A DNA stretch of 63,172 bases, counting the filler, from Stramenopiles sp. TOSAG23-6 (lineage: Eukaryota): the NCBI GenBank assembly GCA_900128565.1. It is 37 parts of 37 records of this genome, joined end to end, with 100 filler letters (N's around TTAATTAATTAA, not from the genome) between each part and the next. Parts side by side here need not be neighbours in the genome. Positions count along the whole stretch, not along the records: positions 56,482 to 58,079 come from LT638816.1; 36 more parts are not named here. The stretch is one strand, 5' to 3'. Positions 1-63,172 of this stretch are shown piece after piece. The translations under genes and the position numbers were made by a program. How positions within the stretch are numbered: position 1 is the stretch's first letter; each line of letters starts with the position of its first letter. The notes below the pieces were generated by a model, which worked only from the letters and a program-made list of their open reading frames with translations, did not search any database and had not been told where the DNA came from.

Positions 1-17
1 TGTATAATATTCTTGAT

Positions 18-1388
18 ATGTCAATGCCTTGTACTATTGTTCAAAGTATCCCTAGAAATGTTTCTTCCGTACCAGGTATTGATTGTTTTGGGTTTCCGCT
101 TACTTCACAGTTAGGGTTAGTATTTGTTGGTGCACAGTTTCCTAAACCTCAGTCTCATAGTTTTGTATGTACAGATCAAGATAGAAGATATCACTATGGT
201 CATTGTGTAACGTTTTGGAGGCCTGCAAGAATGAAACTACTACGTGTGTTGCAACCAATGTTGCCAATAACGCAACTGCGAACTTCTGGTATGTGTATAC
301 TAGAAGAAACATGTATTATGGCATACTCACATCAACCGATACATGATACAAAACTTAAACTCTACAAGTTTATAGAATCTTCAAATTTAATTGGACCTGT
401 TGTGTTGCGGCCAAAACCAATAGTACCTCCACCAAGGCGTTCAATAACTGAAGAAGGGATCATTTGTGATGAAAGCTTCGGAAGAGACTCGCCAGTGGTT
501 CCTGGTGGCATTCACGATATAAAAATTGTAGATGCGAATATACTACAGGATTTATATAATCAAATGAATATTCCAGTGAAAGTTCGACGCCTTATTAAAG
601 TAGAAGCTGGAGCAGTGGTGAAAGGTATTCATTTACCTCCATGTACAGCAAACATCAGTATGGTCATTGGTCAATTAGGTTTGGAACCTCACGTCATAGT
701 TTGGCTTTGGGCGTGCATATTGGCTCAGCGTTCAATCGTGATTAGAAGTTCATCATATGAACATATCACCGATGTTACAGAGGCAGTCATGTCATTGATG
801 TGGCCATTCGAATGGAATGGAGTTTATATTCCAGTTCTTCCATTGACTGAAGATTTTATGGGTATTTTACATTCACCTGTTCCTATGCTAATTGGAATTG
901 TAGCTCAAGAAGATGATGATTTGGAATTGGAGGACTATATTGTCGTTGTCGATCTCGATAATAATACTGTAGAACCACTTCCAGAACCACCATGGAGACT
1001 TCCAGCAGATATATTAAGACGTTTACTTTTAGCTGTATATGATTTTTCTGAGGCCGTATCAGAAGTGAAAGATAAGGAAGAGCAAATTAAAAAAGAAAAT
1101 AATTTGCGTCTTGCTTTTGCAAAGGAATTGTCTCTATTACTTCGTGATTTCCCCATGTTTTTAGATACAGAAACAAATGGTGGTAACTTTTCATTGAATA
1201 GTCATCGAAATATTGTGACTGTAGGTTCTGGATACTATTTTGACTCGGATTTATTTGTCAAGAATTCAATACAAAAATTTAGCTTTAATGAAAACTCTGT
1301 AGTATTTCTCAAGGAATTTCTAGCATCTCAACTATTTGCAGGTTTTCTGGCTGACTATGTTTCATGTAAAATTGCTCTTGCGGGTTAG
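18..1388 (+). CDS. DENN domain protein (Rab GEF family), probably 5'-partial
   Basis: uDENN/cDENN/dDENN-like motifs: FCFP-like CFGFP, YGHCVTFW, LMWPFEWNGVYIPVLP, SPVPMLIG, VVDLD, FLASQLFAGF. Confidence 0.85.
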   Translation: MSMPCTIVQSIPRNVSSVPGIDCFGFPLTSQLGLVFVGAQFPKPQSHSFVCTDQDRRYHYGHCVTFWRPARMKLLRVLQPMLPITQLRTSGMCILEETCIMAYSHQPIHDTKLKLYKFIESSNLIGPVVLRPKPIVPPPRRSITEEGIICDESFGRDSPVVPGGIHDIKIVDANILQDLYNQMNIPVKVRRLIKVEAGAVVKGIHLPPCTANISMVIGQLGLEPHVIVWLWACILAQRSIVIRSSSYEHITDVTEAVMSLMWPFEWNGVYIPVLPLTEDFMGILHSPVPMLIGIVAQEDDDLELEDYIVVVDLDNNTVEPLPEPPWRLPADILRRLLLAVYDFSEAVSEVKDKEEQIKKENNLRLAFAKELSLLLRDFPMFLDTETNGGNFSLNSHRNIVTVGSGYYFDSDLFVKNSIQKFSFNENSVVFLKEFLASQLFAGFLADYVSCKIALAG

Positions 1389-1622
1389 AAGGCGGAGAAG
1401 TGATAGTTTATTAGACAGAGTTGGGAGGAATTATAGGGACGATATTGATGCTCGCATGCGCCATTTAGAAATATTTGAGTCCATGTATGAGGGTAATGCA
1501 GTTTATTTGCGTGGCAAAAGTTTATTTCTGAACAATTAATAATGATAATAAATATTTTATTTTTTTAAACGAATAAAAATAATAGCAAATACTTTTCTTT
1601 TAAGAATGCTTTCCACTCCCTT

Positions 1623-1722
1623 NNNNNNNNNNNNNNNNNNNNNNNNNNNNNNNNNNNNNNNNNNNNTTAATTAATTAANNNNNNNNNNNNNNNNNNNNNN
1701 NNNNNNNNNNNNNNNNNNNNNN
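1623..1722. other. Artificial contig linker (N-run, TTAATTAATTAA six-frame stop, N-run); recurs every ~1.7 kb
   Basis: Identical 100-nt linker throughout the window; contig lengths decrease slowly from ~1620 to ~1600 nt (size-sorted concatenation). Confidence 0.98.
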
Positions 1723-1772
1723 TGTACCTAACAATTAAAAAAATTTTTTTTGAATATTTTTCCAAAATACAT

Positions 1773-2791
1773 GATCAACGATGTCAACTGTTACAGCATA
1801 AAGAATTTTCATCATTTCTTCAAAATATACAAAATATACAAAATTTTGATTCTTCTGACAACGCGAATGAAGTGGTTGATGATGATGATGATTTTGAAAA
1901 TTTTGATGCGCAAAGCCGTACAAGAAATTTACGCGCAAGAAAGAAAATTGATTATACACAAGAAATGTAGGTTTTTTTTAAATGTATATATATTTTTTTT
2001 TTGAAAATTTTTTACCTAACAATTTTTTTTACATTTTTTTTTTTTTATGTGGTAAAATTTTTTTTTTTTTTTTTTTTTTTAAAAAAATTTTTTATAAAAA
2101 TTTTGTACCTAACAATTTAAACTTTTTTTTTTAAATTTTTTTTCTACATTACATCCACAGCCGTTCATATCAACGTAGTCGACGTAATTATAATGATAGT
2201 TCAGAATATTCAGATTATTCAACGGATTCATCAATTGATACAAGTGATTTTTCATCAGATTTTGATATGTACGAAAATGCACGAAATCATAAAAATAATC
2301 AAAAAAATAAAAATAATCAAAAAAATAAAAAAAAACGAAATTGGCGACAAGTCAATATTTCATTAAATCAAAATGATCTCGAAGAAATGAAGAAATGGTC
2401 TGAAAAATTGAAAGAATATCAAGGTATAGTTGCGTTAGATAGTATGAGAGATTTACCAAAATCTGTACGTTTTATTTTTTTCTTACGAAATTTCGTACCT
2501 AAACCTAAAAAAAAACTAAAAAAAAAAAAAACTAAAAACCTAAAAAAAACTCAATTTTTTTTAGAAAAATTTTTTTTATACGAAATTTCATACCTAACAA
2601 AAACAAATTTGTAAACTTGTTTATATTATCGTACAATAAATGTTCACTCTTCAATATCACAAAAAATTCGACAAATGTTAAGGGAGAAAAAAATCACACA
2701 AACAACCTTAGCAAAAGAATGGGGCATGTATGTTCCAATTTTTAGATTTTCTTTTTTTTGGTTTTTCATACGAAATTTTGTACCTAACCAA

Positions 2792-2827
<36 letters not shown>

Positions 2828-3226
2828 GGTATGAAATTTTGTACCTAAACCTAAAATATTTTTTTTTTTTAAATATGTGTACACAATTTATGTTGGATAG
2901 TGTTGGAATATCACAATGGCTGGGTGGCAATATACTCACTCAACATAGCGTAATCGTAGCTGGACAGAAATTGATTGTATGTTGTAATATAGCTTGTTTA
3001 ACTATGAAATTTCGTACCTAACAAAAAAAATTTTAAAATTTTTAAAAATTAAAAAAACAAAAAAAAAAAAAAAAAAATTGTATGAAAATGTTGTACCTAA
3101 CTAACAAAAATAAATATAATTAAAAAAAATTTTGAAATATTTTTAATAGTGTAGGAATGGTATATAAAAAATGGTGGTGACGTCACACTTGTACCGGATA
3201 AATTGAAAGATGATTTAGTATCAAAT
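1773..3226 (+). CDS. Multi-exon hypothetical protein with HTH-like segment (KITQTTLAKEWGMLDSVGISQWL); introns 1967-2154, 2465-2641, 2728-2891 (GT-AT) and 2977-3154 (GT-AG)
   Basis: Five exons join in one open frame with these boundaries. Confidence 0.6.
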
Positions 3227-3257
3227 GTGTGTTTTAGTTTTTTTTCAATGTTTTGCT

Positions 3258-3289
<32 letters not shown>

Positions 3290-3529
3290 GGTAAAAAAAT
3301 TTTTTACCTAAAAATTTTTTTTTTTTTTTTTGGAAAAAAAAAANNNNNNNNNNNNNNNNNNNNNNNNNNNNNNNNNNNNNNNNNNNNTTAATTAATTAAN
3401 NNNNNNNNNNNNNNNNNNNNNNNNNNNNNNNNNNNNNNNNNNNATTTCAAAAAAAATTCTAAAAAATTTGTTAGGTACAAAATTTCGTACGAAAAAAACA
3501 ATTCCAATTTGAAAAAAAGTAAAACATAC

Positions 3530-4202
3530 ATTTTTAAACGGTGAATTCAAAACAAGACCTTTGAGGTAGTCACCTTCTGATTTGACATGTTTTGGTAAGA
3601 AAATATGTGTACAGTGTGAAATTTGTTGGACACATTTGTTAGGTATAAGAAGTTGGTACAATTAGTTTGTTTTGAAATTCATTATGAAAATGTACAATCA
3701 GTATAACACTTGCGTGCAGTGCTGGCTGAGCTAAGCACGATACAGGATGAGAAATAAGAATAGAACCACAACTTGGATATTCATGAGACGTAGGATTTTG
3801 TAAACTAACACCACTCATATTAAGTAAAGTTTTTTCGATGTCTTCCGGGTCATCATCCAGAAGATGTGTACTGTTTTTGTTGGCGGCATTGAACAGCCGT
3901 AGGGCACTAAAAGCAGTCTCCTCAATTTCTTCGACTGAGAGGTTTTTTTCAAATATTTGTCTGGCTTTTTTAATCTCAGTGTATACACTTCTCTTACTTG
4001 GTCGGTAGTGGTCACCACCGTTAAATTCAGATATTTGTTTATCGAGGTTTTTGGGGTTCTGCAAATATTGAATGCTTTTTGATGTTCGATCAAAATACTC
4101 CAAAGGTTGTCCTGTCATTAGTAGCGCCTTCGCAGCTGCACTCCGATCAATTATACGACCATATCGTAATAACTCTTTGTATAAAGTCCGATGCATCGAC
4201 AT
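3530..4202 (-). CDS. DUF179/AlgH (UPF0301)-like protein, 3'-partial; GT-AT intron 3587-3695
   Basis: ILISHP...HASVILI|VKSEGDYLKGLVLNSP matches the UPF0301 SVILL...GLVLN pattern after splicing. Confidence 0.7.
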
Positions 4203-4548
4203 TGAAGTCCAAATCTAACGTAACGATGATAATAATATATAAATGCGAATCAGAGATCGGACAGTGAAGCTTATTATCTTTACTGTTTGTTGCCGCCATA
4301 GATGCCATCAAAGGGAATTTCAATATTCAAGTCAAAATTTTGATTTAACGGACGTTCCGTTGCGGTTTTTCACCGTAGATCTCTAAATCGTCTAAAAATA
4401 TTTAATCTTGGAACGTAATCTGAAGCCGATCCTAATTCGTTATTATTTTCACATACAGAGCTCCTAAGAAAGAAGTGTCGACCTTTTTGGACTATCATAT
4501 AATAGTTTTTCCTTAAGGTATTGTGTGTACGTAGACACTCGATATAGA

Positions 4549-4971
4549 ATGGAAAACATTGAGCTCTCTACAGGACACTACGATAGTAGTAATTTTCTAT
4601 CCTTGAGTAGCTCAGAAATTGCACCAGCAGTGAAACAACAACAACGCAATACAACTAGTTTTTGTGGTTTTGTTGGCAAGCATAGTAAGAAACAAGAACA
4701 TAATTTAGCTTCATTGTGTGTCGAAGAATCAAAAGAATCAAAAAAATCAAAAAAATCAAAAAAAAAACTTTTATTTGATTCTAGACCATGTGAAGTACAA
4801 ATGGAGCAGTTGACACTACTGAGACTAAATGACAAAGCAGCAGCTTCCCAATTTCTGGACTCTGGTAAAAAAATTCTACATTTTGCAGCAATTGGTGATG
4901 TTCCTGGACTCTCGAAATTATTTCAAACAATGTATAAAATAGGGCAAGCAGGTCTTGATTGGTGGGGATAT
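4549..4971 (+). CDS. Hypothetical protein first exon, possible ankyrin-like repeat; divergent from the DUF179 gene
   Basis: ORF ending at AT|GTATGT donor; ILHFAAIGDV ankyrin-like motif. Confidence 0.45.
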
Positions 4972-5162
4972 GTATGTTTTATTATTTTTTTTTTACAATG
5001 AATTTTTTTTTCATACGAAATTTTGTACCTAACAAATTTTTTTAGATTTTTTTTTTGAAATANNNNNNNNNNNNNNNNNNNNNNNNNNNNNNNNNNNNNN
5101 NNNNNNTTAATTAATTAANNNNNNNNNNNNNNNNNNNNNNNNNNNNNNNNNNNNNNNNNNNN

Positions 5163-6781
5163 ATTTCAAAAAAAATTCTAAAAAATTTGTTAGGTACAAA
5201 ATTTCGTACGAAAAAAACAATTCCAATTTGAAAAAAAGTAAAACATACATTTTTAAACGGTGAATTCAAAACAAGACCTTTGAGGTAGTCACCTTCTGAT
5301 TTGACATGTTTTGGTAAGAAAATATGTGTACAGTGTGAAATTTGTTGGACACATTTGTTAGGTATAAGAAGTTGGTACAATTAGTTTGTTTTGAAATTCA
5401 TTATGAAAATGTACAATCAGTATAACACTTGCGTGCAGTGCTGGCTGAGCTAAGCACGATACAGGATGAGAAATAAGAATAGAACCACAACTTGGATATT
5501 CATGAGACGTAGGATTTTGTAAACTAACACCACTCATATTAAGTAAAGTTTTTTCGATGTCTTCCGGGTCATCATCCAGAAGATGTGTACTGTTTTTGTT
5601 GGCGGCATTGAACAGCCGTAGGGCACTAAAAGCAGTCTCCTCAATTTCTTCGACTGAGAGGTTTTTTTCAAATATTTGTCTGGCTTTTTTAATCTCAGTG
5701 TATACACTTCTCTTACTTGGTCGGTAGTGGTCACCACCGTTAAATTCAGATATTTGTTTATCGAGGTTTTTGGGGTTCTGCAAATATTGAATGCTTTTTG
5801 ATGTTCGATCAAAATACTCCAAAGGTTGTCCTGTCATTAGTAGCGCCTTCGCAGCTGCACTCCGATCAATTATACGACCATATCGTAATAACTCTTTGTA
5901 TAAAGTCCGATGCATCGACATTGAAGTCCAAATCTAACGTAACGATGATAATAATATATAAATGCGAATCAGAGATCGGACAGTGAAGCTTATTATCTTT
6001 ACTGTTTGTTGCCGCCATAGATGCCATCAAAGGGAATTTCAATATTCAAGTCAAAATTTTGATTTAACGGACGTTCCGTTGCGGTTTTTCACCGTAGATC
6101 TCTAAATCGTCTAAAAATATTTAATCTTGGAACGTAATCTGAAGCCGATCCTAATTCGTTATTATTTTCACATACAGAGCTCCTAAGAAAGAAGTGTCGA
6201 CCTTTTTGGACTATCATATAATAGTTTTTCCTTAAGGTATTGTGTGTACGTAGACACTCGATATAGAATGGAAAACATTGAGCTCTCTACAGGACACTAC
6301 GATAGTAGTAATTTTCTATCCTTGAGTAGCTCAGAAATTGCACCAGCAGTGAAACAACAACAACGCAATACAACTAGTTTTTGTGGTTTTGTTGGCAAGC
6401 ATAGTAAGAAACAAGAACATAATTTAGCTTCATTGTGTGTCGAAGAATCAAAAGAATCAAAAAAATCAAAAAAATCAAAAAAAAAACTTTTATTTGATTC
6501 TAGACCATGTGAAGTACAAATGGAGCAGTTGACACTACTGAGACTAAATGACAAAGCAGCAGCTTCCCAATTTCTGGACTCTGGTAAAAAAATTCTACAT
6601 TTTGCAGCAATTGGTGATGTTCCTGGACTCTCGAAATTATTTCAAACAATGTATAAAATAGGGCAAGCAGGTCTTGATTGGTGGGGATATGTATGTTTTA
6701 TTATTTTTTTTTTACAATGAATTTTTTTTTCATACGAAATTTTGTACCTAACAAATTTTTTTAGATTTTTTTTTTGAAATA
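5163..6781. repeat. Exact duplicate of contig 3424-5062 (redundant assembly)
   Basis: Identical sequence and identical ORF track. Confidence 0.95.
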
Positions 6782-7040
6782 NNNNNNNNNNNNNNNNNNN
6801 NNNNNNNNNNNNNNNNNNNNNNNNNTTAATTAATTAANNNNNNNNNNNNNNNNNNNNNNNNNNNNNNNNNNNNNNNNNNNNTTGAAATATTTTTTTTTTT
6901 TGAAATATTTTTTTTTTTTTGAAATTTTTTTTTTTTTAAACTTTTAAAATTTTTTTTTTTTTTTTCATAATTTTTTTTTTTTTTTCACACTATTTTTTTT
7001 TTCTGGTACAAAATTTCATACCTAACAAAAACACACTCAA

Positions 7041-8500
7041 ATGTGGACATATTATTGTACTATTTATGGATATGATGAACCAATGCAAAGAGATTACAAC
7101 AAATCTTCTGCACTTTTTTTTATTGCTGTTAATATTTTATGTTCATTTCTTGTTTTAAATGCCTTTGTTGGTATTGTAATCAACTATTTTAACAAAATTA
7201 AAAAAGAGCAGGAAACAAATATACAAGGATCATGTAGGTTTTTAAATTTAAATTTCAATTTGAAAAAAAAATCAAAATATTTTTTCAAAAAAAACATCAA
7301 AATTTTTTCGTAGTAAATTTTGTACCTAACAAAATTTTGAAATTTTTTTTTGAAATATTTTCAAAAATATATTTTTAACAGATGATCAAAAATTATGGAT
7401 TGAACAAATGAAAATTGTCTGGAGTTTCAAATGTGATGATGTATTGATTGCACCACAACGTCCTCATTTGTACCATAAAAGTATAAAAAATGATACATAT
7501 TCGAAATATTTCAAAAATATTTCAAATATTTGGTTTTGGATTAGACAAAACTGTTTTCAAATTATTCGAAATTCAAAATTTGAAATTTTTGTATTATTTT
7601 TAATTTCATTGAATATGATAATCATGTCATTTACACATAGTAATGAAGGTGACACGTGGCATTCTACATTGATGTATTTAGATCTTTGTTTTACTATACT
7701 ATTTACTATAGAAATGATGTTAAAATGTATAGGTTTAGGTATCAAACAATATGTAAGTTTATTTTTAAATTTTTTTTTTTTGAATTTTTTTTTTTTTTTT
7801 TATGAATTTTTTTTTGTATGAATTTTTTTTTTTGAGAAAATTTTTTGAAAATTTTTTGAAAATTTTTTGAAAATTTTTGAATTTTTTTTTTCGTACGAAA
7901 TTTTGTACTTAACAAAATTTTTGATTTTTTTTTTGAAAAAAATTTTACATAACAAAAAAAAAATTTGAACAATATTTTCACACAATATATGCAAATTTTG
8001 AAACATTTTGGGTATCTGTATTGACATTATTTCGTGCAGTTACTGGTGAAAGTTATAATGCAATTATGCATGATACTTTAATAAAAACGCCGTACTGTGA
8101 AGAATCAAAATGGTGGGATCAAACACGAAATATGTATAGATATAGTAATTGTGGACCGGGTACCGTGAGTGCATTCTTTTTTACATTTTCATTTACAATT
8201 ACAAATTATATATTTTTGAACATTTTGATTGCAATTATTCTTGATAATTATTTAGAAGCAAGAAAATTTTCTGAAAATGTGATATCAAATGAAATATTTG
8301 AAGATTTTAATGCGAAATGGACAAGTTTTGTATGTTTTTTCTTTTTTTTCTCATAATTTTAATTGAATTTGAATTTGGAATTTTTTTTTTTTGGTTTTTA
8401 TAAAAATTTTATACCTAACAAAATTTTTTTTTTTTTTTAAATTTCACAATATATGATAAAAATGGTGATTTATTTATACCATTAAACAAATTAGCATCAC
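7041..8500 (+). CDS. Four-domain voltage-gated Ca2+/Na+ channel alpha subunit fragment (domain III S6 to C-terminal EF region); introns 7234-7372, 7753-7990, 8330-8454
   Basis: LNAFVGIVINYF, FLTDDQKLW, FTIEMMLKCIGLG, NFETF..SVLTLFRAVTGESY, FLNILIAIILDNY, WTSF|DKNG. Confidence 0.9.
8330..8454 (+). other. GT-AT intron whose donor is not preceded by AT (rules out an AT-AC reading)
   Basis: TTT|GTATGT...CACAATATAT|GAT gives WTSF|DKNG. Confidence 0.85.
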
Positions 8501-8600
8501 NNNNNNNNNNNNNNNNNNNNNNNNNNNNNNNNNNNNNNNNNNNNTTAATTAATTAANNNNNNNNNNNNNNNNNNNNNNNNNNNNNNNNNNNNNNNNNNNN

Positions 8601-9449
8601 CGCCATTTTATACTTATGAATTATCTACTTTACCACATACTGAATTTAAAACACAGTCTACGTCAAATTCTAATAATCCTGATGCAAACAATGAACGTAT
8701 TGTCTTGGACAAACATGGTATCAAATTTGTATTTGAAGTATTTTTTATACTACCTACAATATATATCTATACTACCTACAATATATATATCTATATATTT
8801 CTAGATTTTTATTTTTTTAAATTTATATTTATTTGAAATGTGAATCCTTTTTATCTAACAAAAAAAAATCAAATTTTTAGATATATTATTGACATTACTG
8901 TTTGGAGGTCGTTTTGGAGTTTGGGATTTTACGACTTTNTTAGTAGAAATAACTACAAGTTTTTCATTATTAGCCATTGCAGGGTTNATTACAGAATATA
9001 CAATGTTATATNTATTAAAACATCGTAAANTATATTCAAATGCAAAATATGAAAATCATTCAAAGAGAGACTTTCATTCAGAAAATTTAACAAAATTACT
9101 TGGTGATGAAAAAGATGTATGTTTTTTTTTATTCCTAACCCAAAGACTAAATTGTATTTAATTATACCATGGGGTATCTGGATATCTGGATACCTAAAAA
9201 TGTTTTCTTACATTTTTTTTTTCTTTTTTTTTTCAAATACATATACATATATATATATAACCCTAACCCTAAACATAATTTTAAAAAATTCCATATGTAT
9301 TTCTCACAATACATATGGAGAATATGGATGATATTGAAGAACAAACAACAAAAAATAATTCAGACTCGGAAGAAAACGATTTTGAAAAAACAGATTATAC
9401 ATCAGTTTGGTCTGAAATTGGAAATGAAGTAACCAGTTTAATGGGCTAA
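8601..9449 (+). CDS. P2X receptor-like ATP-gated channel, C-terminal part, spliced
   Basis: ERIVLDKHGIK...GRFGVWDF..LLVEITTSFSLLAIA..ITEY...Y...KYE resembles protist P2X TM2 and the YxxxK motif; GT-AT intron 9117-9314. Confidence 0.75.
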
Positions 9450-9733
9450 ACCCTAACCCTAATACTATCACGTCATTGTTGTTTTTTATTGGAAATGAAG
9501 TAATATCATAATATTATTGCTATTGTGAATGTTCTCTTGGTATGAAAAAACGTTTCGAGAAATAATAAATTCGAAATTCAATCTCAATTCTACAGTTTCA
9601 TTTTTTTTTTTTTACGTTAAATTTTTTTTTTATAGCTTTTTTAGTAGTGTGACTACTTGGTTTTTGCATATATATCTACAATTTGAAGTTATGTTACCAT
9701 ATAAATGATACCTACGAGTGAATACCGGAAACA

Positions 9734-10218
9734 ATGAATCGTATACGACCTGCAACCGCACCAACGTTACGACTNAATGGTCGTGGTAGAGGCAGAGGAC
9801 GTGGTAGAGGCAGAGGACGTGGCAGAGGACGTGGCAGAGGACGTGGCAGAGGCAGAGGACGTGGTAGAGGACGCGAAATAGTTAACTATCGTGCTTCTAC
9901 TAGTCATAAAAAGATCATTCGTTTGACACCTAAAGAACGTTTAAAACTAACAGAAGCAGAGACAAAAGAACGGCAAGAACGAAAAAAACGAATTGAAACT
10001 ACAAACATAAAAAAAACATTTCATCGTCGTCAGGCATGGATCTCAACAATGGAAAACAAAATTAAGGAAAAAGAGAAATCTTTGGAAACACGAAAAACAA
10101 AGATTGATCGTCTACAAAAACGTTTTCTTACAATGGAAAAGGACATAATGAATGCAAGAATTATTGCAGTACAACAAAAAGGGTATGCTCTTGGTACATG
10201 GGCAGAGGAAAGAGAACG
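9734..10218 (+). CDS. Hypothetical protein with long RG-dipeptide repeat and coiled coil, 3'-partial
   Basis: ORF with GRGRGR tract encoded by an imperfect microsatellite. Confidence 0.6.
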
Positions 10219-10882
10219 NNNNNNNNNNNNNNNNNNNNNNNNNNNNNNNNNNNNNNNNNNNNTTAATTAATTAANNNNNNNNNNNNNNNNNNNNNNNNNN
10301 NNNNNNNNNNNNNNNNNNCTTTCAGAAAATTATTTATTGCATTTCTAAAATTGATATTTTCTCTGTGAATTTAACAAACAATGCATTCGGAGATTGAAGT
10401 AAATTTTTATTTATTTATACCACAAAAAAAAGTCTTTATTCGTTTATTCAGTAAAAATGTGTTGCAATGATTATTGCATGTGTAGTATGAGTAATTCAAA
10501 ATGTTTTTTTTGTAATTTTGTTTTGTAAATTGTTTTTTTATAAATTGTTTTTAAATTACTTCACTTCCAGGGAAAGCACTGCACAATCAAGCATATAAAA
10601 TGCCTCGCTACTAACTCCACTACCTCCAGGATTTTCGCACAAATATGGAGCTCTACCAATGGATTGAATACTAAATAGTTCATCAGAGAGAAAATCTCTA
10701 CAGACTCTATTTACAAAACCTTCAAAAGTTTCATCACTTGGACATTTTTCAGATAATAAATTTTCTTCTGGTCCAGAGTACTACTTTATATTTTACCACA
10801 TAGCTATAGCCTATATATAGCTATAGTAGATTTGTTAAGATTGATTTATTATTTAAAAATTTTACTATAAAACTATAGAGAA

Positions 10883-11935
10883 TTATCCAAAATCTGTTAA
10901 TTGTATTTTAAGTTCCTTTACTCGGCGTGCTAATTTTCGGATTGTCGGTAATGTTTGCGCTTTTTCTAACATCCACAATCTGTTTTTTGCTGCAAGTTCT
11001 TCTCTTCTTCTTTCAAATTGTTTCTTTTGAGTTTTTATCCATTCTTCAGACTGATTTTCACTATTTTGTTTTTCATTCTCCTTCCCACTCAATGTCTCTT
11101 TTATTGTCAGCGTACTACCTTTCCTATTTGTCATTTTCTGCGTTGTATGTAATTTTGCAATTTCTTCTTCCACAAATCTAATTTCTTTTTTATCTGATTC
11201 TGCTTGCAGTTTCCTATGTTGCCATTGTCTCAATGAGTTTCCTATGACACGTAATTCAACACGAATTTCTTCAGCATAAGAATCATCAATTTTATGTATT
11301 GTGAAAAAGTACAAAATCAGAAAAAATCACAAAAAAAATCGTTAGGTACGAAATTTCGTATGAAAAAAAAACTAGATTTGAAATTGAAAAAAAATAAAAC
11401 ATACATGCACCCTAAAGGATGACTTTGATGTCTTCTTATCTAATTGTTTAGATTGTTCTATTTTTTGAGGATCTACAATTTTGGTCTTGGTTCCTTGTGG
11501 TGTAATGCTATAATATTCGTTGCTATTTTCTAAAGTAAATTTACTTTCGGCATTAGCATTTCGTCGTAGTTTCGTACGATGCTTAAAAAGATCATGTATT
11601 GTGAAAAAACAAATTAGTTAAGAAAAACTCGTTAGGTACGAAATTTCGTATGAAAAAAAAATTAAATTAGAAATTCATACGAAACGTACATATCTAGTGG
11701 GACTTAATTGTTGTTTTTGAAATAGATTGTTTTGTTGATTTTGTATAATGCTTTGAACTGGGCTATTATCATTCGATTTCATATAAGATTGTCCAGTCGA
11801 TTGATCTAGTACAAGCTCTACAGGACATCGCGGTGGGCGTCTCTCTCTTCTCTCTGGAAATTTCAAATACCAAGGTGAAGACAAAATTTCCTCTTGTGTC
11901 TGATTTGTTCCAGCATCTAATTTGTTTTTAGATGA
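10883..11935 (-). CDS. Coiled-coil hypothetical protein; GT-AT introns 11294-11404 and 11594-11689
   Basis: Three exons join in phase 0 at ...CACAATACAT acceptors. Confidence 0.65.
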
Positions 11936-12035
11936 NNNNNNNNNNNNNNNNNNNNNNNNNNNNNNNNNNNNNNNNNNNNTTAATTAATTAANNNNNNNNN
12001 NNNNNNNNNNNNNNNNNNNNNNNNNNNNNNNNNNN

Positions 12036-13651
12036 CTTTCAGAAAATTATTTATTGCATTTCTAAAATTGATATTTTCTCTGTGAATTTAACAAACAATG
12101 CATTCGGAGATTGAAGTAAATTTTTATTTATTTATACCACAAAAAAAAGTCTTTATTCGTTTATTCAGTAAAAATGTGTTGCAATGATTATTGCATGTGT
12201 AGTATGAGTAATTCAAAATGTTTTTTTTGTAATTTTGTTTTGTAAATTGTTTTTTTATAAATTGTTTTTAAATTACTTCACTTCCAGGGAAAGCACTGCA
12301 CAATCAAGCATATAAAATGCCTCGCTACTAACTCCACTACCTCCAGGATTTTCGCACAAATATGGAGCTCTACCAATGGATTGAATACTAAATAGTTCAT
12401 CAGAGAGAAAATCTCTACAGACTCTATTTACAAAACCTTCAAAAGTTTCATCACTTGGACATTTTTCAGATAATAAATTTTCTTCTGGTCCAGAGTACTA
12501 CTTTATATTTTACCACATAGCTATAGCCTATATATAGCTATAGTAGATTTGTTAAGATTGATTTATTATTTAAAAATTTTACTATAAAACTATAGAGAAT
12601 TATCCAAAATCTGTTAATTGTATTTTAAGTTCCTTTACTCGGCGTGCTAATTTTCGGATTGTCGGTAATGTTTGCGCTTTTTCTAACATCCACAATCTGT
12701 TTTTTGCTGCAAGTTCTTCTCTTCTTCTTTCAAATTGTTTCTTTTGAGTTTTTATCCATTCTTCAGACTGATTTTCACTATTTTGTTTTTCATTCTCCTT
12801 CCCACTCAATGTCTCTTTTATTGTCAGCGTACTACCTTTCCTATTTGTCATTTTCTGCGTTGTATGTAATTTTGCAATTTCTTCTTCCACAAATCTAATT
12901 TCTTTTTTATCTGATTCTGCTTGCAGTTTCCTATGTTGCCATTGTCTCAATGAGTTTCCTATGACACGTAATTCAACACGAATTTCTTCAGCATAAGAAT
13001 CATCAATTTTATGTATTGTGAAAAAGTACAAAATCAGAAAAAATCACAAAAAAAATCGTTAGGTACGAAATTTCGTATGAAAAAAAAACTAGATTTGAAA
13101 TTGAAAAAAAATAAAACATACATGCACCCTAAAGGATGACTTTGATGTCTTCTTATCTAATTGTTTAGATTGTTCTATTTTTTGAGGATCTACAATTTTG
13201 GTCTTGGTTCCTTGTGGTGTAATGCTATAATATTCGTTGCTATTTTCTAAAGTAAATTTACTTTCGGCATTAGCATTTCGTCGTAGTTTCGTACGATGCT
13301 TAAAAAGATCATGTATTGTGAAAAAACAAATTAGTTAAGAAAAACTCGTTAGGTACGAAATTTCGTATGAAAAAAAAATTAAATTAGAAATTCATACGAA
13401 ACGTACATATCTAGTGGGACTTAATTGTTGTTTTTGAAATAGATTGTTTTGTTGATTTTGTATAATGCTTTGAACTGGGCTATTATCATTCGATTTCATA
13501 TAAGATTGTCCAGTCGATTGATCTAGTACAAGCTCTACAGGACATCGCGGTGGGCGTCTCTCTCTTCTCTCTGGAAATTTCAAATACCAAGGTGAAGACA
13601 AAATTTCCTCTTGTGTCTGATTTGTTCCAGCATCTAATTTGTTTTTAGATG
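12036..13651. repeat. Duplicate of contig 10319-11935
   Basis: Essentially identical sequence and ORFs. Confidence 0.95.
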
Positions 13652-13754
13652 ANNNNNNNNNNNNNNNNNNNNNNNNNNNNNNNNNNNNNNNNNNNNTTAA
13701 TTAATTAANNNNNNNNNNNNNNNNNNNNNNNNNNNNNNNNNNNNNNNNNNNNAC

Positions 13755-14222
13755 GATGTCGACGGGGAGTACGACGCTGTTATATTGAGCTTAGTCGTCA
13801 ATTTTGTCGGGTGCCCAAGACGGCGTGGGGATATGCTTGGTTTGTGCTCACACCCAATGCTCCTGAAAAAAGGAGGACTTCTGTTTCTAGTGCGGCCTTC
13901 TGCTTGTACCGAGAATTCAAGGTACATGAACGAGCAGACTTTGGTGAACACAATGAAACATCTAAATTTTGACCTGGTTAGCTCAAGGACCACAAGAAAA
14001 CTGTATTTTGGAAAGTTTCAGCTGCAGAAACCGTGCCCATTTTGGAACTTGAAAAATCACCCAAACTTTAAACCCTCGGACGATGATGGTTCAAGTTTGC
14101 CGGAGTGGAAAACGGACAGCATGTGCTATGATTTTGGGGAACGAGGCTTCCCAAGGCGAACATTGCGGGGGGGTCAAAAGCGCAACAATTTTGCAATCAT
14201 CCTAAGGAAAAGAAAAGAATAA
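13755..14222 (+). CDS. BMT2: 25S rRNA adenine-N1 methyltransferase BMT2-like, C-terminal part
   Basis: YDAVILSLVVNFVG.P.RRGDML...GLLFLVRPSACTENSRY...RNNFAIIL. Confidence 0.75.
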   Translation, partial: DVDGEYDAVILSLVVNFVGCPRRRGDMLGLCSHPMLLKKGGLLFLVRPSACTENSRYMNEQTLVNTMKHLNFDLVSSRTTRKLYFGKFQLQKPCPFWNLKNHPNFKPSDDDGSSLPEWKTDSMCYDFGERGFPRRTLRGGQKRNNFAIILRKRKE

Positions 14223-14818
14223 TAAAGTAATAAATTAATATAATAACTACGAAATGTATATAGTCTAATTAATTTTTAATGGATAACAATTTCCACAATA
14301 TAAATAATTACTTAAATTATATAGAAACTGAGTTTCATTTCTTAATTTCTTTAATAGTCTACGAGTAGTATACTTTTGGTATTCTATATTATAGTCTATA
14401 TTGGTAGGACTATAATACAATAACTGGTGTTTTTTTTTTTTATACGTTATTCCGGACTAACTATAAATTACGGTACTGCTCGCTATAATATTCTGTATTA
14501 TAATAGTACGAATACAATCCACCTCATCTTTTGTTTTATTATTATTTTAAGACGACTAATTAGCCTGGTGGGCTAAACAAAATACATGCAACCTTGTCTC
14601 TCCGAGGGATGGCGGAAAATTAGTAAGGTTTGAAATAAGATCTAGCGTCTTCAACAATTTCTAATATTGCATCAAGATTCCTTGCTGAATCCAAACGGTC
14701 CATCGATCAGATACTGTTTCGTATCGTCGCAACAACCCCTCCGTTTCCTTGAACGTTCTCCGCGTGCCCTTCGTGACTGAAAAAGGAGGGATTGTTCTTC
14801 CGAACTTGGCAGAAAAAC

Positions 14819-15369
14819 ATGGGGGCGGGTGCGATGCAAAAGATCTCCGATAAGTGGAGTGATTTCAAAGATGGCGACGAGAAGTTTTTCGACATGAACG
14901 CACTAACAGGGGAAAAAATTAAAGATAGGAAATTTATAGTGAACGACCTGGAGGGTCAAGATGAGGAGTCAATGGAAACGTTCAAAAGCCTTGGTCTCTC
15001 GGCAATCCAAATAGACAAGTTTTACTCCACTTTTCGGGCCATTGATGGGGACAATGGGGGGGACATTGACATGCACGAGTTCTACGCCTTTTTTGACTTA
15101 GAAGAGAGCCCGTTTGTAGATCGTACCTTTGGGTTGTTTGACAGGGACGACTCGGGGAAGATAGACTTTGAAGAGTTCGTGTGTGCGGTATGGAACTTTT
15201 GTACTACGTCCACAGAAATGTTAATTCCGTTTGCGTTTAACTTGTACGATTTGGACGGCTCGAAGGACTTAGACCCGGAAGAGGTTGATGTTTTGGTGAC
15301 GGAAATATTGGGCGACCAGGGTACAAACGATGAAGAAGTAGCGCAAGGTGGGGGGGGGGATTTGATGGA
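14819..15369 (+). CDS. EF-hand calcium sensor (calcineurin B/NCS-like), 3'-partial
   Basis: EF loops DGDNGGDIDMHE, DRDDSGKIDFEE, DLDGSKDLDPEE. Confidence 0.85.
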
Positions 15370-15469
15370 NNNNNNNNNNNNNNNNNNNNNNNNNNNNNNN
15401 NNNNNNNNNNNNNTTAATTAATTAANNNNNNNNNNNNNNNNNNNNNNNNNNNNNNNNNNNNNNNNNNNN

Positions 15470-16988
15470 CAAGACGGGACATCATTGAACCGATAAAACT
15501 TTCTAAGAGGAAACCAAAATCTGCCGATATTCGAAAACAGCGTGTACAAGATACCATTCCCAAGCAAAACCTGTACATGCAATGGTGTCATGGAATTACG
15601 TCTGGTGACATTGCTCCATTAGCTTCGGGGGAGTTGGTATACGGCGTTGCATCAACGCAGATATTATTAGGGAGAGAAAGTAATGATAATGAAAAAATCG
15701 TTCAAAGATTTTTCCAATCGGGAGTGGGGAAGGTTACTAGTCTTGCAACACATCCCAATGGATTTATAGTTGCGAGTGGTCATGCCGTGCCNNNNNNNNN
15801 NNNNNNNNNNNNNNNNNNNNNNNNNNNNNNNNATCCCAGACTTACTGAAATTGGATCTCATATTGTAATTTGGGATTCTGGTACTTCAAATAATCAAGGT
15901 GTGGGACTTTTAAGTGAACCAGTACAACTCCAAAAACTGAAGTATCATGTAGATCAAGTCACATGTCTCAACTTCTCTCCAGATGGAAATCTATTAATCA
16001 CAGGTGGGGTTAGAGGGGACATTGCCTTATGGCGATGGAGGACGGGTGAAATGCTGTCGGCATTGAGTTATCCAAGTACTGGCCGAACTTCACCAGACAC
16101 TGGATCATATGCAAGCATTTTTCAAGAAGTAATAGATCTTTCTTTGAGTAGTGATTTATTTTCCGTATTAAGTCCGGAGTCCATCGACGTAGTGGGAATA
16201 ATAAAAGGCTCGGATGATCATACTGAAATGGCTCGAAGAGCTAGAAAATCTAAATCTAAAGACTCAGGAAATGATGCGAATGCTGCTGAAATGAATCAAG
16301 CAATGGGTAGATTATCAGAGGATACTGGTACATCTTGGAGCTTTCGCTCAGTTGAAGAGATTCCAAATCATTTGGATAAGACATATGAAGGAAAAGATCA
16401 GATGAGTGGTGGTTCTTCACCATCACAAAAAAATAAACAGAAACAAATTCTATCCATGATGCGGAGCACAAGTACTACACAGCTTCCAACGGACACTTTA
16501 TGTTTTGCAGTCATACACTCTAACGAAGCAAATAATGATGAACAACGTAGAACAATGTCTCGTGATATTTCAATCGTAGTCTCTGGAACTTCTGATGGGG
16601 CCTTAGACATTTGGCTCCCGTTTTCAGCTGGAAGACTCCTCGTCACAAAACTTCTTCGAATGAATNNNNNNNNNNNNNNNNNNNNNNNGCTGTACAAACA
16701 GTATGTGCTTATCATAGTGGTTCAGCCTCTGGTATATCAGATATTGAGGATGCCAGTTTGATCCTCTCAGGGGGTCGAGATGGAACCCTAAAGTTATGGT
16801 CAATTCATTATGTACAAGCAAAAGCAGTTAATGCATTTCTTCCAGAGACATCATGGCAACATTCTCCTGAAGTTCGTTTACTTCCAATGTGGTCAATATC
16901 ACCGTGGAAGAATCATAAGTTATCAAACATTCCTCGCTTAACTACACAAATTGGCAGTCCATCCATTTTCACTACTAGACTTCGATGA
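15470..16988 (+). CDS. WD40-repeat protein fragment (EML/CFAP-like)
   Basis: HVDQVTCLNFSPDGNLLITGG, SGTSDGALDIW, LSGGRDGTLKLW; interrupted by N gaps. Confidence 0.75.
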
Positions 16989-17229
16989 ACAGTTTGAAGA
17001 TGATTCTTGTTTGAATACGAAACATGAAAATAGTGTCCCAAAATCACCCATGGTAAGCGAACTACAAACGAAAGTTGATGTTGACNNNNNNNNNNNNNNN
17101 NNNNNNNNNNNNNNNNNNNNNNNNNNNNNTTAATTAATTAANNNNNNNNNNNNNNNNNNNNNNNNNNNNNNNNNNNNNNNNNNNNTTTTTTTTTTTTTTT
17201 TTGGATAGGGTTGTTCAATGATAACTTAC

Positions 17230-18199
17230 ATTCCATTACCAAGTGGACTGCAGCAACCAAGAATGTGCAATGTTTCGTGTAAGGCAGTGGACCGTAAATC
17301 TTGTAATACATCGGGTGAAGCACTGTTTGTGACATCAATTACAGCTGGACAAAAATTATACACACCTACGGTACATGTAGTATAGGAAAATATTTTTTTG
17401 AAAAAAAAATTCAAAAATATGTTAGGTACAAAATTTCGTATGAAAAAAAAAAATCAAAAAATCTCAAAAATCTCAAAAAAAAAAATCAAAACATCTCAAA
17501 AAAAAACATACATCGATCTAAAGTATCTTTTTGTACGCAATATGCGAATCCAGCCACACTTGCAGAAGGACTAGGTTGCATGGTAATGATAATAACTAGA
17601 TCTGTATTAGTATATTCTTTCTTCAATGTCGCTATTGATCCAAAATTGTCTAAATTTGTTGTTTTAATTTTAATAGTGTCAGTCACTGCATTCATGAGGA
17701 CTCCACTTTTAATGTAATTTCCTGTCCATTCATTCAACGACTTTACTAGCTTTTGCTTTGCATCTGTAATAAGATCATCTTCCTTGCAAGTATATGAGCA
17801 GTTGCCAGATGATCTTGCAGAACATGGATCAACAGTCTCACCTACGGTGTGACAGTGTCCATTACCTTTGACACCAGAAAAATGAGTTAAAAAATCATAT
17901 ACATATTCAATTCTCATGTTTCCTACAGTATTTTTCAAAGTTTCATTTTTGAGACGCATCGACGGTGAATTCCAAGGGACGGCTGTATCTAAACGTCTTT
18001 CAATGTTATTTTTATAATGTAGTTGTGTTGTATCACTATATTTTTGACTGGAAACAAAGGGCTCCGGGAATATTGAGCCAGGAGTATCCGCTGGTAAGTC
18101 AGCAATTTGATTATGATGCGTTTCATGATTATGATGATGATGACCATGCGCTGATACTTTTACTATTGAATATATGATCAATATAGATAATAAGAACAT
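17230..18199 (-). CDS. Leishmanolysin/GP63-like M8 metalloprotease, secreted, 3'-partial; GT-AT intron 17375-17511
   Basis: Hydrophobic N-terminus; AYCVQKDTLDR|CTVGVYNFCP...HETLHILG (HExxH). Confidence 0.85.
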
Positions 18200-19169
18200 G
18201 TTGCGAAATATATTTGGTTTGATTCGTCTACAATACAGTACAATAAAAAGATGTAGAGAAACAGATTTTTTTTGAAAGAGAGAGAACAACAACGAAAACA
18301 CAAAAAATATAAAGAAGAGAGAGCGATTCTTAGAGAGCGAGTACACATTCGTTTCCCGGTAACGATCGAAACACGAAATATAGATCAAAACACGATTCCA
18401 GCATCATTTCTGTTATATTAAATAATACAATATGATAACAATAAAAAAAGACTTTTAAGGCCATTCATATCAGTTTTATATTTTTGATTCTATCCTTCTG
18501 TAGTTAAAAAAGACATCAATGATCAAAAACGCCAAACACAATCGATTTGAAATTCAATTCATAAACACAATCGATTTGAAATTCAATTCATAAATTCATA
18601 AATTAACTTATACTTCAACATCATGCCTATGATCAATAAGTACACCATGAGTTTCATCCGTTTGACGTTTTTTACTGTTAAATGCAACCAAAAGCCATGC
18701 AAATCCAGCAAAAAATAGAGTCAATAAAAATAAAACAGCAGCAATTATACAATGTTGAAAAAATATTTAAAAAAAAAATCGTTAGGTACAAAATTGTATA
18801 NNNNNNNNNNNNNNNNNNNNNNNNNNNNNNNNNNNNNNNNNNNNTTAATTAATTAANNNNNNNNNNNNNNNNNNNNNNNNNNNNNNNNNNNNNNNNNNNN
18901 AAAGAAAACAAGTTTCAAATTCGAAAGACGATATAGAAAAACAAATGAATGCAAAACGTCCACGGGAGGAATCAGAGGAGTTTTCTCCCAAAATTACAAA
19001 AAAAATCAAAACAAGTGTGGCGAAATAAATAATACTAAACTAATATGCAAATGGAGAATTTGAATAAAATATGAAAGATTTTTAACACGAAATATATACT
19101 CTATAAGAATTAAAAATTTTGGTCAAATACTGAGACTATTTTTTAATGAATCATAATAAACAATAATGA

Positions 19170-20514
19170 CTATATTGCAACTTCATCATTTATAATATCC
19201 ACCTCCATGTCTTCTTCAAATTGTAATTGTATTTCTGACATTTGTCTTCGTCTCCTTGGAACTGCTAATTTGTTAAGATCAGCTAAATGACGCATCGTGG
19301 GACGTCCGTGTGGACAATTCCAAGGTTGATTTAATGTCGTCAAGTTATATAATATTTTCTGCATTTGCTGTCTTGATAAAGCAGAACCAATCATTATACT
19401 AGTTCGACATGCTCTTGATGCATACATTGCTATAAGCTTGGGTAATCTGACATATGATACATCATCGGCACCGGTTCTCTTACCTCCACGTTGAGACCGA
19501 TGACCTAACGCTAAAGCAGGCGATTCACGCAATAGTGATGCTAATTCATGAACATCTTCAACCCCAAAAAGTGTTTTTTTTGAATATGGCACTGACAGTA
19601 AACGAAGTTGTTGGCCTGGTTCGGCATCTTCAATAACCCTCAAACGAAATCCATTCTTTTTAAATATTTCAATATTTTCCTTTATAGTAATTTCTTCTAC
19701 CACTGTAAGTTTCATGTCTAGGGGTTGAATTAAATTTTGTTCATGAATCTCAGTCGATTTTTGAAGATTTTCAAAATTGTATTTTTCATCACACGCATGT
19801 TGATCTAAAATAAAAATATCAGACTTTAAACGAGCAATGATAAAACCAAGATTAAATTGCCCAGCGATATGCATATCACCAAATGATGATTTTTGAAAAA
19901 CTCTTTGTAAAACTTCGATTTCCGAATTTTCTTTATCATTTCCAGATTTTGATGAGACATTTGCTGTACTGTTTTGAGTAGTAGTATATTTATCAGCTAT
20001 ATATTGTTTATATTTTCTACGACGTTTTATACCTAATTTAATTGATTTTAAGGATGGCCGAATCACGAGAGAAGGATATTTTTGAGAGTTTTTGGGGGAA
20101 TGTATTGCTTCGTCTTTTTTCGTGTTTTTCGTGTTTTTAGGGGAATTTGTTATTTCGATTTTGTTCGATTGTGGCGATTCTATCAAATTGTTTATAGATG
20201 CAGACAACACATTTGACTCAAATTCATTTATATTTTTCTTGGACTCACTGGCAATGTCATTTTCAAGTGCAATGTTTGACGTACTAGAAATAGAAGAATT
20301 TTCAAGTGCAATATTTGACGTACTAGAAATAGAAGAACTAACTTTTTTTAGAGACGAATTTCGTGTTGCAGAAAAAATCGCATTTCGTTCATTAGTTTTA
20401 TGCATATGTGAATTACCTTTCTGTTTCTTTACATGTCGTTTTGTGTTTTGTTCTTTTTTACGTTTAATTGAAACGTTTTCATCTAAAACATTTTGAGGAT
20501 TTTGATCCTTTCGT
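19170..20514 (-). CDS. PMS2: Mismatch-repair endonuclease PMS2 (MutL family), C-terminal part
   Basis: GQFNLGFI, DQHACDEKYNFE, ASRACR, PWNCPHGRPTMRHL. Confidence 0.95.
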
Positions 20515-20714
20515 NNNNNNNNNNNNNNNNNNNNNNNNNNNNNNNNNNNNNNNNNNNNTTAATTAATTAANNNNNNNNNNNNNNNNNNNNNNNNNNNNNN
20601 NNNNNNNNNNNNNNATGTATGTTTTCAGGATCAATTTTAAATTCATTTTTTTTTCGTACGAAATTTTGTACCTAACAAAAACTTTTACTAAAAAAAATAT
20701 TTTCCCAAAATACA

Positions 20715-22164
20715 TGAAAGCTACGGATAAAATGAATCGTCTTATGAAAAATGCAGGAAAAAAAATCACCTCACATGTGGGAAAGAATAAAGATGTTCAT
20801 TTTTCTTCTAAAACTAAAAGAATGTATGTTTTCATCAATTCTAACTAATTATAGATAATGACGTACCTCAATGTTTTTTTTAATCTACATTTTTTTTATA
20901 GGAAATTTCGTACCTAACAAATTTGAAAAAAAAAATATACTTTTTTACAATGTGTGGTCGCAACATTTGAAAAAGATTCACATAATTTGAAACAAGTAAC
21001 TAGAAGTGGTTTGTCTCTGTTGATGCAAAGTCTTCAGCACGTAGAAAACAAAGCGAGTCTTCGAATTGTTCATTCAACAATATATCAGAAACATGTCGCT
21101 GTCAAGCATGTACATTTTNAAAATTGAATTTCAAATGTATATATATTTTTCATACTAAATTCCGTACCTAACGATTTTTTTTCGGTANAAAAAAAANATA
21201 TTTTTTCACAATACAGGGACATGTAGAAGAAGATCCCGATCCNACAAAATCAAGTGCAACTCAGCAAAATCTCGCTGCAGCTTCAATTATTGTTAATGCT
21301 GTGATGGATTTCAATACGGAAGTACGTTTTCATTATGAATTTTAAATTTCTTTTTTTTTATTCAAAACAAAATATACTAAACAAATTTCAAATTTGATAT
21401 AATTCCCCAAAATACATGTATTCTACTCTATGGACTGTGCTGCGGAAATTGTACTAGAAGATGGCAAAAATGTTGTAGTAGATACGACAGATGATATCTA
21501 TGGAAAAGAAGCTTCAGAACTTGTATCTGAAGTTGCTGAAGCACTCACTGATGATATATCTGTTGCTGGTACAATGTGTAAAATGGCAAGCATTGCCTCG
21601 TGTGGTACAACCACTGTAGTTGTAGGTATTGGCAAAAGCGCGATACATTTGAAAAATCGTTCAGAATGGGCGTCAGGCGATATCATTCAACAAGGGTTTA
21701 TGTACAGTTTACTTCCTCGAGAGTTATCAGATGTAATTAAAGTTGCTAAAAGTGTAAGCAAAAGCACAAAAGAAAAGGCAACCAATTTTTATCATCAAGG
21801 TCTGGAAAGTTTTCAAAAAATAAAAAAACAAACCTGGTTTCGCAAGGGTAAAGCAGTAGCTGCTGCAAAAGATCATGAAACACCTAAAACAACGAAAAAC
21901 AATGCGAAGGATATTATCGTACATGAAATGGATGGTGTAACAAAAGAAGCGGATGTAGTTGTGAATGTTGCAACAAAAGTGATTCTAAAATGGACCAAAG
22001 TCTGTATGTTTTATTTTTTTTTCAACTTCGTTTTTTTTTTCGTACGAAATTTTGTACCTAACGAAAAACAAATTGAAATATTTTTTCATAATATATGGTG
22101 TATTTTACGACAGGACACCTTTGCTGTATTTCAGGAAAAGCCAAAAAAAGATAACGCAGAAGAT
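20715..22164 (+). CDS. Multi-exon protein with PH-domain start; introns 20824-20955, 21110-21216 (AG), 21322-21417, 22004-22096
   Basis: Splicing restores KWTKV-W-CILRQDTFAVF (PH beta1/beta2 WxKxWxxL); the second W codon is formed across a GT-AT junction. Confidence 0.65.
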
Positions 22165-22329
22165 GTATGTTTTATTTTTTTTCAATTTCGATTTTTTTTC
22201 GTACGAAATTTTGTACCTAACGATTTTTNNNNNNNNNNNNNNNNNNNNNNNNNNNNNNNNNNNNNNNNNNNNTTAATTAATTAANNNNNNNNNNNNNNNN
22301 NNNNNNNNNNNNNNNNNNNNNNNNNNNNC

Positions 22330-23942
22330 AGGAAAATAAACCAAAAAACAATAATCATAAAAATTCACTATCTGTGAGTCAGCGAACAGTGCAGGGTATG
22401 AAACTACCAGCTTGTATGATAAAACAAATAGTATTACATGAGCCATGTAGGAATCCTCAATATTTACACACACTAATGGCGATAATACGTTTTTTTGTTG
22501 AAAGAGGAGGGGACCTCTGGAAGATTTTAAGAAAAAAAGGCCCAATAATGAAGAGTCAAAATATGTTGCAGTTAACTCAAGCATTAATTAATGGTTCTGA
22601 TGACGGTTATGGAGACTCTGATTTTGATGATGATGGTTCCGATGACGATGAAGAATTCGATACATATGAGGATTTACCGTCGCAAGATAAAGTTGCACTT
22701 GATACAAAAGGAATGCCTATATACCTACTGGGAGGAAGGAAAATTGATGGCTTCAAAGGAATTCTTTCATGTAGTATTGCGTTACTTTCTAATGTATCAG
22801 CGGGTCTGTCGCCAACTGATTTATGGCAATTATTAGAAAAGATGGAGGTTCCTTGTTTTGAAAAAGCGAAGCGCACTAACTTAATATGGTTACTACATTA
22901 CTTGGGTGTGATGCAAGTAGATGAATTATTATCATTAAGTCCACGATGTCGAGGAACAATTCTAAGTCGTGCAATATATGCAAATCTTCAGCAGCATAAA
23001 GATGGCGATGAGGTTAGTGATTCGGAGGATGAAGAAGACGATACATACCCATATGCATCAAAAATTCAACAAAAAGTTGTTTTACAATATTTACGGGCAT
23101 ATTTTACAAAACTTCCACTATGTCAACGGCGTGTGGAAGAACTACCAGCTCAATTAGAAAAGAGCTGCAAGTGGAATGCTTTAAAAGCCGCAGTTTCACA
23201 AGTGCCTATGTTCTTGTACATGTTTAAGGGTAATCCACACCTTCGTCACAAATTAAAGCAATATTGGAGACAATTAGCATGTAATATACTTAGCAAAGAT
23301 GATTACCTCCCATTACCCAGATCAAAAACACATTTTGATCCAGTACATGAGTATAATAGATCCGTACAAGATTGGTGTTCAATCACAACTCCTTCTTCAG
23401 TAGAGCTCACGCATGTTTTGATGCAAATTCTTACCTTTTTTAAAGAATTTTCTCGTTTCGAGACCCTAGTGCCGTCATTTCGCCATCCCGGTCTTACGAT
23501 GAGTACTCTCACTACAATTGAATTGCCAGACTTTACTCTTCCCAATAGAGAGGGCACCTTACATAATCATCCTCATTACTTTTACCATAGATGGATTTGG
23601 GTTCAGTTTCCATGGATGGCTCTAGGTCAACCTCGGATACTCCATAATTTAACAGCACAGGCAAGGCAGGCGGTTTTAGAAAGCCATGATCCTTTAGAAG
23701 CTTTAGAAAGTAATGATGTTTCGAGATCTGCAACAGGTTCGTTTTGGAATGTAAAAAAAGTTGATCCCGAAAAAGGTCCCAAAAATGAGGCGACTTTTCA
23801 TAGGATGAAGGCAAAAATTAATGGTAAATTACAGAAAAATAGCCCATCCCGAAATATTAATACAACTGAGCCTGAAATGATGACATTACAAATGGCACAG
23901 AAAAGATCTATACAATCATCTCATGGTTCTCTTAATCAAAAA
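22330..23942 (+). CDS. Large protein fragment resembling the NACHT-associated region of nephrocystin-3/NWD-type proteins
   Basis: Long intronless ORF; RRVEELPAQL...W..LK...LKQYWRQL. Confidence 0.45.
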
Positions 23943-24294
23943 NNNNNNNNNNNNNNNNNNNNNNNNNNNNNNNNNNNNNNNNNNNNTTAATTAATTAANN
24001 NNNNNNNNNNNNNNNNNNNNNNNNNNNNNNNNNNNNNNNNNNATTGGGAATACTTCACTATTCATTTTTGATTACACTCTCATAAAATTAATCATAGCAT
24101 ACCTGAACTAATATAAATTAATTCGTCAACACTATTATTCTTATCCTTCTGTAGAACCTTAAGTCATACTCCAGTACAACCGTCAGTAATACTTCAGCAC
24201 AACCGTAAGAAATACTTCAGCACAACCTTGAGTAATGCTGGAACAATCTTAAACTCATTTGAAGAAACTGTAATCTGCCATATGTAAGATCAAT

Positions 24295-24524
24295 TTAGCG
24301 GCGTCTAGCCTTAGCAGAAACAGCTTTTGTTCCTTCACGGAAACCGTTTTTAAAGCGGCGGCTCATAGTCTTGAGGTGGCGCATTCTACCGGTACCCTGA
24401 GTGCGACGGCGGAGTGCCAACCACACTTACCTTTCTGGATGTGGTATGCACGACGACCACAACGACGACATGTGACGTGTGTCTTGGATGTGCGTTTTCC
24501 GAACGATGATGTACCCTTGGTCAT
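24295..24524 (-). pseudogene. RPL37: 60S ribosomal protein L37 with internal deletion and frameshift (or assembly error)
   Basis: [31 protein letters not shown] in one frame and [26 protein letters not shown] in another; the CGYP...YNW..K segment is missing at 24418/24419. Confidence 0.85.
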
Positions 24525-24796
24525 TTTTTCTAATGGACTGAGTGAAGTTTTCCTGCACAAGGGAAAAAGACCACGAACACGGCGGCCGAAAGAAGAAATG
24601 TGCCCGGGTCAAAAAAGTGGCTGAATCCATCCGACAAACCTGTCTGTCAACGAAATTTCGTACGAAAAATGTGTACCTGGATTTTGACTTAGAGCATACT
24701 TGCTTAGAGAGATTTCCTAACTCGTGTTTGAGCTGAATCAAATTTGGAGATTTGAGATTAGATTGTAGTCTAAATTCTAGTTTGAATGCTAAGAAA

Positions 24797-25285
24797 ATGA
24801 CACCGACAAGTAATAGTGATAGACCACCGATTCGTCATGATTGTAGGGAAAGTAGTGCTACTCAGAAATTTTCATCAAAAGATAGAGTGAGTACGCCAGG
24901 TCAAACTGTAAAAGTTAGCTCCAATGATGTTCAGTTTTCAACAGTTCGTTATCTTGCTGCTGGCGGACTTGCAGGTTGCTTTGCAAAGACGATAATCGCA
25001 CCACTAGAGCGCGCTCGTATTCTTGCTCAGACAGGTGGGCAAGTTGGTGGCTTTCGTAGTTCTATGATTGAAATATTTAAAACTGAGGGAGTTTCTGGTT
25101 TTTGGAGAGGCAATGGCACAAATTGCTTACGTGTTCTTCCAAATAAAGGTTTTCTTTTTATGGCAAACGACTGTTGGAAAAATGCTTTCCGGTCAGCTCT
25201 GAACAGTTCTACATTGGACATTCAATATTTATTCTTATCTGGTTCTCTAGCAGGCATGACTGCGACACTTTTAATTTTTATGTGA
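24797..25285 (+). CDS. Mitochondrial carrier (SLC25) N-terminal part, truncated
   Basis: AGGLAGCFAKTIIAPLERARIL (PxD/ExxK/R), EGVSGFWRGNGTNCLRVLP. Confidence 0.85.
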   Translation: MTPTSNSDRPPIRHDCRESSATQKFSSKDRVSTPGQTVKVSSNDVQFSTVRYLAAGGLAGCFAKTIIAPLERARILAQTGGQVGGFRSSMIEIFKTEGVSGFWRGNGTNCLRVLPNKGFLFMANDCWKNAFRSALNSSTLDIQYLFLSGSLAGMTATLLIFM

Positions 25286-25783
25286 AACTCACATAAGTGG
25301 AACATCAACGTTTAGTTTTAAGCTAAAGGTGCTTCAGACGAAACCAAATTCATATCAGGATCTTCAATCTGCTGAGGCATGAATTTCAAATTTATTTATG
25401 TTTTGTACCAAATTTTGTACCTAAGAATTGTTTTTCCTGATTGAAGTTTGCTCAATTCCACTACTTCTTTTACACATATTGACTTGGTTGCATAATGTAC
25501 AATTCACGGATAGTCTTTATCTCTACATTCTCTTTTTTTATCTTTTTTTCGCTCTCGATTCTCGTGTTTCGCTACTTTCTCTCTTCCCCATACCATCTTG
25601 GTCCGGGTTTCACTTATAGGCTATAAACAGTATTAAATACAGAAAAAAAGTACAAANNNNNNNNNNNNNNNNNNNNNNNNNNNNNNNNNNNNNNNNNNNN
25701 TTAATTAATTAANNNNNNNNNNNNNNNNNNNNNNNNNNNNNNNNNNNNNNNNNNNNTTTTTTAAATATTTTTTCACAATACAT

Positions 25784-26364
25784 GGCGTGGTGTATCCCTG
25801 GGAAGTTTTTAGTGATAGCACTAAAGCTAAAGAAATGACAACACATGTACGTTTTCAGTATTCATCTCAATTTCAAATTATTTTTTCGTACCAAATTGTA
25901 TACCTGACTTTTTTTAACTAAAAGAAATATTCTTTCAACAAAATATGTATATTTTTTTTTTTCAAAAAATTTCGTATCTAACAAAAACAAAAACAAAAAT
26001 ATTCTTTCACAAAATATGCTGAGGATACAATAGAAAATTTCCCGAGGGATATGCAGTGGGGTCAAGGAATTCAACTTGTAGATGATCATGTCGCATCCGA
26101 GCGACTTTTTAAAGAAGAAGCTGAAAGTGATGGTACATGTCGTGTACGTTTTTATCATTATTTTCAAAAACTGTTTACAAACAATTCTGTACCTAACGAC
26201 TGTTACAATTTCAAATATTTTTCATATTTTATTCTCGTAGCGTTCCTTTGGAAGTAACAAAAGGAGAGTGGATTGAAGTGATTGTTAAAATTGCAAAGGA
26301 TGGTGTTTTGATGCAGTGCTTGATAGAAAAAGTTACAGATGAAGGAGATGCTATTCATGAATAA
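25784..26364 (+). CDS. Three 3' exons of a hypothetical protein, possibly the beta-barrel end of an arginine methyltransferase
   Basis: Open frame after GT-AT splicing; RDMQWGQGIQL resembles PRMT THW-loop region (weak). Confidence 0.4.
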
Positions 26365-26428
26365 GTTACAGATAAAGGAGATGCTATTCATGAATAAGTT
26401 ACAGATGGAGGAGATGCTATTCATGAAT
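26330..26428 (+). repeat. Three tandem 33-nt units spanning the stop codon
   Basis: aagttacagatRRaggagatgctattcatgaat x3. Confidence 0.95.
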
Positions 26429-26601
26429 AATGTTTTCCTTTGTGTGATATAGTTATAGTATAATACTACGAGTAAGATATATTATATCAAAATCTAATAA
26501 AATTGTTGCAAAATATTTGTCTTTATATCCAGAAAAAATAGGTTAATGATTTCATCTTTCAATTTTAAATTTATTCATTTTTTGTACGAAATTTCGTACT
26601 T

Positions 26602-27370
26602 TTACATTTCAAATAACACGTAAAACATCCACCATCTTCAGAAAATAATACGTCTGATATCCATTGAAGTTGTTTAGGTCGTTTCAGCCAGTTTCGCATT
26701 GCAGGTTTTAGTTTTGGAGGTCCACTTGAATATATTGTGAAAAATATTTCAAAAGTTTTTTGTTAGGTACAAAATTTCGTACGAAAAAACAAAATAAATT
26801 CGAAATTGAAAAAAAATAAAACATACATGACGCCCAACACCAGTTATAAATTGCACACGTCTAAATCCATGATGAATCGCAAGTTCTATAGCTGTCGATG
26901 AAATATCAGTAGCTTCTCTTGCATAGAGCATATGTAAATCAATTGTTACGATGATTTTTTGATAATGAAATTTCTTTACAATCCCTGCAGTTTGGCTAAT
27001 TATAAAATTAAATAAAGATTCAATGTTATGGTCATTGTTATATGCACGAAATATCAAGTCTGCAGCTCTTGTATCCATCACTTTTGCTGTTTTCTTTGCG
27101 ATATTTCCTTTTTCAACGATGTGCTGATAGGCATTACCTCCGTATATCTTTCGTGATTTGTGTGCAGCGACTGCCGCTTTTGATTTACATTTCAACATTT
27201 CAAATCTCATTTTATTTGCATTTCTACGGTATATTGCAGCCTTTTTCAATAACTCCTTTCTGTAATTTTCACTTAATTTTGGTGTATCAAAATGATATTT
27301 AGGGGTATAATGCTTCAAGACTTTAGATTGTGTCGTCGGGGGGGCAATATTTGAAATTGAATCTGTACTA
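26602..27370 (-). CDS. Smr (MutS2 C-terminal) domain protein; GT-AT intron 26730-26826
   Basis: TIDLHML..REA...ITGVGRH|SSGPPKLKPAMRNWL. Confidence 0.85.
26730..26826 (-). other. Representative non-canonical GT-AT intron with conserved core and branch motif
   Basis: GTATGT...TTCGTACGAAATTTTGTACCTAAC...CACAATATAT; restores the Smr GRH|S motif; next AG is out of frame. Confidence 0.88.
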
Positions 27371-27506
27371 NNNNNNNNNNNNNNNNNNNNNNNNNNNNNN
27401 NNNNNNNNNNNNNNTTAATTAATTAANNNNNNNNNNNNNNNNNNNNNNNNNNNNNNNNNNNNNNNNNNNNAATTTAGACAAAAAATTGAAAAAAAATAAA
27501 ACACAC

Positions 27507-28528
27507 ATGTAATCTAACATGTTTCTTTCTCTCCGAACCAGCTAAATCCACTACACGCAACATTCCCTGAAGGGATCCATCAGTAATATTTCTTAAAGTT
27601 ATTCTCAATATAGCATGAGATCGGGACGATTCAGGATTGTTACCAGTGGCAGCTGTAGCTCGTTCGGCGGAGCCTTTGCGCACAATACTAATTGCCTCAT
27701 CAACGCTATTTGCGGCAACTTCTGTGAGACCTATTACATTAATATGGCCATCTTGATCAGTTCTGAGAGTAAGTTGATTCCGAGAAGAAAGCAGATCTAA
27801 ATTAAGATCTCCTTGATTTTCAAAAAATGAAATAAGCATATGCACACCAGATGGCATCGCAGTATATATGTCTCGTATGGCTTGCTCCTGTATATAGGTG
27901 CACGTGTAAGTCTTCCCACTACCGGTCTGTCCGAATGATAGAATTGTACAAATACCACAATCTAAGCATCGGGAAATCAAAGGGGAGACTAAAACTTTAT
28001 ATATATTAGCATTATTAGCACTAGCTCCAAATGTGTGATCAAATATCTGTCGTTTAGCACTAAGTTTTCCAGTGAAAAGACCAAGTTTTTCTTCTTTTCC
28101 GTGAAGGTATGTTGCTGGATTACATGTATTTTGGAAAATATTTTACATTCAATATTTTTATTAGGTACAAAATTTCGTATGAAAAAAAAATTCGAATTTG
28201 AAAAAAAATAAAACTAACAGCACGTAATACAGTCAAAGTTTGAGTTTGAAACTACTTCTCCTAAATTTGATAATACGGGACGTTTACGAACACATACCAA
28301 AATATTATTTCTTGAGCCCTCATTTCCCTGGTGAGGTTGAGTAAGGCTGGTTACATTTTCTGCACGCCAACAGTCAACTTTTTTCACAAAGTCGAAAGTT
28401 TCCGGATCAGCCGCTTTAGTATCTCGCCTTACTTCCATTAAAGAGGACAAAGCTGAATCGTCAGGTACAGCCGATAAACCCCGCTGTGCTAATGCTGCCC
28501 GCATGCGCTTTTCTTGGATTGTATTCAT
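27507..28528 (-). CDS. Kinesin motor protein (kinesin-13-like), 3'-partial; intron 28124-28218
   Basis: VCVRKRP, FGQTGSGKTYT, NPESSRSHA, VDLAGSER. Confidence 0.92.
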
Positions 28529-29044
28529 TGCTTCCTTTTTTTCGAAGACTTTTCGTTTTGTTGATTCGACTTGATGATCTCGAGGATATCGAGTCTCGAG
28601 AGACGACGAGAGTGATACTATAAAATATGACAGCGCAAAACGCGCGCAGGTCAATTTTTGACCGCCCCTAACCCTAAATACTATACGGTACAAAACAAAA
28701 AATAATTTCAAAAATATGAAAAAAGTAAATATTTTTTGTAGATAATATAGATTTTATATTGTCAACCATTACATAGGTTGCATGTTCTATTAAGCATCAT
28801 TTCCTACTTAAACGAAATTTTTATGAATCTCCAAAAAATGCAGGAGAGACAAAGCAAATGCAGTTGCAAAACCATCTCTTTTTTTTTTTTTTAACACGTA
28901 CAGAGCGTGCACTCTCTAACTGGATGCAAAATACTTTATTTGCCCATCCATCTATTGAATCTTCTGAATTTTTTTTATAATTACTTCTATTACAATTATC
29001 TATTGAATCTTCTGAATTTTTTTTATAATTATTTCTATTACAAT

Positions 29045-29076
<32 letters not shown>

Positions 29077-29243
29077 CTCTCAANNNNNNNNNNNNNNNNN
29101 NNNNNNNNNNNNNNNNNNNNNNNNNNNTTAATTAATTAANNNNNNNNNNNNNNNNNNNNNNNNNNNNNNNNNNNNNNNNNNNNCATACGAAATTTCGTAC
29201 CTAACGATTTTTTTTTAAAGAAAATATTTTTTCACAATATATG

Positions 29244-30796
29244 TGCCCTAGGACATTCACTGGAGAGTCCATCCCGCGATAGAGTTTATATAGTTCAAGT
29301 TGCAGAAATTGCTGATATGTTTTATTGGCTTAAATCAAGAATAAAAATTAAACACCAACATGATGCTGCAGTATTTTGTCTAGAAAACAAAGCAAATGAT
29401 TTGCAGAATACATATATGAGTGATCTTGCAAGTGTGCAAATCAAACAGAAGAAATTATCTGATGCTATACATTTACATAAACAATGGGAAGATAATATGG
29501 AGGTACCATTATGCAAAGCAAAAAAGTCTCAAGTATTTGATGAAACTCCTTTGTCTTCCTATTCTGGTTTGCTTCAGAAAATTAAAAATAATATCAAAGA
29601 TGAAGAAAATAAAATAAGATTAAGTAATACCCAAAAATCAGTTAAACCTTACCCCAGTACTCAAAACATAAAAAAAGATATTAGTTTACATGATATTGGT
29701 GAAACAAAATCGTACGAAAAAATAAATAAGTTTGAAATTCATCATGATACAAAAGAAAAACAGAAAAGTCAAAAAAATCGCAATATACTAAATAGAAAAG
29801 ATGATAACCCTAACCCTAATGATAATAGATGGAAAACGTATCTCCCTCTTTCCAAAGTATCTCGTCTTGTCATTAAACAAATTATATCCGCAATTCAAAT
29901 GAAACGAAGTTTATTCGGACATCGACTACAATCATTTCGAGATTCATTTCATCAATTTGATCAATTTCAATAAAATTATAAAACTTTTAATANNGTACAT
30001 TTTCAAAATTGAATGTAAATTTTTTTTTTCATAGTAAAATTTGTACCTAACAAAATATTTAGATGGAAAATATATTTTCGCAATGCATGGTAATGGGTTC
30101 CTAACAGAATCTGAAATTGGATTAGCATTAAAGCAATTGGATATTTTTCTAGAAGGCAATCAACTAGCTCAACTTTGTGCAGCTTTAGATATCAATGAAG
30201 ATGGTATGATTGTATATGAAGAGTTAGCCCACATTCTAGATGTTGCTGCATATAATGATTCTACAAAATTTACTACAAAAAATAAAACTAAATCCAAGAA
30301 AATATTTGATTCTTACAATCAATATGATGAAACTGAAAACAGTCGAGTAAATAATAATTTCAATCAAGATGGATCAATAATTATAGAAAACATTATCGAA
30401 GAAGCAACTAGACTACACGATGATAATTTCAAGCTTTTTCAAATGCGATTACGTGAAATGAAAGAAATCGAGGATACAATAGAGCAACGTTGGCTATCTT
30501 CTACTTGCAGTACATTTCAGAATAATAATTCAAAAGTAGATTATAATTCAAAAGTCAGTGTTGCGACGAATAGTTTGTCAGATAAGAATCCTTTTTCTTT
30601 CGTACTAGACAAAAGTAAGAGACTTCATTTGGACAAAGACAATTTCTCTTCAGACAAAAGTGTATCAAAAGAATGCTTGAAGACCAAAACATCAGAAGAA
30701 ACACAAAATATTGTAATTGATATTAGAAACCCAAATGATTCAAGAGATGCGTTTAACGATAATAACCATGTTAACAACCCTAATCATTCTAACGAG
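29244..30796 (+). CDS. Hypothetical protein with EF-hand pair, spliced
   Basis: FHQFD..|GNGFLTESE and LDINEDGMIVYEE loops. Confidence 0.6.
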
Positions 30797-30951
30797 NNNN
30801 NNNNNNNNNNNNNNNNNNNNNNNNNNNNNNNNNNNNNNNNTTAATTAATTAANNNNNNNNNNNNNNNNNNNNNNNNNNNNNNNNNNNNNNNNNNNNTCGT
30901 ACGAAATTTTGTACCTAACAAATTTCGAATTTAATTTTTTTTACAATACAT

Positions 30952-32423
30952 GCGCATAAAAGGTCTTTTTGATTTAATGCAAAATCCTGAAACCTTAGTC
31001 ATGCCTACTATTGAACAGGTGTATGTACGTTTTCATCATGAATTTTAAAATTATTTTTTTTTTGGTACGAAATTTTGTACCTAACGATTTTTTTACTAAA
31101 AAAAATATTTTTTCACAGTATATGACGATCTTTGTTATGGAGATCGTATCTACCAGTGGCTTTGTTATGGATTTTTATGTTGCCCTGAAAATTTAGGTGA
31201 TAAATTAAAAAAAACATGCGTACCTCTTTTACCATTATTGAAATCAGTTTTAGAAGATGGTTTTATTCTTCCTGTATTTCGTGATAAGACTCTTATGATA
31301 CACAGTAGTTTGGACGAGATGTATGTTTCTTTCTTGTTTTATGTTTTTTTCTTGATGTTTTATGTTTTTTTTATGTGTTTTTATGTTTTTTTTATGTGTT
31401 TTTATGTTTTTTTTATGTGATTTTATGTTTTTTCTGTTTCGCTCTATTTTTTTCAATAGAAAATTTTGTACTTAACGATTTCTTTTTACATTTTTCACAA
31501 TACATGGTATTGTTGACTAAGAAATTAATGAATCATGACTTTCATAAAACTGCAGCCCATAAAATTATTGGTGAAGCTGAATTTGTAGCTGTAGAAACAA
31601 GTGCCACGTGTCATGCAGACCATCGAACGTACCTTCGAATTTCAATCGGATCACTTGTTAATTTAATTCGTGAATGTCCAGGTACTTTAGGCCCGAAGTT
31701 TCCATTGGTATTAGCAGCACTATCTGTTTGTCGTCAAGAACTTGATTGGTATTTTCGACATCTTGGAGCTGAACCAAAAAAACACACGGGTTGGTTTTCA
31801 AAAGAACCTAAACATGTACGTTTTTGTTAGGTACAGAATTTGGTACAATTTTTTTTTTTTTTTTTTTTTTGTATGATTTTTTTTTTTTTTTAAATTTGTA
31901 CCTAACAAATTTAATTTTTGTTTGAAATATTTTCATACAATATATGATCACGGAGACTGGAATGATCCTCAAATTTCTGAATTAATATTTCTGTCCATGG
32001 AACTTCAAGGTGAATGTCGCAAGGGATATCGCCTCATCGCTCAGTATCATATTAAATTTCTTGCTGGTGCTATGACGAATGACGTTAAAGAAGGCTCAAA
32101 AATTCTAAATTCACATCCAGTTTGTGTAAGTCTTTTCGAAAAGTTAGTTAGTAATTTAGAATCTCTTTCATCAATTGGTGACATCTCTGATCCCAAGATT
32201 GAAGGTAAAATACATAATACGTTACACGAAATCAGAACAACTTGGTTTCAAATAGAGGGTATCATTTCTGATAATTCATCTCGTTTTCATCAGTTGAAAG
32301 GCGATTCAAAAGAAGCTTTGTCCCAATTAATGCGTAAAATGACAAAAGTGTGCCGTCATTCTCGCTTTGTTGACTGTTTTGAAGATGAGATGGTCCGTCA
32401 CGTTTCATTATCAGAACTTTTAT
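30952..32423 (+). CDS. NCKAP1: NCKAP1/NAP1/Hem subunit of the WAVE/SCAR complex, internal exons; GT-AT introns 31025-31123, 31321-31505, 31816-31945
   Basis: QWLCYGFLCCP, LPVFRD, HADHRTYLR, PGTLGPK...ALS....E..WY.RH, D..ISELIF. Confidence 0.88.
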
Positions 32424-32624
32424 GTATGTTATATTTGTTTTCAAATTTGGAGTTTTTTTTTCGTACGAAATTTTGTACCTAACAAATTTTAGTTTTTTTT
32501 TTTTGAAANNNNNNNNNNNNNNNNNNNNNNNNNNNNNNNNNNNNNNNNNNNNTTAATTAATTAANNNNNNNNNNNNNNNNNNNNNNNNNNNNNNNNNNNN
32601 NNNNNNNNAAAAAAAAAAAAAAAA

Positions 32625-32664
<40 letters not shown>

Positions 32665-32721
32665 GAATGAAAAATGTATACCTAAATTAAAAAAAAAAAT
32701 ATTTTTTTTTTCACAATATAT

Positions 32722-33634
32722 GTGCTGCATCGTTTTTAACTTTTCAAAGGCGTGAATCCGATTTTGAATTTATAGGTGTTGATTTCATCGCTGATGCGAC
32801 AACTGGATATGCGTACTTAATTGAATGTAACTGTCCACCGGATAATAAAGGATCAGTTGAGACCAAGGGTATTTTTTTTTTAGTACGAAATTTTGTACCT
32901 AACGATTTTTTTTTTCAAAATTTTTTTAGTACGAAATTTCGTACCTAACGATTTTTTTTTTTTTTTTTCAAATTTTTTTATATATATATATATATATATA
33001 TTTTTAGTTCTCATGATTTTTTTTTTTTACATAGTAAGTATATCACGAAATACATGAAATATTGTTGAGGAATTTCATCAAGGACTTTTCTCAGATTTGG
33101 TACAAACTTTCGTAGTTATACCTATCGTTAAAAAAAGAGCTCCGATAAATAACAAAAGAAACCCTACAAATAATATAAGTTTTCAAAATTAAATTTCAAA
33201 TTTAGTTTTTTTTTTCATACGAAATTTTGTACCTAACATTTTTTTTTTTTAAATATTTTCCTACATTTTTTCCCGATACAAATGAATGTGGATTATGGGA
33301 AAAAGTGGGCGAATTAAGTTCGAGTGATTGCAAAACACATACTCCAAATGTCGTGAATGAAATAATTCTGAAGAAAAAATTGAAAAAAAATGAAAAAAAT
33401 ATGGAAAAAAAAATTGAAAAAAAAATTGAAAAAAAAAATGGAAAAAAAAATGTTGAAAACCCTAACCCTAAAGAACCACAAGTCAAAGATGGTTTTACCT
33501 TTACTACATCAATTGAAGCTGAGTGTAAAGGAATTCTTGCAAGAAATCGATTACAATGGTTATTATATCAACGTAAAGCAATGAAACAACAAAAACACGA
33601 AATCCTAAAAAAAATCGAAACAATAAAAAAATGA
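32722..33634 (+). CDS. Tubulin-tyrosine ligase (TTL/TTLL) family, C-terminal exons
   Basis: FEFIGVDFIAD...AYLIECNCPP (ATP-grasp ExN motif). Confidence 0.8.
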
Positions 33635-34372
33635 AAAAATAAAATATTTTTTTTTTAACAAAATTTTTTTTTATTTTGAATCAAAAAAATTAAAAATTAT
33701 TCTGGAAGAATTTCGTACATACCTGTCGCACTACAATCATCATCCGTTTCTATTTCTATACTATTACTACTATTGCTAGTAGGGTTAGGGTTATTACTAC
33801 TATTATTAATAGTCCAAGTAGGGTTAGGGTTATTATTAATAGTACTAGTAGGGTTAGGGTTAGGTGATACTTCATATGCCCCAATGGCACAAAACTGGCT
33901 TTGTATATTTTGAGGGTTTACATCTGTAGTTGAAATATCATTTGTCTTTGAATAATTTTCCGTACTTATTTGGTACGAATCTGAATTTTGTATTGTGTGT
34001 GAAATATTTGTACTTTCATATAAGGATAAATTTTGGATATTTTCTTTTTTTTCATTTGGAACAAACATGTTTTTTGAAAAGTCTTGAATTTGCCATTCTT
34101 GTTCATTTCGTTTATTTTCGATATTATTTGTTACCGTTGATAACTCATTTTTATCACAGTGAGCATATATGTATCATTAAAAAAAAAAAAAAAAATTAAA
34201 TTGGTTAGGTATGAAATTTTNNNNNNNNNNNNNNNNNNNNNNNNNNNNNNNNNNNNNNNNNNNNTTAATTAATTAANNNNNNNNNNNNNNNNNNNNNNNN
34301 NNNNNNNNNNNNNNNNNNNNTACGAAATTTTGTACCTAACAAATTTCGAATTTAATTTTTTTTACAATACAT

Positions 34373-35037
34373 GTCGTACGTTGGTTTGAGAGGCTCGGTA
34401 GTCCTCCTACTAAGAACTTTGAGGATGTAAGGAACAATATTAATGATAATATCAATGAAATACCTGAAGATTTGGATCCTATTTTTCGTTTGATTTTTCA
34501 AGAGCAAATGCCATATACGTTTTATTTTTTTTTCAATTTGGATTTTTTTTTTCATACGAAATTTTGTACCTAACGATTTTTTTTTGGAATATTTTTCCAA
34601 AATACATATGTGCAGAGTGTAGTAAATGCAATTGACGACTATTGTGAAAAAAATCCAAATGCGAAAAGAGTACGTTTTCATTTCAATTTCGAATTTATTG
34701 TTTTTCGTGCGAAATTTTGTACCTAATGATTTTAATTTTTGAAATATTTTTCATAACCAATGTCCCTCGAGCTTTAGGTTCTACAGATTTTATCGTTGGA
34801 AAAAAATTAGGTAATCGAAAGTTAGTCACTTTTGTCCAGTGGAAAGCACAGAGAGCTCGGGATGCATATGAAGAAGCAATCGATCATGGAGAAAGTAAGA
34901 CTGCCATTTATGATTGGTTTAAACGAGTTCAGGAAGATAAAATAGATTTTGATGCGGAAAAAATAATTCCTCGCATTTCTAACAGATTGACTAGAGTAAA
35001 TTTTGAAGAAGTTAGAGAGTTGAAAAACACAAAGTAG
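34373..35037 (+). CDS. C-terminal exons of a possible glutathione-S-transferase-like protein; introns 34515-34607 (AT-AT) and 34670-34761 (GT-AT)
   Basis: Open frame after splicing; RVPRALG...F.VG...G.R...FVQWKAQR..DAY. Confidence 0.45.
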
Positions 35038-35322
35038 GCACACGTAAAAGTAATTAAAGTCAAATAATTTGTATTATTTATATCATGTTTACTATCATTG
35101 CATTTTCATGGATAAAGTGACTACATTGAATTAATTCAAAGTACTTTCCATAAGAACGCATCCATCACATTTATTACGAGATATAACAAATATGTACCAT
35201 NNNNNNNNNNNNNNNNNNNNNNNNNNNNNNNNNNNNNNNNNNNNNNNNNNNNNNNNNNNNNNNNNNNNNNNNNNNNNNNNNNNNNNNNNNNNNNNNNNNN
35301 NNNNNNNNNNNNNNNNNNNNNN

Positions 35323-35905
35323 TCCAGAGGTAATGTTTTTTCTGCCTTCTTTTGCCACGCAGGTGTAATATCACGACGACCGCGATTAAAAACGGGTGGT
35401 GGAGGACCTCCTAAATTGTATTGCGAAACAGGAGGCGCATATGGCGGAGGTCCATCTCGAAAGTCTCTTCTATCATAATTATCATAACGTGGTGGTCCAT
35501 CTCGAAAGTCTCTTCTATCGTAATTATCATATTGTGACTGGGGTGGTGGTAAATGATTCATAAAACCACGTGGTGGTGGTTGAAATGGAGGATTATTCGA
35601 AGTATGAGGAGGTGGTTCAAGATAATCTTGGTTACGAGCAACTGGCGGAGGACCATTCCTATTACCACGATAAGGATCGTCATTCCGACGATGATCATTT
35701 TCCTGTTCATATTGCTTTCTTTCTTTAGCAATGCGTTCGTTTTCAGCTTTCTCTTTTTGTTTTCGAAGATGAACACGATATTTTTCTTGCAATATTGGTA
35801 AATTCTTCATATGTTTCTTAGTGAAATTTGCAATGCTGTCAGGTGAAGAAAATTTCCTACCAATTGGAGGATAGAAATCTATACCATCGGGGGTAAGAGA
35901 CATAT
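35323..35905 (-). CDS. Pro/Arg/Asp-rich low-complexity protein exon
   Basis: ORF preceded by CCAAAATACAT acceptor; duplicated YDNYDRRDFRDGPP. Confidence 0.55.
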
Positions 35906-36427
35906 ATGTATTTTGGAAAAATATTTCAAAANNNNNNNNNNNNNNNNNNNNNNNNNNNNNNNNNNNNNNNNNNNNTTAATTAATTAANNNNNNNNNNNNN
36001 NNNNNNNNNNNNNNNNNNNNNNNNNNNNNNNACGAAATTTTGTACCTAACGATTTTTTTTTTGAAATATTTTTCCAAAATACATGGTTTGGATAAACATG
36101 GTTTGTTAGATGTTTCAAAGCGTCGTCGAAACTTTGACTTATTTCTCGTTCGAAATTTTTCCGAGAGTATTTAGTAATATATAACATTATACACAACTTT
36201 GTTAAACATCAACATCAAAAAAATTAAAAAAAAAAATTTAAAATGCATATTATTTCTTTATTCTGATAGATTGATTAAATAGACTTAGAGCATCTACATC
36301 AACTTTGTTGATTTCACTTTGAGGTTTTTTATCTTTCGTATTTATTTCACTTTGGTTTTTTTTATCTTTCGTATTTACATAAATATCGTTTTTTTTTACA
36401 ATTGTATTCGGTTTGCTAAAAATATTT

Positions 36428-37641
36428 TCATCGTCTCTGATTGATACTTTCATACTCAATCTTTGCTGTTTTATGTGAACAGATTTGCGTCTCATTACGT
36501 TTTATATACAGTGATGCTAAAGGTTGAATTACTTTTGGGTCTTGGCGACGACCAAAATCATGAACTAATTTCTCTAATATTACTATGAGGAAATCGCGAA
36601 GAGGACCCAAACTGCCACGTGCCATTGCATCAATAAACATTTGTTTCGGTTCTTTGCTATGAAGCATTTTCGATGTTTGCATTATGTATGCAAGCCATTG
36701 TAAATCGTCAAGAGTTATAGTTGATACTTTATCAATCTTTAATGTTGTATCGGGGAGCCTTTGACTAACAATATTTTTTCTATTATTTTTCTTACTATTT
36801 ACTGCACCTGGGCGACAATTAGCTAAATCATACCATTTTTTTAAATGTTTAGTAGCTATCTGTCCATAATTATCAGGGTACGTTTTATTGAGGCACAACT
36901 GAAATATTCCTGCATGTATTGTGAACAAACACGAAATCGCAGAAAAACATTGTTAGGTACGAAATTTCGTATGAAAAAAAAATTGAAATTGAAATGATAC
37001 TTACATGGGCTTCTCGCTTTAAATACCAGACAAAAAGTTTATTTTGCTCAGTGTTTCCATTACTTTTTTCAAATTCACGATGACCTTTACTCTCTTTTGG
37101 TATTTTTACTTGCAATTTGTGTTGTTCTTTTGAAATTAATTTATCTGCAATTCTTAAGTGATATAGTGTTTTTGAGTAATATTTTTTTGCATCTAAATAT
37201 TTTTGACTTGAATCTTCCAAATTTTGCCGAAGTATTAAATATGTCATTTGAAGATATACAACCGATGCTTGCCACCCAACTAAGGATAATGCTTGGCATC
37301 GTTCANNNNNNNNNNNNNNNNNNNNNNNNNNNNACCTTGAGAAGTGAAGCTACGGAACTCGGAGGTCGTATTCCCAAAGATCTCATTTCAGGAACTTGTG
37401 AAGAAGCCAAAGTGTATGAAAACATTTTATTCTTGTTGGAGTGTAGTGTGTTTAAAGCAATAGCGGCTTCCAATGACAAATCTTTAGCGGAGAGTTTCGA
37501 TTCTAATAAATTTTCTTCAACATTTCTGCGAATAGTTTGTTGCTCAATCATCAACTTAGCTGCTATCTTTAGCTTTTCACTCTTACTCCGACGGTTCATC
37601 GTGGCTTCATGACGTTTAATTCTTGATGCTGCCAAAGATGA
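36428..37641 (-). CDS. Hypothetical protein; GT-AT intron 36914-37004
   Basis: Two ORFs joined in phase 0 (EAH|AGIFQLC). Confidence 0.55.
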
Positions 37642-37741
37642 NNNNNNNNNNNNNNNNNNNNNNNNNNNNNNNNNNNNNNNNNNNNTTAATTAATTAANNN
37701 NNNNNNNNNNNNNNNNNNNNNNNNNNNNNNNNNNNNNNNNN

Positions 37742-39266
37742 TTGTATATTTCGATTATCGCAACTTTTTTAAGATCAAATATCTGGATTTCCGGAATACG
37801 AAGTATTCATTTGGCGAAGAAAAAAAATATTCGACTACTTCTGAAGACGGTGTTGATGATGGTGATCAGGTCGTGGCATTAAAAAACACAGATATGTTAG
37901 CTTCAATAGGTGTACATTTTCCATACACTACAACTGAAAAAATAGATTCCATATATATTTCAAAACATCTTCAATTTATAGACCTAACTGGTTACCAAAA
38001 CGACGAAACGTCTACAATTACACTTAAAATTAAAGGAAGAAACCCCGACTCTACCCTCGAGTTGTTCTTGGGACCAGTCTTGGAACATGAAGAAGAGCCA
38101 GATATAAACGTAATCAAACTTTTGGATTGTTCTAATCCTCAAGGGAATGGATTTTGGGGAATGGATTGTTCTGAAGACAGCCATGGAAAAATTAAAATAT
38201 GTCGAAAATGCCCTTCGAATGCAAAATGTATACTTTATGAAATCCCCGATACCAAAATGAAGTGTACAGAAATGGAAACAAATTGTGAGGAAAGCCTTCG
38301 CGGCCTTGGTGAAGGTGAATCTCAATGCAAGTGTAATTCAAATTATGAACATTTTGATGATGTTAAGTTGAAATGTATACAAAATAAGAAATGTATTGAT
38401 AATGATAGACCAGACTTACAGTGTACAGGAAGTACGGAAATAATGACAAACAATTTCTGTGAAGGAGAATCATGTACAGAAAGNGATTTTGCGGAAAAGA
38501 CTGGCAAGTGTTGTGGAACAATTGAATCCTGTGATATACAATATCATTTCTCTAATTGCACTCATATGAGTTTTGAATTTGGAACGCAAACTATGGATTT
38601 CGGTCAAAATTGCCCGCGACTAAGTTGTACTCAAATTATAAATGGCAGTAGTTTTAGTACTCAACAAAATTACGGTGTAATTGGGTTTCAACTATCCTTG
38701 GTTAACGATTATGAAGAATGGAAGAATTGGAAAAAAGAATCAGAAGAATGGAAAAGATATAAAGAAGAATTACAACTAGTAGAATCAGACGTAGTAGACC
38801 CACACCTAGAATATTGGATAGTACAAGACTTCATGACTAAATTTAACAAATTAGCAAAAAGTACTTACCGCTTGAAAAGTTTGAGTGATACTTTTTTACC
38901 TACATACGGAACTACTAGTAGACTCACAGATGACATGTATTGGTTAGATAGTGTCCTTGCTGCATTCCGCGGATTTGAAAAGATAAGTATGTTACTTAAT
39001 AGTGATAATGAAGAACCTAAAAAAAATGAAAATCAAGATATTCGTACGCAAGCGCAATATCTTGCAGATACAAAAGTTCATACAAAATATACAGTAGTAT
39101 ACGATACTGGATTTGATCTTATAAGGGAGCATCTATGTTACACCAAAGAAAATCAAGATCAATCTAGTATGCATTGTTGTGGGGCTTTCAAGTATACTTT
39201 AAATGCTTTGAAAAATGTTGTGGACACTGGTTGCAGAGTGATTGTTCTTGCAATAACTAAAAGCAT
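37742..39266 (+). CDS. Cysteine-rich (EGF-like) large protein fragment
   Basis: Long ORF with CxxCPxNAxC, CKCNSNY, CCG motifs. Confidence 0.55.
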
Positions 39267-41158
39267 GTTCGTTTTATTTTTTTCAAATTCGATGTTTTTT
39301 TTTTCGTACGAAATTTCGTACCTAACAAATTTAAGTTTTTTTTTTTTGAANNNNNNNNNNNNNNNNNNNNNNNNNNNNNNNNNNNNNNNNNNNNTTAATT
39401 AATTAANNNNNNNNNNNNNNNNNNNNNNNNNNNNNNNNNNNNNNNNNNNNATGCCCTTGTTTTAAATGAGACATTTGCTGTTGCTGCTGAAGTTGAAGCA
39501 TATGCTGCTTGGAATAGTGGTACCTTTCAAAATTTCTATCATCTGAAAGCATAGCGTTTGCCTTTTCAAAGGTGTAAACCTGATATGTGCCAATTACGAA
39601 AAGAAAAAATAGAGACAAGCAGCAGCATAATGTGCCATTGCGAGCGCAGAGTAAAATTCGTGCACGGTACTGTAAATCATCAACATTTGAAGAGACTGTC
39701 CGATCACTCACTTTCTGCGAGCGACCTTGAAAAGCAGCCTTCATAGCATCGAATAATTTGATTTCCGGTCGACCGACTCACCGTTCCGTTCGTATGAAAA
39801 AAAATTCTGAGGAGGAGAGAGGAACCAAATTTTTCAAGTAGAGTAACTGTTTTCTGTATTTCGTGATTTTCGTTTTCCAACTTCATTCATCTAGCTTCTT
39901 TATCGATATTATTAGACTCTTTTTTTTTAAATACAATGATAACATACCAGCTGGAGAATGTATTATCGGCGTATCTGTCTGAGTTAATGTAATGTACTTT
40001 TTTTGTCATAATCCCAATCAATTTTGAAAATCTCTACTAGTCGTTACCTCGAGGCTATTTTATGAAGAATTGAATGAATTTTATAATATCAATCAAATCT
40101 TAATTAATGAAGATGTATCGACGGACTGCTGCATACATTTTGATGAATATTTACTTCGCTTGTTAACTTTGATCAACATCTCGCTCCCTCTTTCATCTAT
40201 TTTACAATATCAATATTGAATATCTGTATGATTGCTTATACTTTCGTCATTCTTTTAGAGGAATAAGGAGTTAAGTTTTCGTAAATAATGTGTGTTTTTG
40301 TAAATAGTTTGTCTAATAAAGCTTCTCTGATTGCATTAGCCTAAAAATATTTCAACCAGTCCCAATCGATTCTAAATTTGGGCAAAATTTTCTTAGAGAT
40401 AAATTTAGCAATACCCTGAGATTTCTTTTATAACTATGGGTTTATGTACCGATTTACAGTGTCACGGATAAAACAAGCCATGTAAATGTCTAACTAGAAC
40501 GTCTCAGCGGTTACCGTAATTATTATCTCGTTAAGCTTATCTGTATAAATGTCTTTATCACAGCGGAGCTATGTTATTACATTTATCCCGACATATCTAA
40601 AATAACACAAATTATACCAAAAGGATAATATAAATGTCTATTAAAATATGAATTTAAAGTTTAGAGATCTTCATTAGAGTGGCGGATATATAAAACTTCG
40701 AAACATATTTTGCAAAACCGAAATAGTGAAGTCACATTTTAAATTCTTCAATCTTTTTATTTTTTTGTCTCATTATTTCTNNNNNNNNNNNNNNNNNNNN
40801 NNNNNNNNNNNNNNNNNNNNNNNNNNNNNNNNNNNNNNNNNNNNNNNNTGTGACCTATTTTGAGGCTGTGATGTATGCCTTTGGTTAACGATAAACGCAG
40901 CCAGTTGAGAAAGTTGTTGGTTTTGTTGTTTTCAGTGGTAAAAAAGGTACCGATATCAAGAATCTCTCTTGTTGCCCCCCAAAAATTCGTTGGAACCGAC
41001 TCCATTTTTAGAAAAACAACAGAAAACAATAATAACAGCATCGTATACAAATTTGTAANNNNNNNNNNNNNNNNNNNNNNNNNNNNNNNNNNNNNNNNNN
41101 NNTTAATTAATTAANNNNNNNNNNNNNNNNNNNNNNNNNNNNNNNNNNNNNNNNNNNN

Positions 41159-42589
41159 AATAAAAATAAAATACAAAATGAAATGTGTAAAAAAACATTT
41201 GAACTTGACCAATTTGATCCTTTATCATCATATGCATTCTCAAGACCATTTGAACATGTCAAATTTACACAATATTTATTTACAACGGGTACCGGGTCCA
41301 CCTGGGCAATTATTAATAAAGATGAATTAGAAAATTCTGGATGTCAGGATAAGCAAGTTGAGGTAGGGTTGGGGTTAGGGTTAGGGGAAGAGGGTGATAT
41401 TACTGGACCTGATGTGTATACATATAATATACCAAATACACGAAATATGAAAAATACACGAAATAATGAATTTCCAAAAGCAATTGATATTGAACGAAGT
41501 TATCATCGTAATATTCATGGCTATTTATTAGGGGGATGTGAAAATGGTACAAATTTAAGTACAAATTTAAAAAAAAATTTTAAAAAAAATTCAAAAAAAA
41601 ATTCAAAAAAAAATTTAAAAAAAAATTTAAAAAATGATCAATTTGTAATTTATTTAGATGAATCGATAGAAATTCGACCAGGTGTGTTTAAAAGAGGTAA
41701 AGAAATTATATACGCAGAAGGACATTCAATCATGTACGTGTTTCAATTTCGAATTTATTTATAATATATATAATTTTTTTTTTTTTTTTTTTTTTTTTTT
41801 TGGAAGGAAAAAAAATTTTTAATTTTTTCCTAAATTTTTACTTTTAATTTTTTTTTTTTTTTTTTTCATTATACATTTTACATTTTGAACCATTATTGAA
41901 CATTCAAAGAAAATAAATGAAAATAAAACTCAACAATCAAATCAAAGTCTTTACAATTGAACTCATTTGTCCTTTTTTTTAAATATTTTTTCACATTCTA
42001 TGAAAGGTTTAAGTACAAAAAAGTTTCTACTTGAAGATGGATTTAATGTTTGGATTCGAAATGGAAATGCCATTGACGGTTACACAAATCCATTTCAGAA
42101 AAACCCTAACCCTAATAATAATGATGAAAATGATGATAATGATAATAATAATGATGATAATAATGATAATGATGATAATGATGATGATAATGATGATGAC
42201 TATTCATATGATGAAAAAATTACTGAACTGTTCGATGATAACATCGAGAATACACGAAATATACAAAATAATGATTCTACAAAGAATATTACAATGACGA
42301 TTCAAAGTAATGGTAAAAAAGTTCAATTATTTGTTCCTTCAACAAAAACAGCAGGTATTTTTTTACAATGTTCAAATCAAAAAAAAAAAATTGTAGATTT
42401 TTTTTTTCTATTTTTTTTTCGTAGTACATTTTGTACCTAACAAAACAACATAAATTTTTTAAAAATATCACAACACATTACAAAAGATGCTGCACAAGAA
42501 TTTTGTACTGGTATGAACAAACACGAAATATGTAAAATTGCCATAATAAGAGAAATCAAAAGACTTCGTGAAGAAATGGAAGAGCCCTA
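41159..42589 (+). CDS. Low-complexity hypothetical multi-exon protein
   Basis: ORFs 41183-41764 and 41967-42440 separated by poly-T intron-like segments; D/N repeats. Confidence 0.4.
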
Positions 42590-43861
42590 ACCCTAGGTAA
42601 TTCTTTGTTTGTCATGAAATCTTATAAATAATAAAAAACATCTTATTAAAATATATAATATATTTTTTTGAATNCACATATTGTAAAAGATGTAAAACAT
42701 TTTCGACGTCCATCAAAATCAAAAACATCTCAGCTGTGAGATTCCATGCCATTGTTTTGTACCTNNNNNNNNNNNNNNNNNNNNNNNNNNNNNNNNNNNN
42801 NNNNNNNNTTAATTAATTAANNNNNNNNNNNNNNNNNNNNNNNNNNNNNNNNNNNNNNNNNNNNGAACATTTTTTTTTTTTTTATTTTTTTTTTTTAATT
42901 TTTTTTTCGAACTTTTTTTTTTTCGAACTTTTTTTTTTCTTTGATTTCAATGAAATTTTACTTCAGTTTATTATTCTTTTTAGACAATAATCATCTTTAC
43001 TTGGTTATCTACGTATATAGGTAGTTTTATTGATTTTATTATGTTTTTTTCTGATTTCTTTTTAATTGTATTGTGTTTTTCTTATTTCTTTGAATTTTGT
43101 TGTATTTTTTCTGATTTTTTTTTTTTTTTTTTCCCAACTTTTTTTTCTCTTTTCCAACTTTTTTTTCTTTTTTCCCAAAAAATATCTGATCTTATTCTTT
43201 GAAAACAACTATTAAACGACATTCAATTCATAGCCATGGAAACTTTGAAAAATTTCTCAAAAATGAAAAATCACAAATTGTACTCTTTGTTACCGGGTAT
43301 CAAAGAAAATTAAACGTAAATTCAGTGGTCGAAAATGAAACATAATATTGGCGCGAGTTGTTTGTCTTTTTTGATCGATCGAGAGAGAATCGATTGATTT
43401 GTTGAACTTCACTGTGTATATTGATTTTCTACGATTGCTTCATTTATTTTGTAGGCTATATTATAGCGAATACAGAGAAGACAGCATGTTAAGTCGTCGA
43501 CTAGTCACAACGTAGGTTGATATAAGTGAATATTTTGTTTGTTTTACGTCATTCTTTCTTGATGAAATGTTTGGTCTTTAATCTTTAATGTTTTACTCTC
43601 ATTGTGTCTCGAGTCTTTCTTGTCAAGTTCCCCTGTTGTTTGTATACTCTTATGTATGCCTGTGTTTTAAACAAATCTATACATACATACATACATACAT
43701 ACATACTCTTACCAACGTAATACGTGTACTGTTCTCAAGTTTTTGAATTTTTATTATATCATCTGTGTTACAGTAGCGTTGACGAAAATGAGGGCTACTG
43801 TGCGACCCTTGGTAATTTGGATTTATTTAATGTCGTAACCTCACAAAATTCAAATCGCATT

Positions 43862-44369
43862 ATGAGTTGTAGTGATATGGATGGTTCTCCCATCATATGG
43901 GTATCCGTTGGCCTTGGTGGTGCCCTTATTGCTTTCCTCGCATCTGTATTATTCTTTTCATATGTGTACAACCAACCGGCGGGGGATGCACAAAAAGATA
44001 CCTTGTTACGTAAAAGTGCAGAGTACATTCACGTCGGTGCTAAAACATTTCTTCACACAGAATACATGTGGTTATCACTCTTTGTAACATGTTTATGTAT
44101 CACTATGGGCATATTATTTGCACTCATGGATAAACAGGATGATTTGGCTGCGATTTACGTTGTGGTTTGTATTTTAGCAGGTGCTGTTTTGTCCGCATTG
44201 GCTGGATACATTGGCATGTTCATTGCAACAAAAGCAAACATACGAACAACACACGCATGCCGTGCTGGTTTAGGACAAGGTTTATCTGTTGCATTTAAAT
44301 CTGGTGCTGTTATGGGTTTAACTGTCACTGGGTTGGCTCTTTTTGGTCTTTCCATTTTTGTAGTCGCTT
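43862..44369 (+). CDS. Membrane H+-translocating pyrophosphatase, first exon
   Basis: GAKTFLHTEY, GYIGMFIATKANIRT, AFKSGAVMGL; donor T|GTACGT at 44370. Confidence 0.92.
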
Positions 44370-45026
44370 GTACGTTTTTTTTATTATTATTTTTTTATAT
44401 AGTGTGTGTATAGTTTTCGTACGAAATTTTGTACCTAACCAAAAAAAAAAAAAAAAAAAAAAAAAAAANNNNNNNNNNNNNNNNNNNNNNNNNNNNNNNN
44501 NNNNNNNNNNNNTTAATTAATTAANNNNNNNNNNNNNNNNNNNNNNNNNNNNNNNNNNNNNNNNNNNNTCCTGTGGACTTCGGGTACAAGATATATTTTG
44601 GTACCCTACATTTTTGGCGCCAACGTCAACCCGAACCGGTCAAATAATTTTTGGAATCGAAATTCGAAAAAAAAAAAGTAACTGGTTTCCTTTTTTTTTT
44701 ACACGTGTGACTGCCGTGTGACTTGTCACTTACACAATATACAAGTGTAGCCTGTTAATTGTGTTGTTATTGACATACCTACTGTAGATACTACTACGAC
44801 CTCTCTTTTCTAGTGTATTGGTTACATAGATAACTCTACTACTGGTAAATATTAGGCCTATTCGTATATCAACTTGATCACGGCTTGTTCATAAGGCACT
44901 AGGGATAGCTATTGTTGGTCATATTATAAAAGGAACCGCTGTGGTTTTATTTGTTCATTAATATGTTTTGCGCTGATCTCTATACATATTAGAACGCCAA
45001 GCACTCACTATAGCTAGTTACCCATA

Positions 45027-46080
45027 ATGATGGCATATACAGTCGCTAGACGTGGGTTTTGCTCAGCACGAACTCTCTTGAAAGACAATCTTTGTTTGAC
45101 TTTTCCTGGTCAAGGGACTCAATACTATGGTATGGGCAAACAACTTTGTCATGATTTTCCTTTTGCGCGTTCTATTTTTGAACAAGCTGATGAAGCTCTT
45201 CAATATAACTTGTCTCGTCTAATGTTTTCAAGTCCCACTGACAATAACGACGACCAATCAACTTGTCTCTCTCAAACAGAGCATGCACAGCCTGCAATAT
45301 TAATACACTCCATCGCTACTCTTGCAATATTACGTGAAGAATGCGGATTAAATTTAACTTTTGATTCTGGGGTTGACAGTGCTGTCTCCGTAGTCCTTGG
45401 ACATTCTTTGGGGGAATATACTGCACTAGTTGCTTCTGGGTCGTTATCTCTAAGTGAAGGTGTACAGTTAGTACGATCAAGAGGTTTAGCGATGAGCAAT
45501 GCAGTTCCCAATGAAATAAAAACGTTAATGTCTGCTATGATGCCTACTACACGAAATGCTGTTTCTGAACTAATCCAGGAAGTTTCTAAAAACTTGGGCG
45601 AAGGACATGTTTGCAATATTGCTAATGTCAACTCAAGAAAGCAAGTTGTAATTAGTGGAACTAAAGCAGCTGTGGAGTTAATTGCCAAATTGGCCAAAGA
45701 AAGAAAAATATGTTTGTTTTCATCATTGAATTTCAAATTTGTTTTTTTTTTCATAGAAAATTTTGTACCTAACAAAAACAAATATTTTTGAAAATATTTT
45801 TTCACAATACATGTCGCAAAAGTATACCCTTAAAAGTGAGTTCAGCATTTCACTCCGATTTGATGGCTCCAGCAGTAGAAGAGTTGAAATTGGCCCTTTC
45901 AAATGTTTCTATTAAAACACCAACAATTCCAATTATATTTAATGTAGATGCGTTGGAACGTCCTCATAATGCAAAGATATCTATCGAGGGTAATGTAGAT
46001 AATATAGAGTATACTGATGATGTCGTTAAAAAATTATTACTCCGACAGATGGTTTCACCTGTTCTATGGCTAGATTCTAT
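45027..46080 (+). CDS. fabD: Malonyl-CoA:ACP transacylase (mitochondrial-type); GT-AT intron 45712-45812
   Basis: FPGQGTQ, AQPAI, GHSLGEY, QVVISG, I|CRKSIPLKVSSAFHS, SPVLW. Confidence 0.95.
45712..45812 (+). other. GT-AT intron in fabD
   Basis: T|GTTTGT...GTACCTAAC...CACAATACAT|GT; no AG between branch point and junction. Confidence 0.88.
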
Positions 46081-46272
46081 GTATGTTTTATTTTTTTTTT
46101 AAACAAAAAAATTCGATTTTTTTTTCATACGAAATTTTGTACCTAACAAATTTTAGTTTTTTTTTTTGAAATNNNNNNNNNNNNNNNNNNNNNNNNNNNN
46201 NNNNNNNNNNNNNNNNTTAATTAATTAANNNNNNNNNNNNNNNNNNNNNNNNNNNNNNNNNNNNNNNNNNNN

Positions 46273-47876
46273 TCCTGTGGACTTCGGGTACAAGATATAT
46301 TTTGGTACCCTACATTTTTGGCGCCAACGTCAACCCGAACCGGTCAAATAATTTTTGGAATCGAAATTCGAAAAAAAAAAAGTAACTGGTTTCCTTTTTT
46401 TTTTACACGTGTGACTGCCGTGTGACTTGTCACTTACACAATATACAAGTGTAGCCTGTTAATTGTGTTGTTATTGACATACCTACTGTAGATACTACTA
46501 CGACCTCTCTTTTCTAGTGTATTGGTTACATAGATAACTCTACTACTGGTAAATATTAGGCCTATTCGTATATCAACTTGATCACGGCTTGTTCATAAGG
46601 CACTAGGGATAGCTATTGTTGGTCATATTATAAAAGGAACCGCTGTGGTTTTATTTGTTCATTAATATGTTTTGCGCTGATCTCTATACATATTAGAACG
46701 CCAAGCACTCACTATAGCTAGTTACCCATAATGATGGCATATACAGTCGCTAGACGTGGGTTTTGCTCAGCACGAACTCTCTTGAAAGACAATCTTTGTT
46801 TGACTTTTCCTGGTCAAGGGACTCAATACTATGGTATGGGCAAACAACTTTGTCATGATTTTCCTTTTGCGCGTTCTATTTTTGAACAAGCTGATGAAGC
46901 TCTTCAATATAACTTGTCTCGTCTAATGTTTTCAAGTCCCACTGACAATAACGACGACCAATCAACTTGTCTCTCTCAAACAGAGCATGCACAGCCTGCA
47001 ATATTAATACACTCCATCGCTACTCTTGCAATATTACGTGAAGAATGCGGATTAAATTTAACTTTTGATTCTGGGGTTGACAGTGCTGTCTCCGTAGTCC
47101 TTGGACATTCTTTGGGGGAATATACTGCACTAGTTGCTTCTGGGTCGTTATCTCTAAGTGAAGGTGTACAGTTAGTACGATCAAGAGGTTTAGCGATGAG
47201 CAATGCAGTTCCCAATGAAATAAAAACGTTAATGTCTGCTATGATGCCTACTACACGAAATGCTGTTTCTGAACTAATCCAGGAAGTTTCTAAAAACTTG
47301 GGCGAAGGACATGTTTGCAATATTGCTAATGTCAACTCAAGAAAGCAAGTTGTAATTAGTGGAACTAAAGCAGCTGTGGAGTTAATTGCCAAATTGGCCA
47401 AAGAAAGAAAAATATGTTTGTTTTCATCATTGAATTTCAAATTTGTTTTTTTTTTCATAGAAAATTTTGTACCTAACAAAAACAAATATTTTTGAAAATA
47501 TTTTTTCACAATACATGTCGCAAAAGTATACCCTTAAAAGTGAGTTCAGCATTTCACTCCGATTTGATGGCTCCAGCAGTAGAAGAGTTGAAATTGGCCC
47601 TTTCAAATGTTTCTATTAAAACACCAACAATTCCAATTATATTTAATGTAGATGCGTTGGAACGTCCTCATAATGCAAAGATATCTATCGAGGGTAATGT
47701 AGATAATATAGAGTATACTGATGATGTCGTTAAAAAATTATTACTCCGACAGATGGTTTCACCTGTTCTATGGCTAGATTCTATGTATGTTTTATTTTTT
47801 TTTTAAACAAAAAAATTCGATTTTTTTTTCATACGAAATTTTGTACCTAACAAATTTTAGTTTTTTTTTTTGAAAT
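46273..47876. repeat. Exact duplicate of contig 44569-46172
   Basis: Identical sequence and ORFs. Confidence 0.95.
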
Positions 47877-48038
47877 NNNNNNNNNNNNNNNNNNNNNNNN
47901 NNNNNNNNNNNNNNNNNNNNTTAATTAATTAANNNNNNNNNNNNNNNNNNNNNNNNNNNNNNNNNNNNNNNNNNNNGGGAAGCCTTCATTTTTATGTATT
48001 TGTCAAAAAAAAAAAAAAAAAAATTTTTGGGAAAAAAA

Positions 48039-48078
<40 letters not shown>

Positions 48079-48123
48079 CGATTTTTTTTTATCAAAAAAA
48101 AAAAATAAAAAAATAAAACATAC

Positions 48124-49227
48124 ATCTCATCCGCTAAAATAGAGGATCGATTTTGAATCCAATTAAAAATTAACCAATTGACACCTTCTACTTGATAATC
48201 ACGAAGAACAAGACCTCTTTTTTTTGAATATGGACCAGAATTAGCAGTATAGAAATTATTTTCGATTTGTTTTGATTTTTTGTTTTTTTTCTTTTGATGA
48301 TGTTTTTTAGATTTTTTTTGTACTAGAAAAAAATCATCAAATTGTTTTTCTAGTCTTAATTTGTGTCTATTATATATTGATATAATTGTTGTATCATTAA
48401 TATCCTCAATTGTTTCCCATGAACATGTATTTTGAAAAAATAGTTCAAAAAAATCTAAAAAAAAATTGTTAGGTACAAAATTTTTTTACGAAAAAAAAAC
48501 AAAAAAAAAAAAATAATTTTGAAAAAATATTTTGAAAATTTTTTTACGAAAAAAAACCAAAAAAAAAAAATAATTTTGAAATTCATGATGAAAACAAACA
48601 TGAATCATATCCTAACGATCCACCCCATTTTACTAAATATTCATATTTTGGTTGTTTTTTATTTGTAGGATATTTTTGAAATGGTTTATTTCCATTTTTT
48701 TTACATTTAGGGCAAAACCAATTTTGATCTTGGCAATTATCTATAGTATAATCTACACAAATTTGATGATACGTCATATCACAACCATCACAATATACAA
48801 TATCTTCTCCATTATCATATATTTTTGGAAAATATTTGAAAAAAAAAAAAACTGTTAGGTACAAAATTTCGTATGAAAAAAAAAAAACATAATAATTTGA
48901 AAAAAAAAATATTTGAAAAAAAAAAAAAAATGTTAGGTACAAAATTTCGTATGAAAAAAAATATTATAATAATTTGAAAAAAAAAAAAAAAAAAACATAC
49001 TCCTCCTTGACACACAGAACAAGTAAACTTCCCACCACATTCAAACGCACTACATATAAATTTACCTTTTGGAATTTTTTTTAATCCTATACATTGTTGA
49101 TGATAGGCTCGAGAACATTTTCCTTCACAAATGACATTTATTTTGGGAAAATATTTAAAAAAAATTTTGAATTTCAAATTTGTTAGGTACAAAATTTTTT
49201 TACGAAAAAAAACCAAAAAAAAAAAAA

Positions 49228-49279
<52 letters not shown>

Positions 49280-49519
49280 ATACATGCCTTGTGGAAAAAA
49301 AAAATTTTGAATTTAAAATTTTTTAGGTAAAAAATTTTTTTACAAAAAAAAACCAAAAAAAAAAAAATTTTTTTTTTTTTTTTTTGAAAAATAAATAATA
49401 AAAATAAATAATAAAAACGTACAATATCATTACCCTCAGACGTATCACCACCACCACATAAACAACAGAATATATCTTCTTCTTCGTCGTCGTCCTCATC
49501 AGCAACACGTTGACCAACA
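48124..49519 (-). CDS. CHD-type chromatin remodeller fragment (two PHD fingers, chromodomain, SNF2 start); introns 48425-48599, 48817-49000, 49136-49422
   Basis: [86 protein letters not shown]...SILADE. Confidence 0.92.
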
Positions 49520-49679
49520 ATACGTTTTGGAAAAATATTTCAAAAAAAAATCGTTAGGTACAAAATTTCGTACGAAAAANNNNNNNNNNNNNNNNNNNNN
49601 NNNNNNNNNNNNNNNNNNNNNNNTTAATTAATTAANNNNNNNNNNNNNNNNNNNNNNNNNNNNNNNNNNNNNNNNNNNN

Positions 49680-51281
49680 TTCATTATTCTCATGAGATAC
49701 TTTACTGTCACAATCTTTAGTTTTTGTGCTTTTAGTGTTTTCTAATTGTGTGCTCAACACATCATTAATGATACTGAAGTGAGTATTTTTATCTTGTACT
49801 GTGCTATTCATTCCATCTGCTTGATTCATCAAAAATTCTGCAAGTGTCATCAATTTCACTTGATTAGCAACATTAATAGATGATGATAGCTCATCTTTAA
49901 TACCTTTAAGATATATATTTGAAGGGGGATTTGCTTTTGGTGGGGCTAAACACCAAAGTATAGCTGGAATATCTCCCATCTTTACTCGTTCAACAGTTGT
50001 GGCAGTACTATTGATATCGGTACCGCGATTTGATGTTTCAAATAATGACAATATTTGAAGTATTTCCTCAATGTGTTGATAGTTTTGTGTCACTTCTTCA
50101 TCACAAAGTTCTGCATTCATATTACTAATACTTGCTGACTCATCAAAAGTACTGTCTCCTTCTTCACCGCTATTGACCGGTGAATTTGAAGGAGTGTTTT
50201 TATCTTCGATACTTTGAACATTTTGAACATTTTGAACATTTTTTAAAACAGAAAAAACGCTATCAACTGTCGTTTTAGATAGGGTCTTCTTTTTGAACAA
50301 AGCTGCCAGTGCTACATGATTAATTTTCCGAGATCTCAATTTCCTTTCATCAATAATTTCTCCAGCAAGAAATGGATTTCTAATTTTAACTACACTTTTA
50401 TTACCTAACCAGTCTTGGAAGTCTACTTTTTCAGGGAATGAGCCATTAAACTCATCTTTAGCAGCTTGCCGGAGGTATGGTAAGTCTGAAGCTTCTCTAT
50501 ACATCTGTGCTTTTTCTTTATCATTAAGGGTGTCCCAATATTCCTGCATCAATTCCACGTTTCCCGAAATCGATTCAACTTCACTCTTCATAAAATTTTC
50601 TCGAGCTTTGTTTTCCGTTGTATACCATTTTTTGAATGCTGTCCACCGAGTTTCTGTGGACGTTCCATGTGGATCAATGTAACCTTCTGGGCGAGGGATA
50701 TCTTTTATACCATATCCTACTTCGTCATAGTCATCTTCTGTAAGCAAAGTAAGACCTGCTTCTTTTGCAAGCAGACATGTTTTAGTATCATAAGCCGCGG
50801 TAACCAATTCCTTCTTTTGTGCTTCAACAGTCATTGACTCCCATTCTATTGGCGTTGACTGGCGAATATTGCCAATTGGTTGAGGTGGTGGTAATGCAGG
50901 TCCAATCGGACCATTGTCAAAGAAAAATTCCTCTCTGCACTCTGAAGGTTCATTTAGCACTTCACCTGCACCAATATTTTCCGGTAATGGGAGGTGACAT
51001 ACCGATATTTTTAATGTAAGGCGTGATCGAGCTGATAAAGGCTTAGCTGGTGTTTGTAATAGCAAATTTCCGTTTTCTTCATCATTGCATATGTTTGGTA
51101 ATTTTAGTGGTTCCATGTGAAGTTTCTGTGTTTTACGAAGTTTGACCAGAGCTATATATTCATTTTGCTCCTCTAGAGATTCTTTTACTGCTTCTGCAAG
51201 CCTTTTATCGCTGGTTTTAGGTGGCATTGTTACACTAGCACCAGCACCTGTAGTAAATGTCGCCGACTTGGAAAACTCACG
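49680..51281 (-). CDS. Hypothetical protein, intronless fragment
   Basis: Over 500-codon ORF; no motif recognised. Confidence 0.7.
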
Positions 51282-51381
51282 NNNNNNNNNNNNNNNNNNN
51301 NNNNNNNNNNNNNNNNNNNNNNNNNTTAATTAATTAANNNNNNNNNNNNNNNNNNNNNNNNNNNNNNNNNNNNNNNNNNNN

Positions 51382-51464
<83 letters not shown>

Positions 51465-52110
51465 CGAAATCGAACAATATGTTAGGGTTAGGGTTGTTAG
51501 GGTTTTCTGCATTATGAAAACAAACATGAGAATAATACAGGCTCTTGAGATACAACACCAATGTTTCGTCGTAATGCAACAGGACCACCAGGATATTCGC
51601 GAATATTACGACCCCCAACAAAAATATCGCCATGTAATTTTAGGAAAATATTTCAAAAAAAAAATTGATTTTTTTGTTAGGTACAAAATTTCGTACGAAA
51701 ACCATAAAAAAAAAAATTTCAAATTCAAATTTTGAAAACGTACATCTAAAGGGTCATATAATCGACTAATTAATGCAGTGACTGTCGATTTCCCACATCC
51801 ACTGCCACCGACTAATGCCAGATGATGCCCTGCCGGGATTTTTAATGACAAATTTGAAAGTACAGGTACAGACCTGCGCGTCGGATATGAAAAATGAATA
51901 TTTTTTAATTCGATCTCGCCAAGGTTAGGATTATTTGGATTATTTTGATTATTAGTTTTAACAACAATGTTTTTATATTCTTCTTCTATTTTTTTCTCTT
52001 GTTTTGAAAATATCTCAAAGTCCATTGGAATTTTCTTCATATCAACAGGAGAAGTCATTGAAGGTATTCTATCTAAAATTGTAAATAAACGTGAAGATGT
52101 TTTGTGAAAA

Positions 52111-52145
<35 letters not shown>

Positions 52146-52219
52146 GAAAAAAAAAAATTTGTTTGGGAAAAAATTTTTTTTTAAAAAAAAATTTTTTCCC
52201 AAACAAATTTTTTTTTTTC

Positions 52220-52254
<35 letters not shown>

Positions 52255-52268
52255 TTTTCACAAAACAT

Positions 52269-52839
52269 CTTCACGTTTATTTACAATTTTAGATAGAATA
52301 CCTTCAATGACTTCTCCTGTTGATATGAAGAAAATTCCAATGGACTTTGAGATATTTTCAAAACAAGAGAAAAAAATAGAAGAAGAATATAAAAACATTG
52401 TTGTTAAAACTAATAATCAAAATAATCCAAATAATCCTAACCTTGGCGAGATCGAATTAAAAAATATTCATTTTTCATATCCGACGCGCAGGTCTGTACC
52501 TGTACTTTCAAATTTGTCATTAAAAATCCCGGCAGGGCATCATCTGGCATTAGTCGGTGGCAGTGGATGTGGGAAATCGACAGTCACTGCATTAATTAGT
52601 CGATTATATGACCCTTTAGATGTACGTTTTCAAAATTTGAATTTGAAATTTTTTTTTTTATGGTTTTCGTACGAAATTTTGTACCTAACAAAAAAATCAA
52701 TTTTTTTTTTGAAATATTTTCCTAAAATTACATGGCGATATTTTTGTTGGGGGTCGTAATATTCGCGAATATCCTGGTGGTCCTGTTGCATTACGACGAA
52801 ACATTGGTGTTGTATCTCAAGAGCCTGTATTATTCTCAT
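52269..52839 (+). CDS. ABCB-type ABC transporter NBD fragment; GT-AT intron 52622-52733 (mirrored copy on minus strand)
   Basis: [40 protein letters not shown]. Confidence 0.93.
52666..52689 (+). repeat. Dispersed conserved intron core TTCGTACGAAATTTTGTACCTAAC (representative copy; dozens in the window, oriented with the host gene)
   Basis: Visible directly, and as recurring peptides VRNFVPN / SYEILYLT in the ORF track. Confidence 0.97.
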
Positions 52840-52900
52840 GTTTGTTTTCATAATGCAGAAAACCCTAACAACCCTAACCCTAACATATTGTTCGATTTCG

Positions 52901-52983
<83 letters not shown>

Positions 52984-53083
52984 NNNNNNNNNNNNNNNNN
53001 NNNNNNNNNNNNNNNNNNNNNNNNNNNTTAATTAATTAANNNNNNNNNNNNNNNNNNNNNNNNNNNNNNNNNNNNNNNNNNNN

Positions 53084-54683
53084 GAGTTAAAGATAAATTC
53101 AAGCTCTTTGGTAGACAAATCGTTTTACTAAACGCGCAAGAAAAAGCGACAAATGAATCTGAAGGCGCGATGCGTACATTGGAATCTATGTACAAAGATA
53201 AATCAAATGAGTTGGCAAGTTTTACAGCTGAAGCTTCCATACGGAAAATTGAAATTATCTCGAAAGTCAAAGATAAATTCAAGCTCTTTGGTAGAAAAAT
53301 AATTGTTCGNNNNNNNNNNNCCGCCGCTAGAAAATTTGAACTCATTATGAGAGTCAAAGATAAATTTAAACTCTTTGGTCGACAGATTATTTTACAAAAT
53401 GCAAAGGAGAAAACACTCAAAAATGCAGAAAGTGTACTTAGATATGTACAATCTTTTTATGATAAAAAATCAACTGAGTTGGTCAATATATTTGCGGAAT
53501 CTGCTTCTCGAAAATTTGAACTAATTATGAGAGTCAAAGATAAATTCAAACTGTTTGGTCGACAGATTATTTTACACAATGCAAAGGAGAAAACAGTCGT
53601 TGATGCAGAAGGATCTTTGAAACATTTGGAATCCACGTACAACGGTAAATCATTTGAGTTAACTGGTGTATCAGCTGAATGTGCAATTCGAAAGATTCAA
53701 GATGTGACAACAAACAAGATGACTGAAAAGAATGCGTTGGTGAGCGAAACAGCAGCGAGAAAGATTGAAATTGTAGCGAAAGTCAAACATAAATTCAAGA
53801 TCCTTGGTAAACAAATCATTCAACGTAATACGCAAGGCAATGCGGTGAATGCTGCTGAAGCATCTTGGCGAAATACAAATGCAATACTCCAATACAAATC
53901 AATTGAATTGGTGAACTTTACAGCAGAGGTGTCTGCTCGGAAGGAGGAAGCAGTGCAATCATTAAAATTGAAACAGTATCATGCACAAAAATATATTGCT
54001 TTGCAAATATTACATGTAACTTCAATAAACTTTGATGGTATATGGGTATCATTAGACTTGATACGCAAAATGTACAATACTTACATTGCAAAACTTATCT
54101 ATTTACGAAGGGTGAAGGGTAAATTTCAGTTCGTTGGTAGAAAAATAATTGTTCGAAATGGACAACAAAAAGCTGCTAATGATGTGGAGGCTGCATTACG
54201 TAGTTCCGGGAAAATGCTTCATAATAAATCTATTGAATTGTCTGGTATATCATCAGAGAATGGAATAAGACAAATTGAATACTTGACAATCAACAAGCTT
54301 ATTGAAAAGGATGCGTTGGTGAGTGAAGCGGCATCTAGACGATGGGAACTCATTATGAGAGTCAAAGATAAATTTAAACTTTTTGGTAGACAAATAGTTT
54401 TACTCAATGCGCAAGATAAAGCGGCGAATGATGCCGATGCAGCAATGCGTAATTTGATGGCTCTTCATCGAAATAAACAATATGAAGTTGCCGCTCGAAC
54501 AGTTGAAGTAGTTGCTAGAAAGATCGAAGTGGTAGCTTTAAAAAAGATGATTGAAATGAATGCTGTACTAACAGAATCTGCTACTCGCAAATTTGAACTA
54601 ATTATGAGAGTCAAAGACAAATTCAAACTCTTTGGCAGAAAAATAATTGTTCGTAATGCAGCTCTTAACGCAATTAATGAAGG
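53084..54683 (+). CDS. Repetitive alpha-helical protein fragment with recurring RKFELIMRVKDKFKLFGRQI motif
   Basis: Single open frame; about eight copies of the motif. Confidence 0.8.
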
Positions 54684-55025
54684 NNNNNNNNNNNNNNNNN
54701 NNNNNNNNNNNNNNNNNNNNNNNNNNNTTAATTAATTAANNNNNNNNNNNNNNNNNNNNNNNNNNNNNNNNNNNNNNNNNNNNGTATTTTGGAAAAATAT
54801 TTCAAAAAAAAAAATATCGTTAGGAACAAAATTCCGTACGAAAAAAAAAATTATTTACTAAAAGAAAAAAAAAAAAAAAAACATTGAATTTTTAATTTTT
54901 TTTTTTTTTTTAATTTTTTTTTTTGATTTTTTATAATAATAATGATGATAATAATATAAATCCTTCCGAGTAAATCTGAAGCTGTAAAGAATAAATACAG
55001 AAATCATATTTTATTAATTTATTTC

Positions 55026-56293
55026 TTAAAGCATATATTCATCGCGCAAAGCATTAGCTAAATAATCAACCTTCAATTGCTCTTCGATATCTTCAAAATA
55101 AACAAATTCCATCTTTTGTATTTTGGAAAAATATTGCAAAAGAAAAAAATTTTAATTTGTTAGGTACAAAATTTCGTATGAAAAATAAATTCAATTTCAA
55201 AATTAAAAAAAAAAATAAAACATACATCATTCTCTAAAAATTGAATACGTTGCTGCAATGCGCTAAGCGTAGCATCACATGTATTGTGAAAACATATTTA
55301 AAAAAAATTGTTAGGTACGAAATTTCGTATGAAAAAAAAATAAATTAGAAATTCATATCAAACGTACATTCTCTATCGATATATTCTTTATATCGTTTTG
55401 GACTACATCCCTTATCTCTCCTTGGAATATAGTATAGGAAAATATTTTTAAATGTTTTTTGTTAGGTTCAAAATGTACAAAAAACAAATGAGGTAAGACA
55501 TTTTGCATTTTGAAAAAGTACATTCCCCATAGACATTCTTGTATCAAGATAATGTATTTTAGAAAAATATTTCAAAAAAAAAATTGAAAAAAATCGTTAG
55601 GTACAAAATTTCGTACGAAAAATAATTTCGATTTTTTTTTTTCGGTAAAAAAAAAATAAAACATACATACCTTCCCTAGGACTTACCCGTCGCTTGGCGT
55701 CATGAGTGAGAAATGCTCGAGCCACTTTTTCAACTTTGGATATATTGTAAAAAAATATTGTTCAAAATTTTTATTTTTTTTGTTACGATATACATTTTTC
55801 ATAGTAAAAAAAAATTAGAAATTTCATTTTTCATAGTAAAAAAAAATTAGAAATTTAATTTCATTTTTCATAGTAAAAAAAAATAGAAATTTAATTTTGA
55901 AAACTGTACAATAGCCTGGAGGTAAAGGTGGTACCGTTGTTCTCAAATGTGGTGGTATCAGCGATTTTTTGTCTGTTTCCCAAGGATGTGGTAAACCTAG
56001 TAACTCATAATTTGTGAAGAAATATTTGAAAAAAAATGTTTTTTGTTAGGTATACAATTTTGTAAAAAAATGAATTTTTTTTTTTTTTTTTCGTAAAAAA
56101 AAAACCTACATATATTGTACAACCAATTCCCCAAATATCAGCTTTTCTATAATCATACACCGGTGATGTTTCAGAAGCACTGGCTACTTCTGGGCTCATA
56201 TTAGCTGGATTACCTTCCCGCGTACTAGGCAATAATGTTTTACAGCTGCATCCGAAGTCTATCAGTCTAATCTCACCAACACGGTGAAGCATT
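55026..56293 (-). CDS. Ser/Thr protein kinase, C-terminal part in seven exons
   Basis: IRLIDFG, NMSPE, DIWGIGCTIY|ELLG.PHPW, LTHDAKRRVS; introns include 56007-56109 (GT-AT); 30-nt exon at 55522-55551. Confidence 0.9.
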
Positions 56294-56481
56294 ATATATT
56301 ATGAAAAAATATTTCAAAATTTTTCTAAAAAAAAAATCTTTTTAGTTTAGGTACAAAATTTTTTTACCAAAAAAAAAAAATNNNNNNNNNNNNNNNNNNN
56401 NNNNNNNNNNNNNNNNNNNNNNNNNTTAATTAATTAANNNNNNNNNNNNNNNNNNNNNNNNNNNNNNNNNNNNNNNNNNNN

Positions 56482-56878
56482 TTTAAAATTTTTTTTTCGT
56501 AGGTAATTTTGTACCTAACATTTTTTTTTTTTTAATATTTTTTTTTAGACATTCAATTGACAGGAATTGAAATCCCTGGAGCCATGCATGGAATTATGTT
56601 ACCAGGTAACCTGAGATCTTCAAAATCGTTACCCGGTCAACTGTATGAAAATGCAACACAAGAGAGATTTCGTGATCAGATGATTGATCGCATTAACACT
56701 GCTAGTACTTTATTACGACAACAAGCTTTTATTGATCGATCATACTACTCAAAAACAACACCTGATTTAGTTCGTTTACAATTTGAATTAATTTGGTTAG
56801 AAATTAGTATGTTTTTTTTTTCAACTATTTTCCAAAATTTTTTTTTTTTTTTTTTCATACGAAATTTTCATAGTAAAA

Positions 56879-56914
<36 letters not shown>

Positions 56915-57338
56915 TTTTTTAAAATTTTTTTCACAAATTATTTTTACTATGAAAATTTCGTATGAAAAAAAAAAAAAAAAAATTTTGGAAAATAGTTGAA
57001 AAAAAAAACATACTAATTTCTAACCAAATTAATTCAAATTGTAAACGAACTAAATCAGGTGTTGTTTTTGAGTAGTATGATCGATCAATAAAAGCTTGTT
57101 GTCGTAATAAAGTACTAGCAGTGTTAATGCGATCAATCATCTGATCACGAAATCTCTCTTGTGTTGCATTTTCATACAGTTGACCGGGTAACGATTTTGA
57201 AGATCTCAGGTTACCTGGTAACATAATTCCATGCATGGCTCCAGGGATTTCAATTCCTGTCAATTGAATGTCTAAAAAAAAATATTAAAAAAAAAAAAAT
57301 GTTAGGTACAAAATTACCTACGAAAAAAAAATTTTAAA
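56482..57338. repeat. Inverted duplication (fold-back chimera, centre ~56910)
   Basis: Same exon on both strands. Confidence 0.88.
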
Positions 57339-57978
57339 TTTTTAAATTACATAAATTAGGGTTAGGGTTAGTATAACATACATACTATCATATATTGCAA
57401 GTAACGTTGATCTTGGTAAATTATCACCCATATATTGTGGAGATATATTTTATACTTGATTGTTTTATTAAGTATACAATTTGGTACAAAAAAAAAAAAA
57501 AAAAATTAAAAAAATTAAAAAAAAAAAAAAAAGTCTAAAAATTTAAAAAAAAAAAACATACAATGGCTGTGGTGGAGGATCACAATTTTCATTTTGTTTG
57601 ATCCAATCCATAACTGTCATTTTTTTCTTTACAAGTGGATTATGCATTGATGTATTCAACAAAATTGTTGTATTGTGAAAAAATATTTTTTTTTTTAATT
57701 TTATTAGACACAAAATTTTATTTTTTCTGTAAAAAAAAAAAAAAAAAAAAAAATTTAAATTTTTAAATTTTGTTAGGTACAAAATTTCGTACGAAAAAAA
57801 AAAAAAAAACTTCAAAACATACTTGAATAGGATAAAAAGTAAACAGTATCAGGATGTGAAAAACATCCTGGATTATCTAAATAGTATTGTTCTGAAAAAG
57901 CCACAATTAGACGTTCTATTTTTTGTGCTTCTTTAGGTAACATAAAACCGCCAAATGATGAAACGAAATATTTCAATA
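57012..57978 (-). CDS. Sec7-domain ARF-GEF fragment; intron 57668-57822 (GT-AA) plus two GT-AT introns
   Basis: FMLPKEAQKIERL, DTVYFLSYS|TILLNTSMHNP.VK.KMT, GDNLPR..L..IYDSI. Confidence 0.92.
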
Positions 57979-58026
57979 TTTTTTTGTTAGGTACAAAATT
58001 TTTTTAAAATTTTTTTTCATAGTAAC

Positions 58027-58079
<53 letters not shown>

Positions 58080-58179
58080 NNNNNNNNNNNNNNNNNNNNN
58101 NNNNNNNNNNNNNNNNNNNNNNNTTAATTAATTAANNNNNNNNNNNNNNNNNNNNNNNNNNNNNNNNNNNNNNNNNNNN

Positions 58180-59777
58180 ATCTGTTACAATAGCAGCACG
58201 GTATTCATATTTTAGATCGTGAATACGATGTCTTCCTGCAGTCCAAGATATATCTGTAATATCCAGTGTGTACTCACTGTTTTTAATATAGTTATTATAT
58301 CGTTTTGCTGTGGAAGGAATGTTTTTATGGTGTGTAGTAGAAATTGGGATAATACAAACTTGATCTTTGTACTTTGGATTTCTAGACTTCTCTTTGGAGT
58401 TCCTTGAGACCTGATATTGTTGGAGAACAACATGCGCATTTGTTCCACCAAATCCGAAGGCACTTGTTCCGACGACTGTTCGACCTTTAGTTGGTCCATC
58501 ATTTAGAGTCTCTCCCTTTGTGATTATATGGACACCCATCTCATCAAACGGTATATGCTCATTCGGGGTATTCATGTTGAGGCTTGGAGGTATCCAATTA
58601 TGATATAAAACAAGCACCGTCTTCAATATATTGGCAATTCCTGCCGCAGCTTCTAAATGTCCTATATTCGTTTTGACACTACCTACTCGCAATGGTCCTT
58701 CTTTATAGACCGATCGTCCGCAATTTTGGACAAATACACGTCCTAAAGCAGTCAACTCAATTGGATCACCAAGTTTAGTACCAGTACCGTGTGCTTCAAT
58801 ATACGCCACATCCGCCGGCGATATTTTTGCATCCTTATATGCTTTATCCAATACATTTTCCTGTGACGCGGGATTTGGAGCAGTTAGTCCATTGCTGCGA
58901 CCATCTTGATTGACTGCACTTCCTCGTATTACAGCATACACTATATCATCATCTCGAGATGCATTCTCAACTCTCTTGATAACTACCATTCCACAGCCTT
59001 CGCCACGGGCGTATCCATTCGCTAGATTATCACCAAATTTCACTTTATTTTCTGGCGAAAGCATTCCTGCGGCTCGAAATGCAGAATATGTGCGGGGATT
59101 AAAAAGAAGATTTACTCCTCCTACTAAAGCGGAGTTAATATCCCCACTCCTTAATGCTTGTATGGCATTATGCAAAGCTACTAATGAAGAAGAGCAAGCT
59201 GTATTTATACTGACACTTGGACCCTGAAGGTTAAATGTGTAAGATATACGATTTGCAACAATACTTAAGTCAGTTCCAGTTCCTACAAAAGGGCTGTCAG
59301 TATCTAAGCTAGTGATATTATGATAATCACACGCAGAAACACCCATGAAAACTNNNNNNNNNNNNNNNNNNNNNNNNNNNNNNNNNNNNNNNNNNNNNNN
59401 NNNNNNNNNNNNNNNNNNNNNNNNNNNNNNNNNNNNNNNNNNNNNNNNNNNNNCAATACGTTGTTGTGGGTCCATTTGACATGCTTCTGCATGAGAAATT
59501 CCGAAAGCGGCTGCATCAAAACTCGATATAGTTTTTTCTGACAAAAAAGCCCCGCCTCCTCTAAGGTTAACACGATAAGATGGAGGGGTGTTGGACATTG
59601 CACTTACACCTTTTCTTAGCATTCTCCAAAATGCCTCAGGTGAATCCACTGATCCTGGGAAACGGCAGGACATACCCGTCACCGCAATCAAAGATTTATT
59701 AAAATGTGTATGTCTGGGTAGTTTAATGACTTTTAATCTATTCGGTTTATCAACAGTATTGGAATTGTCTTTCTCGG
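58180..59777 (-). CDS. Type I polyketide synthase ketosynthase domain plus KS-AT linker
   Basis: MSCRFPG, MDPQQR, NTACSSSL, EAHGTGTKLGDPIE, KTNIGHLEAAAG, SAFGFGGTNAH. Confidence 0.95.
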
Positions 59778-60223
59778 NNNNNNNNNNNNNNNNNNNNNNN
59801 NNNNNNNNNNNNNNNNNNNNNTTAATTAATTAANNNNNNNNNNNNNNNNNNNNNNNNNNNNNNNNNNNNNNNNNNNNCTTCTCGCGACGTCCATGCGGCT
59901 TGCTCCGATTGGTCAACACACTGACAAACGACCAAAATGTATTCCTGATACATCTTTGACTACATTAAAAGATAAAGATGTGGGACTACAGAAGTCAACA
60001 GTAGTTCAACGTGTAGAAGATAATGCCCCCCTGAGTGCACTGGAAACACAGGAGTTAGGAAAATCACTATATATTGCGGCTTCTCNNNNNNNNNNNNNNN
60101 NNNNNNNNNNNNNNNNNNNNNNNNNNNNNNNNNNNNNNNNNNNNNNNNNNNNNNNNNNNNNNNNNNNNNNNNNNNNNNNNNNNNNNNNNNNNNNNNNNNN
60201 NNNNNNNNNNNNNNNNNNNNNNN

Positions 60224-61474
60224 CTTCTCGCGACGTCCATGCGGCTTGCTCCGATTGGTCAACACACTGACAAACGACCAAAATGTATTCCTGATACATC
60301 TTTGACTACATTAAAAGATAAAGATGTGGGACTACAGAAGTCAACAGTAGTTCAACGTGTAGAAGATAATGCCCCCCTGAGTGCACTGGAAACACAGGAG
60401 TTAGGAAAATCACTATATATTGCGGCTTCTCATAGAGATACTTTTACAGGTGAAAAAGATATTGGTGAGTGGGTAGCTTTTGAAAGTGATAGAATTGCAC
60501 CATTTGGTAAGCGAGTAGGCGTTAAACAGCATAAATATGGAATTGGAAAGCTAATTGTACTTTTTTTTTTTTTTTCGAAATTATTTATTTTTTCATAGAA
60601 AATTTTATTCTCGACGATTTTTTTATCCAACAAAAAAAAACAAATATATATATATATTCACAATACATGATGTGTGTGTTGATCAAAATCCTCCAAAGAT
60701 TTGGCGGACTGGAAGTATCATTAAGTTTACAAATACTTCAATATTTGTAGAGTTTTGTGACAAATTACCTACCAAAAGTAGTTTTTTTAATTACATGGGT
60801 GTTGGTGGCAATAAGTCACCTGCAAATATTTGGATTGATTGTGTAAAACATAAAACATGTTTGTTTTTTTTTTTTTNGAATTTCATTTTTTTTTTTTTGA
60901 ACCAAATTTTTTACCTAACAAAAAACAAATATATTTTTCACAATACATGTCTTGCTCCTGCGTTTACAATGGCGAAAGCTGCAGATAATCAATTGACTGA
61001 AGGTGCATTGGTTGCTAGTGTCAGCGATGTTTCATTTCGGAATTTGTTAGAAAAACATGGAGGATTTAAAGTGTATGATATAGAAGCTGATGGAAATTGT
61101 TTATTTCGTGCAATTGCACATCAAATATTTGGTGATGTTTCCATGTGTCATGTATTTTTTTTTTTTCAATTTCAAATTTTTTTTTTTATAAAAATTTCGT
61201 ACCTAACAAAAACAAAAACAAAAATATTTTTTCACAATACATGTAATGAGAAAAAGATGTTGCGATTATATGGAGGCAAACGAATTGTATTTTTGCCAAT
61301 TCATTGAGACTAAGTGTAGTCATGTTGATGTAGGAAAAAATCAAAATGATCAAATTTATCAAATTGATCAAAATAGTATTGATATTACTGAAATGAAAAC
61401 CAATGAAATAATACAAAACAATGAAATAGAAAAAAACAATGAAATAGAAACAAACAATGAAACAAAACAAACCA
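60224..61474 (+). CDS. OTU-domain deubiquitinase (OTUD5-like); GT-AT introns 60557-60668, 60859-60948, 61152-61242
   Basis: ADGNCLFRAIAHQIFGD...H|VMRKRCCDYM..N..YF..FI. Confidence 0.88.
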
Positions 61475-61613
61475 ANNNNNNNNNNNNNNNNNNNNNNNNN
61501 NNNNNNNNNNNNNNNNNNNTTAATTAATTAANNNNNNNNNNNNNNNNNNNNNNNNNNNNNNNNNNNNNNNNNNNNCGAAAAATAAATTCGAAATTGAAAA
61601 AAATAAAACATAC

Positions 61614-61749
61614 AACCTCATACTCAACTTCTTTCCAACCAAGCATTGAACGTTCAACGAGAATTTGTGGCGAAACAGAGAGAGCTTTTGCTGCCATATC
61701 AAGCAAATGGTCATGAGAATTACAAATTCCAGACCCAAGACCACCAAGC
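61614..61749 (-). CDS. Single internal exon of carbamoyl-phosphate synthetase large chain/CAD
   Basis: LGGLGSG.C...[18 protein letters not shown]. Confidence 0.92.
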
Positions 61750-61840
61750 ATTTTGGAAAAATATTTCAAGAAAAATATCGTTAGGTACAAAATTTCGTAC
61801 GAAAAATAAATTTGAAATTGAAAAAAAAAATAAAACATAC

Positions 61841-63118
61841 ATTTCTAACTCTTTGCGCTTTCTTTCTTTTTTAATTCGTTCGTCCTCCTGAAGTTTCATT
61901 TGATATTTTTGCAATTTAATCATACGTCTATGTATTATGAAAAAATATTATTTTTAGTAAAAATTTGTTAGGTACAAAATTTGGTACAAAAAAATATTCG
62001 AAATTCAATTTTGAAAACGTACATGCTTTGACTGCGCTCGTTCTAATGCCTCTTGTTTAGCTAGTTTCTGTGCAGCCCACTCTTGCTTTTCCTTTCGCCG
62101 TTTGGATCTCTCTTCTAATTCCTTCATTCGTTTTTCTTTTTCACGTCTCATTCTTTCAAATTGTGCTTTAGTTTCCTCTCTTTCTTGTAATATTTCATCT
62201 CGTTTTTTCTTTTGGGCTAATTCGCGTTGAGCTTTCGTCACTCTTATTGCTTTACGCCATTTTTCTTTCTCAGCAGCTTTATCCTCTGCCTCTTTATATC
62301 GCTTTATTTCGGCTGCTTTTTCTTCTTCCCTTCGTCGCTTTTCGACTCTTTTTTTTGCCTTTTCTAATCTTTTATCTCTTATTCTTCTCTCTTCTATTAT
62401 CTTTAATTTCTTTTCGTATTTGCTTAGTTCTTCAGCAGCTTTTCTTTTCAATTCCTTAGCTTTTCTTTCTATTTCACGTTCTCTTGCATCAGCTATATTA
62501 TCAATCTTTTCCTGAACTGAAGTCTTCCAGGCTTCATTTTTCATTTTAACATCATCAAGATATTCTTCTGTTTCAAGTCTGTGTGAAGTTGTTGGTCGAA
62601 GAGCAGGGTCTTGGTAAACAGCTTTGGGTTGTCTACGACTCATCTTCCAGCTTCGACGTTTTTTCCTTTGTTGACGCGTTTTAGAATTTCGTTTTAATAA
62701 ATTTGTATCATCTGGCGTTTCAGGTCTTTCATATAAACTATGTCTTAATTCTTTGAGTTCTCGTATGTCTTCTTGCATCTTTTCCTCTTGTGCAATCCGT
62801 TCTTTTTCAAACTTTTTCTCTAGTTTTTCTTTTTCTATTTTTTTGAACATATCCATTTCTTTTTTTACATCTGAGCTTTTCATATCTTTGCTCATTTTTA
62901 CACCGGATGCCAAAGCTTTCATCCGTGCTTCCGTTTGAGCTCTAATAATTTCTTGGGTCACAATTTCTTCAGCCTTTTTAGCAATGTTTTCATCTGCAAT
63001 TTCAGTCACAGTTAAAGAAATGACTCTTTCCCAAGTCTCTTCAGATGCAAAATCAGCTAATGATTCTTCAACAATTTCTTGAACAACTTCAGTGAGAATT
63101 GGCTTCCCATAGTCTGTC
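61841..63118 (-). CDS. Charged coiled-coil (K/E/R-rich) protein; GT-AT intron 61930-62022
   Basis: Long K/E/R-rich ORF; exons in phase. Confidence 0.7.
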
Positions 63119-63172
63119 ATGTATTTTGGAAAAATATTTCAAAAAAAAAAACTAAAATTTGTTAGGTACAAA

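Follow-up and report, generated by a model that had tools for sequence, protein, structure and literature searches.

GT...AG boundaries are near-universal among introns, and few features of splicing are as constant as the intron-terminal G, which participates in the second catalytic step. The DNA analyzed here (the window, 63,172 nt including filler) raises the question of where its introns end, as the initial annotation had described pervasive GT...AT boundaries without a usable AG. Frame statistics and homology backed this description for nearly all introns of the window, and the introns ending in AT are real and probably undescribed; a full-text literature search, with most subscription journals outside its coverage, returned no published case of lineage-wide GT-AT splicing. 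There is a good likelihood, judging from sequence, that these segments are U2-type spliceosomal introns of introner origin with a YAU acceptor at GT...AT boundaries.

A repeat family within the genes of the window

The window consists of 37 short contigs of roughly 1.6 kb each from an AT-rich eukaryote, which are separated by N linkers and unlinked to one another. Contigs 3 and 4, 7 and 8, and 27 and 28 are identical pairs, and contigs 31 and 34 are inverted duplicates. The source is nuclear genome pieces of an AT-rich marine protist; the sole identical database protein bears a MAST-3-type (marine stramenopile) name, and going by that name the host would be a stramenopile of the MAST-3 kind. 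Copies of a single repeat family were found to break up the genes about every 0.8 kb, with ABC, FabD, NCKAP1, kinase, kinesin, CHD, Smr, OTU and other genes as hosts (Table 1). A family model derived from 16 seed introns was used to search the 59,459 non-N bases at a cut-off of E ≤ 1e-3, and 76 matches, aligned over their full length, were detected in the 37 contigs. The core set comprised 33 complete, non-redundant introns of 89 to 188 nt; a 34th intron (7753-7990) was left out of the count, and an exon at its junction may have been lost through assembly collapse. With slashes marking the intron boundaries, the family consensus was (AT)/GTAYGTTTT ... TTCGTACGAAATTTTGTACCTAAC ... ATATTTTTCAMAATAYAT/. 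The introns of the window form one introner-like family with ATGTAT...ATACAT inverted ends and a 2-nt AT repeat, which is new here.

Table 1. Family introns and related features of the window.
Position	Strand	Feature	Remark
1967..2154	+	Family intron GT..AT, phase 2	
7234..7372	+	Family intron GTAGGT..AT, ion-channel gene	
7753..7990	+	Family intron GTAAGT..AT	Flanking exons match Ion_trans profile 3-73 and 167-237
8330..8454	+	Family intron GT..AT, exon end TT	
11294..11404	-	Family intron GT..AT	Identical copy 13011-13121
11594..11689	-	Family intron GT..AT	Identical copy 13311-13406
17375..17511	-	Family intron GT..AT, leishmanolysin-like gene	
20824..20955	+	Family intron, GT end replacing AT at the same model position	
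21125..21216	+	Family 3′ part, AG at the same model position (21216)	N in donor region
22004..22096	+	Family intron GT..AT, exon end CT	
25847..26017	+	Two tandem family units (25847-25946, 25947-26017), both AT-ended	Removed as one or two introns
26144..26232	+	Family intron, in-frame AT end 26232	AG at 26240 out of frame
26730..26826	-	Family intron GT..AT, Smr-domain gene	Exon A stops at Smr profile position 39 of 77
28124..28218	-	Family intron GTTAGT..AT, kinesin gene	Cut 2 nt leftward gives TGA
31025..31123	+	NCKAP1 intron 1 GT..AT	Gap-free vs P0122; AG 5 nt upstream out of frame
31321..31505	+	NCKAP1 intron 2 GT..AT	Gap-free vs P0122
31816..31945	+	NCKAP1 intron 3 GT..AT	Gap-free vs P0122; contains reversed family fragment (31800-31848)
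34515..34607	+	Family intron, +1 A for G: AT..AT, or AT..AC if cut 2 nt leftward	
34670..34761	+	Family intron GT..AT, exon end GA	
36914..37004	-	Family intron GTAAGT..AT	AG 4 nt downstream out of frame
45712..45812	+	FabD intron GT..AT	Identical copy 47416-47516; 8.5 bits above annotated GT-AG model
48425..48599	-	Family intron GT..AT, CHD-like gene	
48817..49000	-	Family intron GT..AT within PHD finger	PHD profile 8-47 begins at downstream exon's first residue
49136..49283	-	Family intron, AT end, donor uncertain	Family-defined end not the best frame
52622..52733	+	ABC-transporter intron GT..AT	Inverted copy 51632-51743; exact vs 5ko2_A
55116..55225	-	Family intron, model end AA	In-frame AG 3 nt further (55113)
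55279..55367	-	Family intron GT..AT	
55427..55521	-	Family intron GTACTT..AT	
55552..55666	-	Family intron GT..AT	
55740..55909	-	Family intron GTACAG..AT	Cut 2 nt leftward gives TAA
56007..56109	-	Kinase intron GTAGGT..AT	
57430..57561	-	Family intron GT..AT, exon end TT	
61152..61242	+	Family intron GTATTT..AT, OTU-like gene	
61746..61840	-	Family intron, TT end	
61930..62022	-	Family intron GT..AT	AG 2 nt downstream out of frame (69 vs 6 open codons)

The 5′ exon ended in AT at 25 of the 33 introns and in T at 31, with exon ends other than AT found at introns 22004, 26144, 28218, 34670, 49000, 55909, 57561 and 8330. AT flanked both element ends in the same number of cases (25/33); the AT is the same at every site, such that duplication and insertion preference are indistinguishable. 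Among the terminal six positions, at least five were complementary in 26/33 introns; the end-to-end helix is weak, with a predicted probability of at least 0.5 in 8/33.

Given exons ending in AT and a transposon-like repeat family, excision at the DNA level between the 2-nt direct repeats must be counted as a rival explanation, with the assembly representing the unprocessed form. Ciliate internal eliminated sequences are short, AT-rich elements within genes that carry a 2-nt repeat and inverted ends and are removed precisely; they are cut from DNA, in either orientation, in hosts with two kinds of nuclei. The present elements resemble them in being short and AT-rich, in their 2-nt repeat and in their inverted ends, and copy number is also very high: in an independent DNA run, depth was 26,193 to 56,959 over the intron core vs 2.7 to 3.8 over the last exon, a thousands-fold difference. 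However, unlike the ciliate elements, the family displays a sense-strand bias that DNA excision does not demand, with the flanking ORFs longer on the element's own strand in 29/33 introns (and at 37 of 46 family 3′ ends), and it carries splice-signal motifs, with GTAYGT and TACCTAAC occupying the 5′ splice site and branch positions. Long ORFs continue through the region under the standard code, and in contigs of the independent seawater DNA run an exon-intron border is matched in its intron-bearing state with zero differences (X1 record 1, 54962-55146). The orientation independence of ciliate-type elements was not found, and the presence of the intron-bearing form in that DNA run speaks against absence from somatic DNA; excision from DNA is an unlikely account of these segments.

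Terminal dinucleotides and internal motifs

The intron termini were found to be highly uniform. GT was present at the 5′ end of 32/33 complete introns, the exception being AT at 34515, and AT at the 3′ end of 30/33, the rest being GT (20955), TT (61746) and AA (55116). The donor consensus GTAYGTTTT, which agrees with the extended U1/U6-complementary site of U2-type introns and is yeast-like when written as the 5′ splice site GUAYGUUUU, was closely followed (A at +3 in 30, G at +5 in 30 and T at +6 in 32 of the 33 introns). At the other end, intron position -3 was C or T and position -2 was A in 31/33 each. When all family 3′ ends on non-duplicate contigs were considered (n = 46), 41 were AT and one each was GT, AG, AA, TT and CA (the coordinate of the CA end is uncertain); the 3′ AG that characterizes U2-type introns was thus found at 1 of 46. 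The earlier tally of about 45 traced introns, about 40 of them ending in AT, is of the right size provided that the duplicate contigs are counted, and the earlier consensus CAMAATAYAT agrees with the computed 3′ consensus TTTYCAMAATAYAT, conserved in the family copies at the RNA level as UUUYCAMAAUAYAU. A branch-like UACCUAAC was located 30 to 48 nt upstream of the 3′ end in 32/33 introns, and by motif the predicted TACCTAAC-like branch site is of the U2 type in 32/33. The related observation that there is usually no AG between branch motif and junction holds for 29/33 when measured from the branch A. No snRNA was found within the window.

Because the exon ends in AT in 25/33 introns, a cut 1 or 2 nt leftward would in most cases give the same mRNA and be indistinguishable, and the same segments might be removed as AT-AC-like introns with boundaries 2 nt (AT...AC) or 1 nt (TG...YA) leftward. 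The -2 shift alters the mRNA in just 11/33 introns and the -1 shift in just 3/33, and the copy at 34515, with A at +1, is readable as AT..AC. We nonetheless judge such boundaries to be quite unlikely, since the -2 register begins with AT in just 25/33 introns compared with the 32/33 that keep GT, and it creates a stop in 2 of the 11 relevant cases (by our reading, 28124-28218 and 55740-55909). The U12-type donor [AG]TATCCTT was detected at 2 sites in the whole window and never at a family intron, and the U12-type branch TCCTTAAC had 0 matches in the window. In U12-type introns the branch lies 10 to 20 nt from the 3′ end, not at the distance observed here.

Reading frames and homology at the junctions

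With GT...AT boundaries, the open frame spanning the junction was longest at the family-defined end in 26/33 introns (2 ties, 5 worse), compared with a chance expectation of 11/33 (one third). An automatic frame rule gave 21/25, with three donors mistyped in that run. The five failures were 22004 (by one codon), 49283, 52622, 55367 and 55521, of which 52622 was rescued by homology and the other four were not. Reads mapped to contig 33 provided almost no exon cover and no matching exon-exon joint; removal of the introns and their exact cut place rest on reading frames and homology because an exon-exon junction was not seen in RNA.

Homology to known proteins was exact or gap-free at six junctions, and the restorations reported earlier for ABC, FabD and the three NCKAP1 introns were upheld. 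Residues 2-59 of ABC exon A align to 995-1052 of chain 5ko2_A and residues 1-37 of exon B to 1054-1088, making the AT junction exact against a solved structure (between 1053 and 1054). The four NCKAP1 exons, when joined, form 352 stop-free codons that align to P0122 as a single alignment (E 1e-49), gap-free at 3/3 junctions. For FabD, the GT-AT model scored 307.1 bits vs 298.6 for the annotated GT-AG model (8.5 bits lower), and the 28-residue spacing it produces occurs in 35/102 homologues, compared with 2/102 for the 26 residues of the GT-AG model. In the PHD finger, the profile match picks up again at residue 1 of the exon that follows the intron. The second exons of the Smr, kinase, PH, OTU and chromodomain genes were too short or too weak alone for a homology match.

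These data also bear on whether the introns are spliced in the ordinary GT-AG manner at AGs a few bases off, with the conserved ...ATAYAT being mere repeat sequence, which we consider very unlikely. An in-frame AG does lie within 30 nt downstream of 14/33 introns, where its use would delete just a few codons; one copy has AG at the last position of the model (21216) and another has AG 3 nt on (55113); and the public FabD model (CDS P0001) joins the exons by a forced GT-AG, taking as donor a GT located 5 nt downstream and as acceptor a later AG. However, the protein so annotated loses two residues at the junction and then runs into the next intron, and its fit to homologues is the poorer one. 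The first AG at least 10 nt past the branch was in frame in 11/33 introns, exactly the chance level; AGs 2, 4, 5 and 8 nt downstream (introns 61930, 36914, 26730, 26232 and 61242) were out of frame; and at the ABC intron there is no AG for 88 nt. It is hardly credible that amplification chimeras or assembly errors placed the repeats in genes, or that the genes are dead, since, although the assembly is fragmented with identical and inverted-duplicate contigs and the 7753-7990 junction may conceal a lost exon, the insertions are frame-exact in 26/33 and at gap-free positions of conserved proteins, and the family recurs in the independent DNA run and in a metagenome contig from another source (L001), where the same intron again preserves the frame.

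Putative origin of the family and comparison with known introns

An introner origin means that a miniature DNA transposon has turned into an intron. For the GT...AT introns of the window, the inverted ends ATGTAT...ATACAT would be the transposon-like termini, and the AT ahead of the GT, which echoes the element-final AT, would resemble a 2-nt target duplication, and taking out the element plus one AT copy restores the coding sequence exactly. The acceptor would be YAU in place of the YAG of other eukaryotes, with the -3 pyrimidine and the -2 A kept and the last base alone changed. Excision may occur at the RNA level by the major spliceosome, with the A of CUAAC as predicted branch point, a first step independent of any AG, and a second step that picks, at a fixed distance, the U following the conserved A. 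This second step could perhaps be aided by base pairing between the last six bases of the intron and the 5′ exon end plus splice site. The family itself would have spread as a transposon.

More broadly, we moderately favor the view that, in an uncultured marine stramenopile lineage of the MAST-3 kind, essentially all nuclear introns may be cut at a 3′ AU, that the terminal G would be dispensable for the major spliceosome, and that a single miniature transposon may have overrun the genome, its 2-nt AT duplication forcing the acceptor. If true, the genome-wide replacement of the terminal G by U would be a natural experiment on 3′ splice site choice and would cleanly illustrate how a transposon can impose an altered splicing code. 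Published gene models based on the GT-AG rule would, if the AU reading applies lineage-wide, be wrong at most junctions; the GT-AG-predicted proteins of these abundant ocean grazers are probably wrong at most exon junctions, and every comparative or metatranscriptomic study using such proteins would be affected.

Several known systems share some of these features. In Fritillaria borealis, canonical sites are reportedly replaced lineage-wide, and proposals for this species include a transposon origin and an adapted U2 spliceosome; its sites are said to be mostly AG-AC, AG-AT and similar, with the 5′ GT lost, unlike here. Introners, the transposon-derived intron families of Micromonas, Aureococcus, dinoflagellates and others, are many near-identical short introns in unrelated genes; their termini are inverted, a short direct repeat flanks them, and removal of the element with one repeat copy restores the coding sequence (PMC9860276), as in the present family. 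Their described sites are GY-AG, often supplied by the duplication (PMC9860276), whereas here both the end and the repeat are AT; the survey used annotated introns and would therefore miss an AT-ending family. In the marine protist Amoebophrya, non-canonical introns exceed 60% of those supported by RNA, and in a subset, direct repeats of 3-5 nt span the boundaries and inverted repeats of 8-20 nt are able to join the ends (PMC7789003). Direct and inverted repeats are common to the introns of both protists; the Amoebophrya introns comprise many strain-specific families with no single dinucleotide signature (PMC7789003), unlike the single family described here with its near-invariant GT, yeast-like branch motif and uniform AT end.

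The rare GT-AT pair is also borne by some U12-type introns of Physarum, where it makes up 17% of 1,014 non-canonical U12-type introns (10.1101/2020.10.12.336362). Those introns have a [G/A]TATCYTT donor, their branch lies 9-12 nt before the end, and they account for less than 1% of introns (10.1101/2020.10.12.336362), in contrast to the present family, which lacks both U12 motifs and as a rule ends in AT. The internal eliminated sequences of ciliates, compared above, are the subject of PMC9942856. Lastly, the nonconventional introns of euglenids and hemistasiid diplonemids resemble the present family in that their ends can pair, bringing the junctions together, and a MITE origin has been proposed (PMC12621601, PMC6221363). 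These introns are described there as being without GT or a U1-complementary 5′ end, as having G/C-rich inverted repeats and as possibly removed free of the spliceosome (PMC12621601, PMC6221363), whereas the introns of the window retain their 5′ GT as well as a branch motif and a T-rich tract.

One intron family and its ends

All introns named in the initial annotation were found to fall in one repeat family, the aligned copies of which share, in order, a 5′ GTAYGTTTT, a box AATTTCAAATTT, a T run, CRTACGAAATTTYGTACCTAAC, a variable stretch, and a 3′ box GAAATATTTTTYCAMAATAYAT. A family model built from 16 copies gave 76 matches at E ≤ 1e-3 in 59,459 non-N bases, corresponding to one copy per 0.8 kb and 8.8% of the sequence covered. 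Summed depth in an independent seawater DNA run (X1) was 26,193-56,959 over the intron core of a gene compared with 2.7-3.8 over its last exon; this difference implies a copy number in the thousands, which is a rough value as the depth sums all contigs mapped. Pattern scans for the family detected none in genome_contigs or viral_contigs and 1 locus in metagenome_contigs, namely one further copy in an unrelated gene on a metagenome contig of different origin (L001). Two units that directly follow one another in tandem, not separated by an exon, and a reversed fragment nested inside another intron (see the table), suggest that copies have inserted into copies.

The 3′ ends of the family on nonduplicate contigs (n = 46) were found to be AT in 41 cases, with GT, AG, AA, TT, and CA detected once each, the coordinate of the CA being uncertain. 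For 33 nonredundant introns the donor was located on the same contig (a 34th, at 7753-7990, was left out of the counts); these introns were 89-188 nt in length and began with GT in all cases except 34515, which has AT. AT was also the 3′ dinucleotide in 30 of the 33, the remaining three ending in GT, TT, and AA (with an AG 3 nt beyond the AA), and by position C or T was found at -3 in 31, A at -2 in 31, and T at -1 in 32. The distance from the branch-like motif to the intron end was 30-48 nt in 32 of the 33, and this segment was free of AG in 29. Thus, the claims of the initial annotation that the 3′ ends are AT, and that there is usually no AG between branch motif and junction, were both borne out. 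We consider it likely that the elements are spliceosomal introns of introner origin which are removed at GU...AU, with YAU in place of YAG; they would then belong with the non-canonical, transposon-derived introns. U12-type introns were dropped as a candidate, as U12 motifs are absent.

Probable removal from RNA and position of the cut

An alternative, which we judge improbable though the least so of those considered, is that the elements are excised from DNA. Such excision would require neither a bias in strand nor splice-like motifs, yet both are present: (i) the flanking open reading frames are longer on the strand of the element itself for 29 of the 33 introns and 37 of the 46 3′ ends; and (ii) donor-like and branch-like motifs are located at the proper places in the elements. 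These features fit removal from RNA. In the independent DNA run X1, a contig was found to span an exon-intron border without difference. A run search with 20615-30600 identified 7 DNA runs (shares 0.06-0.60) and 8 seawater metatranscriptome runs (shares 0.05-0.15), and reads of three RNA runs (X7, X8, and X11) and of X1 were mapped on one contig, number 33, which has seven predicted introns. Exon coverage by RNA on this contig was almost nil (1.5-2.1 in X8, last exon only), no joints were detected at the predicted introns, and every read joint listed derives from the repeat. Unspliced family copies from other loci were detected in RNA contigs (e.g., X11 record 15) and may come from DNA carry-over. 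The RNA libraries also displayed an intron-core depth on contig 33 that was thousands-fold that of the neighboring exon, a ratio resembling that of DNA; possible sources of this depth are carry-over of DNA and intron RNA, either unspliced or already excised.

Similarly doubtful, and marginally more so, is a cut in a shifted register. The exon before the intron was found to end with AT in 25 of the 33 cases and with T in 31, while the following exon begins with G in 22. Because of these repeats, a cut placed 2 nt to the left (AT...AC) would give the same mRNA in 22 of the 33 introns, and one placed 1 nt to the left would do so in 30, such that at these sites the registers are indistinguishable by sequence or RNA-seq. 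GT...AT is nonetheless preferred, as the GT is kept in 32 of the 33 introns compared with 25 for the preceding AT, and as, of the 11 introns whose mRNA the -2 register would alter, 2 would acquire a stop codon. The intron starting with AT has A for G at +1, and the AT repeats flanking it on both sides allow five equivalent registers, one of which is AT...AC. The six bases at the 5′ site (AT from the exon, followed by GTAT) were found to have at least five positions pairable with the last six of the intron in 26 of the 33; the AT repeats and pairable ends also give the family its transposon look. An end-to-end helix was predicted at a probability of at least 0.5 in only 8 of the 33 introns and was therefore dropped as the main selector of the 3′ site; that it has some role in splice-site choice is a guess.

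Reading frame and homology across the junctions

The open frame over each junction was compared for the family end and for ends displaced from it by 1 or 2 nt. In 26 of the 33 introns the longest frame was that of the family end (chance expectation, 11); this end tied in 2 (8330 and 61840) and fell short in 5, by a single codon at 22004 and also at 49283, 52622, 55367, and 55521. An automatic rule requiring clear frames on both sides found 21 of 25 junctions compatible, with three donor coordinates wrong, one of these among the four misses. Splicing at nearby AGs, a reading we hold to be very unlikely, draws on 14 of the 33 introns in which an in-frame AG lies within 30 nt downstream; its use would delete only a few codons, and this counts against the AT reading. 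However, splicing to the nearest AG located 10 nt or more past the branch motif would keep the frame in only 11 of the 33, which is the chance value. Out-of-frame AGs were located 2, 4, 5, or 8 nt beyond the AT at 61930, 36914, 26730, 26232, and 61242. That the whole pattern is an artefact we regard as scarcely credible.

The motifs that the initial annotation had described as restored in the ABC transporter, FabD, and NCKAP1 genes held up when compared with homologues. In the ABC transporter, residues 2-59 of exon A correspond to 995-1052 of the structure chain 5ko2_A and residues 1-37 of exon B to 1054-1088, which places residue 60 of exon A and residue 1 of exon B on 1053 and 1054; the nearest following AG is 88 nt off. 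For NCKAP1 (contig 19), joining the four exons at the ends defined by the family gave 352 codons with no stop, and this product aligned with the database protein P0122 (from a representative search with 2 matches, 1 of them usable), in a single BLASTP alignment (16-348 on 235-570, E 1e-49) that is gap-free at the three junctions. The Pfam profile positions of NCKAP1 likewise continue from exon to exon, to within a few residues. In FabD, the annotated CDS (protein P0001, the only identical database entry) joins the exons by way of a nearby GT and AG. When scored with a profile of 119 homologues, the GT-AT model reached 307.1 bits and the annotated one 298.6; two conserved motifs are 28 residues apart in the former (as in 35 of 102 homologues) and 26 in the latter (2 of 102). 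For a PHD finger, the first Cys pair closes the upstream exon, and the Pfam match starts from profile position 8, on the residue that opens the downstream exon. Short exons searched singly gave no Pfam match for exon B of the ABC transporter, no Pfam or PDB match for the second exons of FabD, Smr, kinase, PH, and OTU, and no PDB match for Smr exon A; the split chromodomain had no match on its own. From interruptions that are exact in both frame and homology, we infer splicing at AU by the major spliceosome.

Source organism, related systems, and make-up of the window

A search with the FabD exon identified one protein at 100% identity (P0001), EukProt GSMAST32.ASY1.ANO1.1546.1. Its name, of a form that is also listed in the taxonomy, suggests as source an uncultured MAST-3-type marine stramenopile. 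The DENN open reading frame and NCKAP1 exon 4 gave no matches as protein queries, and Atlas provided only a weak hint, to a eukaryote or a diatom-like H+-PPase. A ciliate origin was dropped, as open reading frames of 447-538 codons stay open under the standard code, and so was a diplonemid origin: although the nonconventional introns of diplonemids and euglenids (PMC12621601, PMC6221363) are among the closest systems, those of diplonemids are described as having no GT and carrying G/C-rich repeats, unlike the GT-starting family described here. Introners are reported to use GY-AG sites, although they share the features of duplications and inverted repeats (PMC9860276), and Amoebophrya is described as having more than 60% non-canonical introns with direct and inverted repeats and no common dinucleotide (PMC7789003). 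Searchable full text, with most subscription journals outside it, held only rare model-organism cases and U12-type variants for GT-AT introns and only unrelated papers for MAST-3 introns or splicing; the word "intron" is absent from the paper on Incisomonas, a cultured MAST-3. In Physarum, GT-AT is reported to account for 17% of 1,014 non-canonical U12-type introns (10.1101/2020.10.12.336362). According to a study of single-cell genomes of uncultured stramenopiles, a standard gene-prediction pipeline was used, and in one MAST-3 assembly too few complete proteins were matched to train an ab initio predictor.

The 37 contigs are 1,597-1,622 bases each and sorted by length, and they form no single continuous genome stretch; they are joined by 36 linkers, each of which reads N44-TTAATTAATTAA-N44. 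G+C content is 23-36%. Contigs 3/4, 7/8, and 27/28 are identical pairs, and the inverted self-duplication of contigs 31 and 34 resembles amplification chimeras, a likely product of single-cell DNA amplification, which often yields such contigs. The window scan detected no Rfam families, no snRNA, and no tRNA.

Coordinates of individual features (L001, metagenome contig)
Feature	Position	Strand	Description
Linkers (examples)	1623-1722; 3344-3443
Ion-channel region	7354-8353		Exons flanking intron 7753-7990 match Ion_trans 3-73 and 167-237; ~90 residues absent
L37-like gene	24290-24530	-	Ribosomal protein; ~23 codons missing, including second Cys pair of zinc finger; two conserved parts in different frames, 34-nt GTAAGT...CAG segment between
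Palindrome TTTCGTACGAAA	24650-24670		Intron-family core, ~60 nt upstream of L37-like start codon, outside recognizable introns
Tandem family units	25847-26017
Nested family fragment	31800-31848
Intron starting with AT	34515-34607
FabD, P0001	45018-46099		GT-AG forced; first junction two residues short; 17 more codons removed as intron; C-terminal end runs into next intron
FabD intron	45712-45812
PHD finger	48817-49000
Contig 31	51382-52983		Inverted self-duplicate
ABC transporter intron	52622-52733
Contig 34	56482-58079		Inverted self-duplicate
Ketosynthase domain	58180-59775	-	From a type I synthase (polyketide or fatty-acid); Pfam matches ketoacyl-synt N, ketoacyl-synt C, and C-terminal extension; contig intron-free, holds 100-N gap
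Telomere-like repeats (examples)	52860-52885; 57360-57380; 28670-28690; L001 2260-2330

The L37-like gene may be a truncated copy or the result of an assembly deletion; the RPL37 gene on contig 15 is without a family intron. In the ion-channel region, the absent residues may mark an exon that dropped out when the assembler merged a pair of similar introns. Telomere-like CCCTAA/TTAGGG repeats were found to be dispersed in both introns and coding regions, with 20 plus 16 hexamers over the whole window, and when read in frame these hexamers give runs of Asn-Pro (e.g., NPNPN) in several open reading frames.

What the first reader, a model, noticed from the sequence alone, without database searches (positions are those of the whole stretch)
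45710..45814. Introner-like architecture: AT[GTAT...ATAC]AT with terminal inverted repeat and duplicated junction
Seen: exons usually end in AT before the donor, introns end in AT, and the next base is often G or GT (ATGT on both sides in fabD, leishmanolysin, CHD and OTU). The 5' ATGTAT is the reverse complement of the 3' ATACAT. Known: introner DNA transposons create introns by co-opting a target-site duplication as a splice site. Inference: these introns may derive from an element inserting at AT|G, the analogue of the AG|G proto-splice site. The match is imperfect in several introns (TT, GA or CT exon ends), so any such origin would be old, or the bias reflects snRNA preference instead.
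Basis: inference. Interest (0 to 1): 0.82.

Follow-up and report, generated by a model that had tools for sequence, protein, structure and literature searches.

The report
Repeated ~100-base introns ending in AT
Nearly every intron in this marine microbe's gene fragments is a copy of one ~100-base repeated sequence that starts GT but ends AT instead of the universal AG, which looks like a transposon-like "introner" family that has filled the genes and is cut out at an unusual splice site.

Summary
The fabD intron is real: removing 101 bases restores the frame and gives a gapless alignment to FabD homologues. ATGT flanks both ends, so the cut is ambiguous, and AG cannot be the 3' end.

Across the window, exons end in AT (32 of 47), introns start GT (44 of 47) and end AT (37 of 41), and the next exon base is G (30 of 41).

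These introns are one repeat family, about 101 nt long and 18% GC, conserved along their whole length around TACCTAAC (72 matches against 0.95 expected). A profile finds 72 copies in 54.7 kb of unique sequence. All 30-mers shared between contigs lie in them. One seawater metagenome laid 2,673 contigs on a single 1.6-kb contig, nearly all on its two introns.

The target-site-duplication idea is not specifically supported. The junction repeat is no longer within an intron than between introns (3.12 against 3.11 nt), and 0 of 12 departures from AT covary.

Best reading: a high-copy introner-like family removed as GT...AT introns. The mode of mobility is open, and no spliced RNA was seen.

The window is 37 unrelated contigs joined by linkers.

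The parts
45712..45812 (+). Focal fabD intron in the GT...AT reading (101 nt). Shifts of -2 to +2 give the same mRNA because ATGT flanks both ends (45710-45713 and 45811-45814).
   Evidence: in-frame join and a gapless alignment to 9 FabD homologues.
45766..45773 (+). TACCTAAC, a branch-site-like core of the family. The putative branch A lies 40 nt from the 3' end.
   Evidence: 72 matches in the window against 0.95 expected.
45027..45711 (+). fabD (malonyl-CoA:ACP transacylase) exon upstream of the focal intron.
   Evidence: Acyl_transf_1, E 1.7e-21.
45813..46080 (+). fabD exon downstream (..RKSIPLKVSSAFHS..).
46081..46172 (+). Second fabD intron (tctAT|GTATGTTTT...). It is cut off by the contig end inside the repeat core.
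   Evidence: highest metagenome pile-up.
17375..17511 (-). Family intron in the leishmanolysin gene, with ATGTA on both sides.
60859..60948 (+). Family intron in the weak OTU-like gene, with ATGT on both sides.
61152..61242 (+). Family intron in the same gene, with ATGTA on both sides.
28124..28218 (-). Family intron in a kinesin gene.
3587..3695 (-). Family intron with exon end TT (gaTT|GTACAT...AAACAT|gtc). GT..AT is possible and AT..AC is not.
8330..8454 (+). Family intron in an ion-channel gene, with exon end TT.
34515..34607 (+). Family intron that starts ATACGT, with no GT. It can be read as AT..AT or, shifted by 2, as AT..AC.
11594..11689 (-). Family intron that is 94% alike to the one at 55279-55367 in another contig. 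The two share a subfamily-specific 5' half.
55279..55367 (-). Partner of the above, in a contig that carries 7 family hits.
49136..49422 (-). Two family introns abutting head to tail (49422-49284 | 49283-49136) with no exon between them. Removing both restores a PHD-finger motif (..GNDI|VICEGKC..).
25847..26017 (+). Second abutting pair (25847-25946 | 25947-26017).
31816..31945 (+). Composite intron in the Nckap1 gene. Its first ~45 nt (31802-31848) are a reverse-orientation fragment of the family. This is the only antisense copy seen.
30897..30951 (+). 3' half of a family intron at a contig start. It is identical over 53 nt to the one at 34321-34372 in another contig, and the identity ends at ..ACAATACATG.
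34321..34372 (+). Partner of the above.

Best explanation
The focal sequence is one member of a very high-copy family of short introner-like elements: about 101 nt long, 18% G+C, and non-coding. These elements make up essentially all introns seen in this organism's contigs.

Each copy carries its own splicing signals:
- a yeast-like donor, GTAYGTTTT;
- a fixed branch-type box, TACCTAAC, 30-52 nt from the 3' end;
- a T-rich tract;
- a conserved 3' block, CAMAATACAT.

Each copy also carries blocks with no known splicing role, AATTTCRAATTT and TTTCRTACGAAATTTYG.

I infer that the copies are removed from pre-mRNA by a spliceosome-type reaction at GT...AT boundaries. The family spread by copying itself into sites that read AT|G. 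Both junctions therefore read AT|G, and one AT stays in the mRNA.

Shown: the family relationship, the copy number, the sense orientation in genes, the in-frame restoration and the non-AG 3' end.

Inferred: spliceosomal removal, the exact cut (GT...AT rather than a shifted pair) and mobility.

Whether copying goes through DNA (a 2-bp AT target-site duplication; my odds about 0.35) or through RNA (reverse splicing into AT|G, or another route) is open.
For: The intron is real and its 3' end is not AG.
- Removing 101 nt gives a gapless FabD alignment.
- 19 of 23 introns with clear flanking frames join in frame after GT..AT removal, against 1/3 expected (p 1.7e-6).

The introns form a repeat family.
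- TACCTAAC occurs 72 times against 0.95 expected.
- A profile built from 20 introns finds 79 hits at E<1e-3. Of these, 72 lie in 54,732 unique bases and in 24 of 34 unique contigs.
- The multiple alignments show conserved blocks along the whole length.
- 93 of 93 30-mers shared by two or more unique contigs lie in the elements. One 30-mer occurs in 7 contigs, and there is a 53-nt exact match between contigs 19 and 21 that ends at the 3' junction.
- At least 13 of 68 contig ends fall within 6 nt of a hit boundary, against about 3% per end by chance.

Copy number outside this assembly.
- In seawater DNA run X3, exons of the fabD contig have summed depth of about 1-7.
- Its intron stretches have 4,248-7,190 and 84,246-134,240.
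- 2,673 contigs were laid in all.
- An independent metagenome contig, L001, carries one copy, aaacAT|GTATG...CACAATACAT|Gg, with the reading frame continuing.

GT...AT is the best cut. The invariant letters are GT (44 of 47) and the 3' AT (37 of 41). The 5' flanking AT (32 of 47) and the 3' flanking G (30 of 41) vary as exon letters do. In 6 complete introns whose exon ends TT or CT, AT..AC is impossible.

Orientation: all hits but one fragment lie in the sense of the flanking reading frames.

There is no conserved RNA fold (consensus energy -0.18 kcal/mol). Primary sequence is what is conserved, as expected for copies of one element.

Two head-to-tail abutting pairs fit insertion at an existing ...AT|G junction.
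Against: - No spliced RNA was seen. The one RNA contig across the fabD donor (X7 record 17, 45595-45745) is unspliced. No 45711>45813 joint was among the 15 listed, and 49 further joints were not shown.
- No intron-specific duplication: 3.12 against 3.11 nt, and 0 of 12 covary.
- The terminal complementarity is only 5-6 nt, shows no covariation and has low predicted pairing (mean probability 0.23; at or above 0.5 in 3 of 23).
- No transposase, integrase or reverse transcriptase family was found in the 46 reading frames and exons scanned.
- No empty site or presence/absence polymorphism was found.
- Whole-intron identity separates poorly from shuffles in this AT-rich sequence: median 0.75 against 0.63, and only 4.3% of 561 pairs exceed the best shuffle.
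- 4 of 23 introns did not join in frame. One is explained by the tandem pair, one has NN at the donor, one has a 59-nt exon, and 42355-42478 is unexplained.
- A 2-bp AT target-site duplication matches no transposon superfamily that I can recall; Tc1/mariner uses TA (recalled, not tested).
- If all introns, old ones included, look like this, strict signals rather than copying could contribute.
Confidence: 0.7

Rival explanations
1. These are ordinary, vertically inherited spliceosomal introns in a lineage whose spliceosome demands unusually long, fixed signals. Nothing is mobile. The AT at the exon end and the AT at the intron end both reflect changed snRNA or protein recognition, for example a U1 5' end that pairs with AU|GUAUGU and also touches the 3' site.
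For: The junction repeat is purely a property of the consensus. Every intron seen has the same boxes. The branch-to-acceptor distance is narrow, 30-52 nt. No transposase was found.
Against: Conserved blocks outside any known splicing signal, and subfamily-specific variants shared by introns of unrelated genes. Exact 30- to 53-nt identities between loci. Assembly breaks in the core. A reverse-orientation fragment and abutting or tandem copies. Strict signals normally go with few introns, yet here there is about one per 760 bases (the general rule is recalled).
Confidence: 0.15
2. They are AT...AC introns (ATGTAT...ATAC|AT), either of the minor U12 type or U2-dependent AT-AC. This uses the known compatible A/C terminal pair, with the second AT being exon.
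For: In 32 of 47 donors the shifted reading is possible. TACCTAAC matches 6 of 8 letters of the U12 branch box as I recall it. GT-AT and AT-AT are known rare U12 boundary pairs: in Physarum they are 17% and 8% of non-canonical U12 introns (passages).
Against: 15 of 47 donors have no AT before the GT, and 6 complete introns with TT or CT exon ends cannot be AT..AC. The donor is GTAYGTTTT, not RTATCCTT. The branch box sits 30-52 nt from the 3' end, not about 10-15. The 5' AT is less conserved (68%) than the 3' AT (90%), the reverse of what this reading predicts.
Confidence: 0.05
3. They are nonconventional introns of the euglenid or hemistasiid-diplonemid kind, removed by a mechanism that depends on pairing of the two intron ends rather than on the spliceosome.
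For: The borders are non-GT-AG, there are short direct repeats at the junctions, and the complementary ends include the last two exon letters. Such introns are described in marine euglenozoans (sections and passages).
Against: The borders and internal boxes are highly conserved here, whereas those introns lack conserved borders and branch motifs. The donor is U1/U6-like and the branch box is U2-like. The end helix is weak and does not covary. The nearest named homologues are not euglenozoan.
Confidence: 0.05
4. They are DNA segments removed from the genome itself, like ciliate internal eliminated sequences: short, AT-rich, bounded by a 2-nt repeat of which one copy stays.
For: The architecture looks alike: a 2-nt repeat, a short terminal inverted repeat, and AT-rich blocks of about 100 nt inside coding sequence.
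Against: Standard stop codons close the frames, and long open frames exist under the standard code. The blocks carry donor and branch boxes in the sense orientation only. They are present in RNA-library contigs. The repeat is AT, not TA. There is no sign of a ciliate in the homologues.
Confidence: 0.03

Closest known systems
Introner elements of Micromonas pusilla and Aureococcus anophagefferens, as described in the review PMC11282704 (passages). The primary paper, Huff et al. 2016, is not held.
   Same: Thousands of short, similar, non-autonomous elements sit as introns in unrelated genes of a marine picoeukaryote. They have short terminal inverted repeats, a short repeat at the junctions of which one copy stays in the mRNA, and one element-borne splice site.
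   Different: Those are GT-AG introns with 3-nt target-site duplications that differ from copy to copy. Here the 3' end is AT, the repeated dinucleotide is always AT, and no copy-specific duplication is detectable. Here the element also brings donor, branch box and acceptor all by itself.
Non-canonical introner elements of Amoebophrya (PMC7789003; abstract and passages).
   Same: A marine protist with repeated introns that have non-GT-AG borders, inverted repeats at the ends, direct repeats across the exon/intron border and no internal transposase.
   Different: There the inverted repeats are 8-20 nt, the direct repeats are 3-5 nt and variable, the border dinucleotides are highly diverse, there are many families, and U1 snRNA was not found. 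Here there is one family, fixed GT...AT borders, a 5-6 nt inverted repeat and a U1-type donor.
Expanded U12-type introns of Physarum polycephalum with a proposed transposon origin (bioRxiv 10.1101/2020.10.12.336362; passages).
   Same: A mass of introns whose splice signals themselves form an inverted repeat (rtatctt...aagATAT) flanked by a 2-nt direct repeat. This is read as a transposon whose ends double as splice sites. GT-AT occurs there as a boundary pair.
   Different: Those are minor-spliceosome introns with the branch site 9-12 nt from the 3' end and a TA repeat. Here the donor is GTAYGT, the branch box is 30-52 nt upstream, the repeat is AT, and whole-length similarity is far greater.
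Nonconventional introns of euglenids and hemistasiid diplonemids (PMC12621601 sections 3 and 5; PMC6221363 passages).
   Same: Non-GT-AG borders, direct repeats at the junctions, ends that can pair, and a suspected MITE origin.
   Different: Those lack conserved borders and branch motifs and vary widely in length and sequence. Here everything is stereotyped and looks spliceosomal.
Fungal introner-like elements (van der Burgt et al. 2012). Seen only as a reference-list entry; the properties below are recalled.
   Same: Near-identical introns of ordinary intron length that multiply within a genome without obvious transposon hallmarks.
   Different: Those are GT-AG, have lower copy number, and occur in fungi.

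Membership tests
Introners / introner-like elements | Many introns of one genome, at non-homologous positions in unrelated genes, share sequence along their whole length. | tested here: met
   79 profile hits in the window. Genes hit include fabD, kinesin, leishmanolysin, Nckap1, ion channel, H+-PPase, ABC transporter, kinase and Smr. All shared 30-mers lie in the elements. 2,673 metagenome contigs were laid on one 1.6-kb contig.
Introners / introner-like elements | Removed from the transcript as an intron. | tested here: inconclusive
   19 of 23 are in frame after removal, and the FabD alignment is gapless. No spliced RNA contig was found, and one RNA contig is unspliced.
Introners / introner-like elements | Terminal inverted repeats (DNA-transposon type). 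| tested here: inconclusive
   The consensus ATGTA(T)...(A)TACAT gives 84.8% of cells paired, but only over 5-6 nt, and shuffled partners give the same value.
Introners / introner-like elements | Target-site duplication flanking each copy. | tested here: inconclusive
   AT stands at both junctions in most copies, but there is no copy-specific repeat (3.12 against 3.11 nt) and 0 of 12 covary. This is compatible only with an invariant AT target.
Introners / introner-like elements | Evidence of recent gain: lineage-specific positions or presence/absence alleles. | not testable with these tools
   No relatives' gene structures are reachable. The single read-laying run showed the fabD intron present in one other strain (X7 record 17) and no empty site.
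Introners / introner-like elements | An autonomous partner with the same ends. | tested here: inconclusive
   No transposase-type Pfam family was found in the 46 frames or exons of the window. The whole genome is not held.
Canonical U2-type GT-AG introns | GT (or GC) at the 5' end with a U1/U6-type extended donor. | tested here: met
   GT in 44 of 47; +3 is A in 43, +5 is G in 40, +6 is T in 47 (site choice used these letters).
Canonical U2-type GT-AG introns | AG at the 3' end. | tested here: not met
   AG in 1 of 41 and AT in 37 of 41. For fabD, no AG cut keeps the frame and the alignment.
Canonical U2-type GT-AG introns | A branch box upstream of a pyrimidine tract. | tested here: met
   TACCTAAC, or a one-mismatch variant, in 33 of 33 complete introns. 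The branch A is 30-52 nt from the 3' end, followed by a T-rich tract.
U12-type (minor) introns | Donor RTATCCTT (motif as given in the Physarum preprint). | tested here: not met
   The consensus is GTAYGTTTT.
U12-type (minor) introns | A branch box close to the 3' end (9-12 nt in Physarum; about 10-15 nt in general, recalled). | tested here: not met
   The median is 39 nt, the minimum 30.
Euglenid-type nonconventional introns | No conserved borders, and a stable structure that brings the ends together. | tested here: not met
   The borders are conserved. The consensus fold is -0.18 kcal/mol, and the end-helix probability averages 0.23.

The most novel reading that the evidence does not exclude
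A marine eukaryote in which GT...AT, not GT...AG, is the standard intron boundary, because one invasive ~100-nt introner family has supplied nearly the whole intron complement. That family carries its own donor, branch box and an AT acceptor. The splicing machinery (recognition of the 3' site, and of the exon end AT|) has shifted with it, so that AT|G has replaced AG|G as the proto-splice site.
Probability: 0.4. Interest if true: 0.85.

Novelty: new variant of a known kind. Interest (0 to 1): 0.72.

Why it matters
The AG at the 3' end of introns is among the most constant signals in eukaryotic gene expression.

An organism in which about 90% of sampled introns end in AT, all as copies of one element, would be a natural experiment in three ways:
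- how far the second step of splicing can be re-aimed;
- how a selfish element can rewrite a genome's splicing code;
- whether 'proto-splice sites' are made by the inserting element rather than by the spliceosome.

There is also a practical consequence. Gene finders that assume GT-AG will mis-model almost every gene of this organism and its relatives in marine metagenomes. The repeat also breaks short-read assemblies at introns, as seen here.

Tried and rejected
- Whole genome: not held.
- Rfam at gathering thresholds: 0 matches, so no snRNA is in the window to test pairing faces.
There, RNA run X11 laid nothing. PolyA run X10 covered two exon stretches but not a junction. No spliced joint was seen, which is no evidence against splicing. 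Depth ratios between exon and intron in the RNA runs conflict (X7 high, X10 low), and I do not use them.
- Core-pattern scans found 1 locus in JGI metagenome contigs and 0 in viral and prokaryote-genome contigs.
- Organism identity is not resolved. The best named hits for the fabD exon are Mucoromycota at 41-43%. For the H+-PPase exon, the best are two unnamed EukProt proteins at 65% and 56%, then Incisomonas marina at 47%. My first homology search, on a polyketide-synthase domain, was uninformative.
- I considered a marine diplonemid origin because of reports of non-canonical introns. I dropped it because the borders here are conserved and the homologues are not euglenozoan.
- A TA-duplication repartition (ATG-TA-[...]-TA-CAT) was rejected. 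It would need an 8-nt palindromic target and would delete two codons.
- Literature: searches for TACCTAAC, for GT-AT introns and for non-canonical splicing in uncultured marine single cells found no description of this family. Only the listed titles and abstracts were seen. Supplements are closed and could hold relevant intron tables.
- Two papers are not held.
Full report
**What the window is**

The 63,172 bases are not one locus. They are 37 pieces of 1,597-1,622 nt, sorted by falling length and joined by N44-TTAATTAATTAA-N44 linkers. Neighbouring genes in the window are therefore not neighbours in the genome.

Pieces 3/4, 7/8 and 27/28 are identical pairs, which leaves 34 unique contigs (54,732 nt). 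Contigs 31 and 34 are internally palindromic.

The pieces are AT-rich (20-41% G+C) and carry eukaryotic genes:
- DENN, a WD40 protein, MutL, FabD and a type I PKS ketosynthase;
- an ion channel, leishmanolysin, Smr and kinesin;
- an EF-hand protein, Nckap1 and H+-pyrophosphatase;
- Bmt2, a mitochondrial carrier and a kinase;
- an ABC transporter and a weak OTU-like match.

**The focal intron**

At 45710-45814 the sequence reads aaaaat ATGT ttgttttc...TACCTAAC...cacaatac ATGT cgcaaa.

The upstream frame is FabD (Acyl_transf_1, E 1.7e-21) and runs into a stop inside the block. Removing 101 nt joins ..AKERKI|CRKSIPLKVSSAFHS.. in frame. The joined product aligns without any gap across the junction to 9 of 9 fetched FabD homologues. 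So the intron is real.

Because ATGT flanks both ends, five cuts give the same mRNA, and none of them ends in AG. In the GT...AT reading the intron is 45712-45812.

**The junction pattern across the window**

I located donor and acceptor ends with matrices trained on intron letters only, then read the exon flanks.

| Position | Count | Background | p |
|---|---|---|---|
| Exon -2/-1 is AT | 32 of 47 | 9.6% in long reading frames | 4e-22 |
| Exon -1 is T | 41 of 47 | | |
| Intron starts GT | 44 of 47 | | |
| Intron ends AT | 37 of 41 | | |
| Exon +1 is G | 30 of 41 | 18.7% | 5e-14 |
| T follows that G | 13 of 30 | 26% | 0.059 |

The other acceptor ends were AG, GT, AA and TT, once each. Two of the 47 donor flanks are the ends of abutting introns. 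The intron-side counts are partly circular, because sites were chosen on those letters; the exon-side counts are not.

After removal of GT...AT, 19 of 23 introns with clear flanking frames join in frame (p 1.7e-6 against 1/3). The four misses are:
- a donor that follows another intron directly; the 287-nt pair 49422-49136 restores a PHD-finger motif;
- a donor next to NN;
- a case with a 59-nt exon;
- one unexplained case (42355-42478).

**Which cut**

The letters that hardly vary are GT and the 3' AT. The AT before the donor and the G after the acceptor vary as exon letters do. In six complete introns the exon ends TT or CT, so AT...AC is impossible while GT...AT fits. One intron (34515-34607) starts ATACGT and may be AT...AT or AT...AC.

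I therefore read the class as GT...AT. This is an inference from conservation, not from RNA.

**The larger finding: one repeat family**

- TACCTAAC occurs 72 times, against 0.95 expected from shuffles.
- Around it the introns align along their whole length as: (AT)GTAYGTTTT - T-run - AATTTCRAATTT - T-run - TTTCRTACGAAATTTYG TACCTAAC - T-rich - GAAATATTTTT - CAMAATACAT.
- A profile from 20 introns finds 79 hits at E<1e-3. Of these, 72 lie in the unique 54.7 kb, about one per 760 nt, and in 24 of 34 unique contigs.
- The 33 complete introns have a median length of 101 nt (71-177) and 18% G+C. The branch-type A lies 30-52 nt (median 39) from the 3' end.
- Introns of unrelated genes share subfamily-specific stretches. 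For example, 11594-11689 and 55279-55367 are 94% alike.
- All 93 30-mers shared by two or more unique contigs lie in these elements. One 30-mer occurs in 7 contigs. Contigs 19 and 21 share 53 identical bases that end exactly at ..ACAATACATG.
- At least 13 of 68 contig ends lie within 6 nt of a hit boundary, so the assembler broke at this repeat.

My whole-intron identity measure separates poorly from shuffles in such AT-rich sequence: median 0.75 against 0.63, and only 4.3% of 561 pairs exceed the best shuffle. The family claim therefore rests on the profile, the k-mers and the external data below.

**Outside this assembly**

A search of public runs found the stretch in two runs of a coded 'organism A', in seawater metagenomes and, at small shares, in seawater metatranscriptomes.

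I laid the fabD contig on four of these runs.
- In DNA run X3 the exons have summed depths of about 1-7.
- The two intron stretches have 4,248-7,190 and 84,246-134,240.
- 2,673 contigs were laid in all, against a handful on the exons.
- RNA run X7 laid 570 contigs in the same pattern.

These sums are not copy numbers, but they show that the intron sequence is present at thousands of distinct places in that sample.

X7 record 17 (150 nt) crosses the fabD donor unspliced in a slightly different strain. No spliced joint was listed; 49 joints were not shown.

A scan of JGI metagenome contigs with the core found one locus, L001. It has the same anatomy (aaacAT|GTATG...CACAATACAT|Gg) and a frame that continues for 55 codons to a stop. 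Viral and prokaryote collections gave nothing.

On 33 complete introns:
- The direct repeat shared by the two junctions of one intron averages 3.12 nt.
- Pairing each donor with another intron's acceptor gives 3.11 nt; 49% of 5000 permutations were at least as high.
- In 0 of 12 introns where one AT departs does the other follow.

The end complementarity behaves the same way. It pairs 84.8% of cells in 19 introns, and shuffled partners give 84.7%. It has low predicted pairing probability, with a mean of 0.23. RNAalifold finds no conserved fold (-0.18 kcal/mol).

So both the 'duplication' and the 'inverted repeat' are properties of the family consensus, not of individual insertions. That rules out a variable-target duplication of the Micromonas or Amoebophrya kind. 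It leaves three possibilities:
- an invariant AT target;
- an RNA-level route into AT|G sites;
- a shifted spliceosomal preference.

One argument favours an element-borne origin. Both the exon end and the intron end have changed from the usual AG to AT together, although different factors normally read them. A single U1 change touching both sites is a conceivable alternative (recalled idea, untested).

Three smaller observations bear on this:
- Two head-to-tail abutting pairs (49422-49284|49283-49136 and 25847-25946|25947-26017) are what insertion at an existing ...AT|G junction would give. Local duplication is not excluded.
- One reverse-orientation fragment inside an intron (31802-31848) hints at DNA-level insertion.
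- No transposase-type family was found in 46 frames or exons. The window is a small sample, so this is weak.

**Comparison with what is known**

The closest systems are:
- the introners of Micromonas and Aureococcus: GT-AG introns with 3-nt variable duplications (review passages);
- the non-canonical introners of Amoebophrya: many families, 8-20-nt inverted repeats, 3-5-nt direct repeats, diverse borders;
- the expanded U12 introns of Physarum, whose splice signals form an inverted repeat with a TA repeat and where GT-AT occurs as a rare pair;
- euglenid and hemistasiid nonconventional introns, which have no conserved borders.

The present family works like an introner, but it differs from each of these in combining four things: one dominant family, a complete set of spliceosome-type boxes carried by the element, a fixed non-AG acceptor, and a fixed AT at both junctions.

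Large introner surveys start from annotated introns and treat AG and AC as the familiar 3' ends (methods passage). An unannotated fragmentary assembly with AT acceptors would probably have escaped them.

My searches found no description of this family (listings only). Supplements are closed.

**Organism**

The organism is marine, but I did not place it. The best named FabD hits are fungi at 41-43%. The H+-PPase exon is closest to two unnamed EukProt proteins (65% and 56%), then to the stramenopile Incisomonas marina (47%).

**Verdict**

- Novelty: a new variant of a known kind.
- The boundary assignment and the splicing itself still need RNA evidence.

Noticed in passing
whole window; linkers e.g. 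1623-1722, 46173-46272: The window is a chain of 37 short contigs (1,597-1,622 nt, sorted by length) joined by N44-TTAATTAATTAA-N44. Adjacency in the window says nothing about synteny. Contigs 3/4, 7/8 and 27/28 are identical copies.
   Followed up: yes
51382-52983 and 56482-58079: Contigs 31 and 34 are internally palindromic: the same reading frames appear on both strands. This looks like inverted chimeras from the amplification or assembly.
   Followed up: partly
24366-24520 (-): A ribosomal protein L37-like gene reads [24 protein letters not shown], and then 35 bases later [12 protein letters not shown]. The segment that normally lies between, about 26 residues with the second cysteine pair, is missing. 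The short spacer looks like GTAAGT...CAG. I could not tell whether this is a deletion, a pseudogene or an assembly fault. The same contig carries family-like blocks near 24700 and 25379-25444.
   Followed up: partly
28660-28690 (-), 33784-33866, 57355-57375; L001 2270-2335: Short telomere-like TTAGGG/CCCTAA runs, sometimes in inverted pairs, sit just outside genes. Examples are upstream of the kinesin start and after the stop of the L001 gene. Function unknown.
   Followed up: no
58132-59829 (-): An intron-free contig of 40.5% G+C encodes a type I polyketide-synthase ketosynthase. Its best match is 61% to an unnamed metagenome protein, and the next are bacterial PKS at about 43%. It may be foreign DNA in the sample or a transferred gene.
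   Followed up: partly
32869-32985 (+) and 48817-49000 (-): Within single introns the core with TACCTAAC is tandemly duplicated, with units of about 46 nt and about 78 nt.
   Followed up: partly
family core, e.g. 26775-26800 (-), 22035-22062 (+): Two conserved internal blocks are DNA palindromes: TTTCGTACGAAA, and AATTCGAATT within AATTTCGAATTT. They can also pair with each other (AATTTCG/CGAAATT). No covariation supports an RNA helix, and a protein-binding role is conceivable.
   Followed up: partly
contigs 1, 6, 9, 10, 12, 14, 24, 30, 32, 35: Ten of 34 unique contigs have no family hit. Several are a single open frame of about 450-540 codons. Intron density is thus very uneven (0 to 7 or more per 1.6 kb), or some of these contigs belong to another organism.
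   Followed up: no
45595-45745: An RNA-library contig from a seawater sample (X7 record 17) carries the fabD exon/intron border with 4 substitutions and a 1-nt deletion. One substitution changes the donor from GTTTGT to GTTCGT. A related strain therefore has the intron at the same place.
   Followed up: partly

Follow-up and report, generated by a model that had tools for sequence, protein, structure and literature searches.

Nearly all eukaryotic introns obey the GT-AG rule. Re-tuning of the spliceosome and introns made by transposons can be studied as natural experiments mainly in the few lineages that break the rule at scale, namely Fritillaria, Amoebophrya and some euglenozoans. Henriet et al. 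2019 reportedly described non-canonical, MITE-derived introns in Fritillaria larvacean tunicates, Farhat et al. 2021 are said to have found non-canonical introners in the parasitic dinoflagellate Amoebophrya, and Gawryluk et al. 2016 is reportedly the source on non-canonical introns of diplonemids and euglenids. The non-canonical introns of Fritillaria, Amoebophrya and diplonemids are the closest precedents for the intron family presented here, which was analysed in a window of 63,172 nucleotides (filler included) joined from records of the assembly GCA_900128565.1, Stramenopiles sp. TOSAG23-6. Another comparison is with intron-poor eukaryotes, which have constrained branch sites such as TACTAAC of yeast and the ACTAAC-containing 3' motif of Trichomonas and Giardia. 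Their near-invariant branch sequence of 7-8 nt, ending in CTAAC or TAAC, resembles the putative branch sequence of the family, but they keep a 3' AG, their introns are not one repeat family, and the two bases before CTAAC are TA in theirs and AC here.

In Fritillaria, a YAY triplet stands before the 5' splice site and again as the last three intron bases (PMC13326754; PMC11282704); the introns carry inverted terminal repeats and target-site duplications, and a MITE origin was suggested (review PMC11282704). A 3' AT is the commonest end in F. borealis and F. pellucida, at 44% and 34% (Soo et al. NAR 2026, PMC13326754). As far as these two sources describe them, the family resembles the Fritillaria introns in the YAY pattern, with YAT before the 5' site in 21/34 and at the intron end in 36/47, and also in a retained T-rich tract, AT as the commonest 3' end, a marine planktonic host, and short inverted ends with direct repeats, which were read there as a sign of transposon origin. 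It differs in a 5' end that stays GT (33/34), whereas F. borealis has mostly AG/AC and AG/AT with many classes, and in being one family with a constant internal block, none being described in the main-text sections that treat the Fritillaria introns, from which the supplements may differ.

Introners of Micromonas, Aureococcus, dinoflagellates and others (Gozashti et al. 2022, PMC9860276; review PMC11282704) are, like the family, many similar introns in unrelated genes of aquatic hosts; at least one of the two splice signals comes with the element, and a target-site duplication (TSD), putative in the family, gives the other splice site or restores the frame. Classical introners are spliced at GT-AG in these accounts, unlike the AT-ended family; the TSD spans 3-9 bp there, the putative one at most 2 bp here, where the element would be mobile, and nearly all introns seen here belong to the family. 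Amoebophrya, a marine protist, has invasive intronic elements with inverted ends, short direct repeats and non-GT-AG borders (PMC11282704), which the family resembles. The review describes TSD motifs of 3-5 nt as highly variable there and the ends as unfixed (PMC11282704), in contrast to the fixed GT..AT and the constant branch-like block of the family.

Diplonemids and euglenids are likewise marine protists; what is known of them comes from fragmentary single-cell assemblies, in which non-GT-AG introns are dense and a MITE origin was suggested for them (Thakur et al. 2025, PMC12621601). According to the portions of that work on intron structure, hemistasiid intron ends are G/C-rich, unconserved and extensively paired, and YTRAY motifs occur in 2-16% of introns (PMC12621601). 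Introns of the family have conserved ends rich in A/T, and nearly all of them contain a branch-like heptamer.

Architecture and copies of the intron family

The 24-nt motif that the original prediction had placed at 52666-52689 is present there in exact form on the plus strand, and TTCRTACGAAATTTYGTACCTAAC with at most three mismatches was found 55 times in the window against a mean of 0.00 expected from 100 shuffles. Eight of the 55 matches are repeated DNA, and discounting duplicate and chimeric contigs leaves 47 unique copies per about 55 kb of unique sequence; the contig pairs 3=4, 7=8 and 27=28 are identical, and contigs 31 and 34 are inverted self-duplications. The motif sits within stereotyped introns of about 90-140 nt. 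In the layout of the family, an exon ending in (Y)AT is followed by GTAYGTTTT, a T-rich stretch, (C/G)AATTTCRAATTT, a T run, TTCRTACGAAATTTYGTACCTAAC, R with a T-rich spacer, and AATATTTTTYCAMAATAYAT, after which the next exon begins with G.

An nhmmer profile of the whole intron gave 74 matches in the window, 67 of them unique and spread over at least 30 contigs with differing Pfam content, so that many similar introns stand in unrelated genes as in introner and MITE families. Alignment of the copies showed that the 5', middle and 3' modules are held in common, with column identities of 90-100% in the right half of the core versus 40-90% in its left half and in (C/G)AATTTCRAATTT. Pairwise identity has a median of 83% inside the core and 65% outside it, where copies from unrelated genes reach up to 84%. 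The T runs differ mainly by length. The sequence around the core had been described as variable poly-T, which does not hold, since the 5' module, the (C/G)AATTTCRAATTT module and the 3' module AATATTTTTYCAMAATAYAT are conserved too. The whole intron, beyond the core alone, appears from these comparisons to be one repeat family with transposon-like hallmarks, a feature that the original prediction overlooked. The 24-nt block would then be the best-kept internal module of a single spliceosome-type intron family, its members 89-139 nt long, in an uncultured marine eukaryote, and as an explanation of the whole this is rather probable.

The heptamer ACCTAAC occurs 76 times in the window versus 4.1 expected, an enrichment of about 19-fold. 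Its 68 unique sites comprise 41 within the 24-mer (at most three mismatches) and 27 within more diverged or truncated cores; for the full 24-mer, the statement that almost every intron contains it thus goes too far. Diverged introns carry TACTTAAC, TACCTAAT, TACTAAAC or no core. Donor-like GTAYGTT sites have ACCTAAC at most 260 nt downstream in 33 of 49 cases, and an intron-like stretch with its donor at 48123 (-) is without any core. Relative to the flanking ORF, the motif lies on the same strand in 53 cases, on the opposite strand in 5 and unclearly in 10, counts that come from an almost wholly genic window in which intergenic and antisense copies are hardly countable; within it, the motif is almost always sense-oriented. 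Four of the five opposite-strand cases adjoin frame-compatible sense introns, and the fifth is an antisense core within a sense intron.

Family copies are cut from RNA at GT...AT

Family copies are cut from RNA precisely at GT...AT. RNA-library contigs from polyA libraries of two studies join the exons, with no mismatches, across three family introns, all on one contig, the RNA contigs being from metatranscriptomes rather than a culture. In X7 record 23, position 55551 runs straight into 55667 with 0 letters between; X6 record 22 and X7 record 23, of two studies, both join 55739 to 55910, and X6 record 22 joins 56005 to 56109, where the aligner gap of 56006-56108 gives GT..AT after a 1-base shift. 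The exon-joined RNA sequence is an open kinase reading frame, and GT..AT is the sole boundary reading common to all three introns. Their cores range from one exact copy through one diverged copy that keeps TACCTAAC to one with only ...TATCGTAAC, the last in an intron that contains three tandem units of about 30 nt.

Counts over the family agree with these junctions. GT begins 33 of 34 unique 5' ends (GTATGT 14, GTACGT 10), the exon before it ends in AT (-2,-1) in 28 of the 34, and the upstream triplet is YAT in 21. The 47 unique 3' modules, aligned to the model, end in AT in 39 cases (CAT 22, TAT 14, AAT 3) and in AG in 1; the last three intron bases are YAT in 36/47, and exon position +1 is G in 32/46. 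The GT 5' site compatible with U1 and U6 that U2-type introns require is thus found in 33/34 unique 5' ends, and the 3' AG that they also require in 1/47 unique 3' modules; that the introns lack a 3' AG, as originally proposed, is confirmed by these modules and by the three RNA junctions.

Reading frames point the same way. An end at ...AT is frame-compatible in 18 of the 21 curated introns automatically and in the other 3 by hand, where chance would give one in three. With the kinesin homologue P0149, tblastn placed residues 4-108 on 28528..28217 and residues 108-316 on 28124..27507, the protein running on without a gap across the intron. Acceptor placement by open frames or fuzzy motif matching was uninformative in the window, open frames because T-rich introns stay open in some of them, and a census of adjacent ORF pairs in the window gave noise only. 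For the intron that holds the motif (52622..52733, +), the boundaries come from the family model and the reading frame; the downstream frame was set by hand from an ABC-transporter reading D/G-DIFVGG, with Pfam ABC_tran on the upstream ORF. The Nckap1-like gene has Pfam Nckap1 profile positions 307-388 and 394-540 on the ORFs flanking its intron at 31816..31945 (+). The subfamily intron at 13311..13406 (-) has an identical copy at 11594-11689 in contig 7, and its closest relative, 55279-55367(-), is 84% identical outside the core and 100% within.

Coordinates of individual introns and features in the window (a slash marks a splice boundary)
Feature	Position	Strand	Support
Intron holding the motif, 112 nt: ...GAT / GTACGTTTT ... 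ATTACAT / GGC..., read GT..AT	52622..52733	+	
5' splice-site module GTACGTTTT, exon AT before	52622..52630	+	family 5'-end counts (n=34)
24-nt core TTCGTACGAAATTTTGTACCTAAC	52666..52689	+	55 matches vs 0 expected; 57-copy column counts
ACCTAAC, constrained heptamer	52683..52689	+	45 nt from intron end at 52733
Predicted branch adenosine	52688	+	sequence and distance
3' module: T-rich tract and ...AAATTACAT, AT end	52711..52733	+	47-module counts
Mirror copy of the 52622..52733 intron, other arm of contig 31	51632..51743	-	identical flanks, paired matches, mirrored ORFs
RNA-verified intron, exact core, 115 nt: tat/GTATGT...ATACAT/tat	55552..55666	-	RNA contig junction
RNA-verified intron, 170 nt, degenerate core ...TATCGTAAC: att/GTACAG...ATATAT/cc	55740..55909	-	RNA contig junctions
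RNA-verified intron, 103 nt, diverged core keeping TACCTAAC: atat/GTAGGT...AATTAT/gag	56007..56109	-	RNA contig junction
Kinesin-gene intron: gct/GTTAGT...ATACAT/gta	28124..28218	-	homologue alignment, compatible frame
Nckap1-like gene intron, antisense core copy then sense core copy	31816..31945	+	Pfam, frame
Sole family member with A start instead of G: cat/ATACGT...ATACAT/atg	34515..34607	+	
Subfamily member, 5' end GTACGTTTCGTATGAA = inverted repeat of core	13311..13406	-	alignment

Branch site, origin and competing explanations

Conservation within the core is uneven, in counts that are partly circular, the core being part of the profile or pattern used to collect the copies, and that lean toward core-keeping copies. 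Among 57 unique copies, positions 17-23 are kept in 54-57, and the left half varies at positions 3, 4, 7 and 8, of which 3, 7 and 8 are kept in 38-44. TACCTAA in the right half is kept in 54-57/57 copies and AAATTT just upstream of it in 52-57/57; the right half TTTYGTACCTAAC is conserved to the same degree as the 5' GT, and the left half drifts. CTAAC stands 30-48 nt from the intron end in 21/21 curated introns and is followed by T-rich spacers, as in U2-type introns with their YTRAY branch motif, and diverged copies keep ACCTAAC at the same distance. From the last motif A to the last intron base the spacing is 30-48 nt, with a median of 38 (21 curated introns), within the range of 25-55 nt originally given for the acceptor. 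The tight constraint on the right half, together with this distance, makes a branch-site role likely, in which ACCTAAC would be the branch site and its second-last base the branch A.

CTAAC matches the general branch consensus YTRAY and can pair with the GUAG box of canonical U2, so that a changed U2 snRNA is possible yet not required. The sequence TACCTAAC had been called an atypical branch point, which is correct in alignment with yeast TACTAAC alone, its last five bases CTAAC being those of YTRAY. The near-invariance of TACCTAA implies that something reads more than the minimal branch sequence, and the invariant UACC upstream of UAAC is unexplained by pairing with canonical U2. The CUAAC core would pair with U2 in the ordinary manner, and the extra constant bases (UACC, AAAUUU) may be recognised by a further branch-site factor or a non-canonical U2. 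A search of the window for snRNA genes gave none at gathering or E<=1 thresholds.

Two RNA helices were considered and rejected. For a selected hairpin in the core, pairing holds in 81.9% of cells, yet compensatory pairs number 0, and 126 of 500 shuffles reached the covariation score of the core. A conserved helix between GUAYG of the 5' splice site and YGUAC of the core is contradicted, by our reading, by the variants GTTTGT, GTAGGT and GTTAGT, which occur without a matching core change. Whole-intron folds are ordinary (z -0.04 to -1.8), except in one subfamily with a core-inverted 5' end, where 11597-11692(-) folds at -18.9 kcal/mol with a z of -4.6. The long fixed branch element of the original prediction goes too far, since the left half varies and the palindrome is without compensatory change.

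The best reading of these data, held as a whole with moderate confidence, is an introner or MITE-like intron family in which the AT 3' end would be a target-site repeat. The family would have arisen by proliferation of an intron-generating mobile element that comes with a GT 5' site, a branch site and a T tract of its own. AT, which precedes the 5' site and also closes the intron, would be as from target-site duplication, which would explain a 3' splice site of AT rather than AG, and excision of the element together with one AT copy would restore the reading frame. The core palindrome would more likely be a relic of the repeat structure of the element than a selected RNA helix. The transposon hallmarks of the family are weak: its inverted termini (ATGTAT/ATACAT) span no more than 4-6 nt and overlap the splice signals; the putative duplication is only 2 nt, with AT before the 5' site in 28/34 and at the intron end in 39/47, and the third base matches between the two intron sides no more than by chance (9/21, own reading). 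In one subfamily, the 5' end and the core form a 16-nt inverted repeat. Neither an autonomous element nor an empty site nor a presence/absence polymorphism was observed in these short genic contigs. Contig depth, summed in a DNA run from seawater, was about 28,000-58,000 over intron bins versus about 3-4 over neighbouring exon bins, which suggests very many copies. Apart from this, the exon AT could alternatively be a splicing requirement.

A re-tuned spliceosome would give the core more weight: UACCUAAC would be a new branch consensus, a U2 or U12 snRNA would carry a matching change (e.g. GUAGGUA), possibly with extended pairing, and the strong branch interaction would compensate for lost AG recognition. 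This is compatible with a mobile-element origin and seems doubtful to us, although the four bases upstream of the minimal TAAC are also fixed and AAATTT just before them is kept (counts above), ACCTAAC is about 19-fold enriched, and one G added to the U2 box would give seven contiguous pairs around the bulged A (our own pairing). Co-evolution of an snRNA with splice signals has a precedent in Entamoeba U1, in the account of bioRxiv 10.1101/2022.06.08.495308. However, the canonical U2 box already suits CUAAC, variation in the left half of the 24-mer is uncompensated, the conservation estimates are biased to core-keeping copies, and in Fritillaria, whose introns are far more aberrant, the sequence by which U2 recognises the branch is reported to be strictly conserved in the parts of PMC13326754 that treat it. 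A more far-reaching proposal, which we regard as tentative and unlikely, is that a marine protist had about ten thousand introns, nearly its whole complement, replaced by one introner-derived GT...AT family, with the eight-base UACCUAAC read by a co-evolved U2 (e.g. GUAGGUA for the near-universal GUAGUA); if true, the replaced intron set and co-evolved U2 would be the first branch-site/U2 co-evolution coupled to an abandoned 3' AG. Among the papers listed by literature searches, nothing was relevant for TACCTAAC, UACCUAAC or ACCUAAC as a branch motif, nothing under the phrase 'GT-AT introns', and nothing on a GT...AT intron type in work on introners, stramenopiles and single cells.

The core could also be functionless, conserved through the youth of the family and as the sole non-repetitive stretch amid fast-slipping T runs. 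Every intron module is common to the copies, the core not alone, the T runs differ mainly by length, and the depth suggests very many copies, but the left half of the core and (C/G)AATTTCRAATTT, which are complex too, are clearly less conserved than the right half, median identity falls from 83% within the core to 65% outside, diverged copies retain ACCTAAC at the same 3'-end distance, and the strand bias is near complete, so this view is improbable. Removal guided by pairing of the ends without usual splice-site recognition, as in nonconventional introns of euglenid and diplonemid type with short flanking direct repeats, is a very slim prospect: that class is by definition without conserved borders, whereas the family has GTAYGT, a branch-like site and a T tract, exon ends other than AT occur without a compensating 3'-end change (own reading), and whole-intron folds are ordinary. 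A direct repeat AT does stand at both junctions, six base pairs are possible between exon AT with GTAT and the terminal ATACAT, both intron ends are paired in the fold of 55552-55666(-), and many non-GT-AG introns are predicted in marine diplonemid single-cell genomes in the account of PMC12621601. The minor spliceosome would act if the exon AT allowed a two-base boundary slide to AT...AC, a reading formally possible in the 28/34 with an exon AT end and with some likeness of TACCTAAC to TCCTTAAC. Two of the 3 RNA-verified introns (including 55740..55909) do not allow such a slide, nor do the 6/34 with a non-AT exon end; RTATCC stands at +1 to +6 in 0/34, the motif is TACCTAAC and not TCCTTAAC, at 30-48 nt from the 3' end, and a long T tract is present. 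Branch sites of U12 introns typically have a short spacing from the 3' end. The U12 alternative entertained at the outset is thus contradicted both by a 5' site of GTAYGT instead of RTATCCTT (33/34 start with GT) and by a motif too far from the 3' end, and an AT-AC class has next to no likelihood.

Host, significance and occurrence elsewhere

The host, a marine eukaryote, is probably a protist. An H+-pyrophosphatase (H+-PPase) gene lies on a contig with the GT...AT intron type; its best named relative is from the stramenopile Incisomonas marina, at 47% identity, and its nearest Atlas cluster is mainly diatom. To our knowledge H+-pyrophosphatase is absent from animals, and the gene, one gene only, probably points away from an animal (fritillariid tunicate) host. 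A ketosynthase search gave only bacterial-type PKS matches of at most 2000 residues, a kinesin search gave three matches, and an Atlas search with the Nckap1 piece gave a score < 0.9.

The family is a very clean case among departures from GT-AG, in that the 5' GT, a putative branch heptamer of yeast strength and the T tract are kept and only the last intron base differs (YAT for YAG), while nearly all introns seen in the window are one family. Since only the 3' end is altered and the other signals are kept, 3' splice-site recognition is isolated as the variable, and a testable prediction follows for U2, U2AF and SF1 of the host; U2AF is reported to be altered in Fritillaria. Standard gene finders will mis-model almost every gene in such genomes, and the family profile could serve to correct the gene models of marine assemblies, single-cell and metagenome alike. 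In prokaryote contigs, a 17-mer gave 42 scattered single matches, about as many as chance by a rough estimate. The same intron type was found in an independent metagenome contig (L001), the single locus in a metagenome scan with the 24-mer.

The intron family and its core

The exact 24-nt core lies at 52666-52689, and with up to three mismatches it was matched 55 times in the window against 0.00 expected (47 unique once repeated DNA was removed); the motif is real. Comparison of the flanks showed that the stereotypy covers the whole intron, with the layout exon (Y)AT / GTAYGTTTT, T-rich, (C/G)AATTTCRAATTT, T run, core, R plus T-rich spacer, AATATTTTTYCAMAATAYAT / G exon (slashes mark the cuts), and a whole-intron profile search of the window gave 74 matches, 67 of them unique. 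This uniform GT-AT intron family, more than the motif itself, is the larger finding. The heptamer ACCTAAC occurs 76 times in the window against 4.1 expected; among its 68 unique sites, 41 lie within the 24-mer (up to three mismatches) and 27 within diverged or truncated cores, followed in 22 cases by the 3' module of T-rich tract and conserved intron end. GTAYGTT sites have ACCTAAC within 260 nt downstream in 33 of 49 cases, and the remainder include the core variants TACTTAAC, TACCTAAT and TACTAAAC and one intron-like stretch without a core.

Relative to flanking ORFs, 53 cores have the same orientation, 5 the opposite and 10 an unclear one; four of the opposite cores adjoin frame-compatible sense introns and the fifth is an antisense core within a sense intron. 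Hence the distribution named as contrary to the original prediction, equal frequency of the motif in antisense and intergenic DNA, was not observed, though intergenic DNA makes up little of the window. Intron 31816-31945 (+) has an antisense core directly after the 5' splice site and a sense core at the usual place, and elsewhere two cores follow each other in tandem (2480/2575, 2765/2826, 32880/32926 and 48932/48854).

In per-position counts over 57 unique copies, which are biased upward because the copy-finding models include the core, positions 9-14 (AAATTT) were retained in 52-57 copies and positions 17-23 (TACCTAA) in 54-57, with the predicted branch A at position 23 present in all 57, while positions 3, 7 and 8 were retained in just 41, 44 and 38. 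At position 4 there are 33 copies with G and 22 with A, and at position 15 there are 46 with T and 11 with C. With the same bias, the right half of the core is conserved equally to GT itself (25 full-length copies), and the median identity between pairs of copies reaches 83% within the core versus 65% outside it. Position 23 lies 30-48 nt from the last intron base (median 38).

Intron borders and splicing

Contig 33 was found in seawater metagenomes and polyA metatranscriptomes, and four runs were compared with 54784-56381. An RNA-library contig of run X7 (record 23) contains the exon joins 55551-55667 and 55739-55910, and one of run X6 from a second study (record 22) the joins 55739-55910 and 56005-56109, all with no mismatches; the spliced exons form an open reading frame for a kinase. 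Since the junctions carry short repeats, each intron allows alternative border readings, among which GT...AT is the sole one common to all three. AT...AC borders were rejected, being possible for the first intron only. In 55740-55909 (-) the normal core is replaced by three tandem ~30-nt units (TTTACTATGAAAAATGAAATT...TCTAATTTTTTT), with ...TATCGTAAC as the sole branch-like remnant. Intron bins of 54784-56381 are very deep in polyA RNA libraries too (~5,000-20,000 in run X5), a depth that may stem from unspliced RNA, from excised introns or from carried-over DNA.

RNA-verified introns and long uninterrupted ORFs (377-538 codons)
Feature	Position	Strand	Detail
RNA-verified intron 1	between 55551 and 55667	-	tat/GTATGT...ATACAT/tat
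RNA-verified intron 2	55740-55909, 170 nt	-	att/GTACAG...ATATAT/cc
RNA-verified intron 3	between 56005 and 56109	-	atat/GTAGGT...AATTAT/gag
Long ORF	22329-23942	+	no Pfam match at 1e-5
Long ORF	49680-51281	-	no Pfam match at 1e-5
Long ORF	53323-54681	+	no Pfam match at 1e-5
Long ORF	62008-63138	-	no Pfam match at 1e-5

Frame compatibility with an ...AT/ acceptor was called automatically in 18 of 21 curated full-length copies (chance, one in three), and the other three proved compatible once the true frame was traced by hand; the kinesin homologue alignment is contiguous across intron 28124-28218. The 5' end is GT in 33/34 and AT in one, with AT at exon -2,-1 in 28/34 junctions, and the 3' end is AT in 39/47 (CAT 22, TAT 14, AAT 3) versus AG in one, with G at exon +1 in 32/46. 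Together with the RNA joins, these counts show that the non-AG 3' end is real. Some few members may use an AG acceptor: intron 7234-7372 is in frame both at ATATAT/ and at CAG/ nine bases downstream, and TTTAG/ is the only in-frame cut of the intron around 57301. Intron 34515-34607 (+) is the sole member with A for G at position 1 (ATACGT...ACAT). The first and last bases of ordinary introns interact, G with G; if such an interaction is present here, G-U would have become A-U in this single case.

The probable branch site and the core palindrome

We infer that ACCTAAC in the core is the likely branch site. It ends in CTAAC, five bases that agree with the general consensus for branch sites and with the canonical U2 box; the label "atypical" stems from alignment to yeast TACTAAC. 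The four bases that precede TAAC are truly invariant. Canonical U2 is not an explanation for these four bases. A co-evolved U2 carrying GUAGGUA, as originally predicted, would pair perfectly, and CTAAC already fits the canonical box; a U1 co-evolved with an odd 5' site is reported for Entamoeba (bioRxiv 10.1101/2022.06.08.495308), and the Fritillaria U2 box is reported unchanged (PMC13326754). A changed U2 is possible, unproven and not required, and we consider it improbable; a changed SF1-type reader of the branch block would likewise explain the pattern.

GTACGAAATTTYGTAC is a near-perfect palindrome in which 81.9% of cells pair (46 copies, 23 distinct rows). A selected RNA helix was rejected: in these copies no pair was altered on both sides, the covariation score was equalled by 126 of 500 shuffles, and left-arm changes only break pairs. 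Whole-intron folds were not unusual (z -0.04 to -1.8), except in one subfamily (11594-11689 (-), identical to 13311-13406 (-), and 55279-55367 (-)), whose 5' end GTACGTTT(C/G)(G/A)TATGAA repeats the core in inverted form over 16 nt and which is predicted to fold at -18.9 kcal/mol (z -4.6). This hints at an older inverted-repeat element whose arms were the core and the 5' end. In our reading, the palindrome is a trace left by the repeat structure of the mobile element.

Spread, host and window content

Several observations point to spread of the family by copying. One family occupies many unrelated genes, and identity between copies reaches 84% even without the core, with shared diagnostic stretches. 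In a seawater DNA run, summed contig depth was ~28,000-58,000 in intron bins versus ~3-4 in neighbouring exon bins, a rough comparison to which other organisms may contribute. Exon junctions have the consensus AT/G, versus the usual AG/G, and AT stands on both sides of the intron (...AT/GTAT......ATAC-AT/) with inverted ends GTAT/ATAC, hallmarks that are short. AT at both junctions would be the expected product of a 2-bp target duplication, which would also explain the 3' cut after AT. The same logic is proposed for Fritillaria, where exonic TAC would give a 3' AC (PMC11282704), and for introners in general (PMC9860276). For this uniform GT-AT family, whose host is an uncultured marine eukaryote, a mobile-element origin is probable. 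The literature searched, from which supplements and two key papers were absent, gave no description of the core motif and none of GT-AT introns as a class.

The H+-pyrophosphatase contig has a family-type intron (core at 44416). Its protein best matches EukProt models (65% and 57% identity); the stramenopile Incisomonas marina follows as the first match with a name (47%), and diatoms make up most of the nearest named Atlas cluster. This one gene argues for a protist and against a tunicate host. One intron of the same family occurs in L001, an independent metagenome contig. In prokaryote genomes a 17-mer motif gave 42 single scattered matches, about chance level by a rough estimate.

The 37 contigs are ~1.6 kb each, length-sorted and joined by N44-TTAATTAATTAA-N44. 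Pairs 3 and 4 (3444-6781), 7 and 8 (10319-13652) and 27 and 28 (44569-47876) are 100% identical, and contigs 31 (51382-52983) and 34 (56482-58079) are inverted self-duplications, so copy counts from the assembly need de-duplication. Contig 31, which includes the core at 52666-52689, has one intron twice, at 52622-52733 (+) and 51632-51743 (-), and mirrored ORFs at 51609-52280 (-) and 52085-52756 (+). Chimeras of this kind, as in both self-duplicated contigs, are made by whole-genome amplification. The window has 22-37% G+C, and Pfam identified eukaryotic genes for DENN, MutL_C, ketosynthase, acyltransferase, H+-pyrophosphatase, kinesin, Nckap1, mitochondrial carrier, EF-hand and ABC transporter; Rfam families, snRNAs included, had zero matches within it at gathering threshold or E<=1. 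Genes of type I PKS/FAS character encode a ketosynthase with C-terminal extension domain and an acyltransferase (58180-59352 (-), 45018-45788 (+)); the acyltransferase contig has family introns, and among proteins of up to 2000 residues the ketosynthase best matches bacterial-type PKS at ~50% identity. Contigs differ greatly in intron density, and the family intron is missing from three of the four that have long Pfam-less ORFs. Telomere-like CCCTAA repeats lie within introns or just past genes at 52846-52892 (mirror 51473-51489), ~9255-9275, ~57340-57360 (-) and 33800-33865 (-), and in L001 at ~2270-2335 (-). AACCCTAACATAYTGTT is common to the window and L001, where the inverted TTAGGG form comes next, which may point to another small repeat element besides the intron family.

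Follow-up and report, generated by a model that had tools for sequence, protein, structure and literature searches.

The stretch of DNA analysed here (the window; 63,172 nucleotides, filler included) comes from an AT-rich marine protist, has a GC content of 21-37% per 2 kb, and consists of contigs of about 1.6 kb ordered by falling size and joined by runs of N around a 12-base linker, TTAATTAATTAA. Because several contigs occur twice (e.g., 3444-5062 and 5163-6781; 10319-11935 and 12036-13652; 44569-46172 and 46273-47876), copy counts within the window need de-duplication. The contig at 56482-58079 carries a Sec7 gene on its minus strand, and this gene bears the predicted GT-AA intron that is the subject of this analysis. 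The left 401 bases of the contig (56482-56882) are an exact inverted copy of 56938-57338, and another folded-back contig was observed with mirrored open reading frames (ORFs) at 51606-52280 (-) and 52085-52759 (+). Such inverted copies are probably artefacts or chimeras of amplification or assembly rather than biology, and the one in the Sec7 contig leaves the GT-AA intron untouched. Three RNA and eight DNA sequencing runs match the stretch 53200-63172, with the RNA runs X7-X9 containing 7-13% of its words.

Four exons of the Sec7 gene can be read on the minus strand. Exon A (57823-57954), reading ...GGFMLPKEAQKIERL...YFLSYS plus one base, is placed by Pfam, by tblastn, and by comparison with residues 1464-1508 of a related protein, P0001 (87% identity), and its 5' limit at 57954 comes solely from the degenerate ...TCAT end of the upstream intron. 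Exon B (57562-57667), (T)ILLNTSMHNPLVKKK...PPPQP(L), is placed by Pfam, by PDB alignment, and by P0001, while exon C (57382-57429), GDNLPRSTLLAIYDS, and exon D (57014-57267) are placed by comparison with P0001. Exon D runs up to the next GTATGT, at 57013, beyond which the contig becomes an inverted copy of itself. The Pfam Sec7 profile (PF01369; curated cut-off 22 bits) matches the ORFs of both exon A (profile positions 82-133, E 7.3e-13, 49 bits) and exon B (131-162, E 6.4e-07, 29.6 bits) above the cut-off, and the two matches meet at positions 131-133. The solved structures matching these exons are ARNO, cytohesins, and yeast Sec7. P0001, the one close relative returned by a full HMMER search (2014 residues), aligns by tblastn to all four exons over about 180 residues with the right spacing; it is a gene model (EukProt name g2963.t1), neither a sequenced protein nor a cDNA. 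Word-based searches in which exon A was compared with longer proteins, and the exon-B ORF with ones of similar length, found no transcript-derived protein of this gene, nor did the full HMMER search; the search of longer proteins was limited to 2000 residues, just below the length of P0001. A metagenome scan found one further, more distant Sec7 locus (L001; 67% identity), which has a GT intron at a different site and whose contig stops short of the GT-AA junction.

The intron between exons A and B belongs to the dominant repeat-intron family of the window, the members of which start with GTATGT, contain a hairpin with a GTACCTAAC box, and end in a CAMAATAY box plus two bases. As placed by family alignment and a scan of possible junctions, it occupies 57668-57822 on the minus strand (155 nt) and runs from GTATGT to CACAATAC-AA. 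Along that strand the sequence reads ...CCTATTCAA|GTATGTTTTGAAG ... TTTTTTCACAATACAA|CAATTTTGTTGAATACA..., with the G of GT at 57822 and the last A at 57668; exon A ends in TATTCAA (57829-57823) and exon B begins with CAATT at 57667. The 5' splice site GTATGT (57817-57822) is the family consensus, and the extended 5' end, GTATGTTTTG (57822-57813), matches the family GTATGT(TTT) and aligns with the other copies. A family hairpin with a branch-site-like box, CGTACGAAATTTTGTACCTAAC (57772-57793), is located 104 nt upstream of the end of the intron. The branch module recurs in degenerate form as TTTTGTGTCTAAT (57703-57715), and there the branch A is 36 nt from the end, which is the usual family distance. 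Copy alignment and motif counts identify the 3' box CACAATAC (57670-57677) as the exact family consensus; its extended form, TTCACAATAC (57679-57670), fits TTCAMAATAY, and the exon starts two bases past the box. Those two bases (57668-57669) are the intron-terminal AA, where the family has AT, and the CAA at the exon end (57823-57825) is a direct repeat of the CAA at the intron end (57670-57668). Aligned with 13 other family copies, the intron agrees with them in three places, namely its 5' end, its 3' box, and the hairpin/branch box. It is atypical in its length (155 nt versus about 90-140 nt), in the distance of its strong branch module from the end (104 nt versus 32-48 nt), and in having about 60 extra bases between the strong branch box and the 3' box relative to the aligned copies, an insert that contains the degenerate second branch module; a T-run with an AG of canonical appearance is a further atypical trait. 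Two other long curated copies measure 175 and 184 nt. Its fold pairs the two ends, yet no better than shuffled sequences do (z -0.83), and its inverted repeat is GTAT/ATAC, 4 bp.

Exons A and B must be joined, because the exon-A ORF stops four codons into the intron (after SSMF). Joining TCAA to CAATT gives YFLSYS-T-ILLNT in the minus-strand translation, the same peptide as in P0001, which has FLSYSTILLNTSMHNP at residues 1504-1519 and reads ...DTVYFLSYSTILLNTSMHNP. The exon-B frame matched seven solved chains, six of which also matched exon A (4a4p_A, 1bc9_A, 4oiy_A, 3ltl_A, 3l8n_A, and 1xt0_B), and in all six the last residue of exon A (S) and the junction T fall on consecutive residues (e.g., 139/140 in 4oiy_A), with neither gap nor overlap. 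The first-pass annotation of this DNA had described a GT-AA intron at 57668-57822 within the Sec7 domain that restores the exact spacing of a Sec7 motif, and both descriptions hold: the sequence is as described, Pfam Sec7 matches lie on both sides of the predicted junction, and the six solved chains and P0001 agree there. When all combinations of 5' positions 57840-57806 and 3' positions 57740-57641 (35 x 100 = 3500 pairs, 858 of them stop-free) were scored against P0001, the top score of 355 was reached only by four registers that give a single mRNA, namely GT..AA, AG..CA, AA..AC, and CA..TA, the last three lying one to three bases upstream of GT..AA. Since the top score is common to four registers, the direct repeat is CAA/CAA, the C of which is family consensus. 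The exon end thus does mirror the terminal AA, as had been proposed, but the repeat extends over three bases and leaves four registers with the same mRNA. The sequence, the family membership, and the sole junction that reproduces the peptide of the relative are direct observations.

The shared mRNA raises the alternative that another register of the same repeat is cut (e.g., AA...AC, the counterpart of the AT-AC reading of typical members), with different chemistry. Termini of the AT...AC type are known from minor-type and rare major-type introns, and for the AT/AT members they correspond to a register shifted by two bases. This alternative is nevertheless unlikely, given that the termini would here be AA...AC and not AT...AC, that GTATGT is a textbook major-type 5' site, that an AT...AC reading of the adjoining TT|GT...AT intron would alter the peptide, and that the branch box is placed at 32-48 nt from the end instead of at the short distance typical of minor-type introns.

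The first-pass annotation had also held that no AG or AT option nearby fits the frame, which stands for AG, where a stop follows about three codons on, but not quite for AT. Shifting both cuts by four bases produces a GT-AT intron with 5' GTTTTG (GT at 57818-57817), 3' ...CAACAAT (AT at 57665-57664), an AT exon end, and the peptide YFLSYSSILLNT (YSSILLNT); the junction words would be ...TTCAAGTAT joined to TTTGTTG, with the junction AGTATTTTG. With this intron the frame stays open and the length is unchanged; it scores 351 versus 355 against P0001, regains the AT/AT pattern of the family, and has a parallel in the third Sec7 intron, which likewise has two registers four bases apart. However, it exchanges a perfect GTATGT for a weak GTTTTG, cuts six bases past the box where validated copies cut at two, and places S at the junction residue where P0001 has T, and we consider it quite unlikely to be the register in use.

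The AG at 57728-57729 resembles a canonical acceptor, being preceded by 23 T and located about 44 nt past the strong branch box. It is the sole AG in the 3' half of the intron, and its junction is absent from the top-scoring stop-free junctions of the P0001 scan. Were this gene copy dead or mis-spliced, the T-run and this AG, suitably placed behind the strong branch box, might be used and the message truncated. Such an outcome is highly improbable in view of the four open exons, which align to P0001 over about 180 residues at the correct spacing, and of the AGs between the last branch box and the intron end that are passed over in 6 of the 23 curated family introns.

Throughout the window, GTACCTAAC occurs 62 times (0.11 expected) and the strict 3' box TTCAMAATAYAW 19 times (0.84 expected); 18 of these boxes are followed by AT and only that of the Sec7 intron by AA (57669-57668). 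The consensus of a 14-copy alignment is ATGTATGTTTTATTTTTTTTT ... CnTACGAAATTTTGTACCTAAC ... AAATATTTTTTCACAATACATG, and copies sit in ORFs of Sec7, ABC transporter, kinase-like, kinesin-like, TTL-like, and other types. The family motif gave one chance match only in prokaryote genomes (a Bacteroidales MAG, L002) and none in the viral contigs scanned, and a search of the window with Rfam returned no snRNA or other RNA genes. Acceptor dinucleotides following CAMAATAY, for which a genome-wide count had been suggested, were counted within the window: after 23 unique exact boxes located behind a branch-like box, AT was found 19 times, AA twice, AG once, and GC once, the GC case being a shifted-register artefact. 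By its sequence, the GT-AA intron appears to be a rare variant of the repeated AG-less introns of this genome.

A curated set was assembled from 23 unique complete introns with both ends present, leaving out duplicates and copies cut by contig ends. At the register two bases past the box, 22 of the 23 have an open frame for 20 codons in both directions (the remaining one meets a contig end), a count that is not independent because curation itself used the reading frame. A crude automatic pass had placed 11 of 26 introns in frame, the failures being mostly mis-picked sites that were corrected by hand for the curated set. Several copies were dropped, listed here by branch-box coordinate. At 20911 the exon ends in AT and the intron in GT or TG; at 21165 the box is followed by AG and the upstream frame is ambiguous; at 34720 a GA exon end goes with a diverged box that ends in AAT; at 34567 the 5' site is ambiguous; and at 61787 two frames are open downstream, with an AT or a TT end. 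The copies at 2781/2842 and 49189/49329 are out of frame or in tandem. All 23 curated introns have A at position -2, followed by T in 20 cases and by A in three. The distance from the branch A to the intron end varies from 32 to 48 nt, while the end stays two bases past the box. These figures fit the earlier proposal that the last base is flexible and that the site is set by the box, or by the box together with the branch module.

The A at 57668 was read from one assembly. Were it a miscalled base, a misassembly, or a rare variant, with AT as the true end, this would account for the only AA among 19 exact TTCAMAATAYAW boxes; the short contigs, some duplicated or folded back, point to modest assembly quality. 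Two more ends in the window have a box plus AA (at 55116 and 33281), however, and the sequence itself bears no sign of error, making this explanation rather improbable.

Homology places the junctions of some other family introns as well. The next Sec7 intron (57430-57561 (-), 132 nt) reads TT|GTATGT...CACAATAT-AT|, with a peptide spacing that agrees with P0001, and the ABC-transporter intron at 52622-52733 reads AT|GTACGT...ATTACAT, with D59 projecting to 1053 and G1 aligning at 1054 of 5ko2_A. Both AT-ending junctions are thus placed at the level of the residue, by P0001 and 5ko2_A respectively, and both lie two bases past the box; the ABC-transporter intron (AT/AT) was validated after the curated count and is outside the 23. 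Comparison of the kinesin-like and kinase-like junctions with solved structures left, in each case, one flanking exon unaligned at the junction. The third Sec7 intron (57268-57381 (-), 114 nt) starts with a tandem GTAT-GTATGT, and its favoured form is AT|GTATGT...AGACAT|, giving YDSIQLTG where P0001 has YDSIVHAG; the alternative four bases away, 57385-57272, is a GT..AG intron (TTTAG|) giving YDNIQ. The P0001 peptide favours the AT end, so an AG four bases upstream would be skipped.

Two further family copies have AA after their box. The first, at 55116-55225 (-), ends in CAAAATAC-AA behind an AT exon end and has an in-frame AG three bases downstream of the AA; searches, including a word search of the last exon against longer proteins, found no homologue to fix its junction. 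The second, a candidate at 33179-33281 (+), ends in CCCGATAC-AA; the exon end before it is AA as well, and its 5' site, GTTTTC, is weak. It lies downstream of an exon resembling tubulin-tyrosine ligase, which scores 19.2 bits with Pfam TTL where the cut-off is 20.1 bits, and no homologue was found against which to check this junction.

The AA that ends exon A had been taken by the first-pass annotation as the product expected of a target-site duplication. An AA is informative in this respect because AT is its own reverse complement, whereas for AA a direct repeat predicts AA/AA and an inverted repeat AA/TT. Exon end and intron end are identical in 17 of the 23 curated introns (permutation p 0.023), 15 of these being AT/AT. 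Exon ends other than AT occur in 7 of the 23, and both AA ends among them recur as the last two bases of the intron (p 0.012 in a post hoc test); one such pair is that of 33179-33281 with its candidate GTTTTC 5' site. The other five (TT, TT, CT, CT, and GA) precede AT-ending introns, and three dropped introns with readable ends would add three mismatches. A duplication of three bases finds no excess in a by-eye hand count, position -3 being matched in 7 of 16 pairs versus about 5.6 expected. The predicted AA/AA repeat is present at the Sec7 site, but five of the seven non-AT exon ends are uncopied; these five, together with the AT exon end before the AA-ending intron 55225-55116, mean that a strict 2-base duplication is not supported in the window. 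A looser model is possible, in which duplication at insertion was followed by selection or conversion towards AT. For the Sec7 intron, the chances are just short of even that the exon-end CAA arose when a GTAT...ATAC element inserted at an AA target and duplicated those two bases.

Alternatively, the junction may be the same and its mirror coincidental, the element having brought its own ...ATACAT end without any 2-base duplication, the last base having changed from T to A, and the exon happening to end in AA. The five uncopied exon ends and the AT exon end before 55225-55116 fit this explanation, as does a 3' region that is exact consensus save for its last base, which is what a single point change would leave; taken by itself, the Sec7 intron would show such a match by chance in about 2 of 23 cases, as calculated from the curated set. 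What speaks against coincidence is that both curated AA exon ends pair with AA intron ends, with the post hoc p value and the candidate 5' site given above, and that AA/AA is a direct repeat and not the inverted AA/TT pair of a terminal inverted repeat. Coincidence has, in our estimate, a substantial though minority probability.

Considered together, these data suggest that 57822-57668 (-) is probably a spliceosomal intron of the dominant repeated, introner-like family, with TCAA joined to CAATT and the 3' cut made at a register fixed by the box. We infer both the splicing at 57822-57668 and the choice of GT..AA among the four equivalent registers. In the proposed mechanism, a major-type spliceosome would recognise GTATGT and the TACTAAC-like branch box, and the 3' cut would be placed by the conserved 3' box and the branch module, with A required at position -2. 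The cut would fall at a fixed register two bases past CACAATAC, seven past TTCAC, and about 36 nt past the branch-like box. The final base would be free (T usual, A tolerated, and G perhaps), and AG dinucleotides as such would not be sought. After removal of 57822-57668 the Sec7 helix would read YFLSYSTILLNT, and the predicted junction words are ...CCTATTCAA joined to CAATTTTGTTG, with the junction TCAACAATT. By analogy with the tunicate Fritillaria borealis, divergent U2AF paralogues are the obvious candidate for the reader of the TTCACAATAC box. More tentatively, splicing and insertion can be combined in one scheme, which we regard as possible but on balance doubtful: the spliceosome would ignore the last intron base and cut two bases past the 3' box, A at -2 being enough, such that a GTAT...ATAC element would turn any copied AN target dinucleotide into a working intron end. 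The AA here, and AT in most cases, would then be insertion footprints, with later conversion restoring AT in many copies.

Repeated introns with comparable features have been described in other eukaryotes. The introners of Chrysochromulina sp. bring a 5' splice site of their own and gain the 3' site through the target-site duplication (Gozashti et al. 2022, PMC9860276). The introns of the present family resemble them as near-identical short introns in unrelated genes with their own GT end and a short direct repeat (CAA/CAA here). They differ in that an ordinary AG is co-opted in Chrysochromulina sp. and the duplication spans 4 bp, whereas here the end is AT or AA, at most two repeat bases are informative, and the repeat is missing in five of the seven introns where it can be distinguished from the consensus. 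The introner elements of Amoebophrya are non-canonical, RNA-supported introns with direct repeats of 3-5 nt over their borders (Farhat et al. 2021, PMC7789003). Shared with them are repeated introns without GT-AG ends; candidate direct repeats at the borders and inverted terminal repeats would be further parallels. In contrast, Amoebophrya elements have no fixed end dinucleotides on either side and carry inverted repeats of 8-20 nt, while the family described here has a canonical GTATGT, an inverted repeat of just GTAT/ATAC, and a conserved branch box and 3' box. In the tunicate Fritillaria borealis, non-AG 3' ends are routinely accepted by the spliceosome, which is ascribed to U2AF subunits that have duplicated and diverged (Soo et al. 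2026, PMC13326754). About 95% of Fritillaria introns break the rule at both ends, whereas here only the 3' end does so and a single repeat family is dominant. The non-canonical introns of Fritillaria are reportedly of transposon origin.

Minor-type (U12) introns have the 5' sequence /RTATCCTT (ATATCC/GTATCC type) and a branch box ending in TAAC near the 3' end. The present introns are similar to U12 AT-AC introns in their non-AG ends and in a strongly conserved branch box ending in TAAC. A U12 identity is unlikely on the basis of the GTATGT 5' site, a branch box 36 or 104 nt from the end (32-48 nt in the family), and an end in the GT register that is AT or AA and not AC.

To our knowledge, nearly all spliceosomal introns end in AG, which is read directly by the splicing machinery, and none of the literature searched describes a repeat-intron family of the GT-AT or GT-AA type from a marine protist. 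A main family that ends in AT, with AA members at the same register, would show that the 3' cut is placed by a nearby box and not by the terminal dinucleotide. The Sec7 intron adds one variant to this family, and a useful one, since its junction is fixed to the residue by a close relative and its AA separates a direct from an inverted repeat. Standard gene finders that assume GT-AG introns will mis-predict most genes of this organism.

Several other observations were made in the window. An exact CACAATAC box at 21207-21216 (+) is followed by AG in the same 2-base register, in an intron that contains N and has an ambiguous upstream frame. At about 49136-49330 (-), two family copies stand in tandem: the sequence CCACAAGGCAT, which ends the first, runs straight into the GTATGT of the second without an intervening exon. 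Insertion of a younger copy into the AT|G junction of an older copy would produce such an arrangement. Telomere-like TTAGGG/CCCTAA repeats occur at 57356-57371, inside the third Sec7 intron, and near 9250, at the end of another contig piece. The contig neighbouring the Sec7 gene encodes, at 58180-59352 (-), 391 uninterrupted residues of a ketoacyl synthase (PF00109, PF02801, and PF16197); this stretch is without a family intron, has a higher GC content (0.40), and may be a long exon or DNA from a foreign source.
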